Position numbers and translations under genes: made by a program
Assembly (NCBI GenBank): GCA_018819225.1
Contig: JAHJQN010000003.1
Span: forward strand, 128,001-192,000
Reading direction: 5' to 3'
DNA length: 64,000 nt
Source of the DNA: Candidatus Micrarchaeota archaeon
Lineage (GTDB): Archaea > Micrarchaeota > Micrarchaeia > Norongarragalinales > SBBD01
Notes under the pieces: model-generated
The model's database searches: none
Told to the model about the DNA's origin: nothing
What the model saw: the letters and a program-made list of their open reading frames with translations, nothing else
Part shown: positions 1 through 64,000 of the stretch, one piece after another
How the letters are laid out: every line of letters begins with the position of its first letter
Numbering within the stretch: position 1 is the stretch's first letter

Positions 1-2
1 TA

Positions 3-425
3 TACCCGTACCGCGACTACCCCGCCATACGCCTCCGAGCAAAAGAAGACGATTACTTGTTGGAAGTGCAAACCGTCGAGCGCACGTGGCAAGGTATCGA
101 GAACTGTTCCGGTGGAGAGCGCAGCTGTGCGGCGTTGGCGTTACGCGTCGCATTCGCCATGGTGCTCACTCCCGGCGCGTCTTGGATCATTCTGGACGAG
201 CCCACGCATAATTTGGATGCGCAAGCCGTTCAACGATTGTCGGCCGTGCTGCGCGAGCAACTCCCCGGCATCGTCGAACAAACGTTTATTGTCACGCACG
301 ACGAATCCCTCAAAGAAGGAGCCTCATCGAAAGCGTTCTTCTTTGAGCGCGACAAGGAAAAAGGAGGGGTAACGGTTGTTGAAGAGCTTAGCGCGTTGAA
401 CCCCTCTCAAGAAGTCGACCGCTAA
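3..425 (+). CDS. rad50: DNA double-strand break repair ATPase Rad50, C-terminal part (runs off the window start)
   Basis: ABC signature CSGGER, Walker B/D-loop IILDEPTHNLD and IVTHD H-loop; frame is open from position 3. Confidence 0.85.
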   Translation, partial: YPYRDYPAIRLRAKEDDYLLEVQTVERTWQGIENCSGGERSCAALALRVAFAMVLTPGASWIILDEPTHNLDAQAVQRLSAVLREQLPGIVEQTFIVTHDESLKEGASSKAFFFERDKEKGGVTVVEELSALNPSQEVDR

Positions 426-894
426 ACTGAAAAAAGATTTCAAAGACGAGTACGAGACCGACGAGCGAATAGTCTCCGGCAAACATCGACAACAGGAAGG
501 CTCCCGCAACGAGTGCGAAACGGTGTTGAATGGCCAACGCACCGATCCGCGTATGAGATAAAGAAGCAGTGGATTTCAGCTCTTCTGCCAGCCATGCGAT
601 GAACGCCAGCACCGCGAACGGAAGCAGCATGGGAATGAGTATTCCCCTATAAACGGCGATCGCAAGCGCGAATAAGAACATGAATCCGTCTTGAAGGGAA
701 ACGCCTTGACCATGCAAGAGTCTGGCCACGAACAAGGCAATGAAAACGCTGGACGCCTGCGGGGAAAACGAGAGCAGCAGCCCCAAATAATAACCGGCTA
801 AAGCGGCAAACGCCCACCGCCAAATACCGTGCGAAACATCGACGCCCTTCCAAAGGATGCCTGACAGCGCCGAAAAAAGATAGGCGTACGGCAT
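388..894 (-). CDS. Hypothetical multi-pass membrane protein
   Basis: 168 aa with several hydrophobic segments; directly downstream of dys on the same strand. Confidence 0.6.
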   Translation of the reverse strand: MPYAYLFSALSGILWKGVDVSHGIWRWAFAALAGYYLGLLLSFSPQASSVFIALFVARLLHGQGVSLQDGFMFLFALAIAVYRGILIPMLLPFAVLAFIAWLAEELKSTASLSHTRIGALAIQHRFALVAGAFLLSMFAGDYSLVGLVLVFEIFFQFSGRLLERGSTR

Positions 895-900
895 GAGCGC

Positions 901-1809
901 TCACAACAACGCGTATAATAATGGGAATGCGAGCGTGGCCTCGGCGTGAACCACCGCCGTTTGACCCGTCGAGCGCACTTTCCCCCAGGACTTCGCTTCC
1001 CGCGTGTGCGCACCTGAAAGCGAGCCGTCACGCTCGAACGCCGTCGTCAAGTATACCGCGTAATCCAACCCCCCGCGCAACAAATTGCTCGCAATCGTGT
1101 AATGCTTGGAAATCCCGCCTCCCAGAATCCATGCGCCCGTTCGTTTGGACGCCAACAGCGTGGTCGCGAGCTCCGGCATGTCGCCCGTCGCATCCAAAGA
1201 AAACGAGGGATGATCCTGCTTGTAAAAGTAAAGCTGCAGGCCAATCGCGGAATCCACGAGGCCCGGAGAATACACGGGAATGCGATGCCGGTAACACGAA
1301 GCCAGAAACGAACGCTTGCGCTGTTGATGCAATTGTTTGCCTATCTCGAACGCGAGCGCGCTGGCAGAAACCGGATGCGTTTCATCATGCACGCGTTTGA
1401 GAACCGGCTGCAACCACTTCTCCAAGAAAACGTAATGCGCGTTCGGAATGTGGATGTTGCCCAAGCGATTCACGTCTTGTTGATGCAGTTGGGTATCATC
1501 ATCCTCGAACGAACCCAATTGATAGGAACGAAACGCGCGCAGAATATCGTGATCCAGCGCCCCCCCTGCCGCCACCACTCCATGAAAACGTTTCGCTTCC
1601 GCCATGTCGATAAACAGGCCACGCAAGCCCGTCGCCATTAAGTTCGAGGTCAATGACATGAAACGCGTGCAGTGCTGGTCAGCGAGCATTCGGCGGGAAA
1701 TCGCAGCCGCTCGAGCGAGTTCAGAAGACTGCAAACCCGTTGACGCCAATTGTTTTCCTAGCCCTTTGAGAGTCGTGTCACGCGACACACGCAAATCCGT
1801 AATGTTCAT
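901..1809 (-). CDS. dys: Deoxyhypusine synthase
   Basis: Motifs TSNLMATGLRG, NRLGNI, ILGGGISKH, DGSLSGA and EAKSWGKV (catalytic Lys); start placed at MNITDL, overlapping the upstream stop. Confidence 0.93.
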   Translation of the reverse strand: MNITDLRVSRDTTLKGLGKQLASTGLQSSELARAAAISRRMLADQHCTRFMSLTSNLMATGLRGLFIDMAEAKRFHGVVAAGGALDHDILRAFRSYQLGSFEDDDTQLHQQDVNRLGNIHIPNAHYVFLEKWLQPVLKRVHDETHPVSASALAFEIGKQLHQQRKRSFLASCYRHRIPVYSPGLVDSAIGLQLYFYKQDHPSFSLDATGDMPELATTLLASKRTGAWILGGGISKHYTIASNLLRGGLDYAVYLTTAFERDGSLSGAHTREAKSWGKVRSTGQTAVVHAEATLAFPLLYALL

Positions 1810-2891
1810 ACCAAGAATCCCCACGAGTGCTCGGCATTGCCGACGCCTTCACCCACGTCACGAAGCGTGAGTTCTTTCTTGCGCATTCGGAACCGGAACC
1901 GTTGAACCACGACCGCGTACTCATTGTACAAAAGCTCGGTTTTAAAGGGCAGCCATTTACGTCGCTTCCCCAGTTTCCACAACGCGCGCGCGTAACTCGC
2001 GAGCCCGATTTCCAGCGTGCCTTCCGCATTCTTGGCCGTCACCCGCCAAACCGGACCGTGCTTTCCCCGAACCGCGTTGACACGAAACGAGCGAAACCAA
2101 TGCATCGTCTGAGTCGGCCGATGAAAAAACTCGAGATGCTTCCGGACCACCACGTTCGCTTTGGATTCCAAACCAAATAAATCCTCTTTCACGAGAGAGG
2201 ATCCGAGGCGCGGCGCCATATAACTTAACGTGCTGCCGTCCCGAAAATGCACGATGCTCCACACCCACGGAATCACGGGACGCGTGACATGCACGTTCTG
2301 GAAATAAGCGGTTCCTTTCAGCAATTGCTTTTTACCATTCATCTTGAAAGAAGCGCGGCAAGGCAGGCGGCTGAGTTTCAGAATCCGGTACTCGAATTTC
2401 TTGAAAAAGCGATTATGTCGCACGTCCGGTTTTGAACCCGGGCCTACTAATGGCATCGAAAAATGCATGTTCACGCCTTCCTTTTCGAGCCAAACGTCCA
2501 TTCGTTTTCCTCGGTGTTGGAAGGTTCCTTTTTGTTTCGTAAGTGAAACCAACCGTTTCGTCGCGGGCTCGAGCAACAACGGGCCTTGATCCAACAAAAA
2601 GTTCTCCTTCATTTCCTTCCCGTCAAAAAACCAGCACGCGATCGCCCCCAATCCCAACTGGCCGCGTTCGAGTTGCAGGAACGGCTTGTCAAGATGCACG
2701 CTCATGTCATTGCATTCCATGCCCCGATCCTTCTTAGTACTCCACAACACCATGAGCTGCAACGGTTTCTCAGGGTTCTTGGGATTATCGAGAAAGAAGA
2801 GCCAAAACCACCACCACCAAACCCCTTTTCTCGCGTTGGAGTGGTCGATTTTCCAAATCGAGTCCATTTCGTTCGGATGCGTTATAGACAT
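1806..2891 (-). CDS. Hypothetical protein, possibly tocopherol-cyclase/AttH-like beta fold
   Basis: Trp-rich WWWWFWLFF and GTAYFQNV...PWVW segments; translationally coupled to dys; the fold call is inference. Confidence 0.55.
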   Translation of the reverse strand: MSITHPNEMDSIWKIDHSNARKGVWWWWFWLFFLDNPKNPEKPLQLMVLWSTKKDRGMECNDMSVHLDKPFLQLERGQLGLGAIACWFFDGKEMKENFLLDQGPLLLEPATKRLVSLTKQKGTFQHRGKRMDVWLEKEGVNMHFSMPLVGPGSKPDVRHNRFFKKFEYRILKLSRLPCRASFKMNGKKQLLKGTAYFQNVHVTRPVIPWVWSIVHFRDGSTLSYMAPRLGSSLVKEDLFGLESKANVVVRKHLEFFHRPTQTMHWFRSFRVNAVRGKHGPVWRVTAKNAEGTLEIGLASYARALWKLGKRRKWLPFKTELLYNEYAVVVQRFRFRMRKKELTLRDVGEGVGNAEHSWGFLV

Positions 2892-2941
2892 GCCAACATA
2901 AGCATCGAAATGCATTTAATACTGTGGAAGCATAAGAAAAA

Positions 2942-3002
2942 GTGATGATGAAAGTGAACAACCACTGACGCGCAAGCGGTTGATGAGGTTGATAGCGTCT
3001 GA
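2942..3002 (+). ncRNA. Box C/D methylation guide sRNA; D' guide predicted to direct Um2552 (E. coli numbering) in the 23S A-loop
   Basis: C ATGATGA 2945-2951; guide AAGTGAACAACCA; D' CTGA 2965-2968; CGC-GCAA-GCG hairpin; C' TTGATGA 2980-2986; 12-nt guide; D CTGA 2999-3002; TATA-like TTTAATA at 2915-2921. Confidence 0.85.
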
Positions 3003-3034
3003 AAACCAATGATCAAGTTACGCGAGCCAGAGCC

Positions 3035-3391
3035 ATGAAGGATTTGGCGCCACGTATTGTCAGAGAGTGCCTATTGACAGAGGGGTTCTTCACCATTAAA
3101 GTAAATGAAAAAGTCATCGGTAATTATTTCAATGAAATTACAAAAAACCTCGGCTTGAAGACGTATGGAAAACCCATTATTTTTTCTCCAGAGGGCCTAG
3201 GCAAGAAAGAAAACCGGGGATATGACGCATTCGAACCGCTGATTGATCCAGGGATTTCTCGGTATGCGCGGTCTCATGCAAGATTCTTATCTTGCATTAT
3301 CTATTCATGCAAAAGTTTCCGGAAAGAAAAGGCTATCGCGTTCACTCGGAAGTTCGTTAAGATGGACGAAGTAGCAGCCTGCCCATTCTAA
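3035..3391 (+). CDS. S-adenosylmethionine decarboxylase-like protein, possibly inactive
   Basis: SpeD/SpeH-like pattern (GYDAF.PLID.GIS...IIYSCKSF); Pro sits where the self-cleavage Ser is expected. Confidence 0.55.
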   Translation: MKDLAPRIVRECLLTEGFFTIKVNEKVIGNYFNEITKNLGLKTYGKPIIFSPEGLGKKENRGYDAFEPLIDPGISRYARSHARFLSCIIYSCKSFRKEKAIAFTRKFVKMDEVAACPF

Positions 3392-3651
3392 CGCTTTCGT
3401 TTTGAATACCATTTCTCGTAATCCTTTTGATTGCCAACGAAATAAACGACTTTCTGATTGGCTTCACACGTGAAAACAATTCGGTACTGCCCGACTTCCT
3501 CTGCGAAAAAATCAAGACCGCTTCGCATATGCCTCCGCGGAGGCTTCTCTCGCATTGCGGCTATCCGCTTGACGAGACGCTTACGAATCGAAGGGTCCAA
3601 GCGATGGAGAGCCTCCGCTGCATCCTCATGCAAGCGGACCGCATAGCTCAT
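3388..3651 (-). CDS. RelE/ParE-family toxin
   Basis: 87 aa with YAVRLHEDA...L..LD..IRKRL and VGQYRIVF; overlaps the antitoxin stop. Confidence 0.75.
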   Translation of the reverse strand: MSYAVRLHEDAAEALHRLDPSIRKRLVKRIAAMREKPPRRHMRSGLDFFAEEVGQYRIVFTCEANQKVVYFVGNQKDYEKWYSKRKR

Positions 3652-3905
3652 ATGCTGACGCCCGCCCTTTTCGCAACGTCTTCAATGGAAACAAGCTTCT
3701 TCTTGCCGCTGCGCACTTCAGCCCTCATCCCTCGAATTTTCTGGGCAACGAGCTTCCGTTCTCTCCCCCCGATCAAAGCGTACTCCCTTCCCAGCTCAAG
3801 AATTCCGGCACGAATGGCTTCCGCTTTCGTTTTGTAGTAGCCTTCTTTTACAAGCTTTTCCAGCACCGTCTCAACGGCGCCCTCCAACCTCACCACGGTT
3901 TCCAC
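3648..3905 (-). CDS. Ribbon-helix-helix antitoxin
   Basis: LEKLVKEGYYKTKAEAIRAGI RHH motif, upstream of the RelE-like gene. Confidence 0.75.
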   Translation of the reverse strand: METVVRLEGAVETVLEKLVKEGYYKTKAEAIRAGILELGREYALIGGRERKLVAQKIRGMRAEVRSGKKKLVSIEDVAKRAGVSI

Positions 3906-4100
3906 TCAAACCACCACTAAAAAGATACCGTTTTGATATATTTAAAGCTTTTGGAGGATGGGCGATACAAAAAGAGGAAAGCAGAAAGGAGGCAACGCGG
4001 TAATCAGGGCGTGACAACAACGACAGCGTCCGAATACTATTTTGGGCGGCAAAGCGGTTCCGAAACGCTTTTGAACGCCTTAACTCTTTCTGTTTAACGG

Positions 4101-4541
4101 GTGGTCGGTTTGGAAGAATGGGGAAAAATAGTGAAGAGCGGCTTGGCCGCCGGAATCGTCATGCTCGTCATTTCGGTCGCGCTCATGCCCGTTTGGAGCA
4201 CATTAATTCCAGGTCAACAAGCCGAGTATGAGAACGAGCATATCTTTCGGCCGTGGAGCGATCCCTTGATGAGCTACGTTTTTGTGCACCCGTTCGTGCT
4301 GGGGTTGCTGATGGCTTACGCGTACACGTATTTCGGGAGAGGCTGGAAGAAAAAGAGCCTGCTCTGCAAAGGAACGTTTTACGGGTTATTGGTATGGCTG
4401 GTGGGCGGACTCCCCGGCATGCTCATGACGATCAGCTCGTTTCAATTATCGAATGCCATGGTACTCTCGTGGACCGTACAAGGCCTGATCGCCACCCTCG
4501 CGGGCGGATTCGTGATCGTCAAACTCTGGGAAAAGAAATAG
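4101..4541 (+). CDS. Hypothetical four-TM membrane protein
   Basis: Four hydrophobic helices; upstream promoter-like AAACGCTTTTGAA. Confidence 0.7.
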   Translation: MVGLEEWGKIVKSGLAAGIVMLVISVALMPVWSTLIPGQQAEYENEHIFRPWSDPLMSYVFVHPFVLGLLMAYAYTYFGRGWKKKSLLCKGTFYGLLVWLVGGLPGMLMTISSFQLSNAMVLSWTVQGLIATLAGGFVIVKLWEKK

Positions 4542-4542
4542 G

Positions 4543-5166
4543 TTATTTGCTCAACGTCGACCGATCAAGGAACCCAGAGAGGATATTATAGTGAGTAAGA
4601 TTTAATGACTTCGCACGAGTGAAATTACGGAGGCCGATCGCGAGCTGCTCATCACTTAATCGCGTCCCAGGTTTACCCAATTGGTCAAGAAATCGAGGAT
4701 TTCGCTCCAGCAAGGAAGGAGTAATGCGCATCCAGAACAAGAATTCGTGAATATGATCACCAACCATTCCCCGAATAACGGGGGGAACGTTTTTCCTTCG
4801 TAAGTATTGAGTAATGGCCGGCATTTCACGAGGAACTCCCGCGAATGCATAGCCGCCAATATGATGATCGTATGCGGATCCGATGGCTTGAGATAACGGT
4901 TCCAATGATTCGCCGAGGGCCCGTTGTTTCTCCGTTGGAATCGCAGGATGATCCCGGATCATTCCGAGGCCGATTCGCCCTTCCCTAATTCCCTTAACCA
5001 ACCGAGCCAGGTTAACGCCCTTTCGATTCAATTCAAGGAACTGAGGTCGCAACGCCGCAAAGTCTTTCTTATGAAGAAGCCCCCGTTCAAACAAACAACT
5101 CATGAGTCGATCCACGCGGAACTCAGGTATGCGAATAGAAAACTGTTCCCCTTCTCGGGACGTCAT
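4543..5166 (-). CDS. Hypothetical basic protein
   Basis: 207-aa ORF filling the gap; no motif recognised. Confidence 0.55.
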   Translation of the reverse strand: MTSREGEQFSIRIPEFRVDRLMSCLFERGLLHKKDFAALRPQFLELNRKGVNLARLVKGIREGRIGLGMIRDHPAIPTEKQRALGESLEPLSQAIGSAYDHHIGGYAFAGVPREMPAITQYLRRKNVPPVIRGMVGDHIHEFLFWMRITPSLLERNPRFLDQLGKPGTRLSDEQLAIGLRNFTRAKSLNLTHYNILSGFLDRSTLSK

Positions 5167-5222
5167 AAATCCCTTCGATACCCCAAGCTATTTATTGGTT
5201 GCTGAAGTACTGGCATTCGCCC

Positions 5223-5918
5223 ATGTTCTCCATCGTTATTCCGACGCATAATGAAGAAAAACGCATTCACGATACGCTGGAAAAGCTTTTGAAGTTTCTC
5301 CACCGATTCCGCAAACCCTACGAGATAATTATCGTGGACGACGGGCACGACCGAACGCTAGACATCGTTTCCGAGTTCGTGCACGTGAAACGCAACCACG
5401 TGCAATTGCTCCGGTTCAACCACCGCCAAGGGAAAGGGAAGGCGCTCGTGGAAGGCATGAAGAAAGCGAAAGGAGATGCGATTATCACGTACGACGCCGA
5501 CGGCGCCGCGCCGCCTAAAGAAATTCCCAAACTCCTCAAGGAATTGAAGCGGTCCGATGTCGTGATTGGAAGCCGGGCGCTCGAACACGCCGTGATCGTG
5601 GGCACGGTTCCGAACCGGAGGCGGATTGCCAGCAAAAGCTTTAACACGCTGATCGATTTTCTGTTTCAATTGGGCGTCAAGGACACGCAATGCGGATTCA
5701 AGGGAATCAAACGCAATAAAATCCTGCCGTTATTGAACCAATTCAAGCAGCACGGATTTGAATGGGACGTCGAGCTCCTCTTGCGAGCCAAAAAAGCCGG
5801 GCTTCGAATCAAGGAAATCCCGATCGAATGGCATCACAAAAAAGAAGGAAAAGTCGTTTATCGAGACGTGATGCGCATGCTGAAAGGCGTGGTCAAGTTG
5901 AAACGCGAAATGGGTTGA
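5223..5918 (+). CDS. GT2 glycosyltransferase, dolichyl-phosphate hexosyltransferase-like
   Basis: SIVIPTHNEE, IIVDDG, YDADG, DTQCGFKG, DVELL. Confidence 0.9.
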   Translation: MFSIVIPTHNEEKRIHDTLEKLLKFLHRFRKPYEIIIVDDGHDRTLDIVSEFVHVKRNHVQLLRFNHRQGKGKALVEGMKKAKGDAIITYDADGAAPPKEIPKLLKELKRSDVVIGSRALEHAVIVGTVPNRRRIASKSFNTLIDFLFQLGVKDTQCGFKGIKRNKILPLLNQFKQHGFEWDVELLLRAKKAGLRIKEIPIEWHHKKEGKVVYRDVMRMLKGVVKLKREMG

Positions 5919-5924
5919 TGCGGA

Positions 5925-6569
5925 ATGTGGGTCGCCAAGTTCAAGGCATGGCACGACTCGCAGTGGCTGCAAAAGACGAAAAACCTCGAAGCCCGTGCAC
6001 GCGTCCATTACCTCAACATTTTCAAAGAGGGAAACAAACGGTTCATCATGAAGGTCATGCTGGTGGAAGGGAAAGACAAAGAGCAACTCATTCAATGTAC
6101 CCTTGACGAGTCGCGATGCCATTCGATTGAAGTTGCCGGGGACCAAGTGTTCTATTATTTGGAAGAAAGCGAGGGATTCTCGAACATGTTGCTGGATCAC
6201 CGAGTGTTTTTCGTGGGTCCGGTGATTATGGAAGGAGGCCAAGAACATTGGACCGTTGCGTCCCACCAGAAAAAGGATTTGACGGAACTCCATAAGAGCT
6301 TAAAACGCTTGCCGTATCGCGCGACCCTTGAATTAGTGAGTTTGAAAAAGGAGACGCCCCACTTTTTTGTTTCGACCGCCATGAGCAAACTGACGGAACT
6401 GGAACGTCGAACGATGGAAATGGCAAGAAACCACGGGTACTTCGAGCATCCCCGCCAGACGAACGCAAAGGAACTGGCGAAAATGCTGAAAGTGCCTCGA
6501 AGCACTTTAACCGAACGATTGCGTAAAGCCGAAGCCAAACTCATACCGGAAGTGCTTGACAGCCGCTAA
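5925..6569 (+). CDS. HTH_10 (Bat-type C-terminal HTH) transcriptional regulator
   Basis: C-terminal LTELERR...A..HGYFEHPRQ...ELAKML.VPRSTLTERLRKAEAKL; paralogue at 45815. Confidence 0.85.
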   Translation: MWVAKFKAWHDSQWLQKTKNLEARARVHYLNIFKEGNKRFIMKVMLVEGKDKEQLIQCTLDESRCHSIEVAGDQVFYYLEESEGFSNMLLDHRVFFVGPVIMEGGQEHWTVASHQKKDLTELHKSLKRLPYRATLELVSLKKETPHFFVSTAMSKLTELERRTMEMARNHGYFEHPRQTNAKELAKMLKVPRSTLTERLRKAEAKLIPEVLDSR

Positions 6570-6576
6570 AGTACAA

Positions 6577-6590
6577 CCGGAATATTCCGG
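6577..6590. promoter_or_regulatory. Perfect 14-bp palindrome CCGGAATATTCCGG, candidate HTH_10 operator
   Basis: Lies between the regulator and the His-swivel gene, just upstream of a TATA-like ATTAAG; related site at 46504. Confidence 0.55.
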
Positions 6591-6638
6591 CGATAGGATT
6601 AAGATCATACCGGCGCATAACGCTTCAAACAGATACGT

Positions 6639-8138
6639 ATGGCTAATTTGGAATGGGAGGTCATTGCCGAACGCGGACGGAGTCACGGCATCCACATCAT
6701 CGAAATCGTGATGGAGACCTACCTCGAAATCGCTTCCGGAAAACGCAAGTCCGAGTATACCGCGAAACAGTACCGCCAGGTCGATGCCGGAAAGCAAAAC
6801 GGTCGCGGCATGGGCTCGCGGGACGTACAACAGTACATCGATACGCTCAAGGAAATGGAGAAAAAGAATCCGAATGCGCTTTATGAACTGGCGCTAACCA
6901 GTGAACGCGATGTGGAGGAAGGGAAACGCGCTGCGGATGCCATCGCCAAAGAAGCGTATGCGCCCCCATCCGAATGGAGCGAACTGGCAGAAGGTATCGA
7001 ATTAATGGGGAACGCGTTTAAGGCGCTCACCCAACGATGCTATCATTACTTGATGATCAACAAGTTCTATCCGGATTCCGTTTCTCAAGCCATTGCGCAG
7101 CGCATAAGCGACCCTCACGAACAAGCAAGAATCGCAAACATTCTATTCACGTGCTCGAAACCCACCGGAATCCGCAAGGAAAAAAAAGAACTCCTGATGC
7201 TGGCTCAGGAAATGAAAAAGAACGCTTGGGACATCCATCGTCCGGAAGTGCACGAGCGATTGACAGCCATTGCAGAGCAATATGGCGCCCTCGGCATTTA
7301 CGTGATGTGGGGCGAGCCATTTACCGCGGAAACATTGAAACCCCGATTGAAGGAACTACTGGAAAGCGATCGCGAAAAAATGGAACAGGCATTGAATAAA
7401 CAGGAGCGAGTTTTGCAAGACACCGAAGACATCATGAAGAAACTGAAATTCACTCCCGAAGAAGCCATCCGCGTGAAAACGATTCAGGAATGGGCATTCG
7501 AAGCGAATAATCGCGACGAAGCATACGGGTATATCACCCGTCAGTGCATTCCCTTGCTGAATGAATGCGCCCGTCGATTCGGGATTTCACGGCACGATTT
7601 GCTGGAAATGCGAAAACACGAAATATTAAAACAACTTGAACGGAAGGAAAAAATGGGTGAGGCGTTCCAAAAGCAGATTGCCGCACGCGATGGAGCGCAC
7701 GCCATCGTACTGGAAAACGGACGCGTCCATCTGTATGAAGGGGCGGAATTCCAAGCCTACTTTGAAAAGGAAATGAAACTCGAGGAAAAAATGCATCACA
7801 TGCAAGAACTCCGAGGCCAAACGGCCTCACCAGGAAGCGTTTCCGGAAACGTGCGCTTGATTCACGGCATTGAGGACGTGCCCAAACTCGAGAAAGGAGA
7901 AATACTGGTGGCTACGGCGACCATGCCCGCGTATGTCCCCGCCATGGAAAAAGCAGCAGCCATCGTCACGAACGAAGGCGGACAGCTTTGCCATGCCGCA
8001 ATCGTTTCCCGCGAATTGGGCGTGCCATGCATTGTTGGAACCAAAATGGCCACGCACGTGTTTCAAGACGGGGAGCGCGTGGAAGTGGATGCGACCCATG
8101 GCGTCGTGCGCAAGCTATCCGTTCAGCGCAAATCGTAG
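6639..8138 (+). CDS. PEP-utilising-enzyme mobile (phospho-His swivel) domain protein with a large helical N-terminal region
   Basis: C-terminal GQTASPG...AAAIVTNEGGQLCHAAIVSRELGVPCIVG; no ATP-grasp or PEP-binding barrel recognisable. Confidence 0.85.
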   Translation: MANLEWEVIAERGRSHGIHIIEIVMETYLEIASGKRKSEYTAKQYRQVDAGKQNGRGMGSRDVQQYIDTLKEMEKKNPNALYELALTSERDVEEGKRAADAIAKEAYAPPSEWSELAEGIELMGNAFKALTQRCYHYLMINKFYPDSVSQAIAQRISDPHEQARIANILFTCSKPTGIRKEKKELLMLAQEMKKNAWDIHRPEVHERLTAIAEQYGALGIYVMWGEPFTAETLKPRLKELLESDREKMEQALNKQERVLQDTEDIMKKLKFTPEEAIRVKTIQEWAFEANNRDEAYGYITRQCIPLLNECARRFGISRHDLLEMRKHEILKQLERKEKMGEAFQKQIAARDGAHAIVLENGRVHLYEGAEFQAYFEKEMKLEEKMHHMQELRGQTASPGSVSGNVRLIHGIEDVPKLEKGEILVATATMPAYVPAMEKAAAIVTNEGGQLCHAAIVSRELGVPCIVGTKMATHVFQDGERVEVDATHGVVRKLSVQRKS

Positions 8139-9628
8139 ACTTCAAAGTAAGGATCCGAATAGACGCGCTCCATATCACGCAATACCACGGTCAGCGCGTC
8201 GCAATTCGAGGGTTGCTGCAAGCCATCCACCCGACGCACAAAGTACTCGTACTCTCCTTGATAGAGATAGGCCCGGATCCCGTACGATTCGCGACACATG
8301 GCCTGACGAAAACCATCGATGTTTACATGCGTCATGAATCCTTGATCGAACGCCCGGTGCCAGAAAAAGCGGGCATCGTATTCATGTGCAAACGGAATCG
8401 CGTAGGCGTCGTCCGTTACCATCGGTTCCTTCAGCGTCTGAAGAAACGCGTGCACGCCCAACGCCGCCGTCCGCTCCACAGGAGGCGTTGAAAAAACGAA
8501 CCCTAACGCATTCGAATAGGAATCGTAATATGGATACTGGACGACCGCGTTCAGGAACAAGAGGACCGCCAGAGCGATCGCCACTTGTTTTTGGAGAGCG
8601 GAAGCGTGGGCGAACGCCCAACCCGACAACAGGGCGAGAAATGGCCATAAAACGAGTGCGTGACGGAAGAACGGATACGGATTGAATGCAATGGAAATCA
8701 AAAAAACAACGAGAAAGATCATCAACGCCCAGACCCGAGTATCGCGAACCCGAGACTTCCACACTAAATACAAGGAAAGGAATCCCAAGAAGTAGAGCAA
8801 GGGCTCGGTGCGCGTCAGCGTGACGAGTAACAGATTCAAGTTCAGGGAATGGTTGCCTTCAAAATAGAATCGTAGAGCGTACAAGACTTTCTCCCGCGAA
8901 TAAGAAACCGCGATAAAAATCGTCAACACGAGCCCCAGTCCGCCCCAAAGCCGCGCATCCCACTTCTTTTCCCCGAAATAGCGCAACAGTTCCATCAAAC
9001 CAATGAACACGACGGCGGAAAAGCCGTAGAATTTTGAGCTCACCGAGGCCAACAACAAGACCGATAAAAGAACCAGTCGCGGTACATCCCGTTTGGGCGC
9101 GTACTCAAATAAGTAAACCAGTATGGCTGCCGTGAAAAAGAAAAGAAACACCATTTCCAGCATCACGGCATTCGAAAAAAGCAATAGGTTGGGAGAAAAC
9201 AGCATGATGAATAACGGGAGGAGCGCGGGAACCGGGCCCAGCCAGCGTCTCGCGATGAAATAAACGAGTAAGGCGAGCAACAACGAGAAAATCAACGATA
9301 CGAGACGCATGGACGGTAACACCGCCCACACCATCTCCTCAACGAACGGAACCGGGGGAATCGCGGAATAAGCGGTTCCCATGCGACTGAACTCGTCCGC
9401 GTTTAATGCCATGAATTGCGTCGGTAAACCCAAGAACCATTTCGCGAGCGGCGGGTGCTCGGGATTCGGATCCGCACTTAAAAAACGATGTTGGTTCTCA
9501 ATAGAGAAAAACGCGTACAACACCTCGTCGTTCATCGGCAACAAGTAGAGGTCCGCGCGAAACAGGACGCCGGCGAGCAAAAAAACCATCAGGAGAACCC
9601 GCGCATTTTTTTCAGGGGAAAAGCGCAT
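8123..9628 (-). CDS. PMT/ArnT-like (GT-C) membrane glycosyltransferase
   Basis: DEVLY and EHPPLAKW motifs followed by ~11 TM segments. Confidence 0.8.
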   Translation of the reverse strand: MRFSPEKNARVLLMVFLLAGVLFRADLYLLPMNDEVLYAFFSIENQHRFLSADPNPEHPPLAKWFLGLPTQFMALNADEFSRMGTAYSAIPPVPFVEEMVWAVLPSMRLVSLIFSLLLALLVYFIARRWLGPVPALLPLFIMLFSPNLLLFSNAVMLEMVFLFFFTAAILVYLFEYAPKRDVPRLVLLSVLLLASVSSKFYGFSAVVFIGLMELLRYFGEKKWDARLWGGLGLVLTIFIAVSYSREKVLYALRFYFEGNHSLNLNLLLVTLTRTEPLLYFLGFLSLYLVWKSRVRDTRVWALMIFLVVFLISIAFNPYPFFRHALVLWPFLALLSGWAFAHASALQKQVAIALAVLLFLNAVVQYPYYDSYSNALGFVFSTPPVERTAALGVHAFLQTLKEPMVTDDAYAIPFAHEYDARFFWHRAFDQGFMTHVNIDGFRQAMCRESYGIRAYLYQGEYEYFVRRVDGLQQPSNCDALTVVLRDMERVYSDPYFEVYDLR

Positions 9629-9642
9629 AAGGCATCTCCAGA

Positions 9643-11145
9643 CTATCGAAGCGTATACACGCGGAAATTCGCGTCTTGATATACGACGTTTAGTTGATCC
9701 AACAAGCTGTACAATCCATCGCAGTTACGCGGTTCCTGCAAGCCATCCGTACGTCGAACAAAGTACACGGCGCCGGAATCCCACAGGTACTGAGTCAACC
9801 GCGGATGATGGAAGCAAATGGGTTGACCAAAAGCAATCACGTCGGAGACCTCGAGCTGGCCGTTTTCCCACGCATACCGCCACCAGAACGTCGCATTGTA
9901 CTGAAACGAAAACGGCAAATGATACGGATCATCCGTAGCGATGGGTTCTGGCACGTTCGAAAGGAACGCGTGCACCCCGAGAACGGGCGAGCGCTCCACA
10001 GGAGGCGTTTGAATGATCCGACCCAACGGATTCACATACGAATCGTAATACGGATAATAATAGAAAGCGTTCACGAGCATGAGAACCCCGAACGCCAACG
10101 CCAGCTTTCGCTGCAAGCCGTTCGCATGAATAAACCCCCATCCCGCTAACAACGCGAGAAACGGCCACAAAATCAACGAGTAGCGGAAGTGCGGCCACGG
10201 ATTGAAAATAACGGAAACAAAAAACAGGCCCACCAAAACGAACAACGAGACCGCATGCCCATCGCGTTTCCCGTGCTTCCAGAAGAAAAATACCGCGAGC
10301 CCTACCAGGAAGAAGACCAAGAGCTCGATGCGAGCCAGAGTCACGAGCAACAAATCCGCGTTCAATGAAACGGAACCGCTCACGTAATGCTGAAACGCCC
10401 ACATCACTTTAAACAACGGATAAGAAACCGCGAGAAATGCGGCCGCGGTAATCCATACGGAAATCAGCAGCCAGTCATCCACCTCTTTTGTTTTAATGAA
10501 ACGAATCACTTCAAACAAGAGAATGACGCCTAACGCGTAAAAACCATTAAACTTGGCGCTCATGGCCGCAAACAAGAGAATCGCCAGCACGATTCGACGG
10601 GGCCAATCGCGTTTTCCGGAATACTCGAACAAGTAGAACAGAATACACGTCGTGAAAAAGAACAGGAATACCATGTCGAGCATGACGGCATTCGAAAACA
10701 AGGAAAGGCTGGGGGAAAACATCATCACGAAAAAGGCCACGAGTCCTCCTTCCAAACCCAACCATCGCTTCGCGAAAAGAAAAACCGCGAGCGCCAACAA
10801 CACGGAGAAGATCAGGGAAACGGCCCGAATGCTTGGAAGAATGCGCGGGGCCAACGATTCGACGAACGGAACCGGCGGCAGCGTCGAATACGTCTTATCC
10901 AAACGCGAAAACTCCGACATGTCGAAAGGAATTCCGTGCGTGGGAAGACCCAGAAACCATTTCGCAAGAGGAGGGTGTTCGGCATTCGCGTCTCCGGCAA
11001 ACCCCCGGTGCTGGTTTTCCATTGAGAGGACGGCGTACAACACCTCATCCGTCATCGGAAGCAACGTGAGATCGAAACGCAACCCGATTCCTAATAATAA
11101 AATGGCGGCCGCCGCCCACCAGTAGTACCGTTGGTCCAAGGCCAT
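9643..11145 (-). CDS. PMT/ArnT-like (GT-C) membrane glycosyltransferase, tandem paralogue
   Basis: DEVLY, EHPPLAKWFLGLPT, NAVMLD; collinear with the neighbouring gene. Confidence 0.8.
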   Translation of the reverse strand: MALDQRYYWWAAAAILLLGIGLRFDLTLLPMTDEVLYAVLSMENQHRGFAGDANAEHPPLAKWFLGLPTHGIPFDMSEFSRLDKTYSTLPPVPFVESLAPRILPSIRAVSLIFSVLLALAVFLFAKRWLGLEGGLVAFFVMMFSPSLSLFSNAVMLDMVFLFFFTTCILFYLFEYSGKRDWPRRIVLAILLFAAMSAKFNGFYALGVILLFEVIRFIKTKEVDDWLLISVWITAAAFLAVSYPLFKVMWAFQHYVSGSVSLNADLLLVTLARIELLVFFLVGLAVFFFWKHGKRDGHAVSLFVLVGLFFVSVIFNPWPHFRYSLILWPFLALLAGWGFIHANGLQRKLALAFGVLMLVNAFYYYPYYDSYVNPLGRIIQTPPVERSPVLGVHAFLSNVPEPIATDDPYHLPFSFQYNATFWWRYAWENGQLEVSDVIAFGQPICFHHPRLTQYLWDSGAVYFVRRTDGLQEPRNCDGLYSLLDQLNVVYQDANFRVYTLR

Positions 11146-11146
11146 G

Positions 11147-12541
11147 TCAATGCGTCGTTATCCGAGATAATGGCGGCAGCACGACACCCGCGGTTTTCAA
11201 CGGCTTTTCAAACAATCGATACACCCGTTTAAGTTTGGCAAACGTTTTTCCTTCGAAACGCAATGTAATCGCGGGTTCCGTATTCGAGACGCGCACTAAA
11301 CCCCACGAGTCCCCGAGATCCAGGTACACGCCATCCAGCGTTTTCACCGCAGCGCCAAACCCCTTCTTCAAATCCGTCTGGACTCCCTGAACGACCGCAT
11401 TCTTTTCATCGTCCGCACAGAACAAGCGCAACTCGGACGTGCACGGATACTTCGGAATGCGTTTCAGTTCCGAGGAAAGCGGGTGATTCATGACGGAAAC
11501 GAGTTGCGCCATCTTGGCCGCCGCAAACAATCCGTCGTCAAAACCGTAATGATCCGCAAACGAAAAATGGCCCGTGATCTCGCCGCCCAAAACCGCGCCG
11601 CGCTTTTCCAGTTCCTCGCGAACCGCAATGCGGCCGGCCTTGGACATGACTTTCCTTCCTTTCAAACGAGTAATCTCTTCCGGCACGACGAGCGAACAAC
11701 GCAGTTCGTATACTACCGTACTTCTCGGATGACGCTTCAACGCATCGCGAAGGAATAGAATGAACGCGTCATCCCCGCGAACGATATTCCCTTGATCGTC
11801 CACGAACGCGGCGCGGTCCCCGTCCCCATCAAACGCGACCCCGAACTGGGCGTGCTGCCGCTTCACTTCATCCTGAAGCCAACGCAAGTTCTCGACTTGA
11901 TGCGGATCCGGCAAATGGTTCAAGAAAGCGGATTCCACGTCCTCGAAAAGCGAGTGCACCCGGCAGCCCATGAGCTCCAACAGAACGCGCGCAATGGGCC
12001 CGCACGTCCCATTCCCGGAATCAAAGACCACGCGAATCGGTTTCTGCAGCTTCACACGCTGCAATAAATCCGTCACGTACGGCTCGATAATTTTGTGCTT
12101 CCAATGCTTGCCTTTCCTCCCCCGAACATATTTCTGCTCGTGGTAAATGCGTTCGAGTTCCCGCATTTGACCGGAAAGCAAGGGCATGTGACGGTCGTAC
12201 ATCTTGAACCCATTGTATTCCGGCGGATTGTGAGAGGCCGTCACCATGCAACCGCCTGCCGCGTTCTCCGTAGCGAGCGCGAATTGAACGAGGGGCGTGG
12301 GAACCACCCCCAAATTCACGACATCGAAACCCGTTGAAAGCAATCCCTTGGAAAACGATTCCGCCAGCCGGAACGAATGATTGCGGTTATCCCGCGCCAA
12401 AAACACTTTTCTCTTCTTCGACTTGCGTTTGGCTAAAAGCGTTCCAAGCGCTTTGCCAACGCGTTCGGCCGCTGCCTCATCCAATTCCTGTGGGACCAGC
12501 CCGCGCACGTCATAGCCCTTGAAGAAACCCATGACACTCAA
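11147..12541 (-). CDS. Phosphomannomutase/phosphoglucomutase
   Basis: YDVRG, TASHNP, FDGDGDR, GGEITGH, RVSNTEP. Confidence 0.93.
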   Translation of the reverse strand: MSVMGFFKGYDVRGLVPQELDEAAAERVGKALGTLLAKRKSKKRKVFLARDNRNHSFRLAESFSKGLLSTGFDVVNLGVVPTPLVQFALATENAAGGCMVTASHNPPEYNGFKMYDRHMPLLSGQMRELERIYHEQKYVRGRKGKHWKHKIIEPYVTDLLQRVKLQKPIRVVFDSGNGTCGPIARVLLELMGCRVHSLFEDVESAFLNHLPDPHQVENLRWLQDEVKRQHAQFGVAFDGDGDRAAFVDDQGNIVRGDDAFILFLRDALKRHPRSTVVYELRCSLVVPEEITRLKGRKVMSKAGRIAVREELEKRGAVLGGEITGHFSFADHYGFDDGLFAAAKMAQLVSVMNHPLSSELKRIPKYPCTSELRLFCADDEKNAVVQGVQTDLKKGFGAAVKTLDGVYLDLGDSWGLVRVSNTEPAITLRFEGKTFAKLKRVYRLFEKPLKTAGVVLPPLSRITTH

Positions 12542-13086
12542 CTATAGTATAACAGCTGCGGCTTGATGTAGCGCGCGAACCCGTAGCCGAGCACCAACCC
12601 GAATACGTGCGCAAAGTTCGCGATATTGGATACGACGTATACCCCGGAAAACACTTCCAGAACGAACCAGAAAACGCCGGCCACCCACATGGGCATTGGA
12701 ATAAAGCTCACGAACACGATCATGTTCGGTTCCAGCGCAACCAACGCCCCCAGAATGCCGAAAATGGCTCCGGAAGCGCCTAATGCAGGCTGCACGCCGC
12801 CCGTCAACAAATAACCAATGTTGCCCAGAATACCCGCTGCAAAATAGAGCATGAGAAAACGCTGGCTGCCTAAACGAGATTCAAGAATGGGTCCGAAAAT
12901 GAACAACGCGAACATGTTGAAGAACAAGTGCGAAAAGCCGCCGTGCAGAAACATGGAAGTGATAAAACCCCACGGCTGCTGGAAAATGTGTTGGGGATCC
13001 AGCCAAAAGAATTCCGTGAACCCGGGAATCAACAATTGAATGAAGAAAATCGCGAACGTGATACCCAATAAATACAACGAGTACAT
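12538..13086 (-). CDS. Rhomboid intramembrane serine protease
   Basis: HLFFNM, GASGA (catalytic Ser), AHVFG (catalytic His). Confidence 0.92.
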   Translation of the reverse strand: MYSLYLLGITFAIFFIQLLIPGFTEFFWLDPQHIFQQPWGFITSMFLHGGFSHLFFNMFALFIFGPILESRLGSQRFLMLYFAAGILGNIGYLLTGGVQPALGASGAIFGILGALVALEPNMIVFVSFIPMPMWVAGVFWFVLEVFSGVYVVSNIANFAHVFGLVLGYGFARYIKPQLLYYS

Positions 13087-13131
13087 GCTTGGACCCCCCT
13101 CGACTGCAACTAATACGCCAAAAGGGTTTTA

Positions 13132-13410
13132 ATGGGTTGGTTCTTTAGAAGGCCTATGGTCGACGTGAGTCTCGTTCTCTCGCAGGCATGGTTCATTCTA
13201 CTGTTCTCGCTCGCCGTTACCGCACTCATTTTCCCCATCGTGTTTCTGGCGGGATTCGCTTACGATATGCTGTTGGAGCGTTACAAGAAAATCCCGAAAG
13301 TCTTGCTCATGCTCGTCGTCACGTTTCTCGGAGTGTTGGCGGCAGTCACGCTGCTGGAAATCTATTTGGAGTTCACGCTGCCGCTCGCTTTTGGCAACCG
13401 CCTCCCTTAA
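13132..13410 (+). CDS. Small membrane protein
   Basis: Two hydrophobic helices; the start may be 13156. Confidence 0.6.
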   Translation: MGWFFRRPMVDVSLVLSQAWFILLFSLAVTALIFPIVFLAGFAYDMLLERYKKIPKVLLMLVVTFLGVLAAVTLLEIYLEFTLPLAFGNRLP

Positions 13411-14177
13411 GCCAAGCGTTCAGAAATGATGCGCTTGCCCAAATCCGTTAACTCGTAATACTTCCACTTGCGGCCCTCATCCATCTTGCGCACCAAACCC
13501 GCGTCCTCCAACTGCTCAAGATGTTGCTTGGCCCCCGGAAGCGAAATCGCCCGTTCTTTTGCGAGCTCGCTCAACGTCTTTCGACGCTCGTGCAGTGCAT
13601 GAAGCATGCTGACCCGCGTCTCCGACGAAAGCATCTTGAATACATCGGAAGGAAATGCCTCGGCAGAAGGCCCCACTCGAAACAAATTCAGGAACAGCAA
13701 TATGAGGATGGTCACGCCCACCAAATACTGGAAAAAGTGATTCGTGAGCAAGCCTCCTGCAGCGCGCGTTTCAGGAACCGGAGCCCGCGCTTGCGTCAAC
13801 GGCGATTCTTCTACCGGTAAAGAAACACTTGGAGACCGGTAAGGAGAAGTCGTTATAGGAGGTCCGGGCGGAACCGCTTCCTCTGAATCGCCTGCATTAA
13901 TCCCATGCGCTTCCGCACCCGCAGTAAATTGAGGCGGCGTAGGACTCGCGGAAACCAAGGCGCTCGGACTCTGCCCAACGGCTTCGGCAACGCTTTTTTC
14001 ATTGGGTTGCGCGTAATCCATCACCGGAGGAGACGGCAACGCTTCAACGCTTCTTGAAGCTGCGAAAGTCAAAGCCGGCTGCGCATCAAAAAAGAATCCC
14101 GTGGCCACTAAGCCAACGATAACGAGTAGGAGCGCCAGAAACGGCTTGCTGACTCTATTCCGAACCGTGATATGCAT
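13407..14177 (-). CDS. Membrane-anchored ArsR-family regulator (signal/TM, Pro/Ser-rich segment, TM, C-terminal wHTH)
   Basis: C-terminal FKMLSSETRVSML..L.ERRKTLSELAK...HLEQLEDAGLV...YYELT; two hydrophobic segments. Confidence 0.8.
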   Translation of the reverse strand: MHITVRNRVSKPFLALLLVIVGLVATGFFFDAQPALTFAASRSVEALPSPPVMDYAQPNEKSVAEAVGQSPSALVSASPTPPQFTAGAEAHGINAGDSEEAVPPGPPITTSPYRSPSVSLPVEESPLTQARAPVPETRAAGGLLTNHFFQYLVGVTILILLFLNLFRVGPSAEAFPSDVFKMLSSETRVSMLHALHERRKTLSELAKERAISLPGAKQHLEQLEDAGLVRKMDEGRKWKYYELTDLGKRIISERLA

Positions 14178-14179
14178 GG

Positions 14180-14238
14180 TTAAGCAACTGCTTAAGTCGA
14201 TTAATAAACGCTTTCAAAAGCTTAAGCAATACCTTAAG
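14180..14238. promoter_or_regulatory. Two TTAAGCA-N5-TTAAG sites flanking the ArsR promoter
   Basis: TTAAGCAACTGCTTAAG 14180-14196 and TTAAGCAATACCTTAAG 14222-14238 bracket the minus-strand TTTATTAA box. Confidence 0.65.
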
Positions 14239-14332
14239 CCAAATAGAGCCGGTAGAGCACGACGAGCACGGCAATAAACAATAGAAACGCGGCCCAAAAC
14301 CATTTATCGAGCTCGTTTAACGACATGGCCAT
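14234..14332 (-). CDS. 32-aa single-TM micropeptide (MAMSLNELDKWFWAAFLLFIAVLVVLYRLYLA)
   Basis: Translated by hand; starts 6 nt after the HAD stop, with SD-like GAGTGA. Confidence 0.6.
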   Translation of the reverse strand: MAMSLNELDKWFWAAFLLFIAVLVVLYRLYLA

Positions 14333-14338
14333 GTGAAT

Positions 14339-15001
14339 TCACTCTTTCGCCATTAATTGATTCAAGTGATGACGCGCCTCCTTTAAATCGTTTACCACAA
14401 CATTAGCGCCATCCAAATTCTGCTGCCCACTTAATGGATTCTTCAAACCAATACAATACATTCCAGCGTTCCTGGCAGCTTCCACACCGTGCAACGCATC
14501 CTCAACGACCACGCACTTCGAAGGGGGAACGCGCAAGTATTCCGCGGCCTTGAGAAACAAGTCCGGAAACGGTTTTCCGCGAGGGATTTCCGAAATGGTG
14601 ACGAACACGGAGAAAAAGCGCCTCAACTCAGCTGCTTTCAGAAAGTGATTTACAACGCGCTCAACGGAACTTGAAGCAACGGCCATGGGAACCTCTTTTT
14701 CTCTTAATGCGGTCAAGAGCTCAACGGCATGAGGCACGCGCGGCATGCCATCGGTTTCCAATAACTCAAACAGCTTCTCTTCCACCAAACGACTCATTTC
14801 TTCCGGGGGTTTCGGCACGCCGTGCTTCCTGACAAAATATTTGCACAACTCGATTTCAGGTTGTCCGACTCGCTCGTACTGTTCACGAGCATCCATCTCA
14901 ACACCGTGCTCCCGAAACGCGATCTGCTCCGCCTTCAGGTATAACGGAATCGAGTCCACGAGCACCCCATCCATGTCGAATATCACGGCATTGAACGTCA
15001 T
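14339..15001 (-). CDS. HAD-superfamily phosphatase (beta-PGM/CbbY-like)
   Basis: FDMDGVLVDS, ASSS, KPFPD, VVEDALHG. Confidence 0.9.
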   Translation of the reverse strand: MTFNAVIFDMDGVLVDSIPLYLKAEQIAFREHGVEMDAREQYERVGQPEIELCKYFVRKHGVPKPPEEMSRLVEEKLFELLETDGMPRVPHAVELLTALREKEVPMAVASSSVERVVNHFLKAAELRRFFSVFVTISEIPRGKPFPDLFLKAAEYLRVPPSKCVVVEDALHGVEAARNAGMYCIGLKNPLSGQQNLDGANVVVNDLKEARHHLNQLMAKE

Positions 15002-15002
15002 A

Positions 15003-16442
15003 TCACGGGTTCACCTTTCGCACGACTCCTTGTTCCGCATCCACTTCAACGACATCCCCGTCCTTGAAAACCCGCGTGCCGAACCGCGTTCCCACAACGC
15101 ACGGCACGTTCAATTCCCTGCAGATAATGGCCGCGTGGCACGTCACACCTCCCTCGTCCGTTACCAGGGCGTTGCACCTGCGGATGACGGAAACGAAGTC
15201 CTGGCGGGTCATGGAAGTGAACATGATTTCCCCGTCTTTCACTTTCGCCAAATCCCGGTTCGAATGCACGATGCAAGCCTTTCCAAATACTTTACCGCGA
15301 GAACCCACTACCCCCACCAACTCCGTTACATTCGCGATATCGGGTTCCTTGATTTCGACAGACGATTTTCTTATCGCGTCGTTTCCTCCGAAAATCCGTG
15401 CGGAATCGATTCGCTGGACCAGCAGAAAAGCAGTTAACCGTTCCTCGGCCGACTTTCGCAGCCTCGATCGCTTCTCCGACTGGATTAAACCCGTCTCAAT
15501 GTCTTGGTTGGTAAGCAGTGAAACCTGTTCAATACTTAACTGCAGCCTCTTCCCGATTTCGGAATAGAGCGTTCGAAGAGACAGGTTCATTTTCTGGCGG
15601 AGCATGTCCCGGTAGTCGCGCACGAAAACCGTTTCCTTGAGCATTTGAAGAAGTCGGAACAAATCATGATCCGGTTGCAGTTGAAGCCCTCTTAACTGCC
15701 GATCGAATACTTGTTGACGATCTGAAAACACGTGCTTCAAGCGAGCGCGTTCCTCCTCGGGAGCCGAAACGCGCTCCAACTCCTTCCGGAAATGCATGAC
15801 GGAATACGGTTCGTGATTGAAATCGAACATCGGGATGTGCTGATACGCGCGCGTATGCCGTTGAAGGCGGTTCTCCAACTCCTTTTCAGGAAGCTCGTTC
15901 CGGGACATTGCCAGTTCCAGCAAATCCATGCGCTCCTGAATCGCGTCATTCGGTTCCAAAGGCGTTGAAAAATCAAGCAGCAACTCGCCGGCTTTCTTCT
16001 CGTCCGGAACGCGTTTAAGCAGTTCGCCATGAACGGTTTGCGCCAACGGATCGCTGATAAGGAATACGATCCACATGCGCGAATAAAATGCGTTCACTTT
16101 CTCGATCACGTTCGAATAGAAGGACGCCAACTGGGCATCCGACAGCGCGGAAACATTCGTCGAAAGGAGTTGGCGTATCTCGCCAGATGTTATTTCGAGA
16201 AACCGTTGGGCATCCGAGATTAAAGAAGCGCGGCGAGGCCGGTCCTTCAGGAGATCGAACAAACCCTTCTCGTAAGCAGTCCACTGCGCCGCATCCGCGT
16301 AGTATTCCGTCTTTTTTCCATCGAAATAAGCCAGCGTGTCCTGAATGGAGATACGGTAAGGCTTGCGCTCCGGAAGGAAGCCAGCACTCCATTGCTGCGC
16401 CACTTGCACGCCAATGCGCCGGGAGTTGATTTTATGCCACAT
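15003..16442 (-). CDS. Phospho-His swivel-domain protein with helical N-terminal region
   Basis: ALVTDEGGVTCHAAIICRELNVPCVVG; 1 nt from the HAD gene. Confidence 0.85.
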   Translation of the reverse strand: MWHKINSRRIGVQVAQQWSAGFLPERKPYRISIQDTLAYFDGKKTEYYADAAQWTAYEKGLFDLLKDRPRRASLISDAQRFLEITSGEIRQLLSTNVSALSDAQLASFYSNVIEKVNAFYSRMWIVFLISDPLAQTVHGELLKRVPDEKKAGELLLDFSTPLEPNDAIQERMDLLELAMSRNELPEKELENRLQRHTRAYQHIPMFDFNHEPYSVMHFRKELERVSAPEEERARLKHVFSDRQQVFDRQLRGLQLQPDHDLFRLLQMLKETVFVRDYRDMLRQKMNLSLRTLYSEIGKRLQLSIEQVSLLTNQDIETGLIQSEKRSRLRKSAEERLTAFLLVQRIDSARIFGGNDAIRKSSVEIKEPDIANVTELVGVVGSRGKVFGKACIVHSNRDLAKVKDGEIMFTSMTRQDFVSVIRRCNALVTDEGGVTCHAAIICRELNVPCVVGTRFGTRVFKDGDVVEVDAEQGVVRKVNP

Positions 16443-16550
16443 GCGCCATTTCCCTTCATCCGAATTCCGGACGACGTCAAACGTTCCGAATCACGCGATT
16501 AAAATAGGTTTCGAAGCATAACGCTTCTTCTTGCCCTAACCGGTTTTATC

Positions 16551-17483
16551 ATGCCCAGCTTGAACATCGCGGTTCTCGGAAAGAATGAACAGGAGCGCGA
16601 GCAAGCCGCTTCAGCCCTCGCCAAGAAAGGAACCGCGGACGATCTCGGGTTTTACCATACCGTGTTTCAAGGAAAAATTGTTTCGGTAGTGGATCCGAAA
16701 GCGTATCCCGGAAAACTGTCTTCGTTCATGCAAACGCTTTCGATCACGAATCAAGCGCTCGTCATCGCTCCGGAACCTTCACCCGAACTCGGCGAAATCA
16801 TTGTCGCTCTGGACGCCCTGAAAAAGCACGCGGTCACCATCGTAACGGATATGGATCTATCCGGCTTCCTGAACGGAACGAGTCTCGAACGTGCGCAACT
16901 CGTTACAAACATTGAGGAAGCCAAAACACACCTGTTTTCACAAGAAACACCGTTGCGGGAAGGAGACGCGGAAGTACTCATCGACCACTGCTTCGAAGTG
17001 AAAGGCGTGGGAACCGTTGCCCTTGGATTCGTAAAGCAAGGCACGATCAACGTTCACGATAAACTGCAGGCAGAACCCATTGGAAAGACTATGGAAATAC
17101 GCAGTATTCAAAAAAACGATGCGGACGCGAAAACCGCTGCAAGCGGGGACCGGGTAGGCCTTTCATTGAAGGGACTGCGTTCGGAAGAAGTGCCGCGCGG
17201 CACCATTTTCTCGAAAACAGCGTGGAACAAGGGAGTAGAGCTTGAATGCGAAGTAACGGCAACACGCTTCCGGAAAGAACCGTTGAAAAGCGGAGTGATT
17301 CACGCGAGCCTGGGCGTGCAATTCCAGCCCGTGCGCATTGAATGCGAAGAGATCGCGCCGGGAACCAGCGGGAAAGCAATACTTCAGTTCGAGAAACCGT
17401 TTGCGTTCAATAAAGGCGAGCCACTCATATTATGCGACTTGAACGCGAAAGGCCTGCGCATCGTGGGAAAGACAATTATTTAA
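16551..17483 (+). CDS. SelB-like translation-factor homologue with a degenerate G domain
   Basis: IDHCFEVKGVGTVALG and GDRVGLSLKG (EF-Tu domain II); no GxxxxGKS/T. Confidence 0.75.
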   Translation: MPSLNIAVLGKNEQEREQAASALAKKGTADDLGFYHTVFQGKIVSVVDPKAYPGKLSSFMQTLSITNQALVIAPEPSPELGEIIVALDALKKHAVTIVTDMDLSGFLNGTSLERAQLVTNIEEAKTHLFSQETPLREGDAEVLIDHCFEVKGVGTVALGFVKQGTINVHDKLQAEPIGKTMEIRSIQKNDADAKTAASGDRVGLSLKGLRSEEVPRGTIFSKTAWNKGVELECEVTATRFRKEPLKSGVIHASLGVQFQPVRIECEEIAPGTSGKAILQFEKPFAFNKGEPLILCDLNAKGLRIVGKTII

Positions 17484-17490
17484 AAAAAAA

Positions 17491-17597
17491 GGAGTGTGCA
17501 GGGGACCGGAGGTGCAACCGACCTTTCTTAACCAGAAAGCTCGACCAAAGAGCGTCAGCGCAGCGACTTTTTGATCGACATTTTTCAAAAAAGGTCG
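17491..17597. repeat. Two inverted hairpin-element units plus a degenerate copy of the tRNA-Leu 3' end
   Basis: Units 17519-17551 (-) and 17568-17597 (+); TGCAGGGGACCGGA 17497-17510 copies TGCAGGGGGCCGGA 17601-17614. Confidence 0.7.
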
Positions 17598-17600
17598 GAG

Positions 17601-17685
17601 TGCAGGGGGCCGGATTTGAACCGGCGGACCCCTAAGGGACAAGCTCCTGAAGCTTGCGCATTTGACCAGGCTCTGCCACCCCTGC
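17601..17685 (-). tRNA. tRNA-Leu(CAG)
   Basis: GCAGGGG/CCCCTGC acceptor stem, CAAGC-TTCAGGA-GCTTG anticodon arm, long variable arm, GGTTCAAATCC. Confidence 0.95.
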
Positions 17686-17864
17686 AAGAAACGTATTAAT
17701 TGGGAAACAAGGATTATAAAACCGGAAGCGGTGCATGCAATGATCCGGCGGTTATAGATACACGTACATCGGTTAAACCCGTTGTCGATCCTTCAACCCA
17801 ACCCATATATTGAAATTCCCGCATAGAATCGTTCACTCAATTAAGTACTATTAGGTGATGGATT

Positions 17865-18113
17865 ATGGGTTGTGGAGGAAACTGTCGATGTGGGCATGAC
17901 GAGATGACGTGGGTCGAGTACGGAAACCGAATCGCTTACGGCGCCAAGAAGGAGCTGCTGCACGAGGCGATCCGCGAACGCATGGCGAAAAAGCATGGAA
18001 AAGAAGTGGAAGCCATAGCGGAAGCGGTGATCAAGATCTCTGAAGGCGATTCCAAGCACGAAAACGAAGTGGAAGAGCGTTTAGAGAAGCTGTTCGGGGA
18101 AGAGGAAGAGTAA
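17865..18113 (+). CDS. Small hypothetical protein with a Cys/His-rich N-terminus
   Basis: SD AGGTGA; MGCGGNCRCGH; followed by a hairpin and T-tract. Confidence 0.65.
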   Translation: MGCGGNCRCGHDEMTWVEYGNRIAYGAKKELLHEAIRERMAKKHGKEVEAIAEAVIKISEGDSKHENEVEERLEKLFGEEEE

Positions 18114-18125
18114 GCATGTCCGTTC

Positions 18126-18157
18126 GGGCGTTACGACGCCCCCTTTTTTCTTTTTTT
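18126..18157 (+). terminator. Hairpin plus T-tract terminator
   Basis: GGGCGT-TACG-ACGCCC followed by CCTTTTTTCTTTTTTT. Confidence 0.6.
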
Positions 18158-18210
18158 CGAATCATGAGCCTCTGCTTTTTTAAGGTATTCCGGCATAATG
18201 GAGAGCGTAC

Positions 18211-18332
18211 GCTCCGATCGTCTAGTTCGGTCAAGGACGCAGGATTCTCAATCCTGTGACCCGGGTTCAAAACGCGCCGCTCTATCAAAACAACAGCAGC
18301 CAGAGCGTCTCGTGAAACTCCCGGTCGGAGCA
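18211..18332 (+). tRNA. tRNA-Glu(CTC) with a non-canonical T-loop intron (59/60; ~18272-18318)
   Basis: GCTCCGA/TCGGAGC stem; CAGGA-TTCTCAA-TCCTG; bulge-helix-bulge with central helix TTCA/TGAA. Confidence 0.9.
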
Positions 18333-18335
18333 TAC

Positions 18336-18662
18336 AAAAAAAAGAGGCAGGGGGTCTTTGCAGACCCCCTATCATAATCAAACGAGTTAGTAACTCATCG
18401 TCGTTTACTCTTCGTTTTCTTGAGCCTTACCCTTTTTCTTTCCCATGCGATTCACCTCATCGGCGAGCATCCTTTGGCCTGGCTACCATTAGCTGAACGA
18501 CAAGCAGGCACATGTGTCTGGGCGGCGGCTCCTCCAGTAAACTTAACATCAGTTCATACGGTTTCGTTCCACGTTGTTTTCAGGCCGCCAATGTCCTCCC
18601 CAGCCCGGGACAGCCGACCGCCAAAGGCGCGCTCCCCGGATCCAGGCGCAGATCCCTTCCGC
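18336..18662 (-). ncRNA. Unassigned structured RNA candidate with a 13-aa micro-ORF (18405-18446) and a terminal hairpin/U-tract
   Basis: Several GC stems; AT-rich promoter-like block at 18681-18695; SD GAGGTGA; hairpin AGGGGGTC/GACCCCCT 18349-18370. Confidence 0.45.
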
Positions 18663-18784
18663 AATGCAGTTCCAACAACATAAAAATATATTAATCCAGA
18701 TCTTACCGTCACGTGGCTGCCTTCCCAGGAGCACATCAAAAGCTTTAAACCGTCAACGCCATTGAGTATACGCGAGGGGTAGTA

Positions 18785-20356
18785 TTGCTAACGAAAGCGA
18801 ACGCGATACGAATCGGTATAGCACTGGCGCTGATCATCGGCATTCTGCTGCGATTCAATTTCGTTCTCCTGCCCATGAACGACGAGGTGCTATACATTGC
18901 CGCATCCATGGAAAAATACAGTGATTTTGCTCCGACTAAAGAACTCAACGCGGAGCACCCGCCGCTCGCGAAAATGTTTTTCGGAATGGCGTGCGTCATG
19001 GCGCCATGCGATTCCCACGTCCTCCAATTCCATTACCGAAAGTATTACCCGCTGGCGGTTCCGCTCATGAGCGTGGCCGCTGAACTCGTTCCGGTCATGG
19101 AAGCCATGCGTCTAATCGCCCTGCTGTTCTCATTGCTGTTGGCCATAGTCATTTACTACTACGCGCGAAAAGAATACGGAAAAGAAGCCGCAGCCGTTCT
19201 GTTCGCTATGACGATGATCTCCCCCAACCTTATCCTCTACTCCAACGTCGTCATGCTCGACATGATCATGCTCTTCTTTTTCACGACAACCCTATTCTAC
19301 TACATTTACACGTACCGCCGAAACCGCTCCATGAAACACCTCGCGGCATTAATGTCGCTTTTGATTCTCACGCTCGGCACCAAACAATACTTGCCGTTGT
19401 TACTGCTCCCGATCATCGCAGCCATTGAACTCACCGAGTACAGGAAACGAAAAGAAACGGATTGGAGATTGGCGGGCGGATTGGCGGCAGGCGTATTCAT
19501 TTTCTTTTTAATCATTTACCCGTTTGAATTATTTTATTACCACTTGTTCAACCATTACCAAGGATCCACGCTATTGAGTGCGGGCATCAACCTCAGCCTC
19601 CTGCCCACGCTGCTGGCGAGAATCGAACTTCCGCTCCTCGTCCTTCTGGGCCTGACGGCGCATGCGGCGTATAAGGAAAAGGCGTTTAGGCCGGAAGAAA
19701 CCTTTCTGTTACTGGCCGCAGGCATCATCGCATTCGCATCGCTAAAATTCCCTCCCGAACTCAGTTCGTTCCGGTACGTGCTCACGTTTTACCCTCCGCT
19801 CATACTCGTATGTGGAAAGGGCTTGCAGGAAATGAATGCCCAAAAAATGAAAGGTGTCATGGCCCTGCTCGGCCTATCGTTCATCGTCGTGATGGCTCAC
19901 TACCCGTACTACGATGATTTCAAGGGACCGCTGGGATACGCGTGGAGACACGAGCCCGTGGAACGCACCCCCTATTTCGATGTGCTCGCGTACATAAACG
20001 ATCACCATCCCGAAGAACGCGTTCTGACAACGGATTTCTACGCGCTCCCGTATACGGAAAAACGCTTGGCCAACTTCCTCGACTATTTCCGCGCCAAAGA
20101 CTATTTGAATGAAAGCAATTGGATCGCGGAAGACGAGGAAACCGGACAGATCAGTTTCCGAACGAAATTCCAGGACTCGTTTTGCACGGACCCGCAAATC
20201 GCGTACGCGCACCTCAAACAAGATGGAATGCGCATCGTGGTGTATCGCATCAAGAACGACGCCTCGCTGTTCTCGTGCCCGGCACTCGAGTTCGTGCTCC
20301 AACGCATGGAAGTCGAATACTCGAACACGCACTTCGCGGTATTTCGAATTGATTGA
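18785..20356 (+). CDS. PMT/ArnT-like (GT-C) glycosyltransferase, third paralogue
   Basis: MNDEVLY, EHPPLAKM, NVVMLD, YPYYDD...PVERTP shared with the 8.1/9.6 kb genes. Confidence 0.8.
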   Translation: MLTKANAIRIGIALALIIGILLRFNFVLLPMNDEVLYIAASMEKYSDFAPTKELNAEHPPLAKMFFGMACVMAPCDSHVLQFHYRKYYPLAVPLMSVAAELVPVMEAMRLIALLFSLLLAIVIYYYARKEYGKEAAAVLFAMTMISPNLILYSNVVMLDMIMLFFFTTTLFYYIYTYRRNRSMKHLAALMSLLILTLGTKQYLPLLLLPIIAAIELTEYRKRKETDWRLAGGLAAGVFIFFLIIYPFELFYYHLFNHYQGSTLLSAGINLSLLPTLLARIELPLLVLLGLTAHAAYKEKAFRPEETFLLLAAGIIAFASLKFPPELSSFRYVLTFYPPLILVCGKGLQEMNAQKMKGVMALLGLSFIVVMAHYPYYDDFKGPLGYAWRHEPVERTPYFDVLAYINDHHPEERVLTTDFYALPYTEKRLANFLDYFRAKDYLNESNWIAEDEETGQISFRTKFQDSFCTDPQIAYAHLKQDGMRIVVYRIKNDASLFSCPALEFVLQRMEVEYSNTHFAVFRID

Positions 20357-20456
20357 AACCCGTCGGAAGCCGCCCATTGAGGCTTTAAAATCATTTTTAA
20401 GTTTCAACAGAATCATTTTATATGCTGACCAACGCATCACGTATCTGATTCATTAG

Positions 20457-20975
20457 GTGATGGACATGAAAGTAGGAGAAAAAGCCCCGCAATTCAATTT
20501 GGAAGCATACTCCAACGGAGAAATCAAAAAAGTATCCTCCAACGATTTCGAAGGGAAATGGCAAGTCCTGTTCTTTTACCCACGCGATTTCACGTTCGTC
20601 TGCCCCACGGAGCTGAAATCGTTGGCGACGCACCACACGGATTTTGAAAAAGAGGGTGCGCAAATTATCGGCGTCTCAACGGATAGCGCGCATTCTCATA
20701 AAGCGTGGTTCGAAAAAGACTTGCCGGAAGTGAAGTACCCGGTTCTCGCGGACACGGGACACCACCTCGCGCAGGAATATGAGATTCTCATCGAATCCGA
20801 CGGAACCGCTCTGCGAGGCGCGTTCATTATTGACCCGAAAGGCATTCTCCAGTACGCCGTCGTCTCCAACTTGAACGTCGGCCGATCCGTCAGCGAATTG
20901 CTGCGCGTCCTGAAAGCGCTGAAAACCGGGGGCTTGTGCCCCGTGGAATGGAAGCCAGGAGAAAAAACCCTCTGA
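20457..20975 (+). CDS. ahpC: Typical 2-Cys peroxiredoxin
   Basis: FYPRDFTFVCPTE, GRSVSE, LCPVEWKPG. Confidence 0.92.
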   Translation: MMDMKVGEKAPQFNLEAYSNGEIKKVSSNDFEGKWQVLFFYPRDFTFVCPTELKSLATHHTDFEKEGAQIIGVSTDSAHSHKAWFEKDLPEVKYPVLADTGHHLAQEYEILIESDGTALRGAFIIDPKGILQYAVVSNLNVGRSVSELLRVLKALKTGGLCPVEWKPGEKTL

Positions 20976-20977
20976 AA

Positions 20978-21334
20978 TCAAAATAAGGGAACCAGGAGGC
21001 CAACGGAGTAAGAAACGGTATTGGCTGCCACGGATAGAACAAGCGCATTTCGGAGTTTTAAGCGAAGCAAGTAGCTCAACAACAACGTTTCCGCGAGTGT
21101 GACGAGGACTTCACCAAATAGAATGTAATACGCGGAGTTGACGAACGGGGGAAGCACGAACCACAAATAGGGAAGCGTCAGCGTCGACGGAATAATGGCA
21201 GCGGCCAACCATTCGCGCGGTTTCCACGATGGCTTGATGCGGAACGCGTTCAGCTTCCAAAAAACCAGTAGGACGCCGGCCTCCAAAAATAGAGTAACGG
21301 CCAGCGCCTGCACGAACCGCACTTCCGGCAGCAT
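20978..21334 (-). CDS. Four-TM membrane protein
   Basis: Hydrophobic helices with intramembrane E/E/N residues; coupled to the upstream secreted protein. Confidence 0.7.
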   Translation of the reverse strand: MLPEVRFVQALAVTLFLEAGVLLVFWKLNAFRIKPSWKPREWLAAAIIPSTLTLPYLWFVLPPFVNSAYYILFGEVLVTLAETLLLSYLLRLKLRNALVLSVAANTVSYSVGLLVPLF

Positions 21335-21335
21335 G

Positions 21336-22061
21336 CTAACAACTCTGTCCGAACAATTGCTGGAAGAAGCACGCGATCCCGCTCACGAACGCAGTCAATG
21401 GATCCGTTACGTCGCCGACAGGACGTATCGAGAGCGTCGGAGTAACCGTCGCAAACCGTGTCGGCGTAGGAGATACCGGGCTTTCAGGAGTGGGCGTCAC
21501 ATCCTCGGGCGGAATCGGCGGCATGTCGTCATCATTGTATAAGGAGGGAACCGGGAGCACACCCGTATCGTCATTATAAGGGACGTCCGGCTCGAGAATG
21601 GAATCCGGGTTTACTTCCGCATTCGATAAGTCGAGTTTCAACTCGCATCGACGGGTTCGATCCAAGAAATTCTGGTTCGTGCATTTACTGAACTCCACGG
21701 GATTTTCTCCATACCGCTCAACGAGATACGTATTGGAGTTCATGGTGACATACGCATTGCAATAATCGACGTGGCGGTAGTTGAGATAATACGGTTCCTG
21801 AATCTCGCAGCCGTACCCGGAGCAGGAGGCAGTATAAGAGTATACTTCAACGGGGGAATACGTACCGGGAGCCTTAACTATTTCCGGACCAGGACTCCAA
21901 CGGTAACCGAAGCACTTGACCGAGTATTCCAGAGCGTCATCCACCGGAACCCCGTCGTTCTCAATGTAAACGGTAGTAATCGCAGGAGTGGTCACATCCG
22001 CATTAGCGAGAGGCACGAACGCCATCATGGCGAAAAGCAACATTGTGAAAACCGTTTTCAT
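21336..22061 (-). CDS. Secreted Cys-containing protein with a Pro/Thr-rich linker and C-terminal CFFQQLFGQSC
   Basis: Signal peptide ending ANA-D; PT-rich tail; amphipathic C-terminus. Confidence 0.75.
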   Translation of the reverse strand: MKTVFTMLLFAMMAFVPLANADVTTPAITTVYIENDGVPVDDALEYSVKCFGYRWSPGPEIVKAPGTYSPVEVYSYTASCSGYGCEIQEPYYLNYRHVDYCNAYVTMNSNTYLVERYGENPVEFSKCTNQNFLDRTRRCELKLDLSNAEVNPDSILEPDVPYNDDTGVLPVPSLYNDDDMPPIPPEDVTPTPESPVSPTPTRFATVTPTLSIRPVGDVTDPLTAFVSGIACFFQQLFGQSC

Positions 22062-22100
22062 GGAATCACCGAGTCCTTGAGAAAAGGGGTCGTTATAAGG

Positions 22101-22117
22101 TTAAGCATTTGGTTAAG
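22101..22117. promoter_or_regulatory. Third TTAAGCA-N5-TTAAG site
   Basis: TTAAGCATTTGGTTAAG abuts the TTATAA box upstream of the secreted-protein gene. Confidence 0.55.
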
Positions 22118-22157
22118 AAATTTGTTGAGAAACCAAAGCGATATATTCATCCACGCA

Positions 22158-22958
22158 ATGACGCATGCGATTCAACTGAAACAACGAAGCACCGTATTGA
22201 TTACAGGAGGAAGCCAAGGCATCGGAAGAGCAATGGCCGACGAGTTCGCAGCGCACGGATTCGATGTGGTGTTGGTGGCAAGGCACCAGGACATGCTTGA
22301 GAAAGCCAAAAACGAATTGGAAAACCGGTATCACACGCACGCGCATATTATTGCAATCGATTTAACCGCACCGGGAGCCGTAGAGAAAGTGTACAAGGAA
22401 ACCAAGCGCAAACGCATCCCAGTCGAAATTCTCGTCAATAACGCGGGATTCGGTTCGTGGGGATTGTTTCACGAAAACCGTTGGAAAATCGAAGCGAACG
22501 AATTGCAGTTGAACATCGTGGCGTTATCACATCTCACGCACGCGTACCTTCAAGACATGGTCAAAGCCAAGCACGGAAAAATATTGAACGTGTCCTCGAT
22601 AGTTGCTTTTCAGCCCGGGCCGTTCATGGCCGTATATTACGCGAGCAAAGCTTACGTCAACTCGTTCTCGGAAGCGCTATCGGAAGAGCTGAAGGGAACC
22701 GGAGTCACTGTCACTACATTATGCCCGGGAGCCACTCAAACCAAGTTTCATGAACGTGCGGGAGTGGATGCCCGCTCGATTCCTAAAGCGGCTTGGATGA
22801 GCGCGCAAGACGTCGCGGAAGCGGGATACGAAGGAATGATGAAAGGCAAACGCATCGTGATTCCAGGAAATAAAAACCAGGTCATGATTTGGCTATCGCG
22901 CATCACCCCCAAAAGCATTTTATTGAAAGCGGTACGGCGGTTTCAGGAGAATCGGTAA
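22158..22958 (+). CDS. Short-chain dehydrogenase/reductase
   Basis: TGGSQGIG, NNAG, YYASK; start placed at MTHAIQ. Confidence 0.9.
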   Translation: MTHAIQLKQRSTVLITGGSQGIGRAMADEFAAHGFDVVLVARHQDMLEKAKNELENRYHTHAHIIAIDLTAPGAVEKVYKETKRKRIPVEILVNNAGFGSWGLFHENRWKIEANELQLNIVALSHLTHAYLQDMVKAKHGKILNVSSIVAFQPGPFMAVYYASKAYVNSFSEALSEELKGTGVTVTTLCPGATQTKFHERAGVDARSIPKAAWMSAQDVAEAGYEGMMKGKRIVIPGNKNQVMIWLSRITPKSILLKAVRRFQENR

Positions 22959-23032
22959 AGCAATAGCGCGATATGTCGCGTGGGATAGGAACGCCAGAAG
23001 GCTTTTTTAAGGAGGAACGGAAACGTAAGTGT

Positions 23033-23128
23033 ATGCCGATCGTTATCGACGCCGGAACGCTCTTATTGTTCGCCGTGATCGCACTGGCTGCCATCGCATT
23101 AAACAGTCGAATGAATCGCCAGCACTAA
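23033..23128 (+). CDS. 31-aa single-TM micropeptide (MPIVIDAGTLLLFAVIALAAIALNSRMNRQH)
   Basis: Translated by hand; TTTTTTAA box ~23 nt upstream, consistent with a leaderless transcript. Confidence 0.5.
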   Translation: MPIVIDAGTLLLFAVIALAAIALNSRMNRQH

Positions 23129-23137
23129 CCCGCGGAA

Positions 23138-23236
23138 TTAAAAATAGGTTATCACGAAAGAGGCAAAGTAATACATGGCTAGAAGGATCGCGGCTAACAC
23201 CACGAATCCGCCCACTCGACCGTACAACATGACCAT
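23138..23236 (-). CDS. 32-aa single-TM micropeptide (MVMLYGRVGGFVVLAAILLAMYYFASFVITYF)
   Basis: Translated by hand; GAGGT SD-like sequence and TTAATAT box upstream. Confidence 0.5.
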   Translation of the reverse strand: MVMLYGRVGGFVVLAAILLAMYYFASFVITYF

Positions 23237-23355
23237 GACCTCGAGGAATCTTTTCTTGTTTGTGCACGTCAAATATTAAGCTTTCGAATCACGGGGAAAA
23301 CGATTTATAAGCAGGCGTCCCGTATGGCTTTCACCGGTGGAGGAGGTGAACGAAA

Positions 23356-23901
23356 ATGGATGGAAAGCACCTGCTCCTCGTAACCACGTTCTTCTTTCTC
23401 GGAACGTTTGCGGGATTCTTTGCTGCCGAAGGCAGCCTGCCACAGTACGGCCTCCACGGAAGCGTTCAACCCGTATTTTCTCCCGGGGCCGAGATCGCGA
23501 TGGTGCGCGCCCTCGCAAGCGCCGAGCGTTCAATTGATATTGAGTTATTTCAGTTTACTTACTCGGGTTTGAGGGAAGCGCTCGTGCTCGCGGTCGAACG
23601 CGGAGTCCACGTGCGCTTGATCCTGGATCCCAAAATCGATCGCAACTGGGCAACCGCCGAATTCCTGAAATCCAAAGGGGTTCGTGTTCGCTGGAGTTCG
23701 CAAGCATTTTATTATACGCATTCCAAGTATGCGGTGATGGATCAAAAAAAAGTGATGGTGGGAAGCACGAATTGGAGTTACAATGCCATGAAGCGCAATC
23801 GCGAAGCCGCCGTTATCATCGAGCAAGCCGAATTAGCGGAAGCATTCGAACGAATGTATGAAGCCGATTGGAATGACGCAGCCGAGGTGGAAACGCCTTG
23901 A
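23356..23901 (+). CDS. Phospholipase D/Nuc-like protein, single HKD, N-terminal membrane anchor
   Basis: HSKYAVMD...VGSTNWS...NRE. Confidence 0.85.
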   Translation: MDGKHLLLVTTFFFLGTFAGFFAAEGSLPQYGLHGSVQPVFSPGAEIAMVRALASAERSIDIELFQFTYSGLREALVLAVERGVHVRLILDPKIDRNWATAEFLKSKGVRVRWSSQAFYYTHSKYAVMDQKKVMVGSTNWSYNAMKRNREAAVIIEQAELAEAFERMYEADWNDAAEVETP

Positions 23902-24350
23902 AATTCGATTCCAAAAAACTGGTGATTCGAAAGGCCTCGAAAAACGAGTTGTACAGCATCACCGTGATGACGCGCGCGTTCTTCCCGTATACCGGCTTCA
24001 CGATGGACACGATCCAGAAACGTCTTCGGGACCCGCGCATTCACTACCTCGTCGCCTTGTACGAAAAGCATACTGTGGGATTCATTGACTGGAAAGACCA
24101 TCCCAAAAACCTGAAGATCATGGGGCTCGCGGTCCTGCAAGAGTTTCAACGCCGGCACATCGGAGAAAGGCTGTTGCAGGAAGCGCTCGCGCACGCGAAA
24201 AAAAAGAAAAAGAATCGCATCGTGTTACTGGTCAGCGCCACCAATCATGCCGCGGATGCGCTCTATCGAAAATACGCGTTCCGGAAAGTCGGAAAGCTCG
24301 CGAAACCCATTGGAGGGCAAGACGTGCTCTTGTACGAAAAAAATCTTTAG
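23898..24350 (+). CDS. GNAT acetyltransferase (RimI-like)
   Basis: LAVLQEFQRRHIG, N..A.ALYRKYAF. Confidence 0.85.
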   Translation: MKFDSKKLVIRKASKNELYSITVMTRAFFPYTGFTMDTIQKRLRDPRIHYLVALYEKHTVGFIDWKDHPKNLKIMGLAVLQEFQRRHIGERLLQEALAHAKKKKKNRIVLLVSATNHAADALYRKYAFRKVGKLAKPIGGQDVLLYEKNL

Positions 24351-24580
24351 CGCTTGCGTTTCTTCTCCAGATTCTCCTTCAGGTGAAACGCCATTTTCTT
24401 GAATGCGATCATGAACAAGAGACTGATGCCGGCCACAAAATAATTGAACATGCTCCACACGTAACCGAATCCGGCTTGCTGGAAGAAATAGCCTTTCACC
24501 AGAAAATAGAACGCGTTTGCGAGAAATAATGCCGCAACCATATACAACGCCAACACTTTCGGATTAAACAAATTAGGCAA
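24347..24580 (-). CDS. Small two-TM membrane protein
   Basis: Hydrophobic pattern; SD AGGTGA upstream of the TTG start. Confidence 0.6.
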   Translation of the reverse strand: MPNLFNPKVLALYMVAALFLANAFYFLVKGYFFQQAGFGYVWSMFNYFVAGISLLFMIAFKKMAFHLKENLEKKRKR

Positions 24581-24683
24581 GGGACATCACCTGACATCCA
24601 GCAAGGTATCCGCCCTTAAATAGCTTTTCAAACGCCTGAAAAGGAAGAAACGTATTTAAACGCAGATCGAAGTAATAGCAGCC

Positions 24684-25997
<1,314 letters not shown>

Positions 25998-26855
25998 TTA
26001 ACACGTCACGAGGAAGTCGAACAAGTTGTTGAGCGCGGTCTGCGAACGGATTTCTTCAGGCGGGAACGCCGTGTAAACCACCCAGCCCGCGTACTTGCGC
26101 GCGACAACGGCAGGACAAGGGCGTTCGAACGTGCAACTCTTCGTTCCGTACAAGGAATAAACGATCGTGGCCTCGGACACATCCGTGTTGACGATCGCTA
26201 CCTGTTTCGCGTCAATGGAAAACGAGGCATTCAAGCCTTGGGCCATCAAGGAATTGCGATCGCTGACTAATAATCGGACATCCGTGCCGTTTTCAATGCC
26301 TTGATAACTGACTTTAAGTAAACTCGACAGATCGCCGAAACCCTTGGTCGTGTTGATCTCTTTAACGAACCATTCGTAGTATCCCGGATCGCTTTCGTTA
26401 CGGTTTCGAGCATCCAACAAGTCCATGGGAGAAAGATAGTGCCGCGTGCCGGCGTCCGCCACCCAAATCACGCTGCCCCCGCGATCCAAGTACTGCATAA
26501 TCGCGTTCATTTGGTTTGGAGTAATGTCTTGCATGCGCTCGAATACCACGAGCTCGTAATTTTCAAGTATGGATGCGCTTAAAGCCGAATCCGGATAGGG
26601 TTCTAATAGGGTGTGTTGGCGCAAATTAGAGGTCAAGTTGAATAAAGCGGAAGGGTCGCCCGTACCGTTCGCACCGGATACGATCGCGACGCGGGAATTA
26701 CCCATGATGCCGCAGTACACGTTGCACCAGTCCCCCGGAACCTGCGAGCAATGAACCCACTTGAACTTCGTGACCACGACCAGCAATATGAGCAAGAGAA
26801 TTCCCAACACGAGAACGTGCGGAATCTCCTTCTTGAAATCATCCTCAAGACTCAT
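25998..26855 (-). CDS. Membrane-anchored extracellular hypothetical protein
   Basis: N-terminal TM, Cys pairs, YLDRGGSVIW (class I glutamine-amidotransferase-like stretch). Confidence 0.65.
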   Translation of the reverse strand: MSLEDDFKKEIPHVLVLGILLLILLVVVTKFKWVHCSQVPGDWCNVYCGIMGNSRVAIVSGANGTGDPSALFNLTSNLRQHTLLEPYPDSALSASILENYELVVFERMQDITPNQMNAIMQYLDRGGSVIWVADAGTRHYLSPMDLLDARNRNESDPGYYEWFVKEINTTKGFGDLSSLLKVSYQGIENGTDVRLLVSDRNSLMAQGLNASFSIDAKQVAIVNTDVSEATIVYSLYGTKSCTFERPCPAVVARKYAGWVVYTAFPPEEIRSQTALNNLFDFLVTC

Positions 26856-26930
26856 ATCAGTAATCAGAGGGATTAGGAGGGCGAACGGTATTTAAACGTT
26901 GGTTCCCTGAATGCCTCCAGTGAACCCATC

Positions 26931-27086
26931 ATGGCCGATCACCGCGTTGCCACACCCAGCAGCTCAACGGGAATCATTCGATTCTATGACGTCAAGAGCT
27001 CGAACGTTCAGATCGATCCACGCATCGTCATCGGTTTCGTAGCCGCGTTCATTGTCCTGGAACTCGCCATCCAAGTCGTTTTCTAA
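26931..27086 (+). CDS. secG: Preprotein translocase Sec61beta subunit
   Basis: Translated by hand: ...PSSSTGIIRFYD...QIDPRIVIGFVAAFIVLEL; below the ORF-track cutoff. Confidence 0.85.
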   Translation: MADHRVATPSSSTGIIRFYDVKSSNVQIDPRIVIGFVAAFIVLELAIQVVF

Positions 27087-27101
27087 CCGTGCAAACAATC
27101 T

Positions 27102-27422
27102 ATGGCTCGTCTCTTGAAAGGATTGGCCGCTAGCCTCGGCATAGCGCACGGTAAAGTTAAGATCATTGAATCCGCCGAAGACCACTTCAAGTTCCGGGAA
27201 GGGGACGTGCTCGTGACACGCATCACGGACCCGACCATGACCGTCCTCATGAACCGCGCAAGCGCTATTGTCTGCGATATCGGAGGATTGACCTCGCATC
27301 CGGCCATCGTGAGCCGGGAAATGGGGATTCCGTGCGTCGTGGCGACGAAAGAAGCCACGAAGAAATTGAAGGATGGAATGGAAGTAACCGTAAATGGAAC
27401 CACTGGCGAAGTGCATGGATGA
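27102..27422 (+). CDS. Stand-alone phospho-His swivel domain
   Basis: 106 aa, GLAASLG...IGGLTSHPAIVSREMGIPCVV. Confidence 0.85.
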   Translation: MARLLKGLAASLGIAHGKVKIIESAEDHFKFREGDVLVTRITDPTMTVLMNRASAIVCDIGGLTSHPAIVSREMGIPCVVATKEATKKLKDGMEVTVNGTTGEVHG

Positions 27423-28497
27423 ACTGCCTTGGATGGAAGAGTGGCTGGACTCGTTGGCTATTGGCATGGCGAACATGGACGAAGGCACGTGGGCCCCCTT
27501 CGATTGCTTTCAATTCTTTCCGTACGGCTCGGATTTGTGGCTCGAGAAATTGGGGCATGCGGAACGGCGATTGCAGGAGAAAGGCGTTTCGTATGAAGAC
27601 CTGGCGGACTTATTCCTAGGACCGTTAATGTTGCGAACGGAAATGCAGTTCGCGTTCTTCGACGTGAAAGCATCCGGTATCGAACGATCAAAGGGATTAG
27701 GCGTACTGGACTTTCTGCACAATATACTGAAAGCGAAGTGCGTAAAAGACGTGCCCGGATTTTATTCCTCGTGGGTGCACACCGAAAAGGAAATCCAAAC
27801 GATCGTGAAGCACACGCCTTGGAAAAAAGGATCGGCGGATATCGGGAGAGAAATCGGCAAGCTCATGAACTCATGCGCATCGCTCTCGTGGTCGTCGCAT
27901 TCGGATTACCATTACACTAATTTTTACGAGAACCACGGCCCGTACCCCATTGGAGAACACGTGCTGCTGGTGCGTCAGTTCCCGAACCTGAAACCCGTGG
28001 AGTTGTGGAAAGAAGCGGAGGGGTATGCGTACGATCGCATAACGATTTACACCATGTATCGAAAACAAGTTGAAATTCATTTGGATTGGGTGAATCATTT
28101 AACCGCAAAGCAATCGCTGCCTGAAAACCTGGCGAAATACGCTGTAAACATCAATGGGAAATGGAGCGATGTTAAACACACGCGGAAAGCGCGCGAAACC
28201 ATTGCGGAGACCGCGGCGGAACAGTTCGAACGCTTTTCGAACCTCCCATTTGAGGACGTGAAGCAGAAGATGCTGGAGATGAGAGGATATAATTTCAAAG
28301 AACTATTTGAAAAAGCGGGAATGGACTGGAAGCCCTCGCAAGAAATGCGCGAACGCGTGCGCGGAAAAGAGCTGTTACCGAAATACATGCCGGTATTGAA
28401 GAACGCGGAGGAAGGAAGGAAGTGGTGGAGACGGTTTTACGATTTGAATGACGCGTTCTTTCCGAGGCAGTTGAAAACCATCCGGTATAAACATTAA
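27415..28497 (+). CDS. Hypothetical protein translationally coupled to the stand-alone swivel domain
   Basis: ATGGATGA start/stop overlap; ENHGPY...LLVRQF..LKPVELW segment. Confidence 0.75.
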   Translation: MDELPWMEEWLDSLAIGMANMDEGTWAPFDCFQFFPYGSDLWLEKLGHAERRLQEKGVSYEDLADLFLGPLMLRTEMQFAFFDVKASGIERSKGLGVLDFLHNILKAKCVKDVPGFYSSWVHTEKEIQTIVKHTPWKKGSADIGREIGKLMNSCASLSWSSHSDYHYTNFYENHGPYPIGEHVLLVRQFPNLKPVELWKEAEGYAYDRITIYTMYRKQVEIHLDWVNHLTAKQSLPENLAKYAVNINGKWSDVKHTRKARETIAETAAEQFERFSNLPFEDVKQKMLEMRGYNFKELFEKAGMDWKPSQEMRERVRGKELLPKYMPVLKNAEEGRKWWRRFYDLNDAFFPRQLKTIRYKH

Positions 28498-28524
28498 TAA
28501 AATTTGGAATCCATACGGGCGATT

Positions 28525-29271
28525 ATGGCAAAATTCTTGTTCGTGAAGGGAGTTCATCCTTCCGAAACGCACGCAATCGAGGCCGCCAAACGCGTGGCCA
28601 TTGAATTACGAAAACGGGGGCATAGCGTGCGCGAAATCCGCGTTCCGTACGCATTAACCAATCGGGGATTATTCGAAGGAAAACTGCTTCCGTTGGTCGC
28701 ACGATTCGTTATAGCCAGAAAAAAGTTAGGACAGGCAATGAATCCGGGAAATGTAAAGGATGCATTAAGCATGCCTGCAGAAAAATGGGTGATTGCCGCC
28801 TCACGGCTCATGCCCAGACGCTTGGTTGTGGAATGGCACAATTCGAATTACGCAACATTATCTCCCATTGAATGGTGGGGAAACATGGTGCGCATCGACC
28901 CGCATCGAGAATACTATAACGTGCCGGTACGCGGAGTCGTCGTAGAAACCCAGGCGCGCTACCGCCCCCGAAAAAAATGGCTGAGAGAAAAACTGGCGAA
29001 ACGCTTGAGAAAATACGGAGATTTGTTTCTGAGATCGGAAAGCGGAAGGGACGAATTGCAGCATCACGCCGACATCCATCGGATGTCGAATTACGTTCTG
29101 CGCGAAGCGGATCCGGAACGAACATGGCGAATGCTTCCAAAACGCTATGTGGAGACGATTGCGGACGAACTCGAGCGAGCCGAACGCATGGTGGGAAGAA
29201 CCAATGAAGGGTATAAAGTCAAACGGTTCCCCCGGCCGGATTTCGAATCCGCCACGAAGCCGATGCGTTAA
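28525..29271 (+). CDS. Hypothetical basic protein
   Basis: Long ORF; GVHPSE and EWHN resemble a degenerate zinc-hydrolase motif (weak). Confidence 0.5.
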   Translation: MAKFLFVKGVHPSETHAIEAAKRVAIELRKRGHSVREIRVPYALTNRGLFEGKLLPLVARFVIARKKLGQAMNPGNVKDALSMPAEKWVIAASRLMPRRLVVEWHNSNYATLSPIEWWGNMVRIDPHREYYNVPVRGVVVETQARYRPRKKWLREKLAKRLRKYGDLFLRSESGRDELQHHADIHRMSNYVLREADPERTWRMLPKRYVETIADELERAERMVGRTNEGYKVKRFPRPDFESATKPMR

Positions 29272-29307
29272 TAATTCCTTGACGCCTATTCCGTGAGGGT
29301 GATGCGA

Positions 29308-29628
29308 ATGGCTCTCGTGAACGCTGATGATTCCAGTTTCGAAAAAGAAGTTCTGCAAAGCAAGGAAGTCGCCATCGTCGATTTTTACGCGGACTGGTGC
29401 GGGCCGTGCCAAATGATGGCACCGAAATTCGAACAACTCGCGCATGAAATGCAGGGGAAAGCCAAGTTCGTGAAATTGAATACGGATACGTCACCAAAAA
29501 CCGCGCAAGCGTACGGCGTCATGAGCATTCCCACGCTCATTGTATTCAAAGGAGGGAAAGTGGTGGACCAAACCACGGGCGCGATACCCAGAGACAATAT
29601 CCAACAACTCGTTGAACGCCACCTGTAA
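29308..29628 (+). CDS. trxA: Thioredoxin
   Basis: WCGPC, SIPTL. Confidence 0.95.
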   Translation: MALVNADDSSFEKEVLQSKEVAIVDFYADWCGPCQMMAPKFEQLAHEMQGKAKFVKLNTDTSPKTAQAYGVMSIPTLIVFKGGKVVDQTTGAIPRDNIQQLVERHL

Positions 29629-30291
29629 TCAAAGCATGCGGCGCAAGCGCTCGCGCGAATCCGTTAATACGACGCGACCGTTCGAGGAAGCGCGACCGTG
29701 ACCCGGCAAAATCCATTCCACATCCAGTTGCATCAAGCGCTCGAAAGAATCCAGTAGAGTCGGCAAGTCACCGGAAGGCAAATCGTACCGGGGAACGCTT
29801 CCTTCCGTAAATACGGTGTCTCCTGAGAGCAAGGCTTTGCGAGACGGTTCGTACAAACAAATCGCGCCCACGCAATGACCGGGCGTGTAAATCACTTGAA
29901 ACGTCAAAGAGCCCAGCTCTAAACGATCCCCATCCTTGAGCTCGCGGTCAATGGAATGGCGGGGGAGATCCAAATGAAACATGCTGGCGACTGAAATCTC
30001 GGTATCGCGTTGTTTTATTACCGCAGCGGCCTTCTCATGCATGGCCACGGGAACGTGCGGAAAATAATCATTTCCCGCAATGTGATCAATGTGCGGATGC
30101 GTATTCACGACGTAATCCAGTCGCGGAAAACCGGAAATACTGGCAAACGGATTTCCGTTCAACGTGCTGCACGTATCCACCAACAACGCGCCCTTCGAAC
30201 CCTTAATCAAGTAAGCGTTGGGATCCGGAGGCTTCTCGGCAGTGACCAAGAACCCCGGAATGACTTCATGAGGCCGAAGGAAATGCGTCAT
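29629..30291 (-). CDS. Metallo-beta-lactamase-fold hydrolase (glyoxalase II-like)
   Basis: THPHIDHIAG, TPGH, SGD, PGHG. Confidence 0.9.
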   Translation of the reverse strand: MTHFLRPHEVIPGFLVTAEKPPDPNAYLIKGSKGALLVDTCSTLNGNPFASISGFPRLDYVVNTHPHIDHIAGNDYFPHVPVAMHEKAAAVIKQRDTEISVASMFHLDLPRHSIDRELKDGDRLELGSLTFQVIYTPGHCVGAICLYEPSRKALLSGDTVFTEGSVPRYDLPSGDLPTLLDSFERLMQLDVEWILPGHGRASSNGRVVLTDSRERLRRML

Positions 30292-31407
30292 TCATTTCCT
30301 GCCCCGGAACTCCATGGCTTTTCGAACGCGTTCGTGAGCTAACTGCATGGCCGCATCACGCGCCGGAATCTTCTGTTCTTTGGCACGCTTGAGTACCTCC
30401 CGCGTGTTCGCTACGATCTTCTTTTCCACGATCTCGAACATTTGTTCAGGAGAACCGCCAATGGTTTCCACGTACGAGCTGATTACCCCGCCCGCGTTCG
30501 CCACGATATCCGGAATCACGATCATGCCCTTCTTTTCAAGTTCCACTTCAATTTTAGGATCCACGGGAAGATTGCCGCCTTGCGACATGATCTTGCACTT
30601 GACTTGATCTTTGTTGCCGTCGTGGATCACGTCCGGGCGAGCCCCTGGAATCAACACGTCCACGTCCAAACCGAACAGTTCTTCCGACATGAGCACTTGA
30701 CCCGAACCATAATTCTTGACCGCACCGGTTTCCGTCTTGACGCGCTCCAGTTTCGGAATGTCTAAACCGTTCGGGTCGTAAATCGTTCCCTTGGAATCGG
30801 ATACTGCAACGATTTTACAGCCTTTCTCGCTCAAAAACCGAGCGCAGAACACGCCGACGTTCCCGAAACCTTCAATGGCTACCGTGGCGCCATCGGGCTT
30901 CATGCCCGCGAACTCCATGGCCACGAAAATGCTTTGGGCTACTCCGAATCCGGTGCTGCCTAACTCGTGCGGCAACCCGTTCAAGTAAATGGGCTTGCCC
31001 GTCGAACCCCCCATGAAACCGATTTCGTCCGCGAAAGCGGCCATCTCTTTCTCCGTGGTATTCATGTCCGGGCCTGCAATGTACACGTCGGGAACTAAAT
31101 GCCGGATTTTTTTAGCGAACGCACGCATCCACTTCACCTTATCCACTTTTTTCGGATCTCCTCTAATTCCGGCTTTCGCTCCGCCAAAAGGAATGTCTGC
31201 AATCGCGTTTTTCCACGTCTGCGCCCGCGCCAAGCGGTACACTTCTTCCACGGTGACGTCGGGAACAAAACGAATGCCTCCCTTACCGGGACCGCGCGCC
31301 GTATTGTAAACGCAAAGAGTGCCTTCCATACCCGTCTGCGGGTCGTACACGTTGTAAATGCGTTCCGGGCCCCACTCATCTTTCTGGATTTCCTTGGACG
31401 TCATCAT
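30292..31407 (-). CDS. gdhA: Glu/Leu/Phe/Val dehydrogenase (glutamate dehydrogenase-like)
   Basis: GKGGIRF, PFGGAKAG, GPDMNT, EGFGNVG, ANAGGV. Confidence 0.88.
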   Translation of the reverse strand: MMTSKEIQKDEWGPERIYNVYDPQTGMEGTLCVYNTARGPGKGGIRFVPDVTVEEVYRLARAQTWKNAIADIPFGGAKAGIRGDPKKVDKVKWMRAFAKKIRHLVPDVYIAGPDMNTTEKEMAAFADEIGFMGGSTGKPIYLNGLPHELGSTGFGVAQSIFVAMEFAGMKPDGATVAIEGFGNVGVFCARFLSEKGCKIVAVSDSKGTIYDPNGLDIPKLERVKTETGAVKNYGSGQVLMSEELFGLDVDVLIPGARPDVIHDGNKDQVKCKIMSQGGNLPVDPKIEVELEKKGMIVIPDIVANAGGVISSYVETIGGSPEQMFEIVEKKIVANTREVLKRAKEQKIPARDAAMQLAHERVRKAMEFRGRK

Positions 31408-31489
31408 GGTCTGAACACCTCAAATGCGTTTCCGAACAGATTGGAATAGCAAGGAACAATGTCTTTAAAAAACGTTATCGGCTTCGGCG

Positions 31490-32590
31490 TTAGACGAATT
31501 TTCTGCAGATGCGTTGAACGACTTCACGATGTTCAGGAAGAGCAGCAACCAACAAACCCGTTTCCTTCAACTGAGGAAATATCGCTTTTGCAATAAACGA
31601 CGCCTGCTGCAACGGAACCAGCTTACCATCATTGAGAAGCACGGGCAAATCACTGCCACCCAACGTCTGCGAAGAAGCACAGACTACAAATGCGGACGAA
31701 TCGATATGCTGTGCGAGCTCGTTCTCGAGTTTATCGGAAGAACGCGCGTCGAAATCGCTGGCAACGAAAGCGGTTTTGAATAAACGACGATCCAGAATGC
31801 GTTGCACCAACGGAAGATCACGCAATTCAAGCAAGAGCTCGTGATCCAAGCCATTCTGAATGTCGCCGATCGAGATTCGGCTTTCCTCGAGCGCGTTTTC
31901 CAAGGCGTTCTCCATCATCTTGGAAGCGATGCGGTTCGCGTGATGATGGTAAACGGCGCGAAACATGAGGTAACGGGAGACGAGAAGACTTTCAGCAGAC
32001 AACAAGCCCTTGTGCCGGAGGACGAGTTGATTGCGGGAAAACGCCATGCTTCTCAGCAATCGTTCCGCGTCCACGAGCGAATAAGAGACGCCGGTGAAGT
32101 GCGCGTCCCGCAACAAATAGTCGATGCGATCGGTGCCGAACGCGTTTGAAATCACTTCCGCTTTCGGGCCGCGCATCAACTTCAATAGCGAGGTCGGCGA
32201 GAAACCGCGTGCTTTGAGGACGTCGGCAATGGAAGAACGCTTGATCTTGTCTTCCCCGAGCTGTTCATGGGTTTTTCCCGCGTGCTTGCGCACCAACGCT
32301 TCCGATAAATGGGAAAAAGCGGAATGACCGACATCGTGTAATAATGCGGCGAAGCGCAATAACTGCTGCTCGCTCTTACTGGGAAACAAGCGCTCGGAAA
32401 GCAAGGACGTTAAATGAAACGTGCCCAGGCTGTGCTCAAAACGATTGTGCGTAGCCGAAGGATAAACGAGGTAGGCGAGGCCGAGCTGACGCACGTAACG
32501 CAGGCGCTGCATGTCCGGGGTATCCAGAACAGCGAGCTCGGCTGCATTCACTTCAATGTTTTGGTGAACCGCGTCCCTAATTATTTTCAT
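31490..32590 (-). CDS. HD-domain phosphohydrolase (SAMHD1/dNTPase-like)
   Basis: QRLRYVRQLG, HNRFEHSLG, LLHDVGH, DRIDYLLRD. Confidence 0.9.
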   Translation of the reverse strand: MKIIRDAVHQNIEVNAAELAVLDTPDMQRLRYVRQLGLAYLVYPSATHNRFEHSLGTFHLTSLLSERLFPSKSEQQLLRFAALLHDVGHSAFSHLSEALVRKHAGKTHEQLGEDKIKRSSIADVLKARGFSPTSLLKLMRGPKAEVISNAFGTDRIDYLLRDAHFTGVSYSLVDAERLLRSMAFSRNQLVLRHKGLLSAESLLVSRYLMFRAVYHHHANRIASKMMENALENALEESRISIGDIQNGLDHELLLELRDLPLVQRILDRRLFKTAFVASDFDARSSDKLENELAQHIDSSAFVVCASSQTLGGSDLPVLLNDGKLVPLQQASFIAKAIFPQLKETGLLVAALPEHREVVQRICRKFV

Positions 32591-32659
32591 GGCATTTCCC
32601 ATCGAATTCGTTAGTCATGCTTTCTTCCTGAGAAAAGTCGCCCCAGAATGATCTTCATG
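32574..32659. repeat. Hairpin-element unit between two copies of the HD gene 5' end
   Basis: Unit 32611-32640 matches the tRNA-Lys unit at 25/30; minus strand ATGAAGATCATT upstream versus ATGAAAATAATT at the gene start. Confidence 0.65.
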
Positions 32660-32672
32660 TCGCTCACGATGC

Positions 32673-33275
32673 CTACAACACGGCTTTGAAGATGCCGCGT
32701 TTCTTTTCGATGACGTCGCCATGCTCCTTCATGACTTGCAGCACGGCCAAACAACCGACCTCCTCCATTTTCAGTTGGGAAGCAAGCGTCGGGAGGGGAA
32801 CCGCGTCTTCGCCGAGCGCTTGCAGCACGTTACTGGACCATTGATGCAAGTACGTCTCGGAAACCAGGTAAAACTTGCGGTCGAAACCCCGCACTCCGAA
32901 AATGCGCTTGCCCTTGATTTGCTGCTCCAGAATTTGGGAGAGACGACGCGCCTCCGTTTCGTTGGGTATGACAAAAAACCCTTGTTTTTTCAGCGTTTCC
33001 TCAGCGGATTCATTCGATTGAACCGGAGGCGTTGGTGAGCGAACCGGAGCAACAATAGAAGCGGAACGGGGAGCCTCTTCAGAAAGACGGGACAACAGTT
33101 CCGTGAACACGTTCTTTTTCACGCGTTCCTCGAGCTGACGCTTTTCAACGAGAGCGAACAGGCCGAGAGACAACTCGAAAAACTCGAATTCATCGTTCTC
33201 TTTCACGGATGCGCTCTGGCGCAGCTTTTCAGGCAGCACGATCGCTAGCGAGTCACCATGTCTGAAAAATCGCAT
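32673..33275 (-). CDS. AbrB-like N-terminal domain protein with a C-terminal wHTH-like region
   Basis: MRFFRHGDSLAIVLPEKLRQ...KENDEFEF. Confidence 0.65.
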   Translation of the reverse strand: MRFFRHGDSLAIVLPEKLRQSASVKENDEFEFFELSLGLFALVEKRQLEERVKKNVFTELLSRLSEEAPRSASIVAPVRSPTPPVQSNESAEETLKKQGFFVIPNETEARRLSQILEQQIKGKRIFGVRGFDRKFYLVSETYLHQWSSNVLQALGEDAVPLPTLASQLKMEEVGCLAVLQVMKEHGDVIEKKRGIFKAVL

Positions 33276-33337
33276 AACCCCTCTGCTTTCACTAAGAGGA
33301 GGCGCATTAAAAAAGCGTGCGGCTTGAAAAAATGCGC

Positions 33338-34348
33338 ATGAATCAAACCCTTGCGATATCCGCGGTACTGTTCGCCATCGTGCTGGCAGGCTGCGTTCAA
33401 GAAGACCCGGATGCAGCCGCCATGCAATCCGCTCAAGCAAAGGGCTTGAACTTTTTGGAAACGCTGGATATCCAGCAGGATACGATGACGCCCGGCGAAC
33501 TATACCGGAGCACTGCCGAAGACAAGTATGAAGGGATTTCGGAGCTGGAACTCTATCGTCAAATGGATTTCTACATCAACGTCGCGTATTTGGAAGAGGG
33601 GTTGGAGGACTCGCTACGCTTGCAAGGAAAAATTGAGAAGGCGCACGCGTTATTTGATTCGTTGGTGCCGAAATGGGAGGAAGGAAGCATTGATTACACG
33701 TATTTCGACCCCGGCGGGAAACAGGGGGATTATGCGTTCGACTTGTATTGCATTACCGCGCTGCAACAGAAAAACGAGCGCATGGAAAAAAAAGTCTTGT
33801 CCGAACTATTGGAAGCGGGATGGCATACGCCGGAAGCGCAAGGATTCCGCGTGATCATCGACGAAAGCTGGTGCCTATCCCTGCTGGCAGCGTACCATGA
33901 AGATGAAATGATCCTGAACAAGGAAATGAATGACAAGAAAGAGGCCTTGAGGCGTTTTCGTGAACGCGCCATGGAGGGATTAGACGAGGAACAGGCGTTC
34001 ATTTTCAACTTCCAGAAAACCATGGCCTCCACGCATGTGCTCATGCTGCTGCATCACATGAAAATAAACGGGTACGGAATGGATGAAACTTATGCAAGAG
34101 AATTGCAGCAGCAAATAGCGGAGGAAACGCGCGAAAACATGGAAAAAAAAGATTACCTCGTGAACGCGTTGTACTGGCTATCCGTCACGGATTACGAGGA
34201 CGAAGCGTTTTTGAATCAATTGGCCGCGCGGCTCGTTGAAACGCAGGAAGAGAACGGGGCATGGAAGGCGGCATTTGATTCCGAACACTTTCAAGGGCTC
34301 ATGACCGCCCGCGCACTGCTCGCACTCGAAGAATTCAAGGGAAAATAA
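33338..34348 (+). CDS. Lipoprotein with alpha/alpha-barrel-like QEENGAW repeat
   Basis: Lipobox LAGC; acidic helical body; QW-like motif near the C-terminus. Confidence 0.65.
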   Translation: MNQTLAISAVLFAIVLAGCVQEDPDAAAMQSAQAKGLNFLETLDIQQDTMTPGELYRSTAEDKYEGISELELYRQMDFYINVAYLEEGLEDSLRLQGKIEKAHALFDSLVPKWEEGSIDYTYFDPGGKQGDYAFDLYCITALQQKNERMEKKVLSELLEAGWHTPEAQGFRVIIDESWCLSLLAAYHEDEMILNKEMNDKKEALRRFRERAMEGLDEEQAFIFNFQKTMASTHVLMLLHHMKINGYGMDETYARELQQQIAEETRENMEKKDYLVNALYWLSVTDYEDEAFLNQLAARLVETQEENGAWKAAFDSEHFQGLMTARALLALEEFKGK

Positions 34349-35200
34349 ATGAAAAAAGAACGCTTGCGGTTGTTCGCACTCGCTTTTCTGATCGCGGGAG
34401 GCGCCACGCGCATCATTTCAACCGCATCCAATGCATTCCATTTTCCGTTAACGGTATTGGAAACGCAAGTGTTGCTCACCGCCGGATTCATGGTGTTGTG
34501 GGCGGTGCTGGCTAGGAATCAAGGTGAAAAATGGGGCTTGAAATGGCCGGGAAAAAACGACTGGAAAAAAACATTTGCGGCACTGGGACTGATGTTCATT
34601 ATCGGAATCCTGGGACGCGTCCTGTCACCGGATATGGACGCGTGGTACGCCGGCATTGCCTGGCTGCATGACTGGACGTACGTGCAACAAATGTTGTTGA
34701 CGTGGATTCCGCTCGCCGTGATTTTAGAGGAAGTGGCGGTGCGAGGCATTTTGCAAAGCAAGCTGCAACAACGGTTCTCGCCGAAAATCGCGATCCTGAG
34801 TGCGGCGTTGTTCTTCGCGTTCATGCACGCGTATCTACTAACGTATTCCGCGGCGAACGCGTATGGAATCGCCTCTTTTCTCATGATCATCGCGCAAGCG
34901 TTCTTGATTACGCTGCTGTATTACTGGACGAGGAGTTGGATCGCTACGGGTATTCTGCACCTGGTCGCGAACACGTTCGCTGCTTTTCAAACGTTTTTCC
35001 ACGTCAGCGGACAACTGGAATTGGAATTTTTGATATGGGGAATATGGGCCATCGCGTTAATTGCTTACAAAGACACCGCTGCCCGATTCGTGCAGCAAAG
35101 CATATCCATCATCAAGAAACCGTCGAAGGAAAGCGGGGGGGACTGGATGTTCCTGGCGGTTGTCATCGCACTGCCTCTCGTATTCTTATTCGTATTCTGA
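34349..35200 (+). CDS. CPBP (CAAX/Abi) intramembrane metalloprotease
   Basis: EEVAVRG, FFAFMH, HLVAN. Confidence 0.85.
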   Translation: MKKERLRLFALAFLIAGGATRIISTASNAFHFPLTVLETQVLLTAGFMVLWAVLARNQGEKWGLKWPGKNDWKKTFAALGLMFIIGILGRVLSPDMDAWYAGIAWLHDWTYVQQMLLTWIPLAVILEEVAVRGILQSKLQQRFSPKIAILSAALFFAFMHAYLLTYSAANAYGIASFLMIIAQAFLITLLYYWTRSWIATGILHLVANTFAAFQTFFHVSGQLELEFLIWGIWAIALIAYKDTAARFVQQSISIIKKPSKESGGDWMFLAVVIALPLVFLFVF

Positions 35201-35206
35201 AAGCGG

Positions 35207-36673
35207 CTAGAAGCAGCCCCATTGCGTGGGTTCGCAACCTAATGCCTCGGCTTCGTAGACACTTCCCTTCAACAACGGAATCATGAGTGGACTGCCACCC
35301 GGTGGCGGAGGACCGCCCGTGCACGAGGGATCGGTTCCTAGAGGCGTGTTAAGCGTTTGGTCGTCGCTCATGTTACATGCGACAGCACAGCTCCACGCTC
35401 TCCAGTGATACTCCGTGTTCTCCCACATTCCGGATTGATAGACTTCGTGATCCTGAGTGAACGTGGCGTTATAGGACGAATTGAATCCATAGGAAGAATT
35501 GAATCCTATTTCGACCCACGCATCCGAATCCATGTCCGTAACCCAATCAAACGTCACGTTGAAAAGACACGCTTCCACCCATTCCACGTAATTCGCGTCC
35601 ACGTTCGTGATATCTGGAACGTCTTCATCGGGAGGCGGCGGATCCAAACTCGGCGCAAGTTCTCCAGTCCATAATGAATGCGTAATGCTGTGACTGCAGA
35701 GCGCGCCTGCGCAACTCCATACACGGTAATAATAACGCGTGTTCGTGGAAAGCTGGAGAACGGTCTCGAAATGATCCGTTGTCGTCGTGGCATTCAACGT
35801 CGTATTCGTGCCGAATAGTTTCGTCAACCCGTATTCCACCAAACGGTCTGCATCAATATCGGTTTGCCAAGAAACGTTTGCAGCGGAATCGTTTGTTACC
35901 GATCCAACGAGTGAAATGATGGGGAAACTGGCTCCAAGAGTAGGCGTCGGCCCCGGAGTAGGCGTGGGAACGAAACTGTACGTGGGAACCGGACCGGATT
36001 GCGGCCATACCTTGACGTCATCAAATGCGACCAGCACGTTATAGGATTCCAAGGATACGATGCCGCTGACCAACGGCGTATCATCCTCGTAACTCAGGAC
36101 TTCCGTGCCGTCGTGGAAACACGAAATGTCGCTGCCGGACAGTACGATGCCGAGCGCGTGCCAGTTGTCATCCGGTCTGGAAATCAAGAAACCGAACTCG
36201 AGCTCGGTTTGACTGTCTAACGCATCGAATTTCAGCAAGCGAACCGAACCATCCGCTCGAACGTAGCAAACATACCGTTCGTACGAAACGGAGTTGACGC
36301 GGACGCCGACGCCCGCAACCCACGTGCTCTCCGGGCCGCGCTTCTGGTACTGCACTTCATACGCGTAATTGTACCAAGCGGGATCGCCGGTGTGCGCGAG
36401 CTTGAAATCGGCGGTAGTGGATTTTTGTACGAACTCGTTGTTTTCAGGACTCCAGTCGCCGCCGACGCTCTTCCAACGCGTCGCGCCCGTATCAAACGTG
36501 TCGTAAAGCAGGTAAGGGCGAGATCGTTCAAGGAACGCGCTTAAATCGCTGGAGGCTTTCTGAGTGGTTTGAGGAAGCAAATTGCCCCTCAAGAGCAGGA
36601 ATACGAGGGCCACGAACAGGATGATGCTAACGATGATGAATAAATACTCTGCAGACGTCTGACCTCGACGCAT
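35207..36673 (-). CDS. Class III signal-peptide protein with ConA/DUF1080-like domain, PT linker and two FN3-like domains
   Basis: RGQTSAEYL plus hydrophobic helix; GDWS...FVQ; FDDVKV; VSWQTD...VEYG. Confidence 0.75.
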   Translation of the reverse strand: MRRGQTSAEYLFIIVSIILFVALVFLLLRGNLLPQTTQKASSDLSAFLERSRPYLLYDTFDTGATRWKSVGGDWSPENNEFVQKSTTADFKLAHTGDPAWYNYAYEVQYQKRGPESTWVAGVGVRVNSVSYERYVCYVRADGSVRLLKFDALDSQTELEFGFLISRPDDNWHALGIVLSGSDISCFHDGTEVLSYEDDTPLVSGIVSLESYNVLVAFDDVKVWPQSGPVPTYSFVPTPTPGPTPTLGASFPIISLVGSVTNDSAANVSWQTDIDADRLVEYGLTKLFGTNTTLNATTTTDHFETVLQLSTNTRYYYRVWSCAGALCSHSITHSLWTGELAPSLDPPPPDEDVPDITNVDANYVEWVEACLFNVTFDWVTDMDSDAWVEIGFNSSYGFNSSYNATFTQDHEVYQSGMWENTEYHWRAWSCAVACNMSDDQTLNTPLGTDPSCTGGPPPPGGSPLMIPLLKGSVYEAEALGCEPTQWGCF

Positions 36674-36720
36674 AATCATTCACAACCTATTTCGAAAGCC
36701 GTTTTTAAAAGCATGTAGGG

Positions 36721-37422
36721 TTAGCACGGCGTGGAACACGCTCGAATGGAATCAAAAAAACCTTCTTTAACGGAGTAAACGCCGAGCAATCCTTCGGAAA
36801 ACGTGTTGTCGGTTGCGGTAAGTTTCTGCACGTCGTTTACATAAACCGTCAACTGGTTGCCGAAAACGTCGACGCGAACCGTTAAACCCGTACCCAACAA
36901 CGCGCCATCAAAACACGTGCTGCACGTGTCAAGCATGGTTACCCCGCTATCCTGCACCAATTGCAGGTTAATGGTTTCGGAAGCAGCCAGCAGCACGACT
37001 TGATAGTAATTCGAGGTATTTTGAGCCCGGAAAATCAATCCAGCGCCTTCAAGGCCCCCCATCGTCCGAATGAGTCCTTGATATGAAAAATCGCTGGGAG
37101 CGCATTGCACAAAAGAAACAAATCCGGAACCCCCATTATCCAGTTGCGCATACTCGCGGTTTTGAACGGACCAGGATCCGCTCACGGGCTCCCAATTCCG
37201 CGCCTGCGTCTTCTCAAAATTATCGTAACACAAATAGGATTTCCCGTACTCGTCCAAGAAGGTGCCGGTCTGGTGGCCAATGTTGTGTTCGGAAGCAGTG
37301 AAAACCCCCGAGCGCAGCATAATGAATACGAGGAGCACGAACAACAACGCGCCCGCAATTAGAAACGTGTACTCCATCGCGGTCTGCGCACGTTTTCCGT
37401 TCAAGCGAAGGGATAAGCTCAT
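36721..37422 (-). CDS. Class III signal-peptide protein with ConA/DUF1080-like domain
   Basis: RAQTAMEY; GLIFRAQNTSNYY; FFDSIR. Confidence 0.75.
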   Translation of the reverse strand: MSLSLRLNGKRAQTAMEYTFLIAGALLFVLLVFIMLRSGVFTASEHNIGHQTGTFLDEYGKSYLCYDNFEKTQARNWEPVSGSWSVQNREYAQLDNGGSGFVSFVQCAPSDFSYQGLIRTMGGLEGAGLIFRAQNTSNYYQVVLLAASETINLQLVQDSGVTMLDTCSTCFDGALLGTGLTVRVDVFGNQLTVYVNDVQKLTATDNTFSEGLLGVYSVKEGFFDSIRACSTPC

Positions 37423-38111
37423 GTTCCGCACTGCCCCACGCACTGGAATACGCGAATGTTGTCAAAGAACACGGCTTGCGCGTCCACGGGAGACGTGACA
37501 CCGATGTGACCTAACCGCAATGGTTCCGTTAAGTCATTCACCGACAAATACGCGATATTGTTTACGTAGATCGTTACGTTGGTACCATTTGCATCGGCGC
37601 GCAAATAAACGCCTTCTTGCAAGTCACCCGTAAAAGCGGCGGGTCCAGCTAGTAAAGCGGTGTTGCCATCCGTGGTCCGAGTGAGTTGCACGGTGTTGCC
37701 CACGTTCACCATAACCGCGTAGTAATTGGAGGCGTTACGCTTGCGGAAAATCAATCCGCCGTTGGAAGAGGTGCGAATGAACGCATTCATTGAAAAGTTG
37801 TGGAGCGTTACGGCCACCGTGCTATTGCCGGCACCAATGCCCAGGTACTCCGAGTTTTCGATGCCCCACGTGCCTTGATCCGGCGTCCAACGATACGCAT
37901 TGCCGGAGTCAAAGCTCTCGTAAAACAAGTAATAACGGGCATAGTCATTGAAAAAACGGTCCATGTCCGCTGAAATTTTGTGGGAACTGCTGGAGATGAC
38001 GCTGCCGCGCAGCATGAGAATGATCAACAACACGAAAAGAATAGCGCCTCCAATGAGGAACAAGTACTCGGTAGCCGTTTGGCCGCGGTTTTTTTTATGC
38101 ATATCCGACAA
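37419..38111 (-). CDS. Class III signal-peptide protein with ConA/DUF1080-like domain
   Basis: RGQTATEYL; GLIFRKRNASNYY; FDNIRV. Confidence 0.75.
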   Translation of the reverse strand: MSDMHKKNRGQTATEYLFLIGGAILFVLLIILMLRGSVISSSSHKISADMDRFFNDYARYYLFYESFDSGNAYRWTPDQGTWGIENSEYLGIGAGNSTVAVTLHNFSMNAFIRTSSNGGLIFRKRNASNYYAVMVNVGNTVQLTRTTDGNTALLAGPAAFTGDLQEGVYLRADANGTNVTIYVNNIAYLSVNDLTEPLRLGHIGVTSPVDAQAVFFDNIRVFQCVGQCGT

Positions 38112-38173
38112 CCTGAAAAGGAAACGGATGAGGAGTTAAAAAACGCGAGGGATCGCTATGCAAAGCCCCACCA

Positions 38174-39262
38174 TCAGCAGGGATCCTTGATAAGGGATTC
38201 ACACTGGGCGTCAGGCGGATTCGTGCAGGAGGTCATGTTGCAGATGAAATGATCTCCTGCCATTAAAGCGCAACTGGGAGGAAGCGTAATGACGTGGCGA
38301 GCGACCGCAGCCGGGTTGAATCCGCTCGTCCAAACCCCCGGGGAAAAAAATCGGCTGTACGACCCGTTGGAATCCGAAGTCAGATTGGAGTCCCACGTAA
38401 ACCTCCACCATTTACCGTTTAGGCATTCCGTCGAGTAATTGCTATACAGAATGAGATTGGGAGTGCACGTTCCAATACAGCAAACATCACTGCCGGTGCA
38501 CGAACCTCCGGCGTCCAGCGAGCAGGAAAGGTAGTTGTTGCAATCGTCCAGACAGACACCTGCACAGGAAGGAGAAGGTGCGACCGGGAAGTAATCGAGT
38601 TGAGGCAATTCCGTGATGCGCACGTCATCAAAACGTACTTCGGAATTTATGGATATCAAGCCGGCTTCCCCGGACGGAAAATCAAAATCAACGACGCTAA
38701 TCTCCGTCCCGCCGGAAGAGCAACGAATATTCTCTCCCTCGACCGTTATCTTGATCAAGAACCATTTGCTTTCCGGATCCGGACTGAGGATAGCGGACGC
38801 TAAATCGTTGTAAGTGTCTCCCGTCACTTTATAGCGGCGGAGTTTCAACACATTGTTTTCCACCACGCAATCATAATATTCTTGGCCCGTAAATCGCGCG
38901 ATCACTCCGGCTGTCCCAGCAGCATTCGTGCGCTTGATAAGCGCCTCAACCGCGTACTGGTTCCACGTGGAATCGCCGACAATGGAGATCCCTCGAGTAT
39001 TATCTTGTTGAACGTACTCCCCGTTATCCACGTCCCATGTGCCTGACTTGACTTTCCATTTGTACGCGTTCCCGACATCGTATGATTCGTATAAACGATA
39101 CGGCTTTCCGAATTCGTCCAGGAAATGCGCGGTTTCCCCGCCCGTCTTGTCTTCAATCGAAGGAATCAGCTCGCCCTTGATGACGAGAAACATGAATAGA
39201 GTAAAGAAGATGACGCCGGCTACGAGAATCAAGTACTCGGTTGCGGTTTGCGCGCGGCGCAT
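38174..39262 (-). CDS. Class III signal-peptide protein with ConA/DUF1080-like domain and Cys-rich C-terminus
   Basis: RAQTATEYL; FDDVRI; many Cys in the C-terminal third. Confidence 0.75.
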   Translation of the reverse strand: MRRAQTATEYLILVAGVIFFTLFMFLVIKGELIPSIEDKTGGETAHFLDEFGKPYRLYESYDVGNAYKWKVKSGTWDVDNGEYVQQDNTRGISIVGDSTWNQYAVEALIKRTNAAGTAGVIARFTGQEYYDCVVENNVLKLRRYKVTGDTYNDLASAILSPDPESKWFLIKITVEGENIRCSSGGTEISVVDFDFPSGEAGLISINSEVRFDDVRITELPQLDYFPVAPSPSCAGVCLDDCNNYLSCSLDAGGSCTGSDVCCIGTCTPNLILYSNYSTECLNGKWWRFTWDSNLTSDSNGSYSRFFSPGVWTSGFNPAAVARHVITLPPSCALMAGDHFICNMTSCTNPPDAQCESLIKDPC

Positions 39263-39269
39263 GAAAGCA

Positions 39270-39863
39270 TTACGCCTTCAGGCTTTTAAAAAGCTCGGCG
39301 AGGCGTTGCAGCTCCCCCGCATTCTTCTCGACGGAAAGCGAGTTGTCGAAGAACTTGACGTTGCACGCGTAACGCATGCCGACGTGCAACGCCGCAATGC
39401 GCTCGCAGAATAATGCCTCCTCAATCTCTTTCCGCGAATTCATTTCGCGCTTCCTTCCGGCTTTCAAATCCTTTTCCCGGCGCTCCGAAATCGCTTTCGG
39501 AGACGCTTCCACGAGAAACACGAAATCGGGTTTCAACACGTCCGAAACGGAATCCGGCGAACCCGGAAGGTACGCGTGATGGGGAATCGTGTAAATGAAG
39601 CCGTGCGTGTTCAAGAAAACGAGTTTTTCCTTGTCGGCGAGCGCGCGAATGCGTTTCGAGGCCTCTTCCCGTATCCGCACTTGGATTTCAGGAGGCAACG
39701 CCGCGATTTGCTCGCGGTCGGAAATGCCTTCCTTTTCCTTCGCGATCTCGAGCATGACATCGCCGTAAGAGATCTCGCGAATGGCGTTCTGTAATGGCTT
39801 GTTGAGCTCGCGGATGACGTGGCTTTTACCTACGGCCTTGATTCCTAGCGTGAAAACCAACAT
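39270..39863 (-). CDS. adkA: Archaeal-type adenylate kinase
   Basis: GIKAVGKS, SYGDVMLE, NTH, YLPG.P, I.ERREKD. Confidence 0.8.
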   Translation of the reverse strand: MLVFTLGIKAVGKSHVIRELNKPLQNAIREISYGDVMLEIAKEKEGISDREQIAALPPEIQVRIREEASKRIRALADKEKLVFLNTHGFIYTIPHHAYLPGSPDSVSDVLKPDFVFLVEASPKAISERREKDLKAGRKREMNSRKEIEEALFCERIAALHVGMRYACNVKFFDNSLSVEKNAGELQRLAELFKSLKA

Positions 39864-39953
39864 GTAACTCCCTCGAATCCGTTTAGTGACAGCGAATAAG
39901 GCGAAGGGGCGTTATCTTAATATTAATAATGGTTGACCCTCCTTAGAGACAAG

Positions 39954-40090
39954 GGGCTCGTAGCTCAGCTCGGAAACCTTTTCCGTTCCGGAGGAGGTTG
40001 GGCAACAGAGCGTCCGGCTTTTATTTCCAGGCCTAGAACGGTTTGGATGAAGAAACCGGAGGGTCGTGGGTTCGAATCCCACCGAGCCCG
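39954..40090 (+). tRNA. tRNA-Lys(TTT) with two introns (D-loop ~39974-40005; canonical 37/38 at 40024-40054)
   Basis: GGGCTCG/CGAGCCC acceptor; TCCGG-CTTTTA|A-CCGGA; both inserts form bulge-helix-bulge motifs. Confidence 0.9.
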
Positions 40091-40120
40091 TTCAAGTCAT
40101 GAGGGTAAGGCGTGATCGAT

Positions 40121-40174
40121 TCTTTAGTCGAGCTTTCTTCCGAAGAAAGGTCGTTCGGAATCCCACCGAGCCCG
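40121..40174 (+). repeat. Hairpin-element unit followed by an exact 17-bp copy of the tRNA-Lys 3' end
   Basis: Unit 40121-40153; GAATCCCACCGAGCCCG at 40074-40090 and 40158-40174. Confidence 0.8.
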
Positions 40175-40199
40175 CTTATGTTATTTTGAAGTGACTGGA

Positions 40200-40574
40200 A
40201 TGAAAGTGATTTTGGATACCAATTTTTTGATGTTGCCCGTGCAGAAAAACGTGGATATTTTTGAGGAAGTGGAGCGGAACGTGGATGAAAAATCGGAATT
40301 CATTGTTTTGCGCTCGTCCTTGAAAGAATTGCGGGCGCTGAAGGGAAAAGATCGGTTGAAAGCGAGGGCCATGATTCAATTCATTGAAAATAATCCCGCG
40401 ATAACGATTCGGGAAGAGGAAGGGCGAACCGACCATCTCATCATCCACTTGGCGAAATCGTGGAAAGAGAAGCTGATCGTGGGCACGAACGACCGCGCGC
40501 TGAAAACCCGTGTGAAAGCAGCAGGAGCCGGCGTGCTGGTGCTGAGAGGAAACGCGAGCCTGCAAAAGCTCTAA
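40200..40574 (+). CDS. PIN-domain protein (Fcf1/Utp24-like)
   Basis: VILDTNFL, TD..I, GTNDRALK. Confidence 0.85.
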   Translation: MKVILDTNFLMLPVQKNVDIFEEVERNVDEKSEFIVLRSSLKELRALKGKDRLKARAMIQFIENNPAITIREEEGRTDHLIIHLAKSWKEKLIVGTNDRALKTRVKAAGAGVLVLRGNASLQKL

Positions 40575-40686
40575 TTCAAAGGGGGGTCAGCAAGCCTTTT
40601 ATATACGTTTCGAGACATACTTGTTTCCTCTTGTTCCCAATTTTTTCAGGGGTTAGAAGGAAGCATATAGACCGGTGGGTGAAACC

Positions 40687-42675
40687 ATGGCGTTTGCGGA
40701 ACTGGCAGTTTATGGCATAGCGGGAGGAGTGCTCGCGTTGATAGCTGCAGCGTATTATGCGCGATTCGTTCTCAGCAAGAACAACGGGACGCCTAAAATG
40801 CAGGAAATGGCTTCCGCGATTCAATCGGGAGCTGAAGCGTACCTCAAGCGACAACTCATAACCATTGCGTTGTTTGCAGTGATCGTAGCGGCATTGATTT
40901 GGTTTGGAATCTCGTCGTCCGCAGCCATTGCATTCGTATTCGGAGCCGCTGCATCGTATTTGGCGGGAGTCATCGGCATGAGCATTTCCGTGCGTGCCAA
41001 CGTGCGAACGGCCGAAGCAGCGAAAAAAGGCTTGAAACCCGCGTTGGATATTGCGTTCAAAGGAGGAGCGGTCACGGGTTTAACGGTCGTGGGACTCGGA
41101 CTCATCGGATTGGCGGGAGTCTACATGTATTTCAACGATGTTTCAGCACTCATTGGATTCGGACTCGGGGCCTCATTGATTTCATTGTTCGCGCGAGTCG
41201 GAGGAGGCATTTATACCAAAGCGGCGGATGTCGGAGCCGATTTAGTGGGAAAAATCGAGAAGGGCATTCCGGAAGACGATCCGCGCAACCCGGCGTTCAT
41301 AGCAGACAATGTGGGAGACAATGTCGGCGACTGCGCCGGCATGGGAGCGGATTTGTTTGAAAGCCTCGTCGTGACGCTTATGGCCACCATGTTGTTGGGT
41401 TTAGCGTTCGGAGAAGGATCATTGCTCGTCGTGCTTCCATTGCTGGTGGGAGCCATCGGAGCGGTTTCCGGAATCATTGGAATGCAGTTCGTGCAACTCG
41501 GTCCGAAGAAGAACATTATGAACGCGTTAAACAAGGGAACGTATGCAACGGTTATCGTGTTCGCGGCGTTATTGTTTATGGCGTTTGCATGGTTCGGAGC
41601 CCGCATCGAATTGTGGTATGCTGCGATAACGGGGCTCGCGTTGACGATAGCCATCAGTAAAATCACTGAATATTATACCGTCAAAGAAGGACAGCCGGTA
41701 AAAGAGATTGCGTTTGCCAGCCAGACCGGTGCGGGAACCAACTTGATTCAAGGACTTGCCGTGGGATTGCAGAGCACCGCGTTCCCCGTTCTGGCCATCG
41801 TGGCAGCGATTTTAATCGCGAACCATTTTGGAGGAGTGTACGGAATTGCGTTGGCAGCGGCGGCCATGCTGTCGACTACGGGAATCATTATCGCCATTGA
41901 CTCATACGGCCCGATCACGGATAACGCGGGAGGCATTGCCGTGGCGACCGGCATGCAGAAAAGCGTTCGCCGAATCACGGATGAACTGGATGCCGTAGGA
42001 AACACGACGAAAGCGACCACGAAGGGATTCGCGATCGCCAGCGCCGCGTTAAGCGCCTTGTCGTTGTTCGTGGCGTACTCGGAATCCGTCGGACTATCGG
42101 TCATCAACATCCTGGAAGCCCCCGTGGTCGCGGGATTATTCATTGGGGGATTATTGCCTTTCATTTTCGCGTCCTATCTCATGAAAGCCGTGGGACGAGC
42201 TGCATTCAAGATGGTGGAAGAAGTCAGACACCAGTTCAAAACCATTAAAGGCATCATGCAAGGAACGGCGAAACCCAATTATGCGCGCTGCGTGGATATT
42301 AGTACGTCAGCTGCTTTGAAGGAATTGTTTACGCCGGCGGTTCTGGCGGTTACGACGCCGTTGATCGTGGGATTCGCGTTCGGCGCGGCTGCACTCGGAG
42401 GATTGTTGGCCGGAGCCATCGTCACCGGATTATTGCTCGCGTTGTTCATGGCGAACGGAGGCGCGGCATGGGATAACGCCAAGAAATACATTGAAGACGG
42501 CAAGCTCGGCGGAAAAGGCAGTGACGCGCATAAAGCGGCCGTGGTCGGAGACACGGTCGGCGACCCGTTCAAGGACACCGCAGGACCTGCATTAAACTCG
42601 CTAATCAAAGTCTTGAATACCGTGGCGCTCATCGCGGCCGCATTGATTGCAGCGAACGCACCGTTGTTCATATAA
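40687..42675 (+). CDS. hppA: Membrane ion-pumping pyrophosphatase, predicted K+-independent H+-PPase
   Basis: DVGADLVGKIE, EDDPRNP, DNVGDNVGD; GNTTKA carries the Lys associated with K+ independence. Confidence 0.93.
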   Translation: MAFAELAVYGIAGGVLALIAAAYYARFVLSKNNGTPKMQEMASAIQSGAEAYLKRQLITIALFAVIVAALIWFGISSSAAIAFVFGAAASYLAGVIGMSISVRANVRTAEAAKKGLKPALDIAFKGGAVTGLTVVGLGLIGLAGVYMYFNDVSALIGFGLGASLISLFARVGGGIYTKAADVGADLVGKIEKGIPEDDPRNPAFIADNVGDNVGDCAGMGADLFESLVVTLMATMLLGLAFGEGSLLVVLPLLVGAIGAVSGIIGMQFVQLGPKKNIMNALNKGTYATVIVFAALLFMAFAWFGARIELWYAAITGLALTIAISKITEYYTVKEGQPVKEIAFASQTGAGTNLIQGLAVGLQSTAFPVLAIVAAILIANHFGGVYGIALAAAAMLSTTGIIIAIDSYGPITDNAGGIAVATGMQKSVRRITDELDAVGNTTKATTKGFAIASAALSALSLFVAYSESVGLSVINILEAPVVAGLFIGGLLPFIFASYLMKAVGRAAFKMVEEVRHQFKTIKGIMQGTAKPNYARCVDISTSAALKELFTPAVLAVTTPLIVGFAFGAAALGGLLAGAIVTGLLLALFMANGGAAWDNAKKYIEDGKLGGKGSDAHKAAVVGDTVGDPFKDTAGPALNSLIKVLNTVALIAAALIAANAPLFI

Positions 42676-42701
42676 ATGAGTAAGGAGAGTGAAACCAACC
42701 T

Positions 42702-43310
42702 ATGTACAAACTCGTGACATTCGAAGACACGGTCCGCGTGCCGCCGGCCTTATTCGGCATGAAAATGAACCAAGCCGCCCAGCGCATATTGCGCGAGAAG
42801 TACGAGCGGGCCGTTGACAAGGGCCGGGGCATTATCCTCGGAGTCTTCAATTCAAAAATCAAGGGCGACGGAAAGATTCTGCCTGGAGACGGGTCCGCGT
42901 ACTTCGACGTACAGTACGACGCCCTCGTATTCAACTTGGAAGTGAACGAGGTCGTGGAAGGCGAGGTCAGCGAAATCGTGGAGTTCGGGGCATTCGTGCG
43001 AATGGGGCCCATTGACGGCTTGATGCACGTCTCGCAAGTCGCGAACGAGTTCCTGGCCTACGATAAAAAGCAACAGTGTCTCGTGGGAAGGGAAAGCAAG
43101 AAAACGATCCGGAAAGCCGATGCGTTGCGCGCGAAAGTGGCGACCGTCAGCTTCAAGGACACGATTCCGAACTCGAAAGTCGCGTTGACCATGCGTCCGA
43201 CGGGACTCGGAAAGCTCGCGAAAAAAGATGTGAAACAAGTCCCCAAAAAGAAAGAGAAGGCTGCTGAAAAGAAGGAAGAGAAAAGCGAGAAAGAAAAGGA
43301 ATCCAAGTGA
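42702..43310 (+). CDS. rpoE1: RNA polymerase subunit E' (Rpo7)
   Basis: RVPP..FG, GDGSAY, EFGAFVRMGPIDGLMHVSQ, LTMRPTGLGK. Confidence 0.93.
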   Translation: MYKLVTFEDTVRVPPALFGMKMNQAAQRILREKYERAVDKGRGIILGVFNSKIKGDGKILPGDGSAYFDVQYDALVFNLEVNEVVEGEVSEIVEFGAFVRMGPIDGLMHVSQVANEFLAYDKKQQCLVGRESKKTIRKADALRAKVATVSFKDTIPNSKVALTMRPTGLGKLAKKDVKQVPKKKEKAAEKKEEKSEKEKESK

Positions 43311-43322
43311 AGGTGAATCCAT

Positions 43323-43505
43323 ATGATGAAAGCGTGTCGCACCTGCCGGCTTCTATTTGAAGGCGAAAAATGCCCGTCGTGCCCGGAATCCGAAAGCACG
43401 CGAACGTTCGAAGGCGCCGTGTACATCATCGACGTGGAACGATCCGAAATTGGAAAGCGCATCGGTGCGAAAGTGCCCGGTAAGTACGCCTTGAAGCTTA
43501 AGTGA
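43323..43505 (+). CDS. spt4: Transcription elongation factor Spt4 (RpoE'')
   Basis: KACRTC...CPSC...PGKYALK. Confidence 0.92.
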   Translation: MMKACRTCRLLFEGEKCPSCPESESTRTFEGAVYIIDVERSEIGKRIGAKVPGKYALKLK

Positions 43506-43515
43506 GGAGATAACC

Positions 43516-44037
43516 ATGAACATCGAAGTCATCAACGAGAAGGAAAACCCCTTGTTCGAACGCAAAGAAGTCGTCGTTAAAGTACCGGTTGAAAAGCAAA
43601 CGCCTTCCCGAAAAGAAGTCGTCGACGCCCTTTCCAAGAAGTACGGGAATTCCAAGGAACTGATCGTCATTGAAAAAATCGACCAGCGGTTCGGAGGAAA
43701 AGAGGCCACGATTTACGCTCGATTATATGATACGGAGAAGGCGGCACGGCAAGCCCCAGACTACTTGAAGGAACGCGGAGGGGTTGCCGCGCCCAAGAAA
43801 GAAGAAAAGAAGGCGGATAGCCAGCCATCATTCGAAGAACTCGTGAGCGGCAAGAAACCGGAAGCCCAGAAAGAAGCGCCTGCTGAAAAGAAGGAAGAAA
43901 AACCCAAAGAAGCAAAAGCGCCGGAAAAGAATGAGGAGAAAAAGGAACCTCTAAAGAAGGAAGAGCAACCTGCTGAAAAGAAGGCGGAAAAGCCAGCGGA
44001 GAAAAAAGCAGTAGCTCAAAAGGAAGAGAAAACGTAG
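43516..44037 (+). CDS. rps24e: Ribosomal protein eS24 with a Lys/Glu-rich C-terminal extension
   Basis: ENPLFERKE, TPSRKEV, FGG...ARLY; operon position. Confidence 0.9.
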   Translation: MNIEVINEKENPLFERKEVVVKVPVEKQTPSRKEVVDALSKKYGNSKELIVIEKIDQRFGGKEATIYARLYDTEKAARQAPDYLKERGGVAAPKKEEKKADSQPSFEELVSGKKPEAQKEAPAEKKEEKPKEAKAPEKNEEKKEPLKKEEQPAEKKAEKPAEKKAVAQKEEKT

Positions 44038-44048
44038 GTGAATGATTC

Positions 44049-44189
44049 ATGGCGGAAAAGAAAGGGAAAAAAACACTGAAACCGTATTCCCCGAGGCGGT
44101 TCTGCCCAAAATGCGGGTCCAGCAGTCGTTTGGGAGAACACGCGGACCGCAGGAGCTGCGGAAAATGCAAGTACATGGAAAAGAAATAA
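44049..44189 (+). CDS. rps27ae: Ribosomal protein eS31 (S27ae)
   Basis: Translated by hand: ...[30 protein letters not shown]; follows rps24e. Confidence 0.92.
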
Positions 44190-44281
44190 ACACTTCCATT
44201 TTTGATCGGCCTTTTTGAAAAGGGCGTGCCGGCCAACGCAAGTACATGGAGCAGAAATAAACCATTCCAGTTTTGGTCGAC
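44167..44281 (+). repeat. Duplicated rps27ae 3' end (period 71 nt) around a hairpin-element unit
   Basis: GCAAGTACATGGAAAAGAAATAAAC 44167 versus GCAAGTACATGGAGCAGAAATAAAC 44238; unit TTTTTGATCGGCCTTTTTGAAAAGGGCG 44199-44226. Confidence 0.75.
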
Positions 44282-44296
44282 GGCGCTTTATTCCGG

Positions 44297-45244
44297 TTAT
44301 AGCAGGGAATGAGCGGCGGGCTTCTTGGCGAACGGCGATACATCACCGATATCCATTACCCCGCAAACATACCGCACCAATCGTTCCACTCCGAAACCGA
44401 GTCCCACGGTGCGGGAGAGCTTGCCTTGACGGACGAGCTCTGAAAAAAAGCCGTAGTCTTCCAGGGACTGGCCGCGCTCCCTAATTTTTTTCTCGATCTT
44501 ATGTTGTTCATGCTCTCGCTCGGCACCGCTGGCCGCTTCACCGTAACCCTCCGGATAAATCAAATCGTAGTTGCGGTGAACGCCTTGCTCCTCCCGATCG
44601 TAAAACTCGCGAACGTGATCCGTGATCCAGAACATGTCTTGCTCGTACAAGGAAAGCGTGTCCTCGGCTTGCCGGCTGTTCCGGCCAAACCGCGGAACGA
44701 TCTCGCTCATGGAAAAACGCTTGAAAGGCCTTTGAGGCACGCGAAGCGTTCTCCCGAGACGGGCGAGTTCGATGGAATGGCTCCGCTTGACGTCCGATAG
44801 AATGCGAACCATGAGTTCTTCACAGAACGGAATGAACCGCTCTTGGTCACCGTGCCGGAATTCAATGTCGACTTGAGTGAACTCGATCAGGTGCCGGTCG
44901 CTATCCTTCAAATCCTCTTTCTCCAGACGCACGTTCGGGGAAACGATGTACAGCGCATCAAGATACGGGGACATCAAGGCCACTTGCTTATGGAAAATCA
45001 TGCTTTTCGTGAGCTGAAGCTTCTGGCCGTAATAATCGATGCTCGCGTCAATAACGGTATGGGCGAGGGGATCCGTTACAGGGGAAACGACGCTAGGCAA
45101 GAGTTGCACGACCTTTTTTTCGGCCATGAAATCGGATACGGATTTCAAGATCGTGGTCTGGATGGAAAGAATGTCACGCATTCGTTGCGAACGAAGCTTA
45201 TCCACGATTTTTTGAATAGGAACCGCAAATGAAATGGACTCCAT
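44297..45244 (-). CDS. asnA: Archaeal asparagine synthetase A (AsnRS catalytic-domain homologue)
   Basis: SPVTDPL, LTKSMIFHKQ, SPNVRLE, RHLIEFTQVD, GEAASGAERE, GVERL; no anticodon-binding domain. Confidence 0.88.
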   Translation of the reverse strand: MESISFAVPIQKIVDKLRSQRMRDILSIQTTILKSVSDFMAEKKVVQLLPSVVSPVTDPLAHTVIDASIDYYGQKLQLTKSMIFHKQVALMSPYLDALYIVSPNVRLEKEDLKDSDRHLIEFTQVDIEFRHGDQERFIPFCEELMVRILSDVKRSHSIELARLGRTLRVPQRPFKRFSMSEIVPRFGRNSRQAEDTLSLYEQDMFWITDHVREFYDREEQGVHRNYDLIYPEGYGEAASGAEREHEQHKIEKKIRERGQSLEDYGFFSELVRQGKLSRTVGLGFGVERLVRYVCGVMDIGDVSPFAKKPAAHSLL

Positions 45245-45368
45245 AGGATAACCAAAACGCTTATAATGATGCTCCCTAATAACAATATTGACCAAAAAAT
45301 CGACAATTATAACATTAAACGATAGATTATCCATTGATTATCCGACATTTTGATTAAGGTGAGGTATA

Positions 45369-45806
45369 GTGAACGGAAAGGATGGGCGAATCCTGGAGAT
45401 ATTGAAAAACAACGGGCGAATGAGTACGGTGGAGATTTCTGGAAAAACAGGAATTCCGCGCGTGACCGTGCACGAGAGAATGAAAAAAATGCTCCATGCG
45501 GGCGTCATCCGAAAGTTTTCCGTTGTACCGGACTATTCGAAACTCGGACTCAACACGACGGCGTTCGTACTTGTCGGGTACGTTGACTCCGAGAATTCCC
45601 AGAGAGAGCTCGCCAAGAAAATCGGGGCCATGAAAGAAGTATATGAAGTGCACATTCTGGCAGGGGAATGGGATTTGCTGCTTAAAGTGAGGGGGAGCAG
45701 CATTGAAGACATTGGCGGACTCGTTGTGGACCGAATACGGAAAATGGATGGAGTCGGGCGTACGGAAACCATCCCCTGTTTTACAACCGTCAAGGAAGAA
45801 GGTTGA
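45369..45806 (+). CDS. Lrp/AsnC-family regulator
   Basis: ILEILKNNGR...TVHERMKKM...GVI; AGEWDLLLKV; divergent from asnA. Confidence 0.92.
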   Translation: MNGKDGRILEILKNNGRMSTVEISGKTGIPRVTVHERMKKMLHAGVIRKFSVVPDYSKLGLNTTAFVLVGYVDSENSQRELAKKIGAMKEVYEVHILAGEWDLLLKVRGSSIEDIGGLVVDRIRKMDGVGRTETIPCFTTVKEEG

Positions 45807-45814
45807 TAACGGAC

Positions 45815-46534
45815 ATGTGGGTGGCTCGGTTAAAAGTGTGGCATGCGAACTCGTATACTGCGGAGAAAACCGCGCGGTTGAACGCCTCCTACCTCGTCTA
45901 TAATTTGAATGCATTCGAGCATAACGGGGAAACGTGGATCGCGCGCGTCGCCTTTGTTTCAGGACCGGACGCGGACAAACTCATCGAGATGTTCTACAAT
46001 GATACGCGTCTCGTGGTCGAACAAGTAAAAGGCCGGCAAGTTTTCTTTTCTCATCTCGCCAAATCCGCGTTTCATCACGGATTATTGGACAAACACGTAT
46101 TCTTTCTGAAACCGAATATCGCGATTCGGGGAGAGGAGTATTGGACCGTTGCCTCCTATCGGAAAAAAAACATTCAAGACCTCGTGGAAAAATTGAATGG
46201 AAATAAAAAAGTGTCGCGTTGTGAAATGCTGAGCCTCAAGCCAGAACCCGTGGATGTGTTTGAAGCCGGGCTTTTCGAGCATTTGACCGACAAACAGAAA
46301 TGGGCGTATCAATCCGCATTCCGATACGGGTATTACCGGTATCCGAGAGAACACGATGTCGAGGAAATTGCGAAAAAACTCGGGGTTCCGGAAAGCACGT
46401 TCCGAGAACACTTGAGGAAAGCGGAAAGCAAGCTGCTTTCGGGGCTGCATACCTGGCTGCAACCCGAAAACGAGTACCTCACCATCCATAAAAAACTAAA
46501 CACCCGCGCTATCGCGGCTAAATTCCTATATTAA
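45815..46534 (+). CDS. HTH_10 (Bat-type) regulator, paralogue of 5925
   Basis: MWVARLKVWH versus MWVAKFKAWH; WTVAS; LTDKQ...GYYRYPR...STFREHLRKAESKL. Confidence 0.85.
   Translation: MWVARLKVWHANSYTAEKTARLNASYLVYNLNAFEHNGETWIARVAFVSGPDADKLIEMFYNDTRLVVEQVKGRQVFFSHLAKSAFHHGLLDKHVFFLKPNIAIRGEEYWTVASYRKKNIQDLVEKLNGNKKVSRCEMLSLKPEPVDVFEAGLFEHLTDKQKWAYQSAFRYGYYRYPREHDVEEIAKKLGVPESTFREHLRKAESKLLSGLHTWLQPENEYLTIHKKLNTRAIAAKFLY
46504..46517. promoter_or_regulatory. Palindrome CCGCG-CTAT-CGCGG, candidate HTH_10 operator
   Basis: Same CCG-N8-CGG geometry and central TAT as 6577; precedes TATATTAAG. Confidence 0.5.
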
Positions 46535-46592
46535 GGTATGATTATTGTTTACTCCAAAGAGCAGGTCGGTGTAGACCGTGGGGGTAAGTGAC

Positions 46593-46709
46593 ATGGCCGT
46601 TGAAGTGATCGTAATCATCGTAGCCGTATTCATCGTATGGCAAACCGTGCGCGATTGGAAGCGCCAAGAAAAACGAACACTTTATAGAACGAAAGAGATT
46701 CGGTACTAG
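46593..46709 (+). CDS. 38-aa single-TM micropeptide (MAVEVIVIIVAVFIVWQTVRDWKRQEKRTLYRTKEIRY)
   Basis: Translated by hand; GGGGGT SD-like sequence; ends 13 nt before the swivel-domain gene. Confidence 0.55.
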   Translation: MAVEVIVIIVAVFIVWQTVRDWKRQEKRTLYRTKEIRY

Positions 46710-46722
46710 GGGGAAAGGCGTT

Positions 46723-48258
46723 ATGAACGATTGGATATTAAAAAACGAGGAAGAGGGAACCAGCGTATGGACATTGACCACGTTCATCCCCATGTTTCTT
46801 TACGATTTGAAGAAAACCGTAGGCAAACCCTTGCACTGCAGCATGGAATTCGAAGGCACGCGCATGCGATGGTACCCCTCCAAAACAGAAAGCGAGCAGC
46901 TCTCCATCGAACTCGTCGAAAAACTGAAGAACCGCCCCATCATTTCACAAACAAGCCGGAAAAAACTCGTGAACGATTGCGAAAAATTGAATGCGTTTTC
47001 GCAGGCATTATCTCAGAACACGGGCGATTTAACGAATGAAGAGATTGGGGAATATTTTGAGAAACACCACCTCATTCTGCGAGGAGTGCTGGCCGAAGGA
47101 ATGATCACCACGCTGCCGGATTTCGGGGAAGGAAGGTACGTGAGCTTTCTCGAAGCTTTTTTGGAAAAACGCATCCGCGAAAAAAAGCTCGGCAAAAAAG
47201 CGCCGGAATTACTGGCGGAATTGACGTATGAATCCGGGGAAAACATCCAGAAACAAGAGCTCAAGGCCCTATTGGAACTGGCGGTTGAGATCCAAAAGGC
47301 AAATATAGGCGGCACGGATCCGGAAAGGCTCGAAAACGAACTGAACCGACGACCGGAAATCAAGAAACGCCTTTCCGATCACGTGAAAGCGTTCGAGTGG
47401 GCCTATTTCGGATATACCGGCCCGGTGCTCACGGAAAAAAAAGTGTTGGAAGAACTGGCGTTAATGCAGAAAGAAGAAAAACACGCGGAAAAAGAACTGG
47501 AACGAATGAAAAGAGAATCCATTCAAGCAGAACAAAAGAAGAAAGAGGCGCAGAAGGCACTGGATTTGAGTCCACGCGAACGGGAATGGTTTCAAGTGGC
47601 ATCGGATGCCGTGTTCACCAAAACGTATCGACGGGATGCCACCACTTATTCGTTCTATCGGATGACTCCGTTACTTCGGGAAGTGAGTCGGCGGACGAAA
47701 ATGCCGCTTGAGCGCGTGCAATGTATTATGGCGGGGGAAATGAATGAGGTGCTCGAGAATCCGAAGGCTTGGGAACCGGAATTGAAGGCGCGTCAAGAAT
47801 ACTGTATTTGCACGGCAGAAGGAGAGGCACCGCGCATGTACTCCGGAAAGGAAGCGAAAGCGTATGCGAAGCGCTTCATTCCCGTTGAAAAAGTCGAGGA
47901 CGTGAATGAAATCGTTGGGAAATGCGCGTGCCCGGGAATAGCCGTCGGAAGAGTGCGCGTTATCGACACGCCCACTGAAATGCACGGAATGAAAAAAGGC
48001 GATATCCTCGTTTCCACGGCGACTCAACCCGATATTGTACCGGCCATGAAAAAAGCAGCGGCCATCGTGACCAACATCGGAGGCATTACATCTCATGCGG
48101 CCATCGTTTCAAGGGAATTGGGGGTGCCGTGCGTCATCGGAACGCGCATTGCAACCAAAGTACTGAAAAACGGGGATCTCGTGGAAGTGGATGCGACGAA
48201 CGGCATCGTGAAGAAAATCAAGGAATGGCCGAAAAAGGAAAAGACTATATTCCAGTAA
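46723..48258 (+). CDS. Phospho-His swivel-domain protein with helical N-terminal region
   Basis: GKCACPG...AAAIVTNIGGITSHAAIVSRELGVPCVIG. Confidence 0.85.
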   Translation: MNDWILKNEEEGTSVWTLTTFIPMFLYDLKKTVGKPLHCSMEFEGTRMRWYPSKTESEQLSIELVEKLKNRPIISQTSRKKLVNDCEKLNAFSQALSQNTGDLTNEEIGEYFEKHHLILRGVLAEGMITTLPDFGEGRYVSFLEAFLEKRIREKKLGKKAPELLAELTYESGENIQKQELKALLELAVEIQKANIGGTDPERLENELNRRPEIKKRLSDHVKAFEWAYFGYTGPVLTEKKVLEELALMQKEEKHAEKELERMKRESIQAEQKKKEAQKALDLSPREREWFQVASDAVFTKTYRRDATTYSFYRMTPLLREVSRRTKMPLERVQCIMAGEMNEVLENPKAWEPELKARQEYCICTAEGEAPRMYSGKEAKAYAKRFIPVEKVEDVNEIVGKCACPGIAVGRVRVIDTPTEMHGMKKGDILVSTATQPDIVPAMKKAAAIVTNIGGITSHAAIVSRELGVPCVIGTRIATKVLKNGDLVEVDATNGIVKKIKEWPKKEKTIFQ

Positions 48259-48276
48259 TTTCAGTAAAGAACAGCG

Positions 48277-48390
48277 ATGCGCATGGAACCGGGAATCTTC
48301 GAACTGGCCGCCCTCGTATTCATCGTCGCTGCGGTCTTCAGCGATAAAATCAGGGAAAAAGCCTTATTCGGCAAATATCAAGGCAACTAG
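48277..48390 (+). CDS. 37-aa single-TM micropeptide (MRMEPGIFELAALVFIVAAVFSDKIREKALFGKYQGN)
   Basis: Translated by hand; fills the gap, and its stop overlaps the pfkB stop. Confidence 0.45.
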   Translation: MRMEPGIFELAALVFIVAAVFSDKIREKALFGKYQGN

Positions 48391-49286
48391 ATGTGCAGCT
48401 TCTCGCGGTAGTGATTAAAGCGCGCTTCCACGTCTTCTGAAGCAATGGATACCAGCCCGTTCACGCTGAAATCCTGAACGCAGAACGAACCCATAATCGT
48501 GCCGTACGCGAGCGCCTCCTTCAACGTCTTCTCCTCCACTTTATTCGATCGGGCCAGGTGACCGAAGAAGCCGCCGCCAAAAGAATCTCCGGCGCCCGTC
48601 GGATCCACCACGGAAGACAACGGAAATGCCGGTAAGGGGAACACGAAATCCTTATAGAACAAGATGCTGCCGTTCTCCCCTTTCTTGATCACCACGAGCT
48701 CCGGCCCCCATTCCTGAATCGTGGAAGCGCATTCAAACAAGTTCGGGGACTTGCAAAGCATGCGCGCCTCAATATCATTCAAGACCATGCCGTCCACTTT
48801 AGCCATCACTTTCCTGAGCGCGGGCTTTTGCGTCTCAATATAGAACTCAATCGTATCCATGAGCGCGAAACGCGGCCGGCAGTTCTCCAGCATCTTCAAT
48901 TGTTTTGCGGGTTCGAGCGTTCCCAAGTAAAGAAAAGGGGTTTTGCGCAACGAATCGGGAACCACGGGATCGAAATGCGCGTACACGTTTAATTCCGTGG
49001 CGTGCGTCTTGCGCGCGTAGTAATCGTAAGAGAACTCGGAATCGAAAAACATGGTTTTTCCTTTCACGCGTTGAACGCCTTGGAGATCGATGTGGCGGCT
49101 CTCCAGCAACTTCCAATGCGCTTGCGGAAAGTCTTTACCCACGACGCCAATGAGTGCAACGGGACAAAAGTGTGAAGCGGAAAGGGAAAAATAGGTCGCC
49201 GCTCCACCCAAAACGCGTTTCATGGTCTTGAACGGGGTGCGCGTCGTATCCAATGCAATGCTTCCAGTTCCCAGAATCACGTACAC
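48387..49286 (-). CDS. PfkB/ribokinase-family carbohydrate kinase
   Basis: GSIALD, GGAATY, DPTGAGDSF; exact start uncertain. Confidence 0.9.
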   Translation of the reverse strand: MYVILGTGSIALDTTRTPFKTMKRVLGGAATYFSLSASHFCPVALIGVVGKDFPQAHWKLLESRHIDLQGVQRVKGKTMFFDSEFSYDYYARKTHATELNVYAHFDPVVPDSLRKTPFLYLGTLEPAKQLKMLENCRPRFALMDTIEFYIETQKPALRKVMAKVDGMVLNDIEARMLCKSPNLFECASTIQEWGPELVVIKKGENGSILFYKDFVFPLPAFPLSSVVDPTGAGDSFGGGFFGHLARSNKVEEKTLKEALAYGTIMGSFCVQDFSVNGLVSIASEDVEARFNHYREKLHI

Positions 49287-49291
49287 CCACC

Positions 49292-50608
49292 TCATAATGA
49301 AAACGATTCTCCCCGCGAAGGCACGTGCACCTTGAACGGACGTTCTTGTTTCTTCGCGAGCAGATCCAACGCGTCTTTTAACTCCAAACAGGTTCGTTCC
49401 TCTCCGTGGACAACAAAAACGTTTTTCAACGAAGGCATGTTGCGCACCAAATGAATGAGTTCATCGCGATCCGCGTGCGCCGACAAGCGCGCTTCCTCCA
49501 CTTCCAACTTCAAATGCACGCGCTCGCCATCGATTTCCACGTCGCGCACGCCGTCCGACAATTGTCTTCCCAACGTGCCTTCCGCTTGATAACCCGTAAG
49601 CAAGACCTTGTTCTTGCGATCGTTCGCCAGCGCTTTCAAATACAGCAGGGAAGGTCCTCCGGACAACATGCCGGAAGGCGCGACAATAATCGCCTTCTCT
49701 TTTTCGAATACCTCGTGACGGTCTTTGCTCGTGGGAGTCACGTAATGCTTGCTCTTGAACGGGTCGTCCTCGGAAGTCAGAATGCGGCGTTTGATCTCGT
49801 CCTTCAAGTACAAGGCATTGTGACGGTGAATGCGCAACGCCTTGCGCACCATCCCGTCCATAAAAATGGGTACGCTTTCCAGATGGCCGGAACGCATGAA
49901 GTTTTCCAGGATGAAAAGGACTTCTTGGCCGCGACCGATGGCGAACGTAGGAATCAAGACCTTGCCGCCCTTATCCAACGTCTTTTGAACGCTGCTCACG
50001 AGTCGTTGCGCCAATTCTTTTGAAGACGCCCGTTGGTCGTTCACTCCCCCGTATGTACCCTCCATAATCAATACGTCCGCGTCCACGCCATTGAGGTCAG
50101 CCGAAGGCAGCAGGCGAGTCGACCGGCAGGAAAAATCGCCCGTATAAAGCAGGCGTTGCGTATCATAAACTTCGACCATCGCGCTACCCAGAATATGGCC
50201 GGCATCGCGGAATTGAATCATGTTCAAGGAATCGCGTTCCCCGTATTCCAACAACTCCGTGTTCGTGAGGAACTGGTTGACATCCGTTTCCTTGAAAGGC
50301 GCCAGCTCGGGATTCAAGCGAAGGTAATCCGCAAGAAGAATCTGCGTGAAATCGCGCGTCGGTTTCGTGCACGCCACCTTCCCCTTGTAACCGGAAGCAT
50401 ATAACGCCGGAATATACCCGGAATGATCCAGATGCGCGTGCGACAAAATCACTTTCTCGATGCGGCGAATCTGTTTTCTATCCAAAAGCGGATATTCTTC
50501 GTTGCGGGAAAACTTGACGCCGGCATCCAAAAGAAGGGTGTGCTTGCCTTCCAGCAGGAAACAACTGCGTCCGACTTCCCGGCATGCCCCTAAAAAGGAA
50601 AGCTGCAT
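49292..50608 (-). CDS. Beta-CASP MBL-fold ribonuclease without KH domains (aCPSF2-like)
   Basis: EVGRSC, SHAHLDHSG, AGHILG, EGTYG, SGMLSGG, SAHAD, VHGE. Confidence 0.9.
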   Translation of the reverse strand: MQLSFLGACREVGRSCFLLEGKHTLLLDAGVKFSRNEEYPLLDRKQIRRIEKVILSHAHLDHSGYIPALYASGYKGKVACTKPTRDFTQILLADYLRLNPELAPFKETDVNQFLTNTELLEYGERDSLNMIQFRDAGHILGSAMVEVYDTQRLLYTGDFSCRSTRLLPSADLNGVDADVLIMEGTYGGVNDQRASSKELAQRLVSSVQKTLDKGGKVLIPTFAIGRGQEVLFILENFMRSGHLESVPIFMDGMVRKALRIHRHNALYLKDEIKRRILTSEDDPFKSKHYVTPTSKDRHEVFEKEKAIIVAPSGMLSGGPSLLYLKALANDRKNKVLLTGYQAEGTLGRQLSDGVRDVEIDGERVHLKLEVEEARLSAHADRDELIHLVRNMPSLKNVFVVHGEERTCLELKDALDLLAKKQERPFKVHVPSRGESFSL

Positions 50609-50611
50609 GGA

Positions 50612-51028
50612 CTAACCCGCCGCCGCCTTGTTCAAGGGAGGCTTCGGTTTGGAAACGCCGAACTTTTGTCCCGTAATCGGAGCCGGAATTCCGACGCTGA
50701 ACGAAAGCAGCGTGCCAACAACCATTCCCGTATGCGCGACGGAATTCAAAATCTCCTCGGAGAACGCGGGCTCCAAGCGCTTCGTTTTTTCCCACGACTC
50801 CTTGATTTCTTTCAAGCGTTTCTCCTCTCCTTGATAGAAGATCTGGCCGGAAATCGTGATGCGCGCTAGTTTTTGGCGGTATTCCAGGAAATAATCGTAA
50901 TCCACAAACAGCATCTTGTCCTTGATCTCCATCTTCGAAACGTGGATGTTTACGTCCAAGCCCTGGACTTTCGTCGCATCCGAAAATTTCTCAACCGCCG
51001 CCTTGAAAATCTTGCCTCCAGCAATCAT
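50612..51028 (-). CDS. Conserved-looking archaeal hypothetical protein
   Basis: 138 aa alpha/beta pattern; SD GAGGTG; in operon with the beta-CASP gene. Confidence 0.7.
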   Translation of the reverse strand: MIAGGKIFKAAVEKFSDATKVQGLDVNIHVSKMEIKDKMLFVDYDYFLEYRQKLARITISGQIFYQGEEKRLKEIKESWEKTKRLEPAFSEEILNSVAHTGMVVGTLLSFSVGIPAPITGQKFGVSKPKPPLNKAAAG

Positions 51029-51079
51029 GCCAATGCACCTCTAGAATAACGAGTAAATACTGTTTTGCATTTGAGCGGC

Positions 51080-51176
51080 CGCTTTTTTATGCCTTTTGCA
51101 ACCGACCCCGCTCCACGAAATCCATCGATTGATGCCACCCGCCTAGTTTGAAAAAGGTCGCTTTTTATGCCTTTGC
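51080..51176. repeat. Duplicated promoter segment around a degenerate hairpin-element end
   Basis: CGCTTTTTTATGCCTTTTGC 51080-51099 and CGCTTTTTATGCCTTTGC 51159-51176; TTTGAAAAAGGTCG runs into the second copy; CGACC at 51103. Confidence 0.6.
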
Positions 51177-51192
51177 GGTCCAAGGGGTAAGC

Positions 51193-52881
51193 ATGAAGCC
51201 GTTCAGCAAGTACACGAAGCGAATCGTGTTCATTGCACTCATCATCGTCGCATTGTTCGTGGCATCGCGAGCCGTCGCGTTTCCGGTTCCCTCCGAACTT
51301 GCGGCGCTACCCATCCTCGCCTTCTTCTCACTATACCGGATGACCGCCGCATACATTCTCGCGTTGCTGTTCTCGGTCGTGTACGGGTATTACGCGGCCA
51401 CGCACATGAAAGCCGGAAAAATCATGATTCCGCTGCTCGACGTCATGCAAAGCGTGCCCATCCTCGGATTCTTTCCGGCGGCCGTATTCTTTCTCATTAC
51501 GGCGTTTCAAGGCAGCGCCATCGGAATCGAATTGGCCGCCATATTCCTGATCTTTACCTCGCAAGTCTGGAACATGACGTTCGGGGTCTACGAGAGCTTG
51601 ACGACGCTTCCGAAAGAATTGAAACAAGTGGCAGAGAATTTTGGCTTGCGTAGACTCTTGTTTTTCGAAAAACTCGTGTTTCCAGCCACGATCCCCAAAC
51701 TCGTATACAATAGCACGATCAGCTGGGCGAACGGATGGTACTTTCTCATTGCATCCGAAATCATTTCCTTGGGAAGCATCCAACACAAGCTTCCGGGACT
51801 CGGAAGCTATCTCGTTGAAACCACTGCGGCAGGGGATTTGGGAGGAACGTTCGCAGGCTTGTCCGTATTAATCGCCATCATTCTCGCGCTGGACTTGCTG
51901 ATATGGAGACCCTTGACGGTATGGAGCGAGAAATTCCGAATCGAAACGTCGGCAGGCGCCAAACCGACTTCAGGCGTGTACCGGTTTTTCAAGTGGTCGC
52001 CAACGTTCCGGACGGCGAAACAACGCCTGACTCGGGCCATGGAAACGTTGTTCGATGAAATCGAAAAATTCTTGGACGGATATGACGCGTGGATGAAGAA
52101 AGCGTGGTTCAACAAGCTCGTAAAAGGAATCGCTTACGCGGCACTCATCTTGATCGGCGCGCTCTTGTTCAACGTCGTGTTCGGACTCGCGCTATTGGTT
52201 TGGAGCATTATCACGGAGCCATTGCCCCCATTGGCGTACGAGATTCCCATGGCGCTGATGTACAGTTTCGGTCGGCTCGTCATCGCGTACTTGATCTCGT
52301 TACTATGGACGATACCCACGGCGATATATATTGCGAGCAGTCGCTCCGCGCAAAAATACTTGATTCCGTTCTTCGAGGTGGCGGCCGCGATCCCGGCCAC
52401 GGCACTATTCCCCATCATCGTATTACTCGTGATCCAGTTTACGGGAGATTTGAATTTCGCGGCGATCTTGTTAGTGCTGACGGGGATGCAATGGTACCTT
52501 TTGTTTAACGCGCTCGTCGGCGCCAAAAACCTTCCCAGCGAATTGGAGGACGTGGCGAGAGCGTTTAATGTACGCGATTGGAGGTATTACAAGAAGTTCA
52601 TGATTCCCGCGATGCTGCCCTCGCTGGTCACGGGAAGCGTGATCGCGTTTGGAGGCGGGTGGAACGCACTCTTTGTATCCGAGTATATCGCGTACGGGGG
52701 CAAAGTGTATTCCACGCCGGGAATTGGAAGTATGCTTAGCGTAGCAACCTATCAACTAGGAAGCATGAAGCTCATTTTCCTAACGCTAGCCATTATGATA
52801 TTATTTATATTCCTGTTAAACCATTTCTTCTGGAGACGGTTATACAATTTCGTAAGCAGAAGATACAAATTGGATTATTAA
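51193..52881 (+). CDS. ABC transporter permease, NitT/TauT type, duplicated membrane domain
   Basis: LDVMQSVPILGF, W..LIASE, GLGSY, GGGWNALFVSE. Confidence 0.85.
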   Translation: MKPFSKYTKRIVFIALIIVALFVASRAVAFPVPSELAALPILAFFSLYRMTAAYILALLFSVVYGYYAATHMKAGKIMIPLLDVMQSVPILGFFPAAVFFLITAFQGSAIGIELAAIFLIFTSQVWNMTFGVYESLTTLPKELKQVAENFGLRRLLFFEKLVFPATIPKLVYNSTISWANGWYFLIASEIISLGSIQHKLPGLGSYLVETTAAGDLGGTFAGLSVLIAIILALDLLIWRPLTVWSEKFRIETSAGAKPTSGVYRFFKWSPTFRTAKQRLTRAMETLFDEIEKFLDGYDAWMKKAWFNKLVKGIAYAALILIGALLFNVVFGLALLVWSIITEPLPPLAYEIPMALMYSFGRLVIAYLISLLWTIPTAIYIASSRSAQKYLIPFFEVAAAIPATALFPIIVLLVIQFTGDLNFAAILLVLTGMQWYLLFNALVGAKNLPSELEDVARAFNVRDWRYYKKFMIPAMLPSLVTGSVIAFGGGWNALFVSEYIAYGGKVYSTPGIGSMLSVATYQLGSMKLIFLTLAIMILFIFLLNHFFWRRLYNFVSRRYKLDY

Positions 52882-52897
52882 TATCGGGTGATCCGAC

Positions 52898-53191
52898 ATG
52901 GTAACGAAACTGAGAAAAACGATGACTGCCGGATTGCGAGAGCACGGTCTGTTGAAAGAAACGAAACCAAGAATCGATGTGGCGTTTAGGAATCATGCTG
53001 GGGATAATCATCCGGCTTTAATCCGAAGTCTCGCGGAAATCGGAGAACGAACAGGAAACAGGGATGTTCGCAGAGTCACGAGTGCTGCGCTAGCGGATTT
53101 CGTTGCAAGAAATGAAAAGTTTATGGGAAAGAAGGGACCGAATTTGAAACCTGCTCTAAATATCGCTTTCAAAAAACTGAGGGATAGGTAA
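52898..53191 (+). CDS. Hypothetical basic protein
   Basis: SD GGGTGA; 97 aa; no motif. Confidence 0.55.
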   Translation: MVTKLRKTMTAGLREHGLLKETKPRIDVAFRNHAGDNHPALIRSLAEIGERTGNRDVRRVTSAALADFVARNEKFMGKKGPNLKPALNIAFKKLRDR

Positions 53192-53192
53192 T

Positions 53193-53558
53193 ATGCCGGA
53201 CCGATTCAAAGAAGACGTGTTGAGGGCCATTAGAAGTGATACGAAAATGATGGAACAATTCCGAAGCGCGCAAGCCAACTTGCGCGGAAAGCGAGGATTG
53301 AACAGGTCAGGTATACTTATCGACCAAGTAGCGGATATGGCGCGCCGCTTCGGGGATGGAAACGTCCGCGAAGACATCGCGACGGCCATCCAACGATACC
53401 GTGACCGAGTGAGATCGGAAAGGCTTGGACGAAGTTTAAGACCTCACCGACCGTTCGAAGCACAAGTTGAGCAATCATTAGATCACTTGGAGTTCATGGT
53501 GGAAGAGCGAAACGCGTTAAAAGAAAAGCAAAGGGAGCGCAAGCGCCCCCGTAAATGA
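53193..53558 (+). CDS. Hypothetical Arg-rich protein
   Basis: Coupled to the upstream ORF; no motif. Confidence 0.55.
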   Translation: MPDRFKEDVLRAIRSDTKMMEQFRSAQANLRGKRGLNRSGILIDQVADMARRFGDGNVREDIATAIQRYRDRVRSERLGRSLRPHRPFEAQVEQSLDHLEFMVEERNALKEKQRERKRPRK

Positions 53559-53559
53559 C

Positions 53560-55227
53560 TTACCCGCGTTGCACGTCAATGCGCATGCCGACCTTGTGTT
53601 CCAGTTGCTGAATGTTCGAGCCGCGCTTGCCCAGCACTTTCTTCATCTGGTGCTCGGGAACGTAAAGAATCAAGCGATCGCCCTTGATCTCGAAATCGAA
53701 GTTGTGAAGCTCCGCGTTCAAAACACGCATGATCTTGTACTCGTCCACGAATCCACCCGATGCTTCGCGCGATGGGACGGGAGCGCTTCGAGGAGAACGA
53801 TCGAAAGGGTGCGGTCTTCCCCCGCGAGGCGAACCGCGATCAAAGCGTTCCCGATGGGGAGGACGGGCATGCCGGGCTTCCTGAACCAATGGGAACACGA
53901 CGGTTTCCTCGCCCCACTTGTAGATCTGGAACTCCGGCTGCTGCGTCTGGAAATCACAGACCTCAATAATGGGCCGCGCCAAATCCTTTTCCCGCATGCC
54001 GAATGGAACCTTGACCGTAAAGCGCAAATCATATACTTTAACGATTTTACCGGCTTCCAGGAAAATGATCGTGTCAATGACTTGCGGAATCACTCCAAAA
54101 TCGATTTTTCCGAGAAAACGTTGAATCGCGTCAATGGCCTTGCTGGCGTGCACGACGCCGATCATGCCAATACCCGACAAACGCATGTCCCCGAACGTGC
54201 GGAAGTCTTCGATCTTGCGCACTTCATCAAAGACCGTGTAATCCGGGCGCACGAGCAGCAGAATGTCCGCGGCTTGCGCGAAACTGCCTTCCAACGGCGC
54301 GTACTGCGTAATCGATTTGCCGACCTGCAGGTCGCGCGGTTGCTCCAACGTCTTAATGATTTTTTTCTGGCCCGAGTAATACTCCGCTAGCGCGGTCACG
54401 AACGTGCTTTTACCGCTTCCCGGAGGACCGGCAATCACAATCCCTTCCGCCTTCTGTTTGAGGCGCTCGAACAACAGAGGCGATAAAGCGTAGTCTTCAA
54501 TGGAAAGTTTCGCAATCGGCCGTATGACGGTGAGCTCGCGCGCTTCCGAGAACGGGGGACGCGTGAACGTGATGCGGTAGTCTCCTACTTGAATCACCGT
54601 AGCCCCCTTCTTATCGATTTCAATGAAACTGTTTTCCTCCCGATTCGAGATCTCCACGGCTTCCTGAACCATTTTCTCAATGGTATCCCGAGAAATATTC
54701 TTGGAATCGATTTCCATCAGTTGAAAATTGCCCGGCAAGCCGATCTTCGCTTGCGGAATACAGTTTTCCTTCAAGTGGACGCTCATCGTATTCTTTTCCT
54801 TGAAGTATTTCTCGAACGAGAGCTTCACATCCGAAACCACGGGCTTCAAGTACTCGACCTCAAGGCCTTCGGCCTCCGCCACCTCCGCTTGCACGCGGTC
54901 CGTGGTCATGAGCGTCGCCTTCAAATCCTTGGCGAGCTTGCGAATGTTCGCGTCAATGGCGCCGAGTTGCGCGTGCTCGATCTCGTAAGGCGTCGGCCGG
55001 TCGCCCTCGAAATGCAACGTGAGCTTGTGCGTCTTCCGAAGCTCGTGCAGCTTCTTGATTTCTTTCAGACCCGCGAATCCGACTTCCTTTCCAAGATTCG
55101 CCTGGTGCTCGAGTTCGGCAAGAGAGCTATTGGCGATGATGATCTCTGTTGCTTCCGACGTGCGCTTGACCATCTCCGTAATGCGTCCGTCAATCAGTAC
55201 CCCCGTATCGGGGACAATGCTTTTCAT
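53560..55227 (-). CDS. PIN-ATPase-KH protein (PINA, Holliday-junction-associated ATPase)
   Basis: VPDTGVLIDG (PIN), GPPGSGKST, LLVRPDYTVFDEVR, C-terminal KH LGKRGSNI. Confidence 0.9.
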   Translation of the reverse strand: MKSIVPDTGVLIDGRITEMVKRTSEATEIIIANSSLAELEHQANLGKEVGFAGLKEIKKLHELRKTHKLTLHFEGDRPTPYEIEHAQLGAIDANIRKLAKDLKATLMTTDRVQAEVAEAEGLEVEYLKPVVSDVKLSFEKYFKEKNTMSVHLKENCIPQAKIGLPGNFQLMEIDSKNISRDTIEKMVQEAVEISNREENSFIEIDKKGATVIQVGDYRITFTRPPFSEARELTVIRPIAKLSIEDYALSPLLFERLKQKAEGIVIAGPPGSGKSTFVTALAEYYSGQKKIIKTLEQPRDLQVGKSITQYAPLEGSFAQAADILLLVRPDYTVFDEVRKIEDFRTFGDMRLSGIGMIGVVHASKAIDAIQRFLGKIDFGVIPQVIDTIIFLEAGKIVKVYDLRFTVKVPFGMREKDLARPIIEVCDFQTQQPEFQIYKWGEETVVFPLVQEARHARPPHRERFDRGSPRGGRPHPFDRSPRSAPVPSREASGGFVDEYKIMRVLNAELHNFDFEIKGDRLILYVPEHQMKKVLGKRGSNIQQLEHKVGMRIDVQRG

Positions 55228-55562
55228 TCCTTTTTCACCTTTGAATCGTCGGGCCGTTCTTTTGCGTTCCACCAATAGAAAACCGCTTTTCCGCGTTTCT
55301 TGCGGATCACCCGGTTTTCATTGACGGCTCGGTCGAGACACCACTTGATTTTTCCGTATAAGGAGGGAATGCCTTTTCTCCACTGAGAAAACGGTTTTCC
55401 CAAAATCTCGTGTTCCTTGACCTCGAATCGCACGACCAGCAAGCCCATGAGCGTGTACGCGTTATGCGGATCGCTGCGCAACGTTTCCATCACCTTGTCG
55501 CAGACGCTCGTGCGCTCCAGTTCCTTCACCGGAAGCTTGATCGTGAGACTCAATACAAACAC
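55224..55562 (-). CDS. Small winged-helix-like protein upstream of PINA
   Basis: ETLRSDPHNAYT...KKRGKAVFYWW; ATGA overlap with PINA. Confidence 0.6.
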   Translation of the reverse strand: MFVLSLTIKLPVKELERTSVCDKVMETLRSDPHNAYTLMGLLVVRFEVKEHEILGKPFSQWRKGIPSLYGKIKWCLDRAVNENRVIRKKRGKAVFYWWNAKERPDDSKVKKE

Positions 55563-55567
55563 CCTTC

Positions 55568-55629
55568 AATTACAATGTAATTATTGTTAACCTTGTTAAT
55601 GTTAACAACATTTATAAGGTTATTGTTAA
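55568..55629. promoter_or_regulatory. Repeat-rich operator candidate
   Basis: Palindrome AATTACAATGTAATT 55568-55582 and TGTTAA at 55585, 55594, 55600 and 55624 around TTTATAA. Confidence 0.5.
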
Positions 55630-55632
55630 AGG

Positions 55633-56061
55633 TTAGTCGTCCTGAAGCTCGTCGTCAAAATACGTGGTAACGATGGCAGCCACTAAGAACAACAAGCCCA
55701 GTGCGAGCGGGGTATAATACTCGGGATTCAAGCCCTCGCCTTGCAGAAACAAATACGTGGCGCCTGCAAAGAAAAGGAAGGAGAGAACGTACAGAATGGG
55801 CTGGAGCGTCGCCCCAAACATGTCCACGTCATCCGGTATCTCGCCTTCGACCCACGAGGGCCAGATGATTTCCTGAATCAAATAGAAGGCTTCATAGTAA
55901 ACGTAATAGAGAACCGCAAACCCCGCTACCAATAAGATAACGAAACCCCAGTTCGCCGCAACAGGCAATAGTTTTTTCAGGATCGAGCGGACCGCTACGG
56001 CGAACGCTACGTATAACACGATGAAACCAAGGGGTTTGACGAAGTGCTCCCAATCCACCAT
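55633..56061 (-). CDS. Four-TM membrane protein
   Basis: Four hydrophobic segments. Confidence 0.65.
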   Translation of the reverse strand: MVDWEHFVKPLGFIVLYVAFAVAVRSILKKLLPVAANWGFVILLVAGFAVLYYVYYEAFYLIQEIIWPSWVEGEIPDDVDMFGATLQPILYVLSFLFFAGATYLFLQGEGLNPEYYTPLALGLLFLVAAIVTTYFDDELQDD

Positions 56062-56187
56062 AGTCTTATCCTGAAACTAAGCACGAAAAGACGCTATTAT
56101 AAGCTACCGACGCGCTGGAGAGCATGGAATTATGCAAATAGGATACAGCGATGAAAAGTTCCGTTTCAAAATAGAAATGGATGGGGT

Positions 56188-56235
56188 ATGATGAAAGCCG
56201 CACGAATCCGACTGTTGATGCCGGCATTAGCCGGA
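56188..56235 (+). ncRNA. Possible box C/D guide sRNA (degenerate boxes)
   Basis: C ATGATGA; guide AAGCCGCACGAAT; D' CCGA; C' TTGATGC; guide CGGCATTAGC; D CGGA. Confidence 0.5.
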
Positions 56236-56276
56236 GCACAGACTTACGCCGGAAGAAAAACCAGCGAATACTAGGC

Positions 56277-56822
56277 CTAACCTTGTTCCTTGAATCGCTT
56301 TAGGCAATCTGGAAGCTCCTTGTAGAGCCAAGCGCTGAATTCCGTGAACGCTTCCGTTTCGTTTTTGATGTATGCTTCGATAGACACATAGTCTTTTTTG
56401 GAGTACCAGAGTGGGACTTGACTGCCGTCTCCTGCTTTTTTGGTCAACTTATTAAGTCCAGAGCCTTTGAACTCGCCGTTATTCATAATTACTCCGCAAA
56501 CTCTCAAGTCAAGGAATGGTTTGTTTAGAATATCTACAGGATGCAGGCTATGGAGTGCGCATCGTTCTCTAAGGAAATTGTGCTCGAAACCCAGGTTATA
56601 GCCAACTGGAACAAACGTGAACGGGTAATCGTCAGTTATTCGAGAATCCTTCAGAAAGGTCTCTAAAATGGATTTCTCGGAAGACTTCCATTCCTTGAGT
56701 ATCTTCAGTTCGCCAATAGGCTTGCCCGTATTCCTATGAAGTTCTTGGTACTGGATAGTGATGATTTTGTCCTTCTTAGGATTCAAGCCAGTAGTCTCAA
56801 TATCTAGGTAAAAAGTCGGCAT
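56277..56822 (-). CDS. RNase H-like/DnaQ-type 3'-5' exonuclease domain protein
   Basis: YLDIETTG, VGYNLGFE, FLDL, IEAYIKNE. Confidence 0.8.
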   Translation of the reverse strand: MPTFYLDIETTGLNPKKDKIITIQYQELHRNTGKPIGELKILKEWKSSEKSILETFLKDSRITDDYPFTFVPVGYNLGFEHNFLRERCALHSLHPVDILNKPFLDLRVCGVIMNNGEFKGSGLNKLTKKAGDGSQVPLWYSKKDYVSIEAYIKNETEAFTEFSAWLYKELPDCLKRFKEQG

Positions 56823-56897
56823 ACCGTTCCCCTTAGCGAATTAGCATCCAAGCGTTAAAAATACGGTTGGAAGGAAGGCGTACAGCTCGTTTGAAAG

Positions 56898-56950
56898 ACT
56901 TTTTTAGCAAGAATGCGAGTTTTTTAGCAGAAACCTAGTTCTTTAGCAAA
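56898..56950 (+). repeat. Three phased direct repeats (A(C/G)TT(T/C)TTTAGCA, ~20-nt period)
   Basis: TTTAGCA at 56903, 56923 and 56942, upstream of TATAAAA at 56971. Confidence 0.6.
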
Positions 56951-57027
56951 GCCCAGCAAGAGCATATCAATATAAAACCCAAACTAGTTAGGTGTGTTGG
57001 TTGTACCCTTAGGTAGGATTGCTTCAA

Positions 57028-57234
57028 ATGGAGTCGCTTAGAACGCGGTTCTTGAAAACGTACGTATCAGTTCCCCTCAGTTATAGGGACGAAATTATCG
57101 CTATTGTTCAAATCAATGGGAAAGACCGCCCAGTATCGTGGGCTGCGGCGTACATAGAAGTACTCAATTCTACGCAACAGGGTAAGGAAATCCTTAAAAG
57201 AATGAACGAACTGAATTTACTAGGAGGTGATTAA
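57028..57234 (+). CDS. Small hypothetical protein, gene 1 of the caspase-like operon
   Basis: 68 aa, RFLKTYVSVPLSYRDEII...PVSWAAAYIEV...GKEIL. Confidence 0.7.
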   Translation: MESLRTRFLKTYVSVPLSYRDEIIAIVQINGKDRPVSWAAAYIEVLNSTQQGKEILKRMNELNLLGGD

Positions 57235-57235
57235 T

Positions 57236-57448
57236 ATGGCTGATGAGTACGCGAAAAAGTTAATCATCGAGCGCCTCAGAAATATGCCTCCAAATGTTTC
57301 AGTTTCTATAGGCGATAATGGGACATATAGCCGAAACGAGCTAATTGAACAAGTTCGAACGGGATCGGAAATTGGATTGGAAACAATCCATGTTGAGCTT
57401 GAGTTCATAAGACAATTACCACGCTTAGCAAAACGAGTGCAGGGTTAA
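57236..57448 (+). CDS. Small hypothetical protein, gene 2 of the caspase-like operon
   Basis: Perfect SD GGAGGTGA; LIIERL..MP..VSIG...ELIEQV..GSEIG. Confidence 0.75.
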   Translation: MADEYAKKLIIERLRNMPPNVSVSIGDNGTYSRNELIEQVRTGSEIGLETIHVELEFIRQLPRLAKRVQG

Positions 57449-58086
57449 TGAAAACGTTTCTTATAACTCGGCCTAGGCATGACCCAGGCCTCCACATTCT
57501 TCATGCTTGGTCTGAAAACGTTATAACTGAAGCGATAGCGCATGGTTGGAACGTTCGCAAGGCAGATGATAAACATGCGAATAAAAAAGAAGTGCAGTCT
57601 CGATTAGCTAAAAAACCAGACTTCGTAATGTTCAACGGTCACGGCAGCGATGAATTAATTCAAGGACATAACAACGAGACGCTTGTCAACACCTCTTCGA
57701 GCAATCTTCTAAGGGGCACGATCGTATACGCACGAGCATGCAAATGCTTAAACCGCCTCGGAAGTGCGGCAATAAAAAATGACGGAAGAGCATTTATCGG
57801 CTACAAGGGAAAACTAATTGTTTGGAGCATAAATGAAGGTGCGGCTAAGCCCCTTCAGGATCCAGCAGTCGAGCCAGTGCTTACAGCTTCGAACCAAGTC
57901 CCTATAAGTATCCTTAAGGGAAATTCAGTTGAAGAAGCACTGAAAAAGTCAAAAAAGGTTGCTGAAAAAAAGATGCTTGAACTGCTTCAATCAAACGAAC
58001 CGTACAGCGCCCCTGCACTAAAGGGTTTGTTCAGTCACTATTTCTTGATTGACTTTGAAGGCGACTCTACCGCACGAGTATATTAA
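57448..58086 (+). CDS. Clan CD (caspase/gingipain-like) cysteine peptidase domain protein
   Basis: VMFNGHGS (His-Gly) and IVYARAC (Cys) dyad, then AFIGY; TAATG overlap with gene 2. Confidence 0.65.
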   Translation: MKTFLITRPRHDPGLHILHAWSENVITEAIAHGWNVRKADDKHANKKEVQSRLAKKPDFVMFNGHGSDELIQGHNNETLVNTSSSNLLRGTIVYARACKCLNRLGSAAIKNDGRAFIGYKGKLIVWSINEGAAKPLQDPAVEPVLTASNQVPISILKGNSVEEALKKSKKVAEKKMLELLQSNEPYSAPALKGLFSHYFLIDFEGDSTARVY

Positions 58087-58302
58087 ACGCGGCTCTATTT
58101 CGGGAATAGGTAGTAAGCCCACCGAATATAGAGTCAACCCCGCCAAGCCGCCCACCGTTACCAACCGTGCCCACCGAAGGAAACCTACCGCGGTTGGCCG
58201 TCTTGTTCGTCGAAAACCGAATTTATGGTCAACCAATCGAATATGCGGGCAGAAGGTATTTTGTAGGCAAAGCCCCCCTGTCCAGCCTTGCACCTTAAAT
58301 AG

Positions 58303-59520
58303 TCATTTTATGTGTAGGAGTGGCAATTTATGTGCAACGTCATTTAGGTCAATGGGAATCTTGTTCTCCTTAGCTTCGTGCACCAGAACGACCAAGTTGT
58401 GGCATAGAACTTTGGCTAAGGCCTCGTTGACCTGCGCCTGCTCGTTCCTGGAGAAGAGCCTGTTGTCGAACTTGCGTTTGAGCATGCTGAAGGTAGATTC
58501 GACGTTGCTTCGGCAGTGGTAGGCCTGCATGAATGCCTCGTTGTTGTATCTGAAGTAGTGGTACATCTTCCGCCAAGCCTGGCTAGAGAGCTTCTTGCCG
58601 GTGCTGTTGGATTTGAATGGGATGAATGGCACGACGCCCATATCCCATGCAGACTGGAGGTTCTTTCGAGAGCTATATCCTTTGTCGGCGACAACAGATT
58701 CTACGCGGAAGCCTTCAGTAGTCTCCTGGAGTAAATGCGGGAACTCCGGAGAATCACTCGAAGTTCCATCCGTGACGTTGATTGAGGTTACGATGTTTGT
58801 CTTTACCCCGCAGGCGATGTGAACCTTGATCCAATCCTTGACTCTCCGGTCTTGGTTAAAGCGGTAGTCAAACCAGCGGGAATAGAAAGCTGAAGAAAGG
58901 CCAGAGGCGTCGATGGCTATCGTATCTTCCAAACCAGCCAATGGCAAGGCTGAAATCCTAATCAAGGCTTTGAGAATCGGGGTTAGCTCGGGCTTGTTGA
59001 AGTACTTGAGAACGGTATTGAAATGGGGGGTCTTGCTCAAGTATCCTCTGCGTCTGGCGATTTCCAAGTCTGAATGAGCCCGTCTGGAAGAAAGACATTC
59101 GTATACCTTAGTAGTACAGGCAAAAAGCATTTCCCGAAGGTTTGAGGATGGTCTTCCCCGTTTGCAATCCCGCTTGTCAGGAACAAGCGAGGTAATATCC
59201 TCTAAAAATTCAAGGAAAAGGAGCTTTTCTTCAGTTTGAGCTGCATTGTAAGCAGGCCAGTCTTGAGGAAAAGTCGTGCGTTCGGGCGATGGCTCCTTTG
59301 ACTCAAAAAGCGTGTCCAACAACTCCTCTGGCGGGCTTTGAACGCCGACAAACGCGCCCAAGGTTTGTTTCGCAGCGATTCTCTCTTCAGGGGATATTGA
59401 GAATCTCCGTTTACATGACCCGCAATGATATGACTTGACTTTTCTTCCCCCATCAGACCAAACTCCGATTTGAATTGTCTTAATTGAACCGCAATACTTG
59501 CAGAATGGTGTTTCTTCCAC
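58303..59520 (-). CDS. DDE transposase (IS4/IS5 superfamily) with N-terminal Zn ribbon
   Basis: CKYC...CGSC; AIDASG, ADKGY, YHCRSNVESTFSMLK (YREK-type motif). Confidence 0.88.
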   Translation of the reverse strand: MEETPFCKYCGSIKTIQIGVWSDGGRKVKSYHCGSCKRRFSISPEERIAAKQTLGAFVGVQSPPEELLDTLFESKEPSPERTTFPQDWPAYNAAQTEEKLLFLEFLEDITSLVPDKRDCKRGRPSSNLREMLFACTTKVYECLSSRRAHSDLEIARRRGYLSKTPHFNTVLKYFNKPELTPILKALIRISALPLAGLEDTIAIDASGLSSAFYSRWFDYRFNQDRRVKDWIKVHIACGVKTNIVTSINVTDGTSSDSPEFPHLLQETTEGFRVESVVADKGYSSRKNLQSAWDMGVVPFIPFKSNSTGKKLSSQAWRKMYHYFRYNNEAFMQAYHCRSNVESTFSMLKRKFDNRLFSRNEQAQVNEALAKVLCHNLVVLVHEAKENKIPIDLNDVAHKLPLLHIK

Positions 59521-59599
59521 AATATCTACCCCACATAACTACATACCTATATTTGTAGGATAGATATATTTTTAAATAGATATCATCTCATGTAGATAC

Positions 59600-59758
59600 A
59601 TGGGCATAATGAACCAGAGAATTGATGACGAGCTGGACCAGCGCTTCAGGGAAGAGGTCGCCAAGAGGTATGGATGGAAGAAAGGGAACTTGAAGAAAGC
59701 GCTTGAAGAAGCTATTAATGCGTGGGTAGGCCAGAAAGAGAAAGCCATGAGAAAATAG
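59600..59758 (+). CDS. 52-aa ribbon-helix-helix protein divergent from the transposase
   Basis: Translated by hand: MGIMNQRIDDELDQRFREEVAKRYGWKKGNLKKALEEAINAWV... Confidence 0.7.
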   Translation: MGIMNQRIDDELDQRFREEVAKRYGWKKGNLKKALEEAINAWVGQKEKAMRK

Positions 59759-61309
59759 TTACGACTTCTTGCGAAGAATCATTGTTAGATTATCCAATAA
59801 GTCAACGTCCCGCGTAATCTCGTCATACTTGGTTTTGAACTCTTCGACCGTAGATGCGGATTCTATCGCAATTAATACGGCTGTGGCCTTGAAAATATGA
59901 TAAACAAGGCCTGGAAGCCTCGCTTGGCTATGGGCAAACGCATATGAAGGATTAAGGGAATTAATGAGTAATACTTTTTTCCGTGAATCAAAAACAACCT
60001 CTGGCTCAAGCACGCTCAGTGGTTTTACTTCAATCTCAATTTTACCGCTTCTTATAAGCGTGGCTAGATTTGATTTTTGTTCATCCCTGCGAATAACGCT
60101 CTGCGAAGAAATCGTTATATCACGACGAGATGGTGTTCTTTGGGATTTTGCTGGACGAATTGGGTCGAGATGTGATGATGTTTGAAAAGCCTGGGTTACT
60201 CCAACGGGAATTGTCTTTGATATGAGTTCTTCCTTAACGCCTTCCCAGACAATATACTCTTTTTTCAACAAGGATACGATTCTTCGTTTTAACCACTCGA
60301 CAAATGCCATATAGGCCGGGTGGGTTAGGATGAACCCTGCCCGGTTCGTTTGGAGTGCATCGTTCAGGCCATCGGCATTTAAGGAGACGTGTATCTTGTT
60401 GTACAACATCCGAGGATGAGTGAAAGTCGCAAAATTTATTACTCCGGTAACGCTATCGACATTAACCAACCTGCCGTAAATTCTTATGTTGACGCCATAG
60501 CTCTTTGGCTCTTCTTTATTGAAAAAAACTATTTTTCCCGTTACTGGACCGACTTCGGGAACATCCTCGTCAATTGGATAGGTATTTCTTATCCTTCCGA
60601 CGATATCTTCCGGTTTTACTTCAATTTCCCCTTGAACACCAGTTCCGCTTAGTACTATCCTAAACCCATCAATCAATGGCATTGTCTTTACGAGGCGCCG
60701 TTTAACTGCGAGAACATCAATCCCCTTCAACGCGTCCTTGTTTAAGTCGAGAAGGGTTATTGTGGTTCCGCTACCGCTTTTATCGGTCTTTTCAGAAATA
60801 ACATGTAACTTGAACTTGTCGACGAACTCGGATTTATCAAACTCTTCAAAGTTGAAAGACGCAGATGAGACGATCCCATTCTTCCAGGTGGAAATGTTAA
60901 ATTTCTTGCAAACCTGATAGAGCGATATTTTTCCTATCCCAAATTTCCCAATGATATAGCGCTTAACACCTTTGAATGAACGAATTTTCCGGTTGTCTTT
61001 TTCAGTATGGGAAATGTAGAAGAAATGGACTAATCCATCCGGCGTCATTCCCTCGCCATCGTCTTCAATAGAAATCGTATCATCTTCAAGGCGAATCCGC
61101 ACTACGCTAGCCAGTGCATCACTTGCATTAGAAACTAACTCGTCAAAGATAATCAGAGGGTTCGGGTAAAACGTCGTACTTAGTTGTTTAATGATACGAG
61201 TCCCGACTCGGATATCGTGGTCTCCTTCTCCGATCCCGATGTTATTTTCGAAGTCGACGTTCACCCTTTTTCCAGGAACTGGCATAAGCTTTTTAACCCG
61301 AATTTCCAT
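59759..61309 (-). CDS. GHKL (MORC-like, HATPase_c_3) ATPase
   Basis: ELVSNASDA, EDDGEGM, GKFGIGKIS, GTTITL. Confidence 0.85.
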   Translation of the reverse strand: MEIRVKKLMPVPGKRVNVDFENNIGIGEGDHDIRVGTRIIKQLSTTFYPNPLIIFDELVSNASDALASVVRIRLEDDTISIEDDGEGMTPDGLVHFFYISHTEKDNRKIRSFKGVKRYIIGKFGIGKISLYQVCKKFNISTWKNGIVSSASFNFEEFDKSEFVDKFKLHVISEKTDKSGSGTTITLLDLNKDALKGIDVLAVKRRLVKTMPLIDGFRIVLSGTGVQGEIEVKPEDIVGRIRNTYPIDEDVPEVGPVTGKIVFFNKEEPKSYGVNIRIYGRLVNVDSVTGVINFATFTHPRMLYNKIHVSLNADGLNDALQTNRAGFILTHPAYMAFVEWLKRRIVSLLKKEYIVWEGVKEELISKTIPVGVTQAFQTSSHLDPIRPAKSQRTPSRRDITISSQSVIRRDEQKSNLATLIRSGKIEIEVKPLSVLEPEVVFDSRKKVLLINSLNPSYAFAHSQARLPGLVYHIFKATAVLIAIESASTVEEFKTKYDEITRDVDLLDNLTMILRKKS

Positions 61310-61582
61310 AGAATAGTAAAGGACGGTTGGGCCCTCTCAGCTCATTATCTGTTCATCGGGCCACGGAGCTGTTGCCGCTTCCTTTGGGGTTGCGGCGAAC
61401 CTACCGTGTTTCCCAATCCTCCCGCCCTTCGGTTCCCCGGTCGTTTGACAGCCCCGGGAAACATATCAACTCCACGAGTCTTCGTGAACCGCCCCAAAAA
61501 CCAGGAAAGCCTGGCAATGCAGGAGTGCGCTTTTCAAGTATATAAGCTTATGGGTCGAATCCTGGCAAGCGACGAAGCAGTC

Positions 61583-62644
61583 TTAGCCGATTGCCGTAAA
61601 AATGGCCTTTCCGACAGCATTCATTAGGCGAGGAGGGACTGCGTTTCCGACTTGGGTGTATTGTGGGCAGCTTTCCTTGCGGTGTGGGCCACCAGTCGTC
61701 CGCGGTCCAAGGAATCGGAAGGAATCTGGGAATGACTGGAGTCTCGCCATCTCCCGTACCGAAAGGATTCTCGGTTGCGAGTAATGGATGAAATCATCTG
61801 GCAGCGTAGTCATCGTGGGGGCAGGCTGTGATCCATTCAGCCTTATCGTGTACAGTTTCTTTGTTCCTGCCCATGCATCAACCCCCCGCAGGGTTGCTCC
61901 TTCTTCCACCATCGAGAAACGCCTCTTTACCAAGGAGGAATGGTGGGAAGTCAGGTGGTTATGAAGTATCCGCTGGCCCTTACGCATAATTCGCTGGTAC
62001 TGGGTCCTCGCGGGGAATAGGTACTCGGTGGCTGACGAGCCTTGCTGCAAGAAGCTCAAATCGCTTATTGCTTCGCTCACGGTTACAGTATCGGATTCTG
62101 GAACCTTAAATTCAGCTAAGTCGATTTCAGCATCAAGAGCGCCCAGTAGAAAAAGTCTTTTTCGTCGCTGTGGTACGCCATGATTTGCCGCATCGAAGAC
62201 CCGCTCGGATACGGCGTATCCAGCCTTCTTCAGCCCCCGTCTGATTGATTCAACGAAAAAGCCATGGTCCATTGTCAGGAGGCCGGTAACGTTTTCAATA
62301 AGGATTAGCGGTGGCTTCAGTTCTCGCGCCAACCTGAGGACTTCCTTGAAGAGGTAGTTCCGAGTATCGTTGGAAGCTCGGCGACCGGCAGTCGAGAATC
62401 CCTGGCAAGGTAGACCAGCGAAGATGAGGTCAGGAACTTCCCCGGCGATAGATTTGATTTCCGAACCCGATAGTTTGCGGATATCTTTTTGGATCAGGGG
62501 GGTACTTGAGTGGTTTGAGGAGTAGGTCCACGCGGCTTGAGGATTCAACTCATTCGCAGCGATAACCCGGAAACCAGCTAGTCTTAAGCCTTCTGAGGCA
62601 CCACCTGCCCCCGCAAAAAGGTCAACTGCGGTAAGGTTACCCAT
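61583..62644 (-). CDS. dcm: DNA cytosine-5 methyltransferase
   Basis: DLFAGAGG, GLPCQGFS, ENV, PQRRKR, REMARLQSFPD, GNAVPP; start placed at MGNLTAV. Confidence 0.93.
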   Translation of the reverse strand: MGNLTAVDLFAGAGGASEGLRLAGFRVIAANELNPQAAWTYSSNHSSTPLIQKDIRKLSGSEIKSIAGEVPDLIFAGLPCQGFSTAGRRASNDTRNYLFKEVLRLARELKPPLILIENVTGLLTMDHGFFVESIRRGLKKAGYAVSERVFDAANHGVPQRRKRLFLLGALDAEIDLAEFKVPESDTVTVSEAISDLSFLQQGSSATEYLFPARTQYQRIMRKGQRILHNHLTSHHSSLVKRRFSMVEEGATLRGVDAWAGTKKLYTIRLNGSQPAPTMTTLPDDFIHYSQPRILSVREMARLQSFPDSFRFLGPRTTGGPHRKESCPQYTQVGNAVPPRLMNAVGKAIFTAIG

Positions 62645-62795
62645 GCGAACGAGGCCTCTTGTATTTTTTCCACTTAGAAAACGCAAGGATAAGATCCTTA
62701 ATAGCCTTCTCCTTACTAGGTGCGCCCGCATCTGCCTTGAACCGCGAAACGATCCAATTCTCCTCCTCCGAGAGGGAGACATTAATCCCGGGCAT
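62637..62795 (-). CDS. 52-aa ribbon-helix-helix-like protein upstream of the methyltransferase
   Basis: Translated by hand: MPGINVSLSEEENWIVSRFKADAGAPSKEKAIKDLI...; overlaps the MTase start. Confidence 0.6.
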   Translation of the reverse strand: MPGINVSLSEEENWIVSRFKADAGAPSKEKAIKDLILAFSKWKKYKRPRSHG

Positions 62796-62833
62796 AAATC
62801 CCACTACTAATTATAACAAAATGATATATATAG

Positions 62834-63250
62834 TCATAATTTATAATACCTCGTATTCAAAGCCCGGCTTATCTTCTTCAATGATTTCAGGGGAGTTGCA
62901 GTTATCTCGTGCTCCCAGATGCGAATTACTCGCCAACCCATTTTCCTTAAGGCCAACCGTTGCTTCTTATCCCTGCGTATATTCACCTCTAGCTTGTTTC
63001 TCCAGAAGGACGAAAGCGCCTTACGTCGTTGCAGGTAGTGCCAGCCGTGCCAGAAATCACCGTCAATGAACACCGCTAGCCTCTTGGCTTTGATAACAAT
63101 GTCGGGATGTCCAGGGAGCTCGGAGTAGATTGAGAACTTAATCCCGGACGAACGCAACAGTTTCCGCATTACCTTCTCTGGTTTTGTATGCTTGCCCTTG
63201 ATACTAGACATTATCCTACTGCGCGTCCGTCGGTCGAAAATATCGACCAT
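62834..63250 (-). CDS. vsr: Very-short-patch repair endonuclease
   Basis: RSRIMSSIKGKHTKPE, PDIV, FIDGDFWHG, IWEHE. Confidence 0.93.
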   Translation of the reverse strand: MVDIFDRRTRSRIMSSIKGKHTKPEKVMRKLLRSSGIKFSIYSELPGHPDIVIKAKRLAVFIDGDFWHGWHYLQRRKALSSFWRNKLEVNIRRDKKQRLALRKMGWRVIRIWEHEITATPLKSLKKISRALNTRYYKL

Positions 63251-63324
63251 GAACGCTAGAAGTGGTTTGGCTTAATTAAACCGGTTGAAAATCCTTTTAA
63301 GTAGGTCGCGTGCGTACACCTAGT

Positions 63325-63804
63325 ATGCGAGTAAAAACCTATTTGCGCAAGGGAGCGGGTAATAAGAAATTCGTTACAATCGTTAAGACGATAACCGATG
63401 CACTTGGTAATATTGACGGTTCAACCCGAATCAAGGAGGCGCTTCTTGAGGAACTTACAAAAAACAGGTCCAACCTTGGTGCTGCATGGCAAGACGGGGA
63501 CCAGTTATTGAACATCCTTGGCAAGAATTCAGACCACCGCTTCGATATCTATAATTGGGAGACTAAGACCGCTATCGAGGTTGAGGAAAGTGAAGTCAAG
63601 TACGTTTGTAAGGACTTTGTCAAATTGGCGATTGGTGCAAGGCGCGGGCGGGTTGCCAACGCAATGCTAGTTTGCCCAATTGCATATGGGGGCAAGACAC
63701 TCAAGCGACCGGTGGCGATATATACAAATGCCGTATCAATTTCGCACTTCATGTCCGACTTCTTATGGATGAAGAATCTAGCCATAATCGGCTATGAGAA
63801 GTAG
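63325..63804 (+). CDS. PD-(D/E)xK-fold nuclease, putative restriction endonuclease
   Basis: RFDIY...TAIEVE...DFVKL pattern; adjacent to vsr and dcm. Confidence 0.55.
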   Translation: MRVKTYLRKGAGNKKFVTIVKTITDALGNIDGSTRIKEALLEELTKNRSNLGAAWQDGDQLLNILGKNSDHRFDIYNWETKTAIEVEESEVKYVCKDFVKLAIGARRGRVANAMLVCPIAYGGKTLKRPVAIYTNAVSISHFMSDFLWMKNLAIIGYEK

Positions 63805-64000
63805 ACTCATAACCACTCCAAGCGCCCCGGCTACCCTCACTACCCGATTTTGTGTGCAGCCCATCGATTAAATGTGCAACAGCCAGTATATGTGCAAAGC
63901 CCCCCCTCCCCAAAGATTTAAATACTTGTAACTGTACAGTAGTAACACGTTCCGGTGTAATAGTGTGTGGATGGCTAGCAAATTCCGCCAGCAGGAGGAC

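Follow-up and report, generated by a model that had tools for sequence, protein, structure and literature searches.

The window, that is, the whole stretch of 64,000 nucleotides analysed here, belongs to a Candidatus Micrarchaeota genome and contains five loci at which a short hairpin unit (H) lies between two copies of a host sequence, all of them where an earlier note on this DNA had placed them. First of all, the tRNA-Leu(CAG) gene (17600..17685, minus strand) is an intact host gene whose T-loop and 3′ end (about 17598–17622) are the functional copy. A unit of the A subtype (17568..17597, plus strand) has its 3′ end 3 nt from that tRNA 3′ end and forms an outward-facing doublet with a unit of the B subtype, which has a G.G mismatch in the stem (17519..17551, minus strand); the same doublet is found at tRNA-Leu(TAG) C7:14729 and at C1:18791. 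The second copy of the tRNA-Leu 3′ end (17491..17518, minus strand) follows directly after the B unit, its first 10 or so nucleotides being noisy. At the HD-domain gene, the start in current use (32574..32590, minus strand), which would be the cassette-borne allele, is separated by a decayed B-type unit (32610..32640, plus strand) from an orphan start (32641..32658, minus strand) that keeps the same four residues with two silent changes, so that the synonymous differences read here earlier are borne out. The orphan lies 14 nt past the stop of the upstream gene, a spacing similar to that in several single-copy relatives, and on sequence comparison it is the ancestral, resident start position; the HD locus is the only one where resident and incoming copies were told apart.

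The tRNA-Lys(UUU) gene (39954..40090, plus strand), with 40071–40090 as functional T-loop and 3′ end, was read by hand and carries one D-loop and one anticodon-loop intron, which agrees with the identity first proposed; ARAGORN calls it Arg with one intron. It is followed by a cassette spacer (40091..40122, plus strand) with only weak similarity to the stretch beyond the second copy, a B unit (40121..40153, plus strand) and the second copy of the tRNA 3′ end (40154..40174, plus strand), in which the 17-bp exact repeat is present together with one extra base at position 4. As had been counted before, the Leu and Lys 33-mers are identical at 28 of 33 positions, the differences being at positions 6 and 19–22, four of them in the loop. 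In rps27ae (PF01599; 44049..44189, plus strand), the final 10 or so codons are the copy in use; a partly diverged A unit (44199..44226), the second copy of the 3′ end with its trailer (44227..44269) and the 5′ half of an older unit in the matching place behind that copy (44270..44281) follow on the same strand. Finally, between two divergent genes, an intergenic T-rich segment, a putative promoter in the earlier note, occurs twice (51081..51099 and 51160..51176, plus strand), with a decayed A-type unit of which only the 14-nt 3′ end is left between them (51147..51160, plus strand). An independent contig spans 32000–51600 with zero differences or gaps (it comes from the same sample and is not biologically independent), and so these loci are not an assembler artefact. 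Two further sequencing runs contain mere fragments of this strain, which leave the sites uncovered.

In form, H consists of a T-rich 5′ tag and an imperfect palindrome of the 20–40-nt class with a stem mismatch and compensatory variants in the lower stem; the stem has 10–11 bp and the loop is variable. Four units of the window fold as hairpins with z from −2.1 to −5.4, and the decayed unit at 32610 has a z of −0.7. By the general criteria of loop and stem, H was rejected as a dif or attC site, and no match was found in Rfam, i.e., among known structured RNA families. When this genome (G000; 90% complete, 8 contigs numbered with C) was scanned with a weight matrix trained on its own matches, 35 units scored above 22 as against 0.33 per shuffled genome, so the copies are not due to chance. 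In this groundwater archaeon, dozens of gene and tRNA boundaries carry H. The enrichment of flanking repeats, for which a profile scan had been proposed, is indeed seen: a direct repeat scoring at least 26 flanks 22 of the 35 units as against 1.7% of random sites, and the inverted control reaches this score in only 3 of 35, those 3 lying in or adjoining the doublets and the tandem array. The claim of a second copy beside every unit holds at the window loci, where the repeats are seen, but not genome-wide, the repeat being absent at about a third of units, including those inside tRNA and rRNA introns. Moreover, the repeats measure 13 to about 85 nt, usually 20–45 nt, rather than the 15–25 bp first estimated. 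The second copy begins 0–5 nt after H, often at the T-loop; near position 4 past H an extra base recurs in it and often frameshifts this copy or breaks its T-loop.

The two copies of each gene end were then compared as sequences under selection. In 7 coding pairs of the H family, whose boundaries were set by eye and from which noisy codons adjoining H were left out for HD and locus L146, there are 21.5 silent and 7.5 replacement differences (pS 0.64, pN 0.051); pN/pS is about 0.08. Neutral decay of one copy is rejected with P=4e-11, and with 1.3e-6 when silent drift of the gene is allowed for as well. At L207, a match found blind, 12 residues and the stop are identical with 7 silent changes, while at L005 both copies retain the ribosome-binding motif but differ in the bases from the motif to the start codon. 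The tRNA copies have an identity of 0.89 inside the tRNA boundary and 0.48 outside it, and they are without CCA. Mutagenesis of the DGR type was rejected, because the changes are not A-specific but synonymous. Since silent sites differ by 64% and replacement sites by 5%, and the similarity stops at the gene boundary, the second copy is no decaying duplicate; judged from these comparisons, the two copies are diverged, formerly functional alleles of different descent. That is to say, copies that differ almost only silently suggest that the cassettes travel between lineages with their own working gene end.

For the same reasons, the simple target-site duplication made on insertion, which had been the first reading, is probably incomplete as a model. 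In its fuller form, a transposase, a Cas1-like integrase or a target-primed reverse transcriptase (RT) would make staggered cuts 15–90 nt apart at stem-loops, and the unused copy would decay. Near-perfect copies running up to H at tRNA-Trp C2:102763, L003 and the C6 array fit this, as does the start of the second copy so close to H, often in the T-loop, and a similar process may seed new sites. However, neutral decay is rejected by the pN/pS ratio and by L207, the similarity ends at gene boundaries, no RT was found and no link to Cas1, and at C7:91718 the gene end and A unit are 44/45 identical with adjoining spacers far more diverged. As the sole process, target-site duplication is already contradicted, and as the main explanation we consider it unlikely.

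The arrangement of the units adds a relative order. At C7:91718, window position 44270, C3:87844, C1:258892 and C2:102675, the second copy is followed by an older unit, and newer cassettes, as read from this order, stack in front of older ones. The tRNA-Thr(GGT) gene has three 5′ ends and two stacked units with differing spacers; the subtype follows the target class, with one doublet at Leu ends and one stem variant at both Thr genes, and two Val genes have both end and unit in common. Paralogous tRNAs, then, have cassettes in common. A tandem array of a 47-bp unit plus flank breaks the assembly between C1 and C6; such an array is what a circle multimer would give, and it is the sole hint of a circular intermediate. 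The empty sites that were to be sought in relatives are present, in a family-level comparison, in most of them: the end of rps27ae carries independent cassettes in G000, G002 and G010 and is single-copy in 8 of 10 relatives.

The two-allele pattern would also be predicted by passive hitch-hiking, in which a rare chance duplication is followed by transformation with one long homologous arm and the duplicate as a short second arm, spreading the allele, with H kept as a terminator or RNA-stabilising hairpin. Host functions would suffice for it, which matches the absence of a detected enzyme, and an unrelated GC-rich hairpin family has the same anatomy. But it leaves unexplained one identical hairpin in archaeal phyla and Clostridia and at no fewer than 35 loci (at least 35), the fixed polarity and tandem array, and persistence despite deletion between repeats, and it is accordingly given a low probability.

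As to the mobilising enzyme, the statement that none is linked to H stands. Searches of this genome (90% complete) did not find Y1, RT (RVT_1), TnpB, IS110 or REP_ORF2-G2P, and a Y2 HUH search gave zero matches, its control being likewise silent; H itself has no coding room. In Clostridia, H is absent from four Y1 loci and from the RT loci. Among 11 family genomes, Cas1 occurs in exactly the two carriers of the exact pattern; as the enzyme of H it was rejected, since here it belongs, as a Cas4-Cas1 gene, to a type I-G CRISPR locus, and a search of 5 other carriers found it in none of them; the casposon idea raised earlier gains no support. None of 12 CRISPR spacers read matches H. The only tyrosine recombinase of the genome has no unit beside it, and no long version with a distant second copy was found, which also speaks against the ‘scar of a larger element’ first suggested. 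These two results weigh in the same way on the idea that the units are attL/attR scars of integrase-encoding elements that lost all but a hairpin. In its favour, archaeal tRNA ends are often duplicated as att sites (PMC3293823), and a 140-bp repeat is found behind Leu-type ends at four places, but one hairpin serves dozens of unrelated targets; such an origin is rated very improbable. The most likely candidate for the enzyme, held with about even confidence, is an HUH or Rep-type nickase acting in trans together with host RadA; otherwise host recombination alone would be at work.

Much the same low standing is given to a miniature guide RNA, in which H and the second copy (hairpin handle plus 20-nt guide, cf. 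type V crRNA and omega-RNA) would steer an enzyme in trans to empty alleles. A variable-loop handle is directly followed by target-matching sequence, the noise falls at the would-be seed, and some copies allow pairing between the 5′ tag and the loop; yet TnpB and IS110 are missing from the finds in this genome, Rfam gives no match, self-targeting would be expected, and the matching copy is absent at a third of units.

The earlier note is supported in its view of a tiny non-autonomous mobile element that occurs at many unrelated sites and does not disrupt the host gene. We regard as somewhat more probable than its opposite a one-ended cassette which, in the manner of attP or ISCR circles, uses homology for its re-entry and has no enzyme of its own. 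The cassette, about 45–130 nt and encoding nothing, would consist of the terminal 15–45 nt of a host gene (S), a variable spacer (X) and H as the fixed 3′ end. It may exit as a small circle or fragment, probably of single-stranded DNA, that is released either by cutting or priming at the 3′ end of H or by looping-out between two copies. For re-entry into another chromosome, or into a paralogous tRNA gene, S would pair with the gene end resident there, and a single crossover would give gene-S(cassette)-X-H-S(resident). The S of the cassette would then take over as the gene end and drift silently as its own lineage; since it replaces the gene end, it would stay under purifying selection, as does the piece of a gene carried in a phage attP, and the resident end that it displaces would be an allele that was functional until recently. 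The noisy bases that follow H, few in number, would move with the cassette, new sites would arise by capture of an upstream flank or by striking a look-alike target, and inside tRNA or rRNA introns H would ride without duplication. RadA by itself is inefficient at homologous integration over 20–45 nt that are about 80% identical, and this, with no enzyme found, counts against the cassette. Selection on both copies without transfer would be expected if both were used in place, the cassette being spliced from RNA or bypassed so that either end is expressible, and H does occur within tRNA and 16S introns. But cassettes work in sense orientation to the transcript at 3′ ends and in antisense orientation at 5′ ends, the extra base near H often frameshifts the second copy or breaks its T-loop, and the cassette borders inspected have no splice motif; use in place is the least probable of the readings considered.

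Beyond this genome, H is letter-for-letter the same across archaeal phyla and Clostridia. It lies inside tRNA and 16S introns of DPANN archaea, while in Clostridia it heads a modular, doublet-forming, REP-like repeat with housekeeping genes as neighbours. Viral contigs scanned for H gave 0 and 1 matches, the single match having no duplication or evident Rep gene, and the literature, as partially covered, yielded no published description of the family. A bolder and tentative reading, held with less than even confidence, is that of a new class of minimal replicators: protein-free cassettes of 45–130 nt, made of a hairpin tag and an essential host gene end, which would persist as independent lineages until silent sites are near saturation, find their targets from species to species through sequence pairing, exchange the ends of ribosomal-protein, tRNA and rRNA genes and contribute sequence to the tRNA and rRNA introns of archaea, with the hairpin common to a bacterial repeat family. 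Within this reading, a hairpin common to archaeal cassettes and bacterial repeats would imply an unrecognised enzyme active in both domains. If the cassette is real, it would rank with the smallest known mobile DNAs and would open an unrecognised route of horizontal exchange for core gene ends (ribosomal proteins, tRNAs, 5S rRNA) in DPANN archaea; a 30-nt signal backing homology-guided insertion at many sites would point to an enzyme of possible use in genome editing. The origin of archaeal tRNA introns is an open question (bioRxiv 10.64898/2026.10.13.758758), and H, being present in tRNA and 16S introns, is therefore a tag by which intron gain can be followed. In practice, the duplicates lead to errors in the annotation of tRNAs and start codons and interrupt assemblies.

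Compared with known systems, H differs from retro-elements (SINE-like, DGR) in the lack of RVT_1, in changes that are synonymous and not A-specific and in the lack of CCA. Enzymes of the IS200/605 type leave no flanking repeats and use a fixed target tetranucleotide (PMC3333891), whereas 22 of 35 H units have long direct repeats and their junction bases vary, unlike derivatives of these elements (PATE). With REP/BIME/REPIN sequences (TnpA-REP; PMC3333891, PMC3733652), H has in common a short conserved 5′ tag, an imperfect hairpin of 20–40 nt, doublets, tandem arrays and an intergenic position, but its tag is neither of the two described REP tetranucleotides (PMC3733652), no cognate Y1 HUH gene was found in the genome or beside the units, and diverged gene ends are not known from REPs. 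Like MITEs, H is small, non-coding and dispersed, and three Leu-type doublets resemble inverted ends between direct repeats; terminal inverted repeats are absent in single units, however, most units being single-ended with no partner transposase, and the duplication is not short, fixed and identical but 13 to about 85 nt long with a pS of 0.64. Casposons and Cas1 integrate with a preference for tRNA T-arms and with long direct repeats, and CRISPR arrays stack with polarity. H shares the T-arms and the repeats, and its stacking recalls CRISPR arrays, but there is no casposase, no solo Cas1 co-occurring with PolB (only the type I-G Cas4-Cas1), and the H copies are diverged alleles.

Phage 21 and e14 integrate at icd. 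In such elements with attP in a gene end, as in H, the gene is rebuilt with the end of the element, the displaced copy is a direct repeat and silent differences are possible; H differs in cassettes of 45–130 nt without integrase, in one hairpin for dozens of unrelated targets at both 5′ and 3′ ends, and in stacking. The integrative elements of the SSV1 and pNOB8 types at tRNA genes (PMC3293823) likewise have a gene-restoring direct repeat, but with an integrase gene between or across the repeats, for which the H inserts of less than 130 nt have no counterpart. The ISCR/IS91 elements are a hundred times larger than H, carry a Y2 transposase gene that the unit lacks, and capture whole genes rather than landing-site gene ends. 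Nevertheless, they have one fixed end, a variable captured flank, re-entry of a circle by homologous recombination, duplicated flanks and multimers, all of which are like H, for which the circle and its re-entry are presumed, and ISCR1, where a circle and homologous recombination lead to duplicated flanks (PMC7707992), provides the precedent for the cassette proposed here.

The hairpin unit of about 30 bases was found at all five loci of the window (tRNA-Leu, tRNA-Lys, the HD gene, rps27ae and an intergenic segment) as the earlier note had described; the Leu and Lys units are indeed identical at 28 of 33 positions, with four of the differences in the loop. In the fold test, four of the five units form hairpins, and the HD-gene unit is decayed. 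The host genome (G000, contigs C1 to C8; the window lies on C1) comes from groundwater, has a size of 1.37 Mb and is 90% complete, and as a check on assembly artefacts, another assembly made from the same sample agrees exactly with the window over 32000–51600. Among the named homologues of a protein encoded in the window, the best belongs to Micrarchaeota. The tRNA-Lys(UUU) gene (window 39954–40090) carries two introns, one in the D-loop and one in the anticodon loop; ARAGORN either fails to detect the gene or assigns it to Arg.

At loci with a duplication, the order is the in-gene copy of the gene end, a spacer of 0–70 nt on the 5′ side of the hairpin, the hairpin, a second copy of the gene end beginning 0–5 nt past its 3′ end, and the sequence behind it. 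The initial 3–10 nt of the second copy are often noisy, an extra base near position 4 being frequent, and past this start the copy is near-perfect as far as the gene boundary. At 11 tRNA loci, the copies have an ungapped identity of 0.89 within the tRNA, not counting the anchor, and of 0.48 beyond it.

Scanning of G000 with a two-arm weight matrix (score cut-off 22) gave 35 units, against 0.33 per shuffled genome. When the 130 nt before each unit were compared with the 45 nt after it, and scores of at least 26 were counted, direct repeats flanked 22 of the 35 units and 1.7% of random positions. The units target the 3′ ends of tRNA genes (Leu, Lys, Trp, Ser, Pro, Val and others), the 5′ ends of tRNA genes (Thr, Leu), the 5S rRNA end, and starts and stops of protein genes. 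There are two subtypes, A with a fully paired stem and B with a G.G mismatch; variation in the lower three stem pairs is compensatory. Units without a direct repeat include those inside tRNA introns and a B-type unit in a 16S rRNA intron, bulge-helix-bulge by appearance (C3:97489-97523, outside the window). A 47-bp tandem array of at least four copies, each a unit plus a 13-nt flank, occupies C1:268175-268309 and C6:1-161, at the junction between C1 and C6, where the assembly breaks upstream of a PCNA-like gene.

Judged by their divergence, the two gene-end copies are two alleles. Seven coding pairs of this hairpin family (three from G000, four from the genome G002), whose boundaries were set by eye, a source of bias, contain 21.5 silent differences against 7.5 replacements (pS 0.64, pN 0.051); neutral decay of one copy is rejected at P = 4e-11, or at 1.3e-6 when silent drift of the gene is allowed for too. 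At L207 in genome G007, found through the hairpin pattern alone, two 13-codon copies have the same translation and seven silent changes. The target-duplication origin claimed earlier does not agree with this, since a decaying duplicate cannot yield mainly silent divergence; as the whole story it is unlikely, but target duplication may still seed new sites. At L005 the ribosome-binding motif is kept in both copies. That both copies are in use is the least credible of the readings. The mainly silent pattern could come from a cassette that always brings the working version of the gene fragment, just as phage attP gene fragments bring a functional copy with the element. The orphan HD start lies 14 nt past the stop of the upstream gene. 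Several single-copy relatives have their start at this position, so the resident is the copy beyond the hairpin, and the in-gene copy was brought by the cassette. Both copies share lineage-specific residues, which points to a related donor line.

Probably the gene-end stretch, spacer and hairpin leave together in the form of a small circle or a fragment; re-entry would take place by pairing of the gene-end stretch with the resident gene end, with one crossover near its left. Such a single crossover would explain why the gene is intact, why the orphan copy was functional until recently and why the noise beside the hairpin is inherited, as well as stacking, hopping between paralogues and multimers. 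A precedent is ISCR1, in which capture by a rolling circle is followed by re-entry through homologous recombination (PMC7707992), and TnpA-REP provides models in the form of cleavage that a hairpin directs from a distance, circles of single-stranded DNA and capture of flanks (PMC3333891).

Among relatives, nine have a single HD start and 8 of 10 a single rps27ae end, empty sites that hold at family level only because these are other genera; at the rps27ae end, G002 and another genome, G010, each have their own hairpin cassette. Five loci have older units behind the second copy, and at tRNA-Thr(GGT) two units with differing spacers separate three 5′ ends, showing that new cassettes land in front of old ones. 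One A+B doublet with a 22-nt linker recurs at the two Leu tRNAs that lack introns and, at C1:18791, at a Leu-like end; two Thr genes carry a common stem variant, and the Val genes have ends and one unit in common; this recurrence at similar genes indicates that movement follows sequence similarity. A 3′ stretch of 32–33 nt is identical in three tRNA-Val genes (C7:51960-52114, C7:91821-91892, C6:75410-75482), which suggests exchange of ends between paralogues. Passive hitch-hiking of the hairpin is improbable, to about the same degree as target duplication alone, and a guide RNA made of the hairpin and second copy is still less probable.

As the earlier note had it, no mobilising enzyme is linked to the unit: the search of G000 gave no candidate tied to it, and Y1, RT, TnpB, IS110 and REP_ORF2-G2P were not found there. 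The single tyrosine recombinase of G000 has no unit nearby, and that the duplications are integrase scars is very doubtful. Cas1 was rejected, being part of a type I-G CRISPR locus with a Cas4-Cas1 fusion, Cas2 and Cas3 (C2:1-10346, with arrays at contig ends, the C2 end and the C7 start). Clostridial Y1 and RT loci and viruses showed no link to the hairpin; one unit is intergenic in a 36-kb viral contig, without duplication (L206:12866-12896).

The exact pattern occurs in 4 of 401 genomes searched in the phylum and 3 of 68 in the order, so G000 is unusually rich in units. Nanoarchaeota, Woesearchaeota, Bilamarchaeum and other archaea have it too; there it often lies within tRNA introns, and most copies lack a repeat. 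Oscillospiraceae and other Clostridia carry a longer REP-like repeat that has the A subtype as its first module and forms inverted doublets; long flanking repeats are rare in these bacteria. This clostridial repeat is abundant, modular and intergenic (L010, L013, L040, L100 and about 90 other loci), and has no Rfam match; at L084 and L024 a terminator-like hairpin is duplicated around it. A second, GC-rich hairpin family, unrelated to the first, has the same cassette anatomy in G000 (C2:242867, the rps10 end; C4:19474) and G010, with a further locus at L192, and its copies show 10 silent and 0 replacement changes. Behind tRNA-Leu-type ends lies a 140-bp repeat, 77–83% identical (C7:14590-14729, C7:235301-235439, C1:914-990, C1:1707-1846), one copy of which sits before restriction-modification-like genes. 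The C2 end, the C3 start and both C4 ends have in common a repeat that lies next to a tRNA-like end.

The literature search found no paper describing this hairpin-cassette family, and the cassettes are best placed among small non-autonomous elements; that they form a new class is less likely than not. They work like an attP-bearing circle, and the unit is similar in appearance to REP, but on a defining test the cassette falls outside each known family examined.
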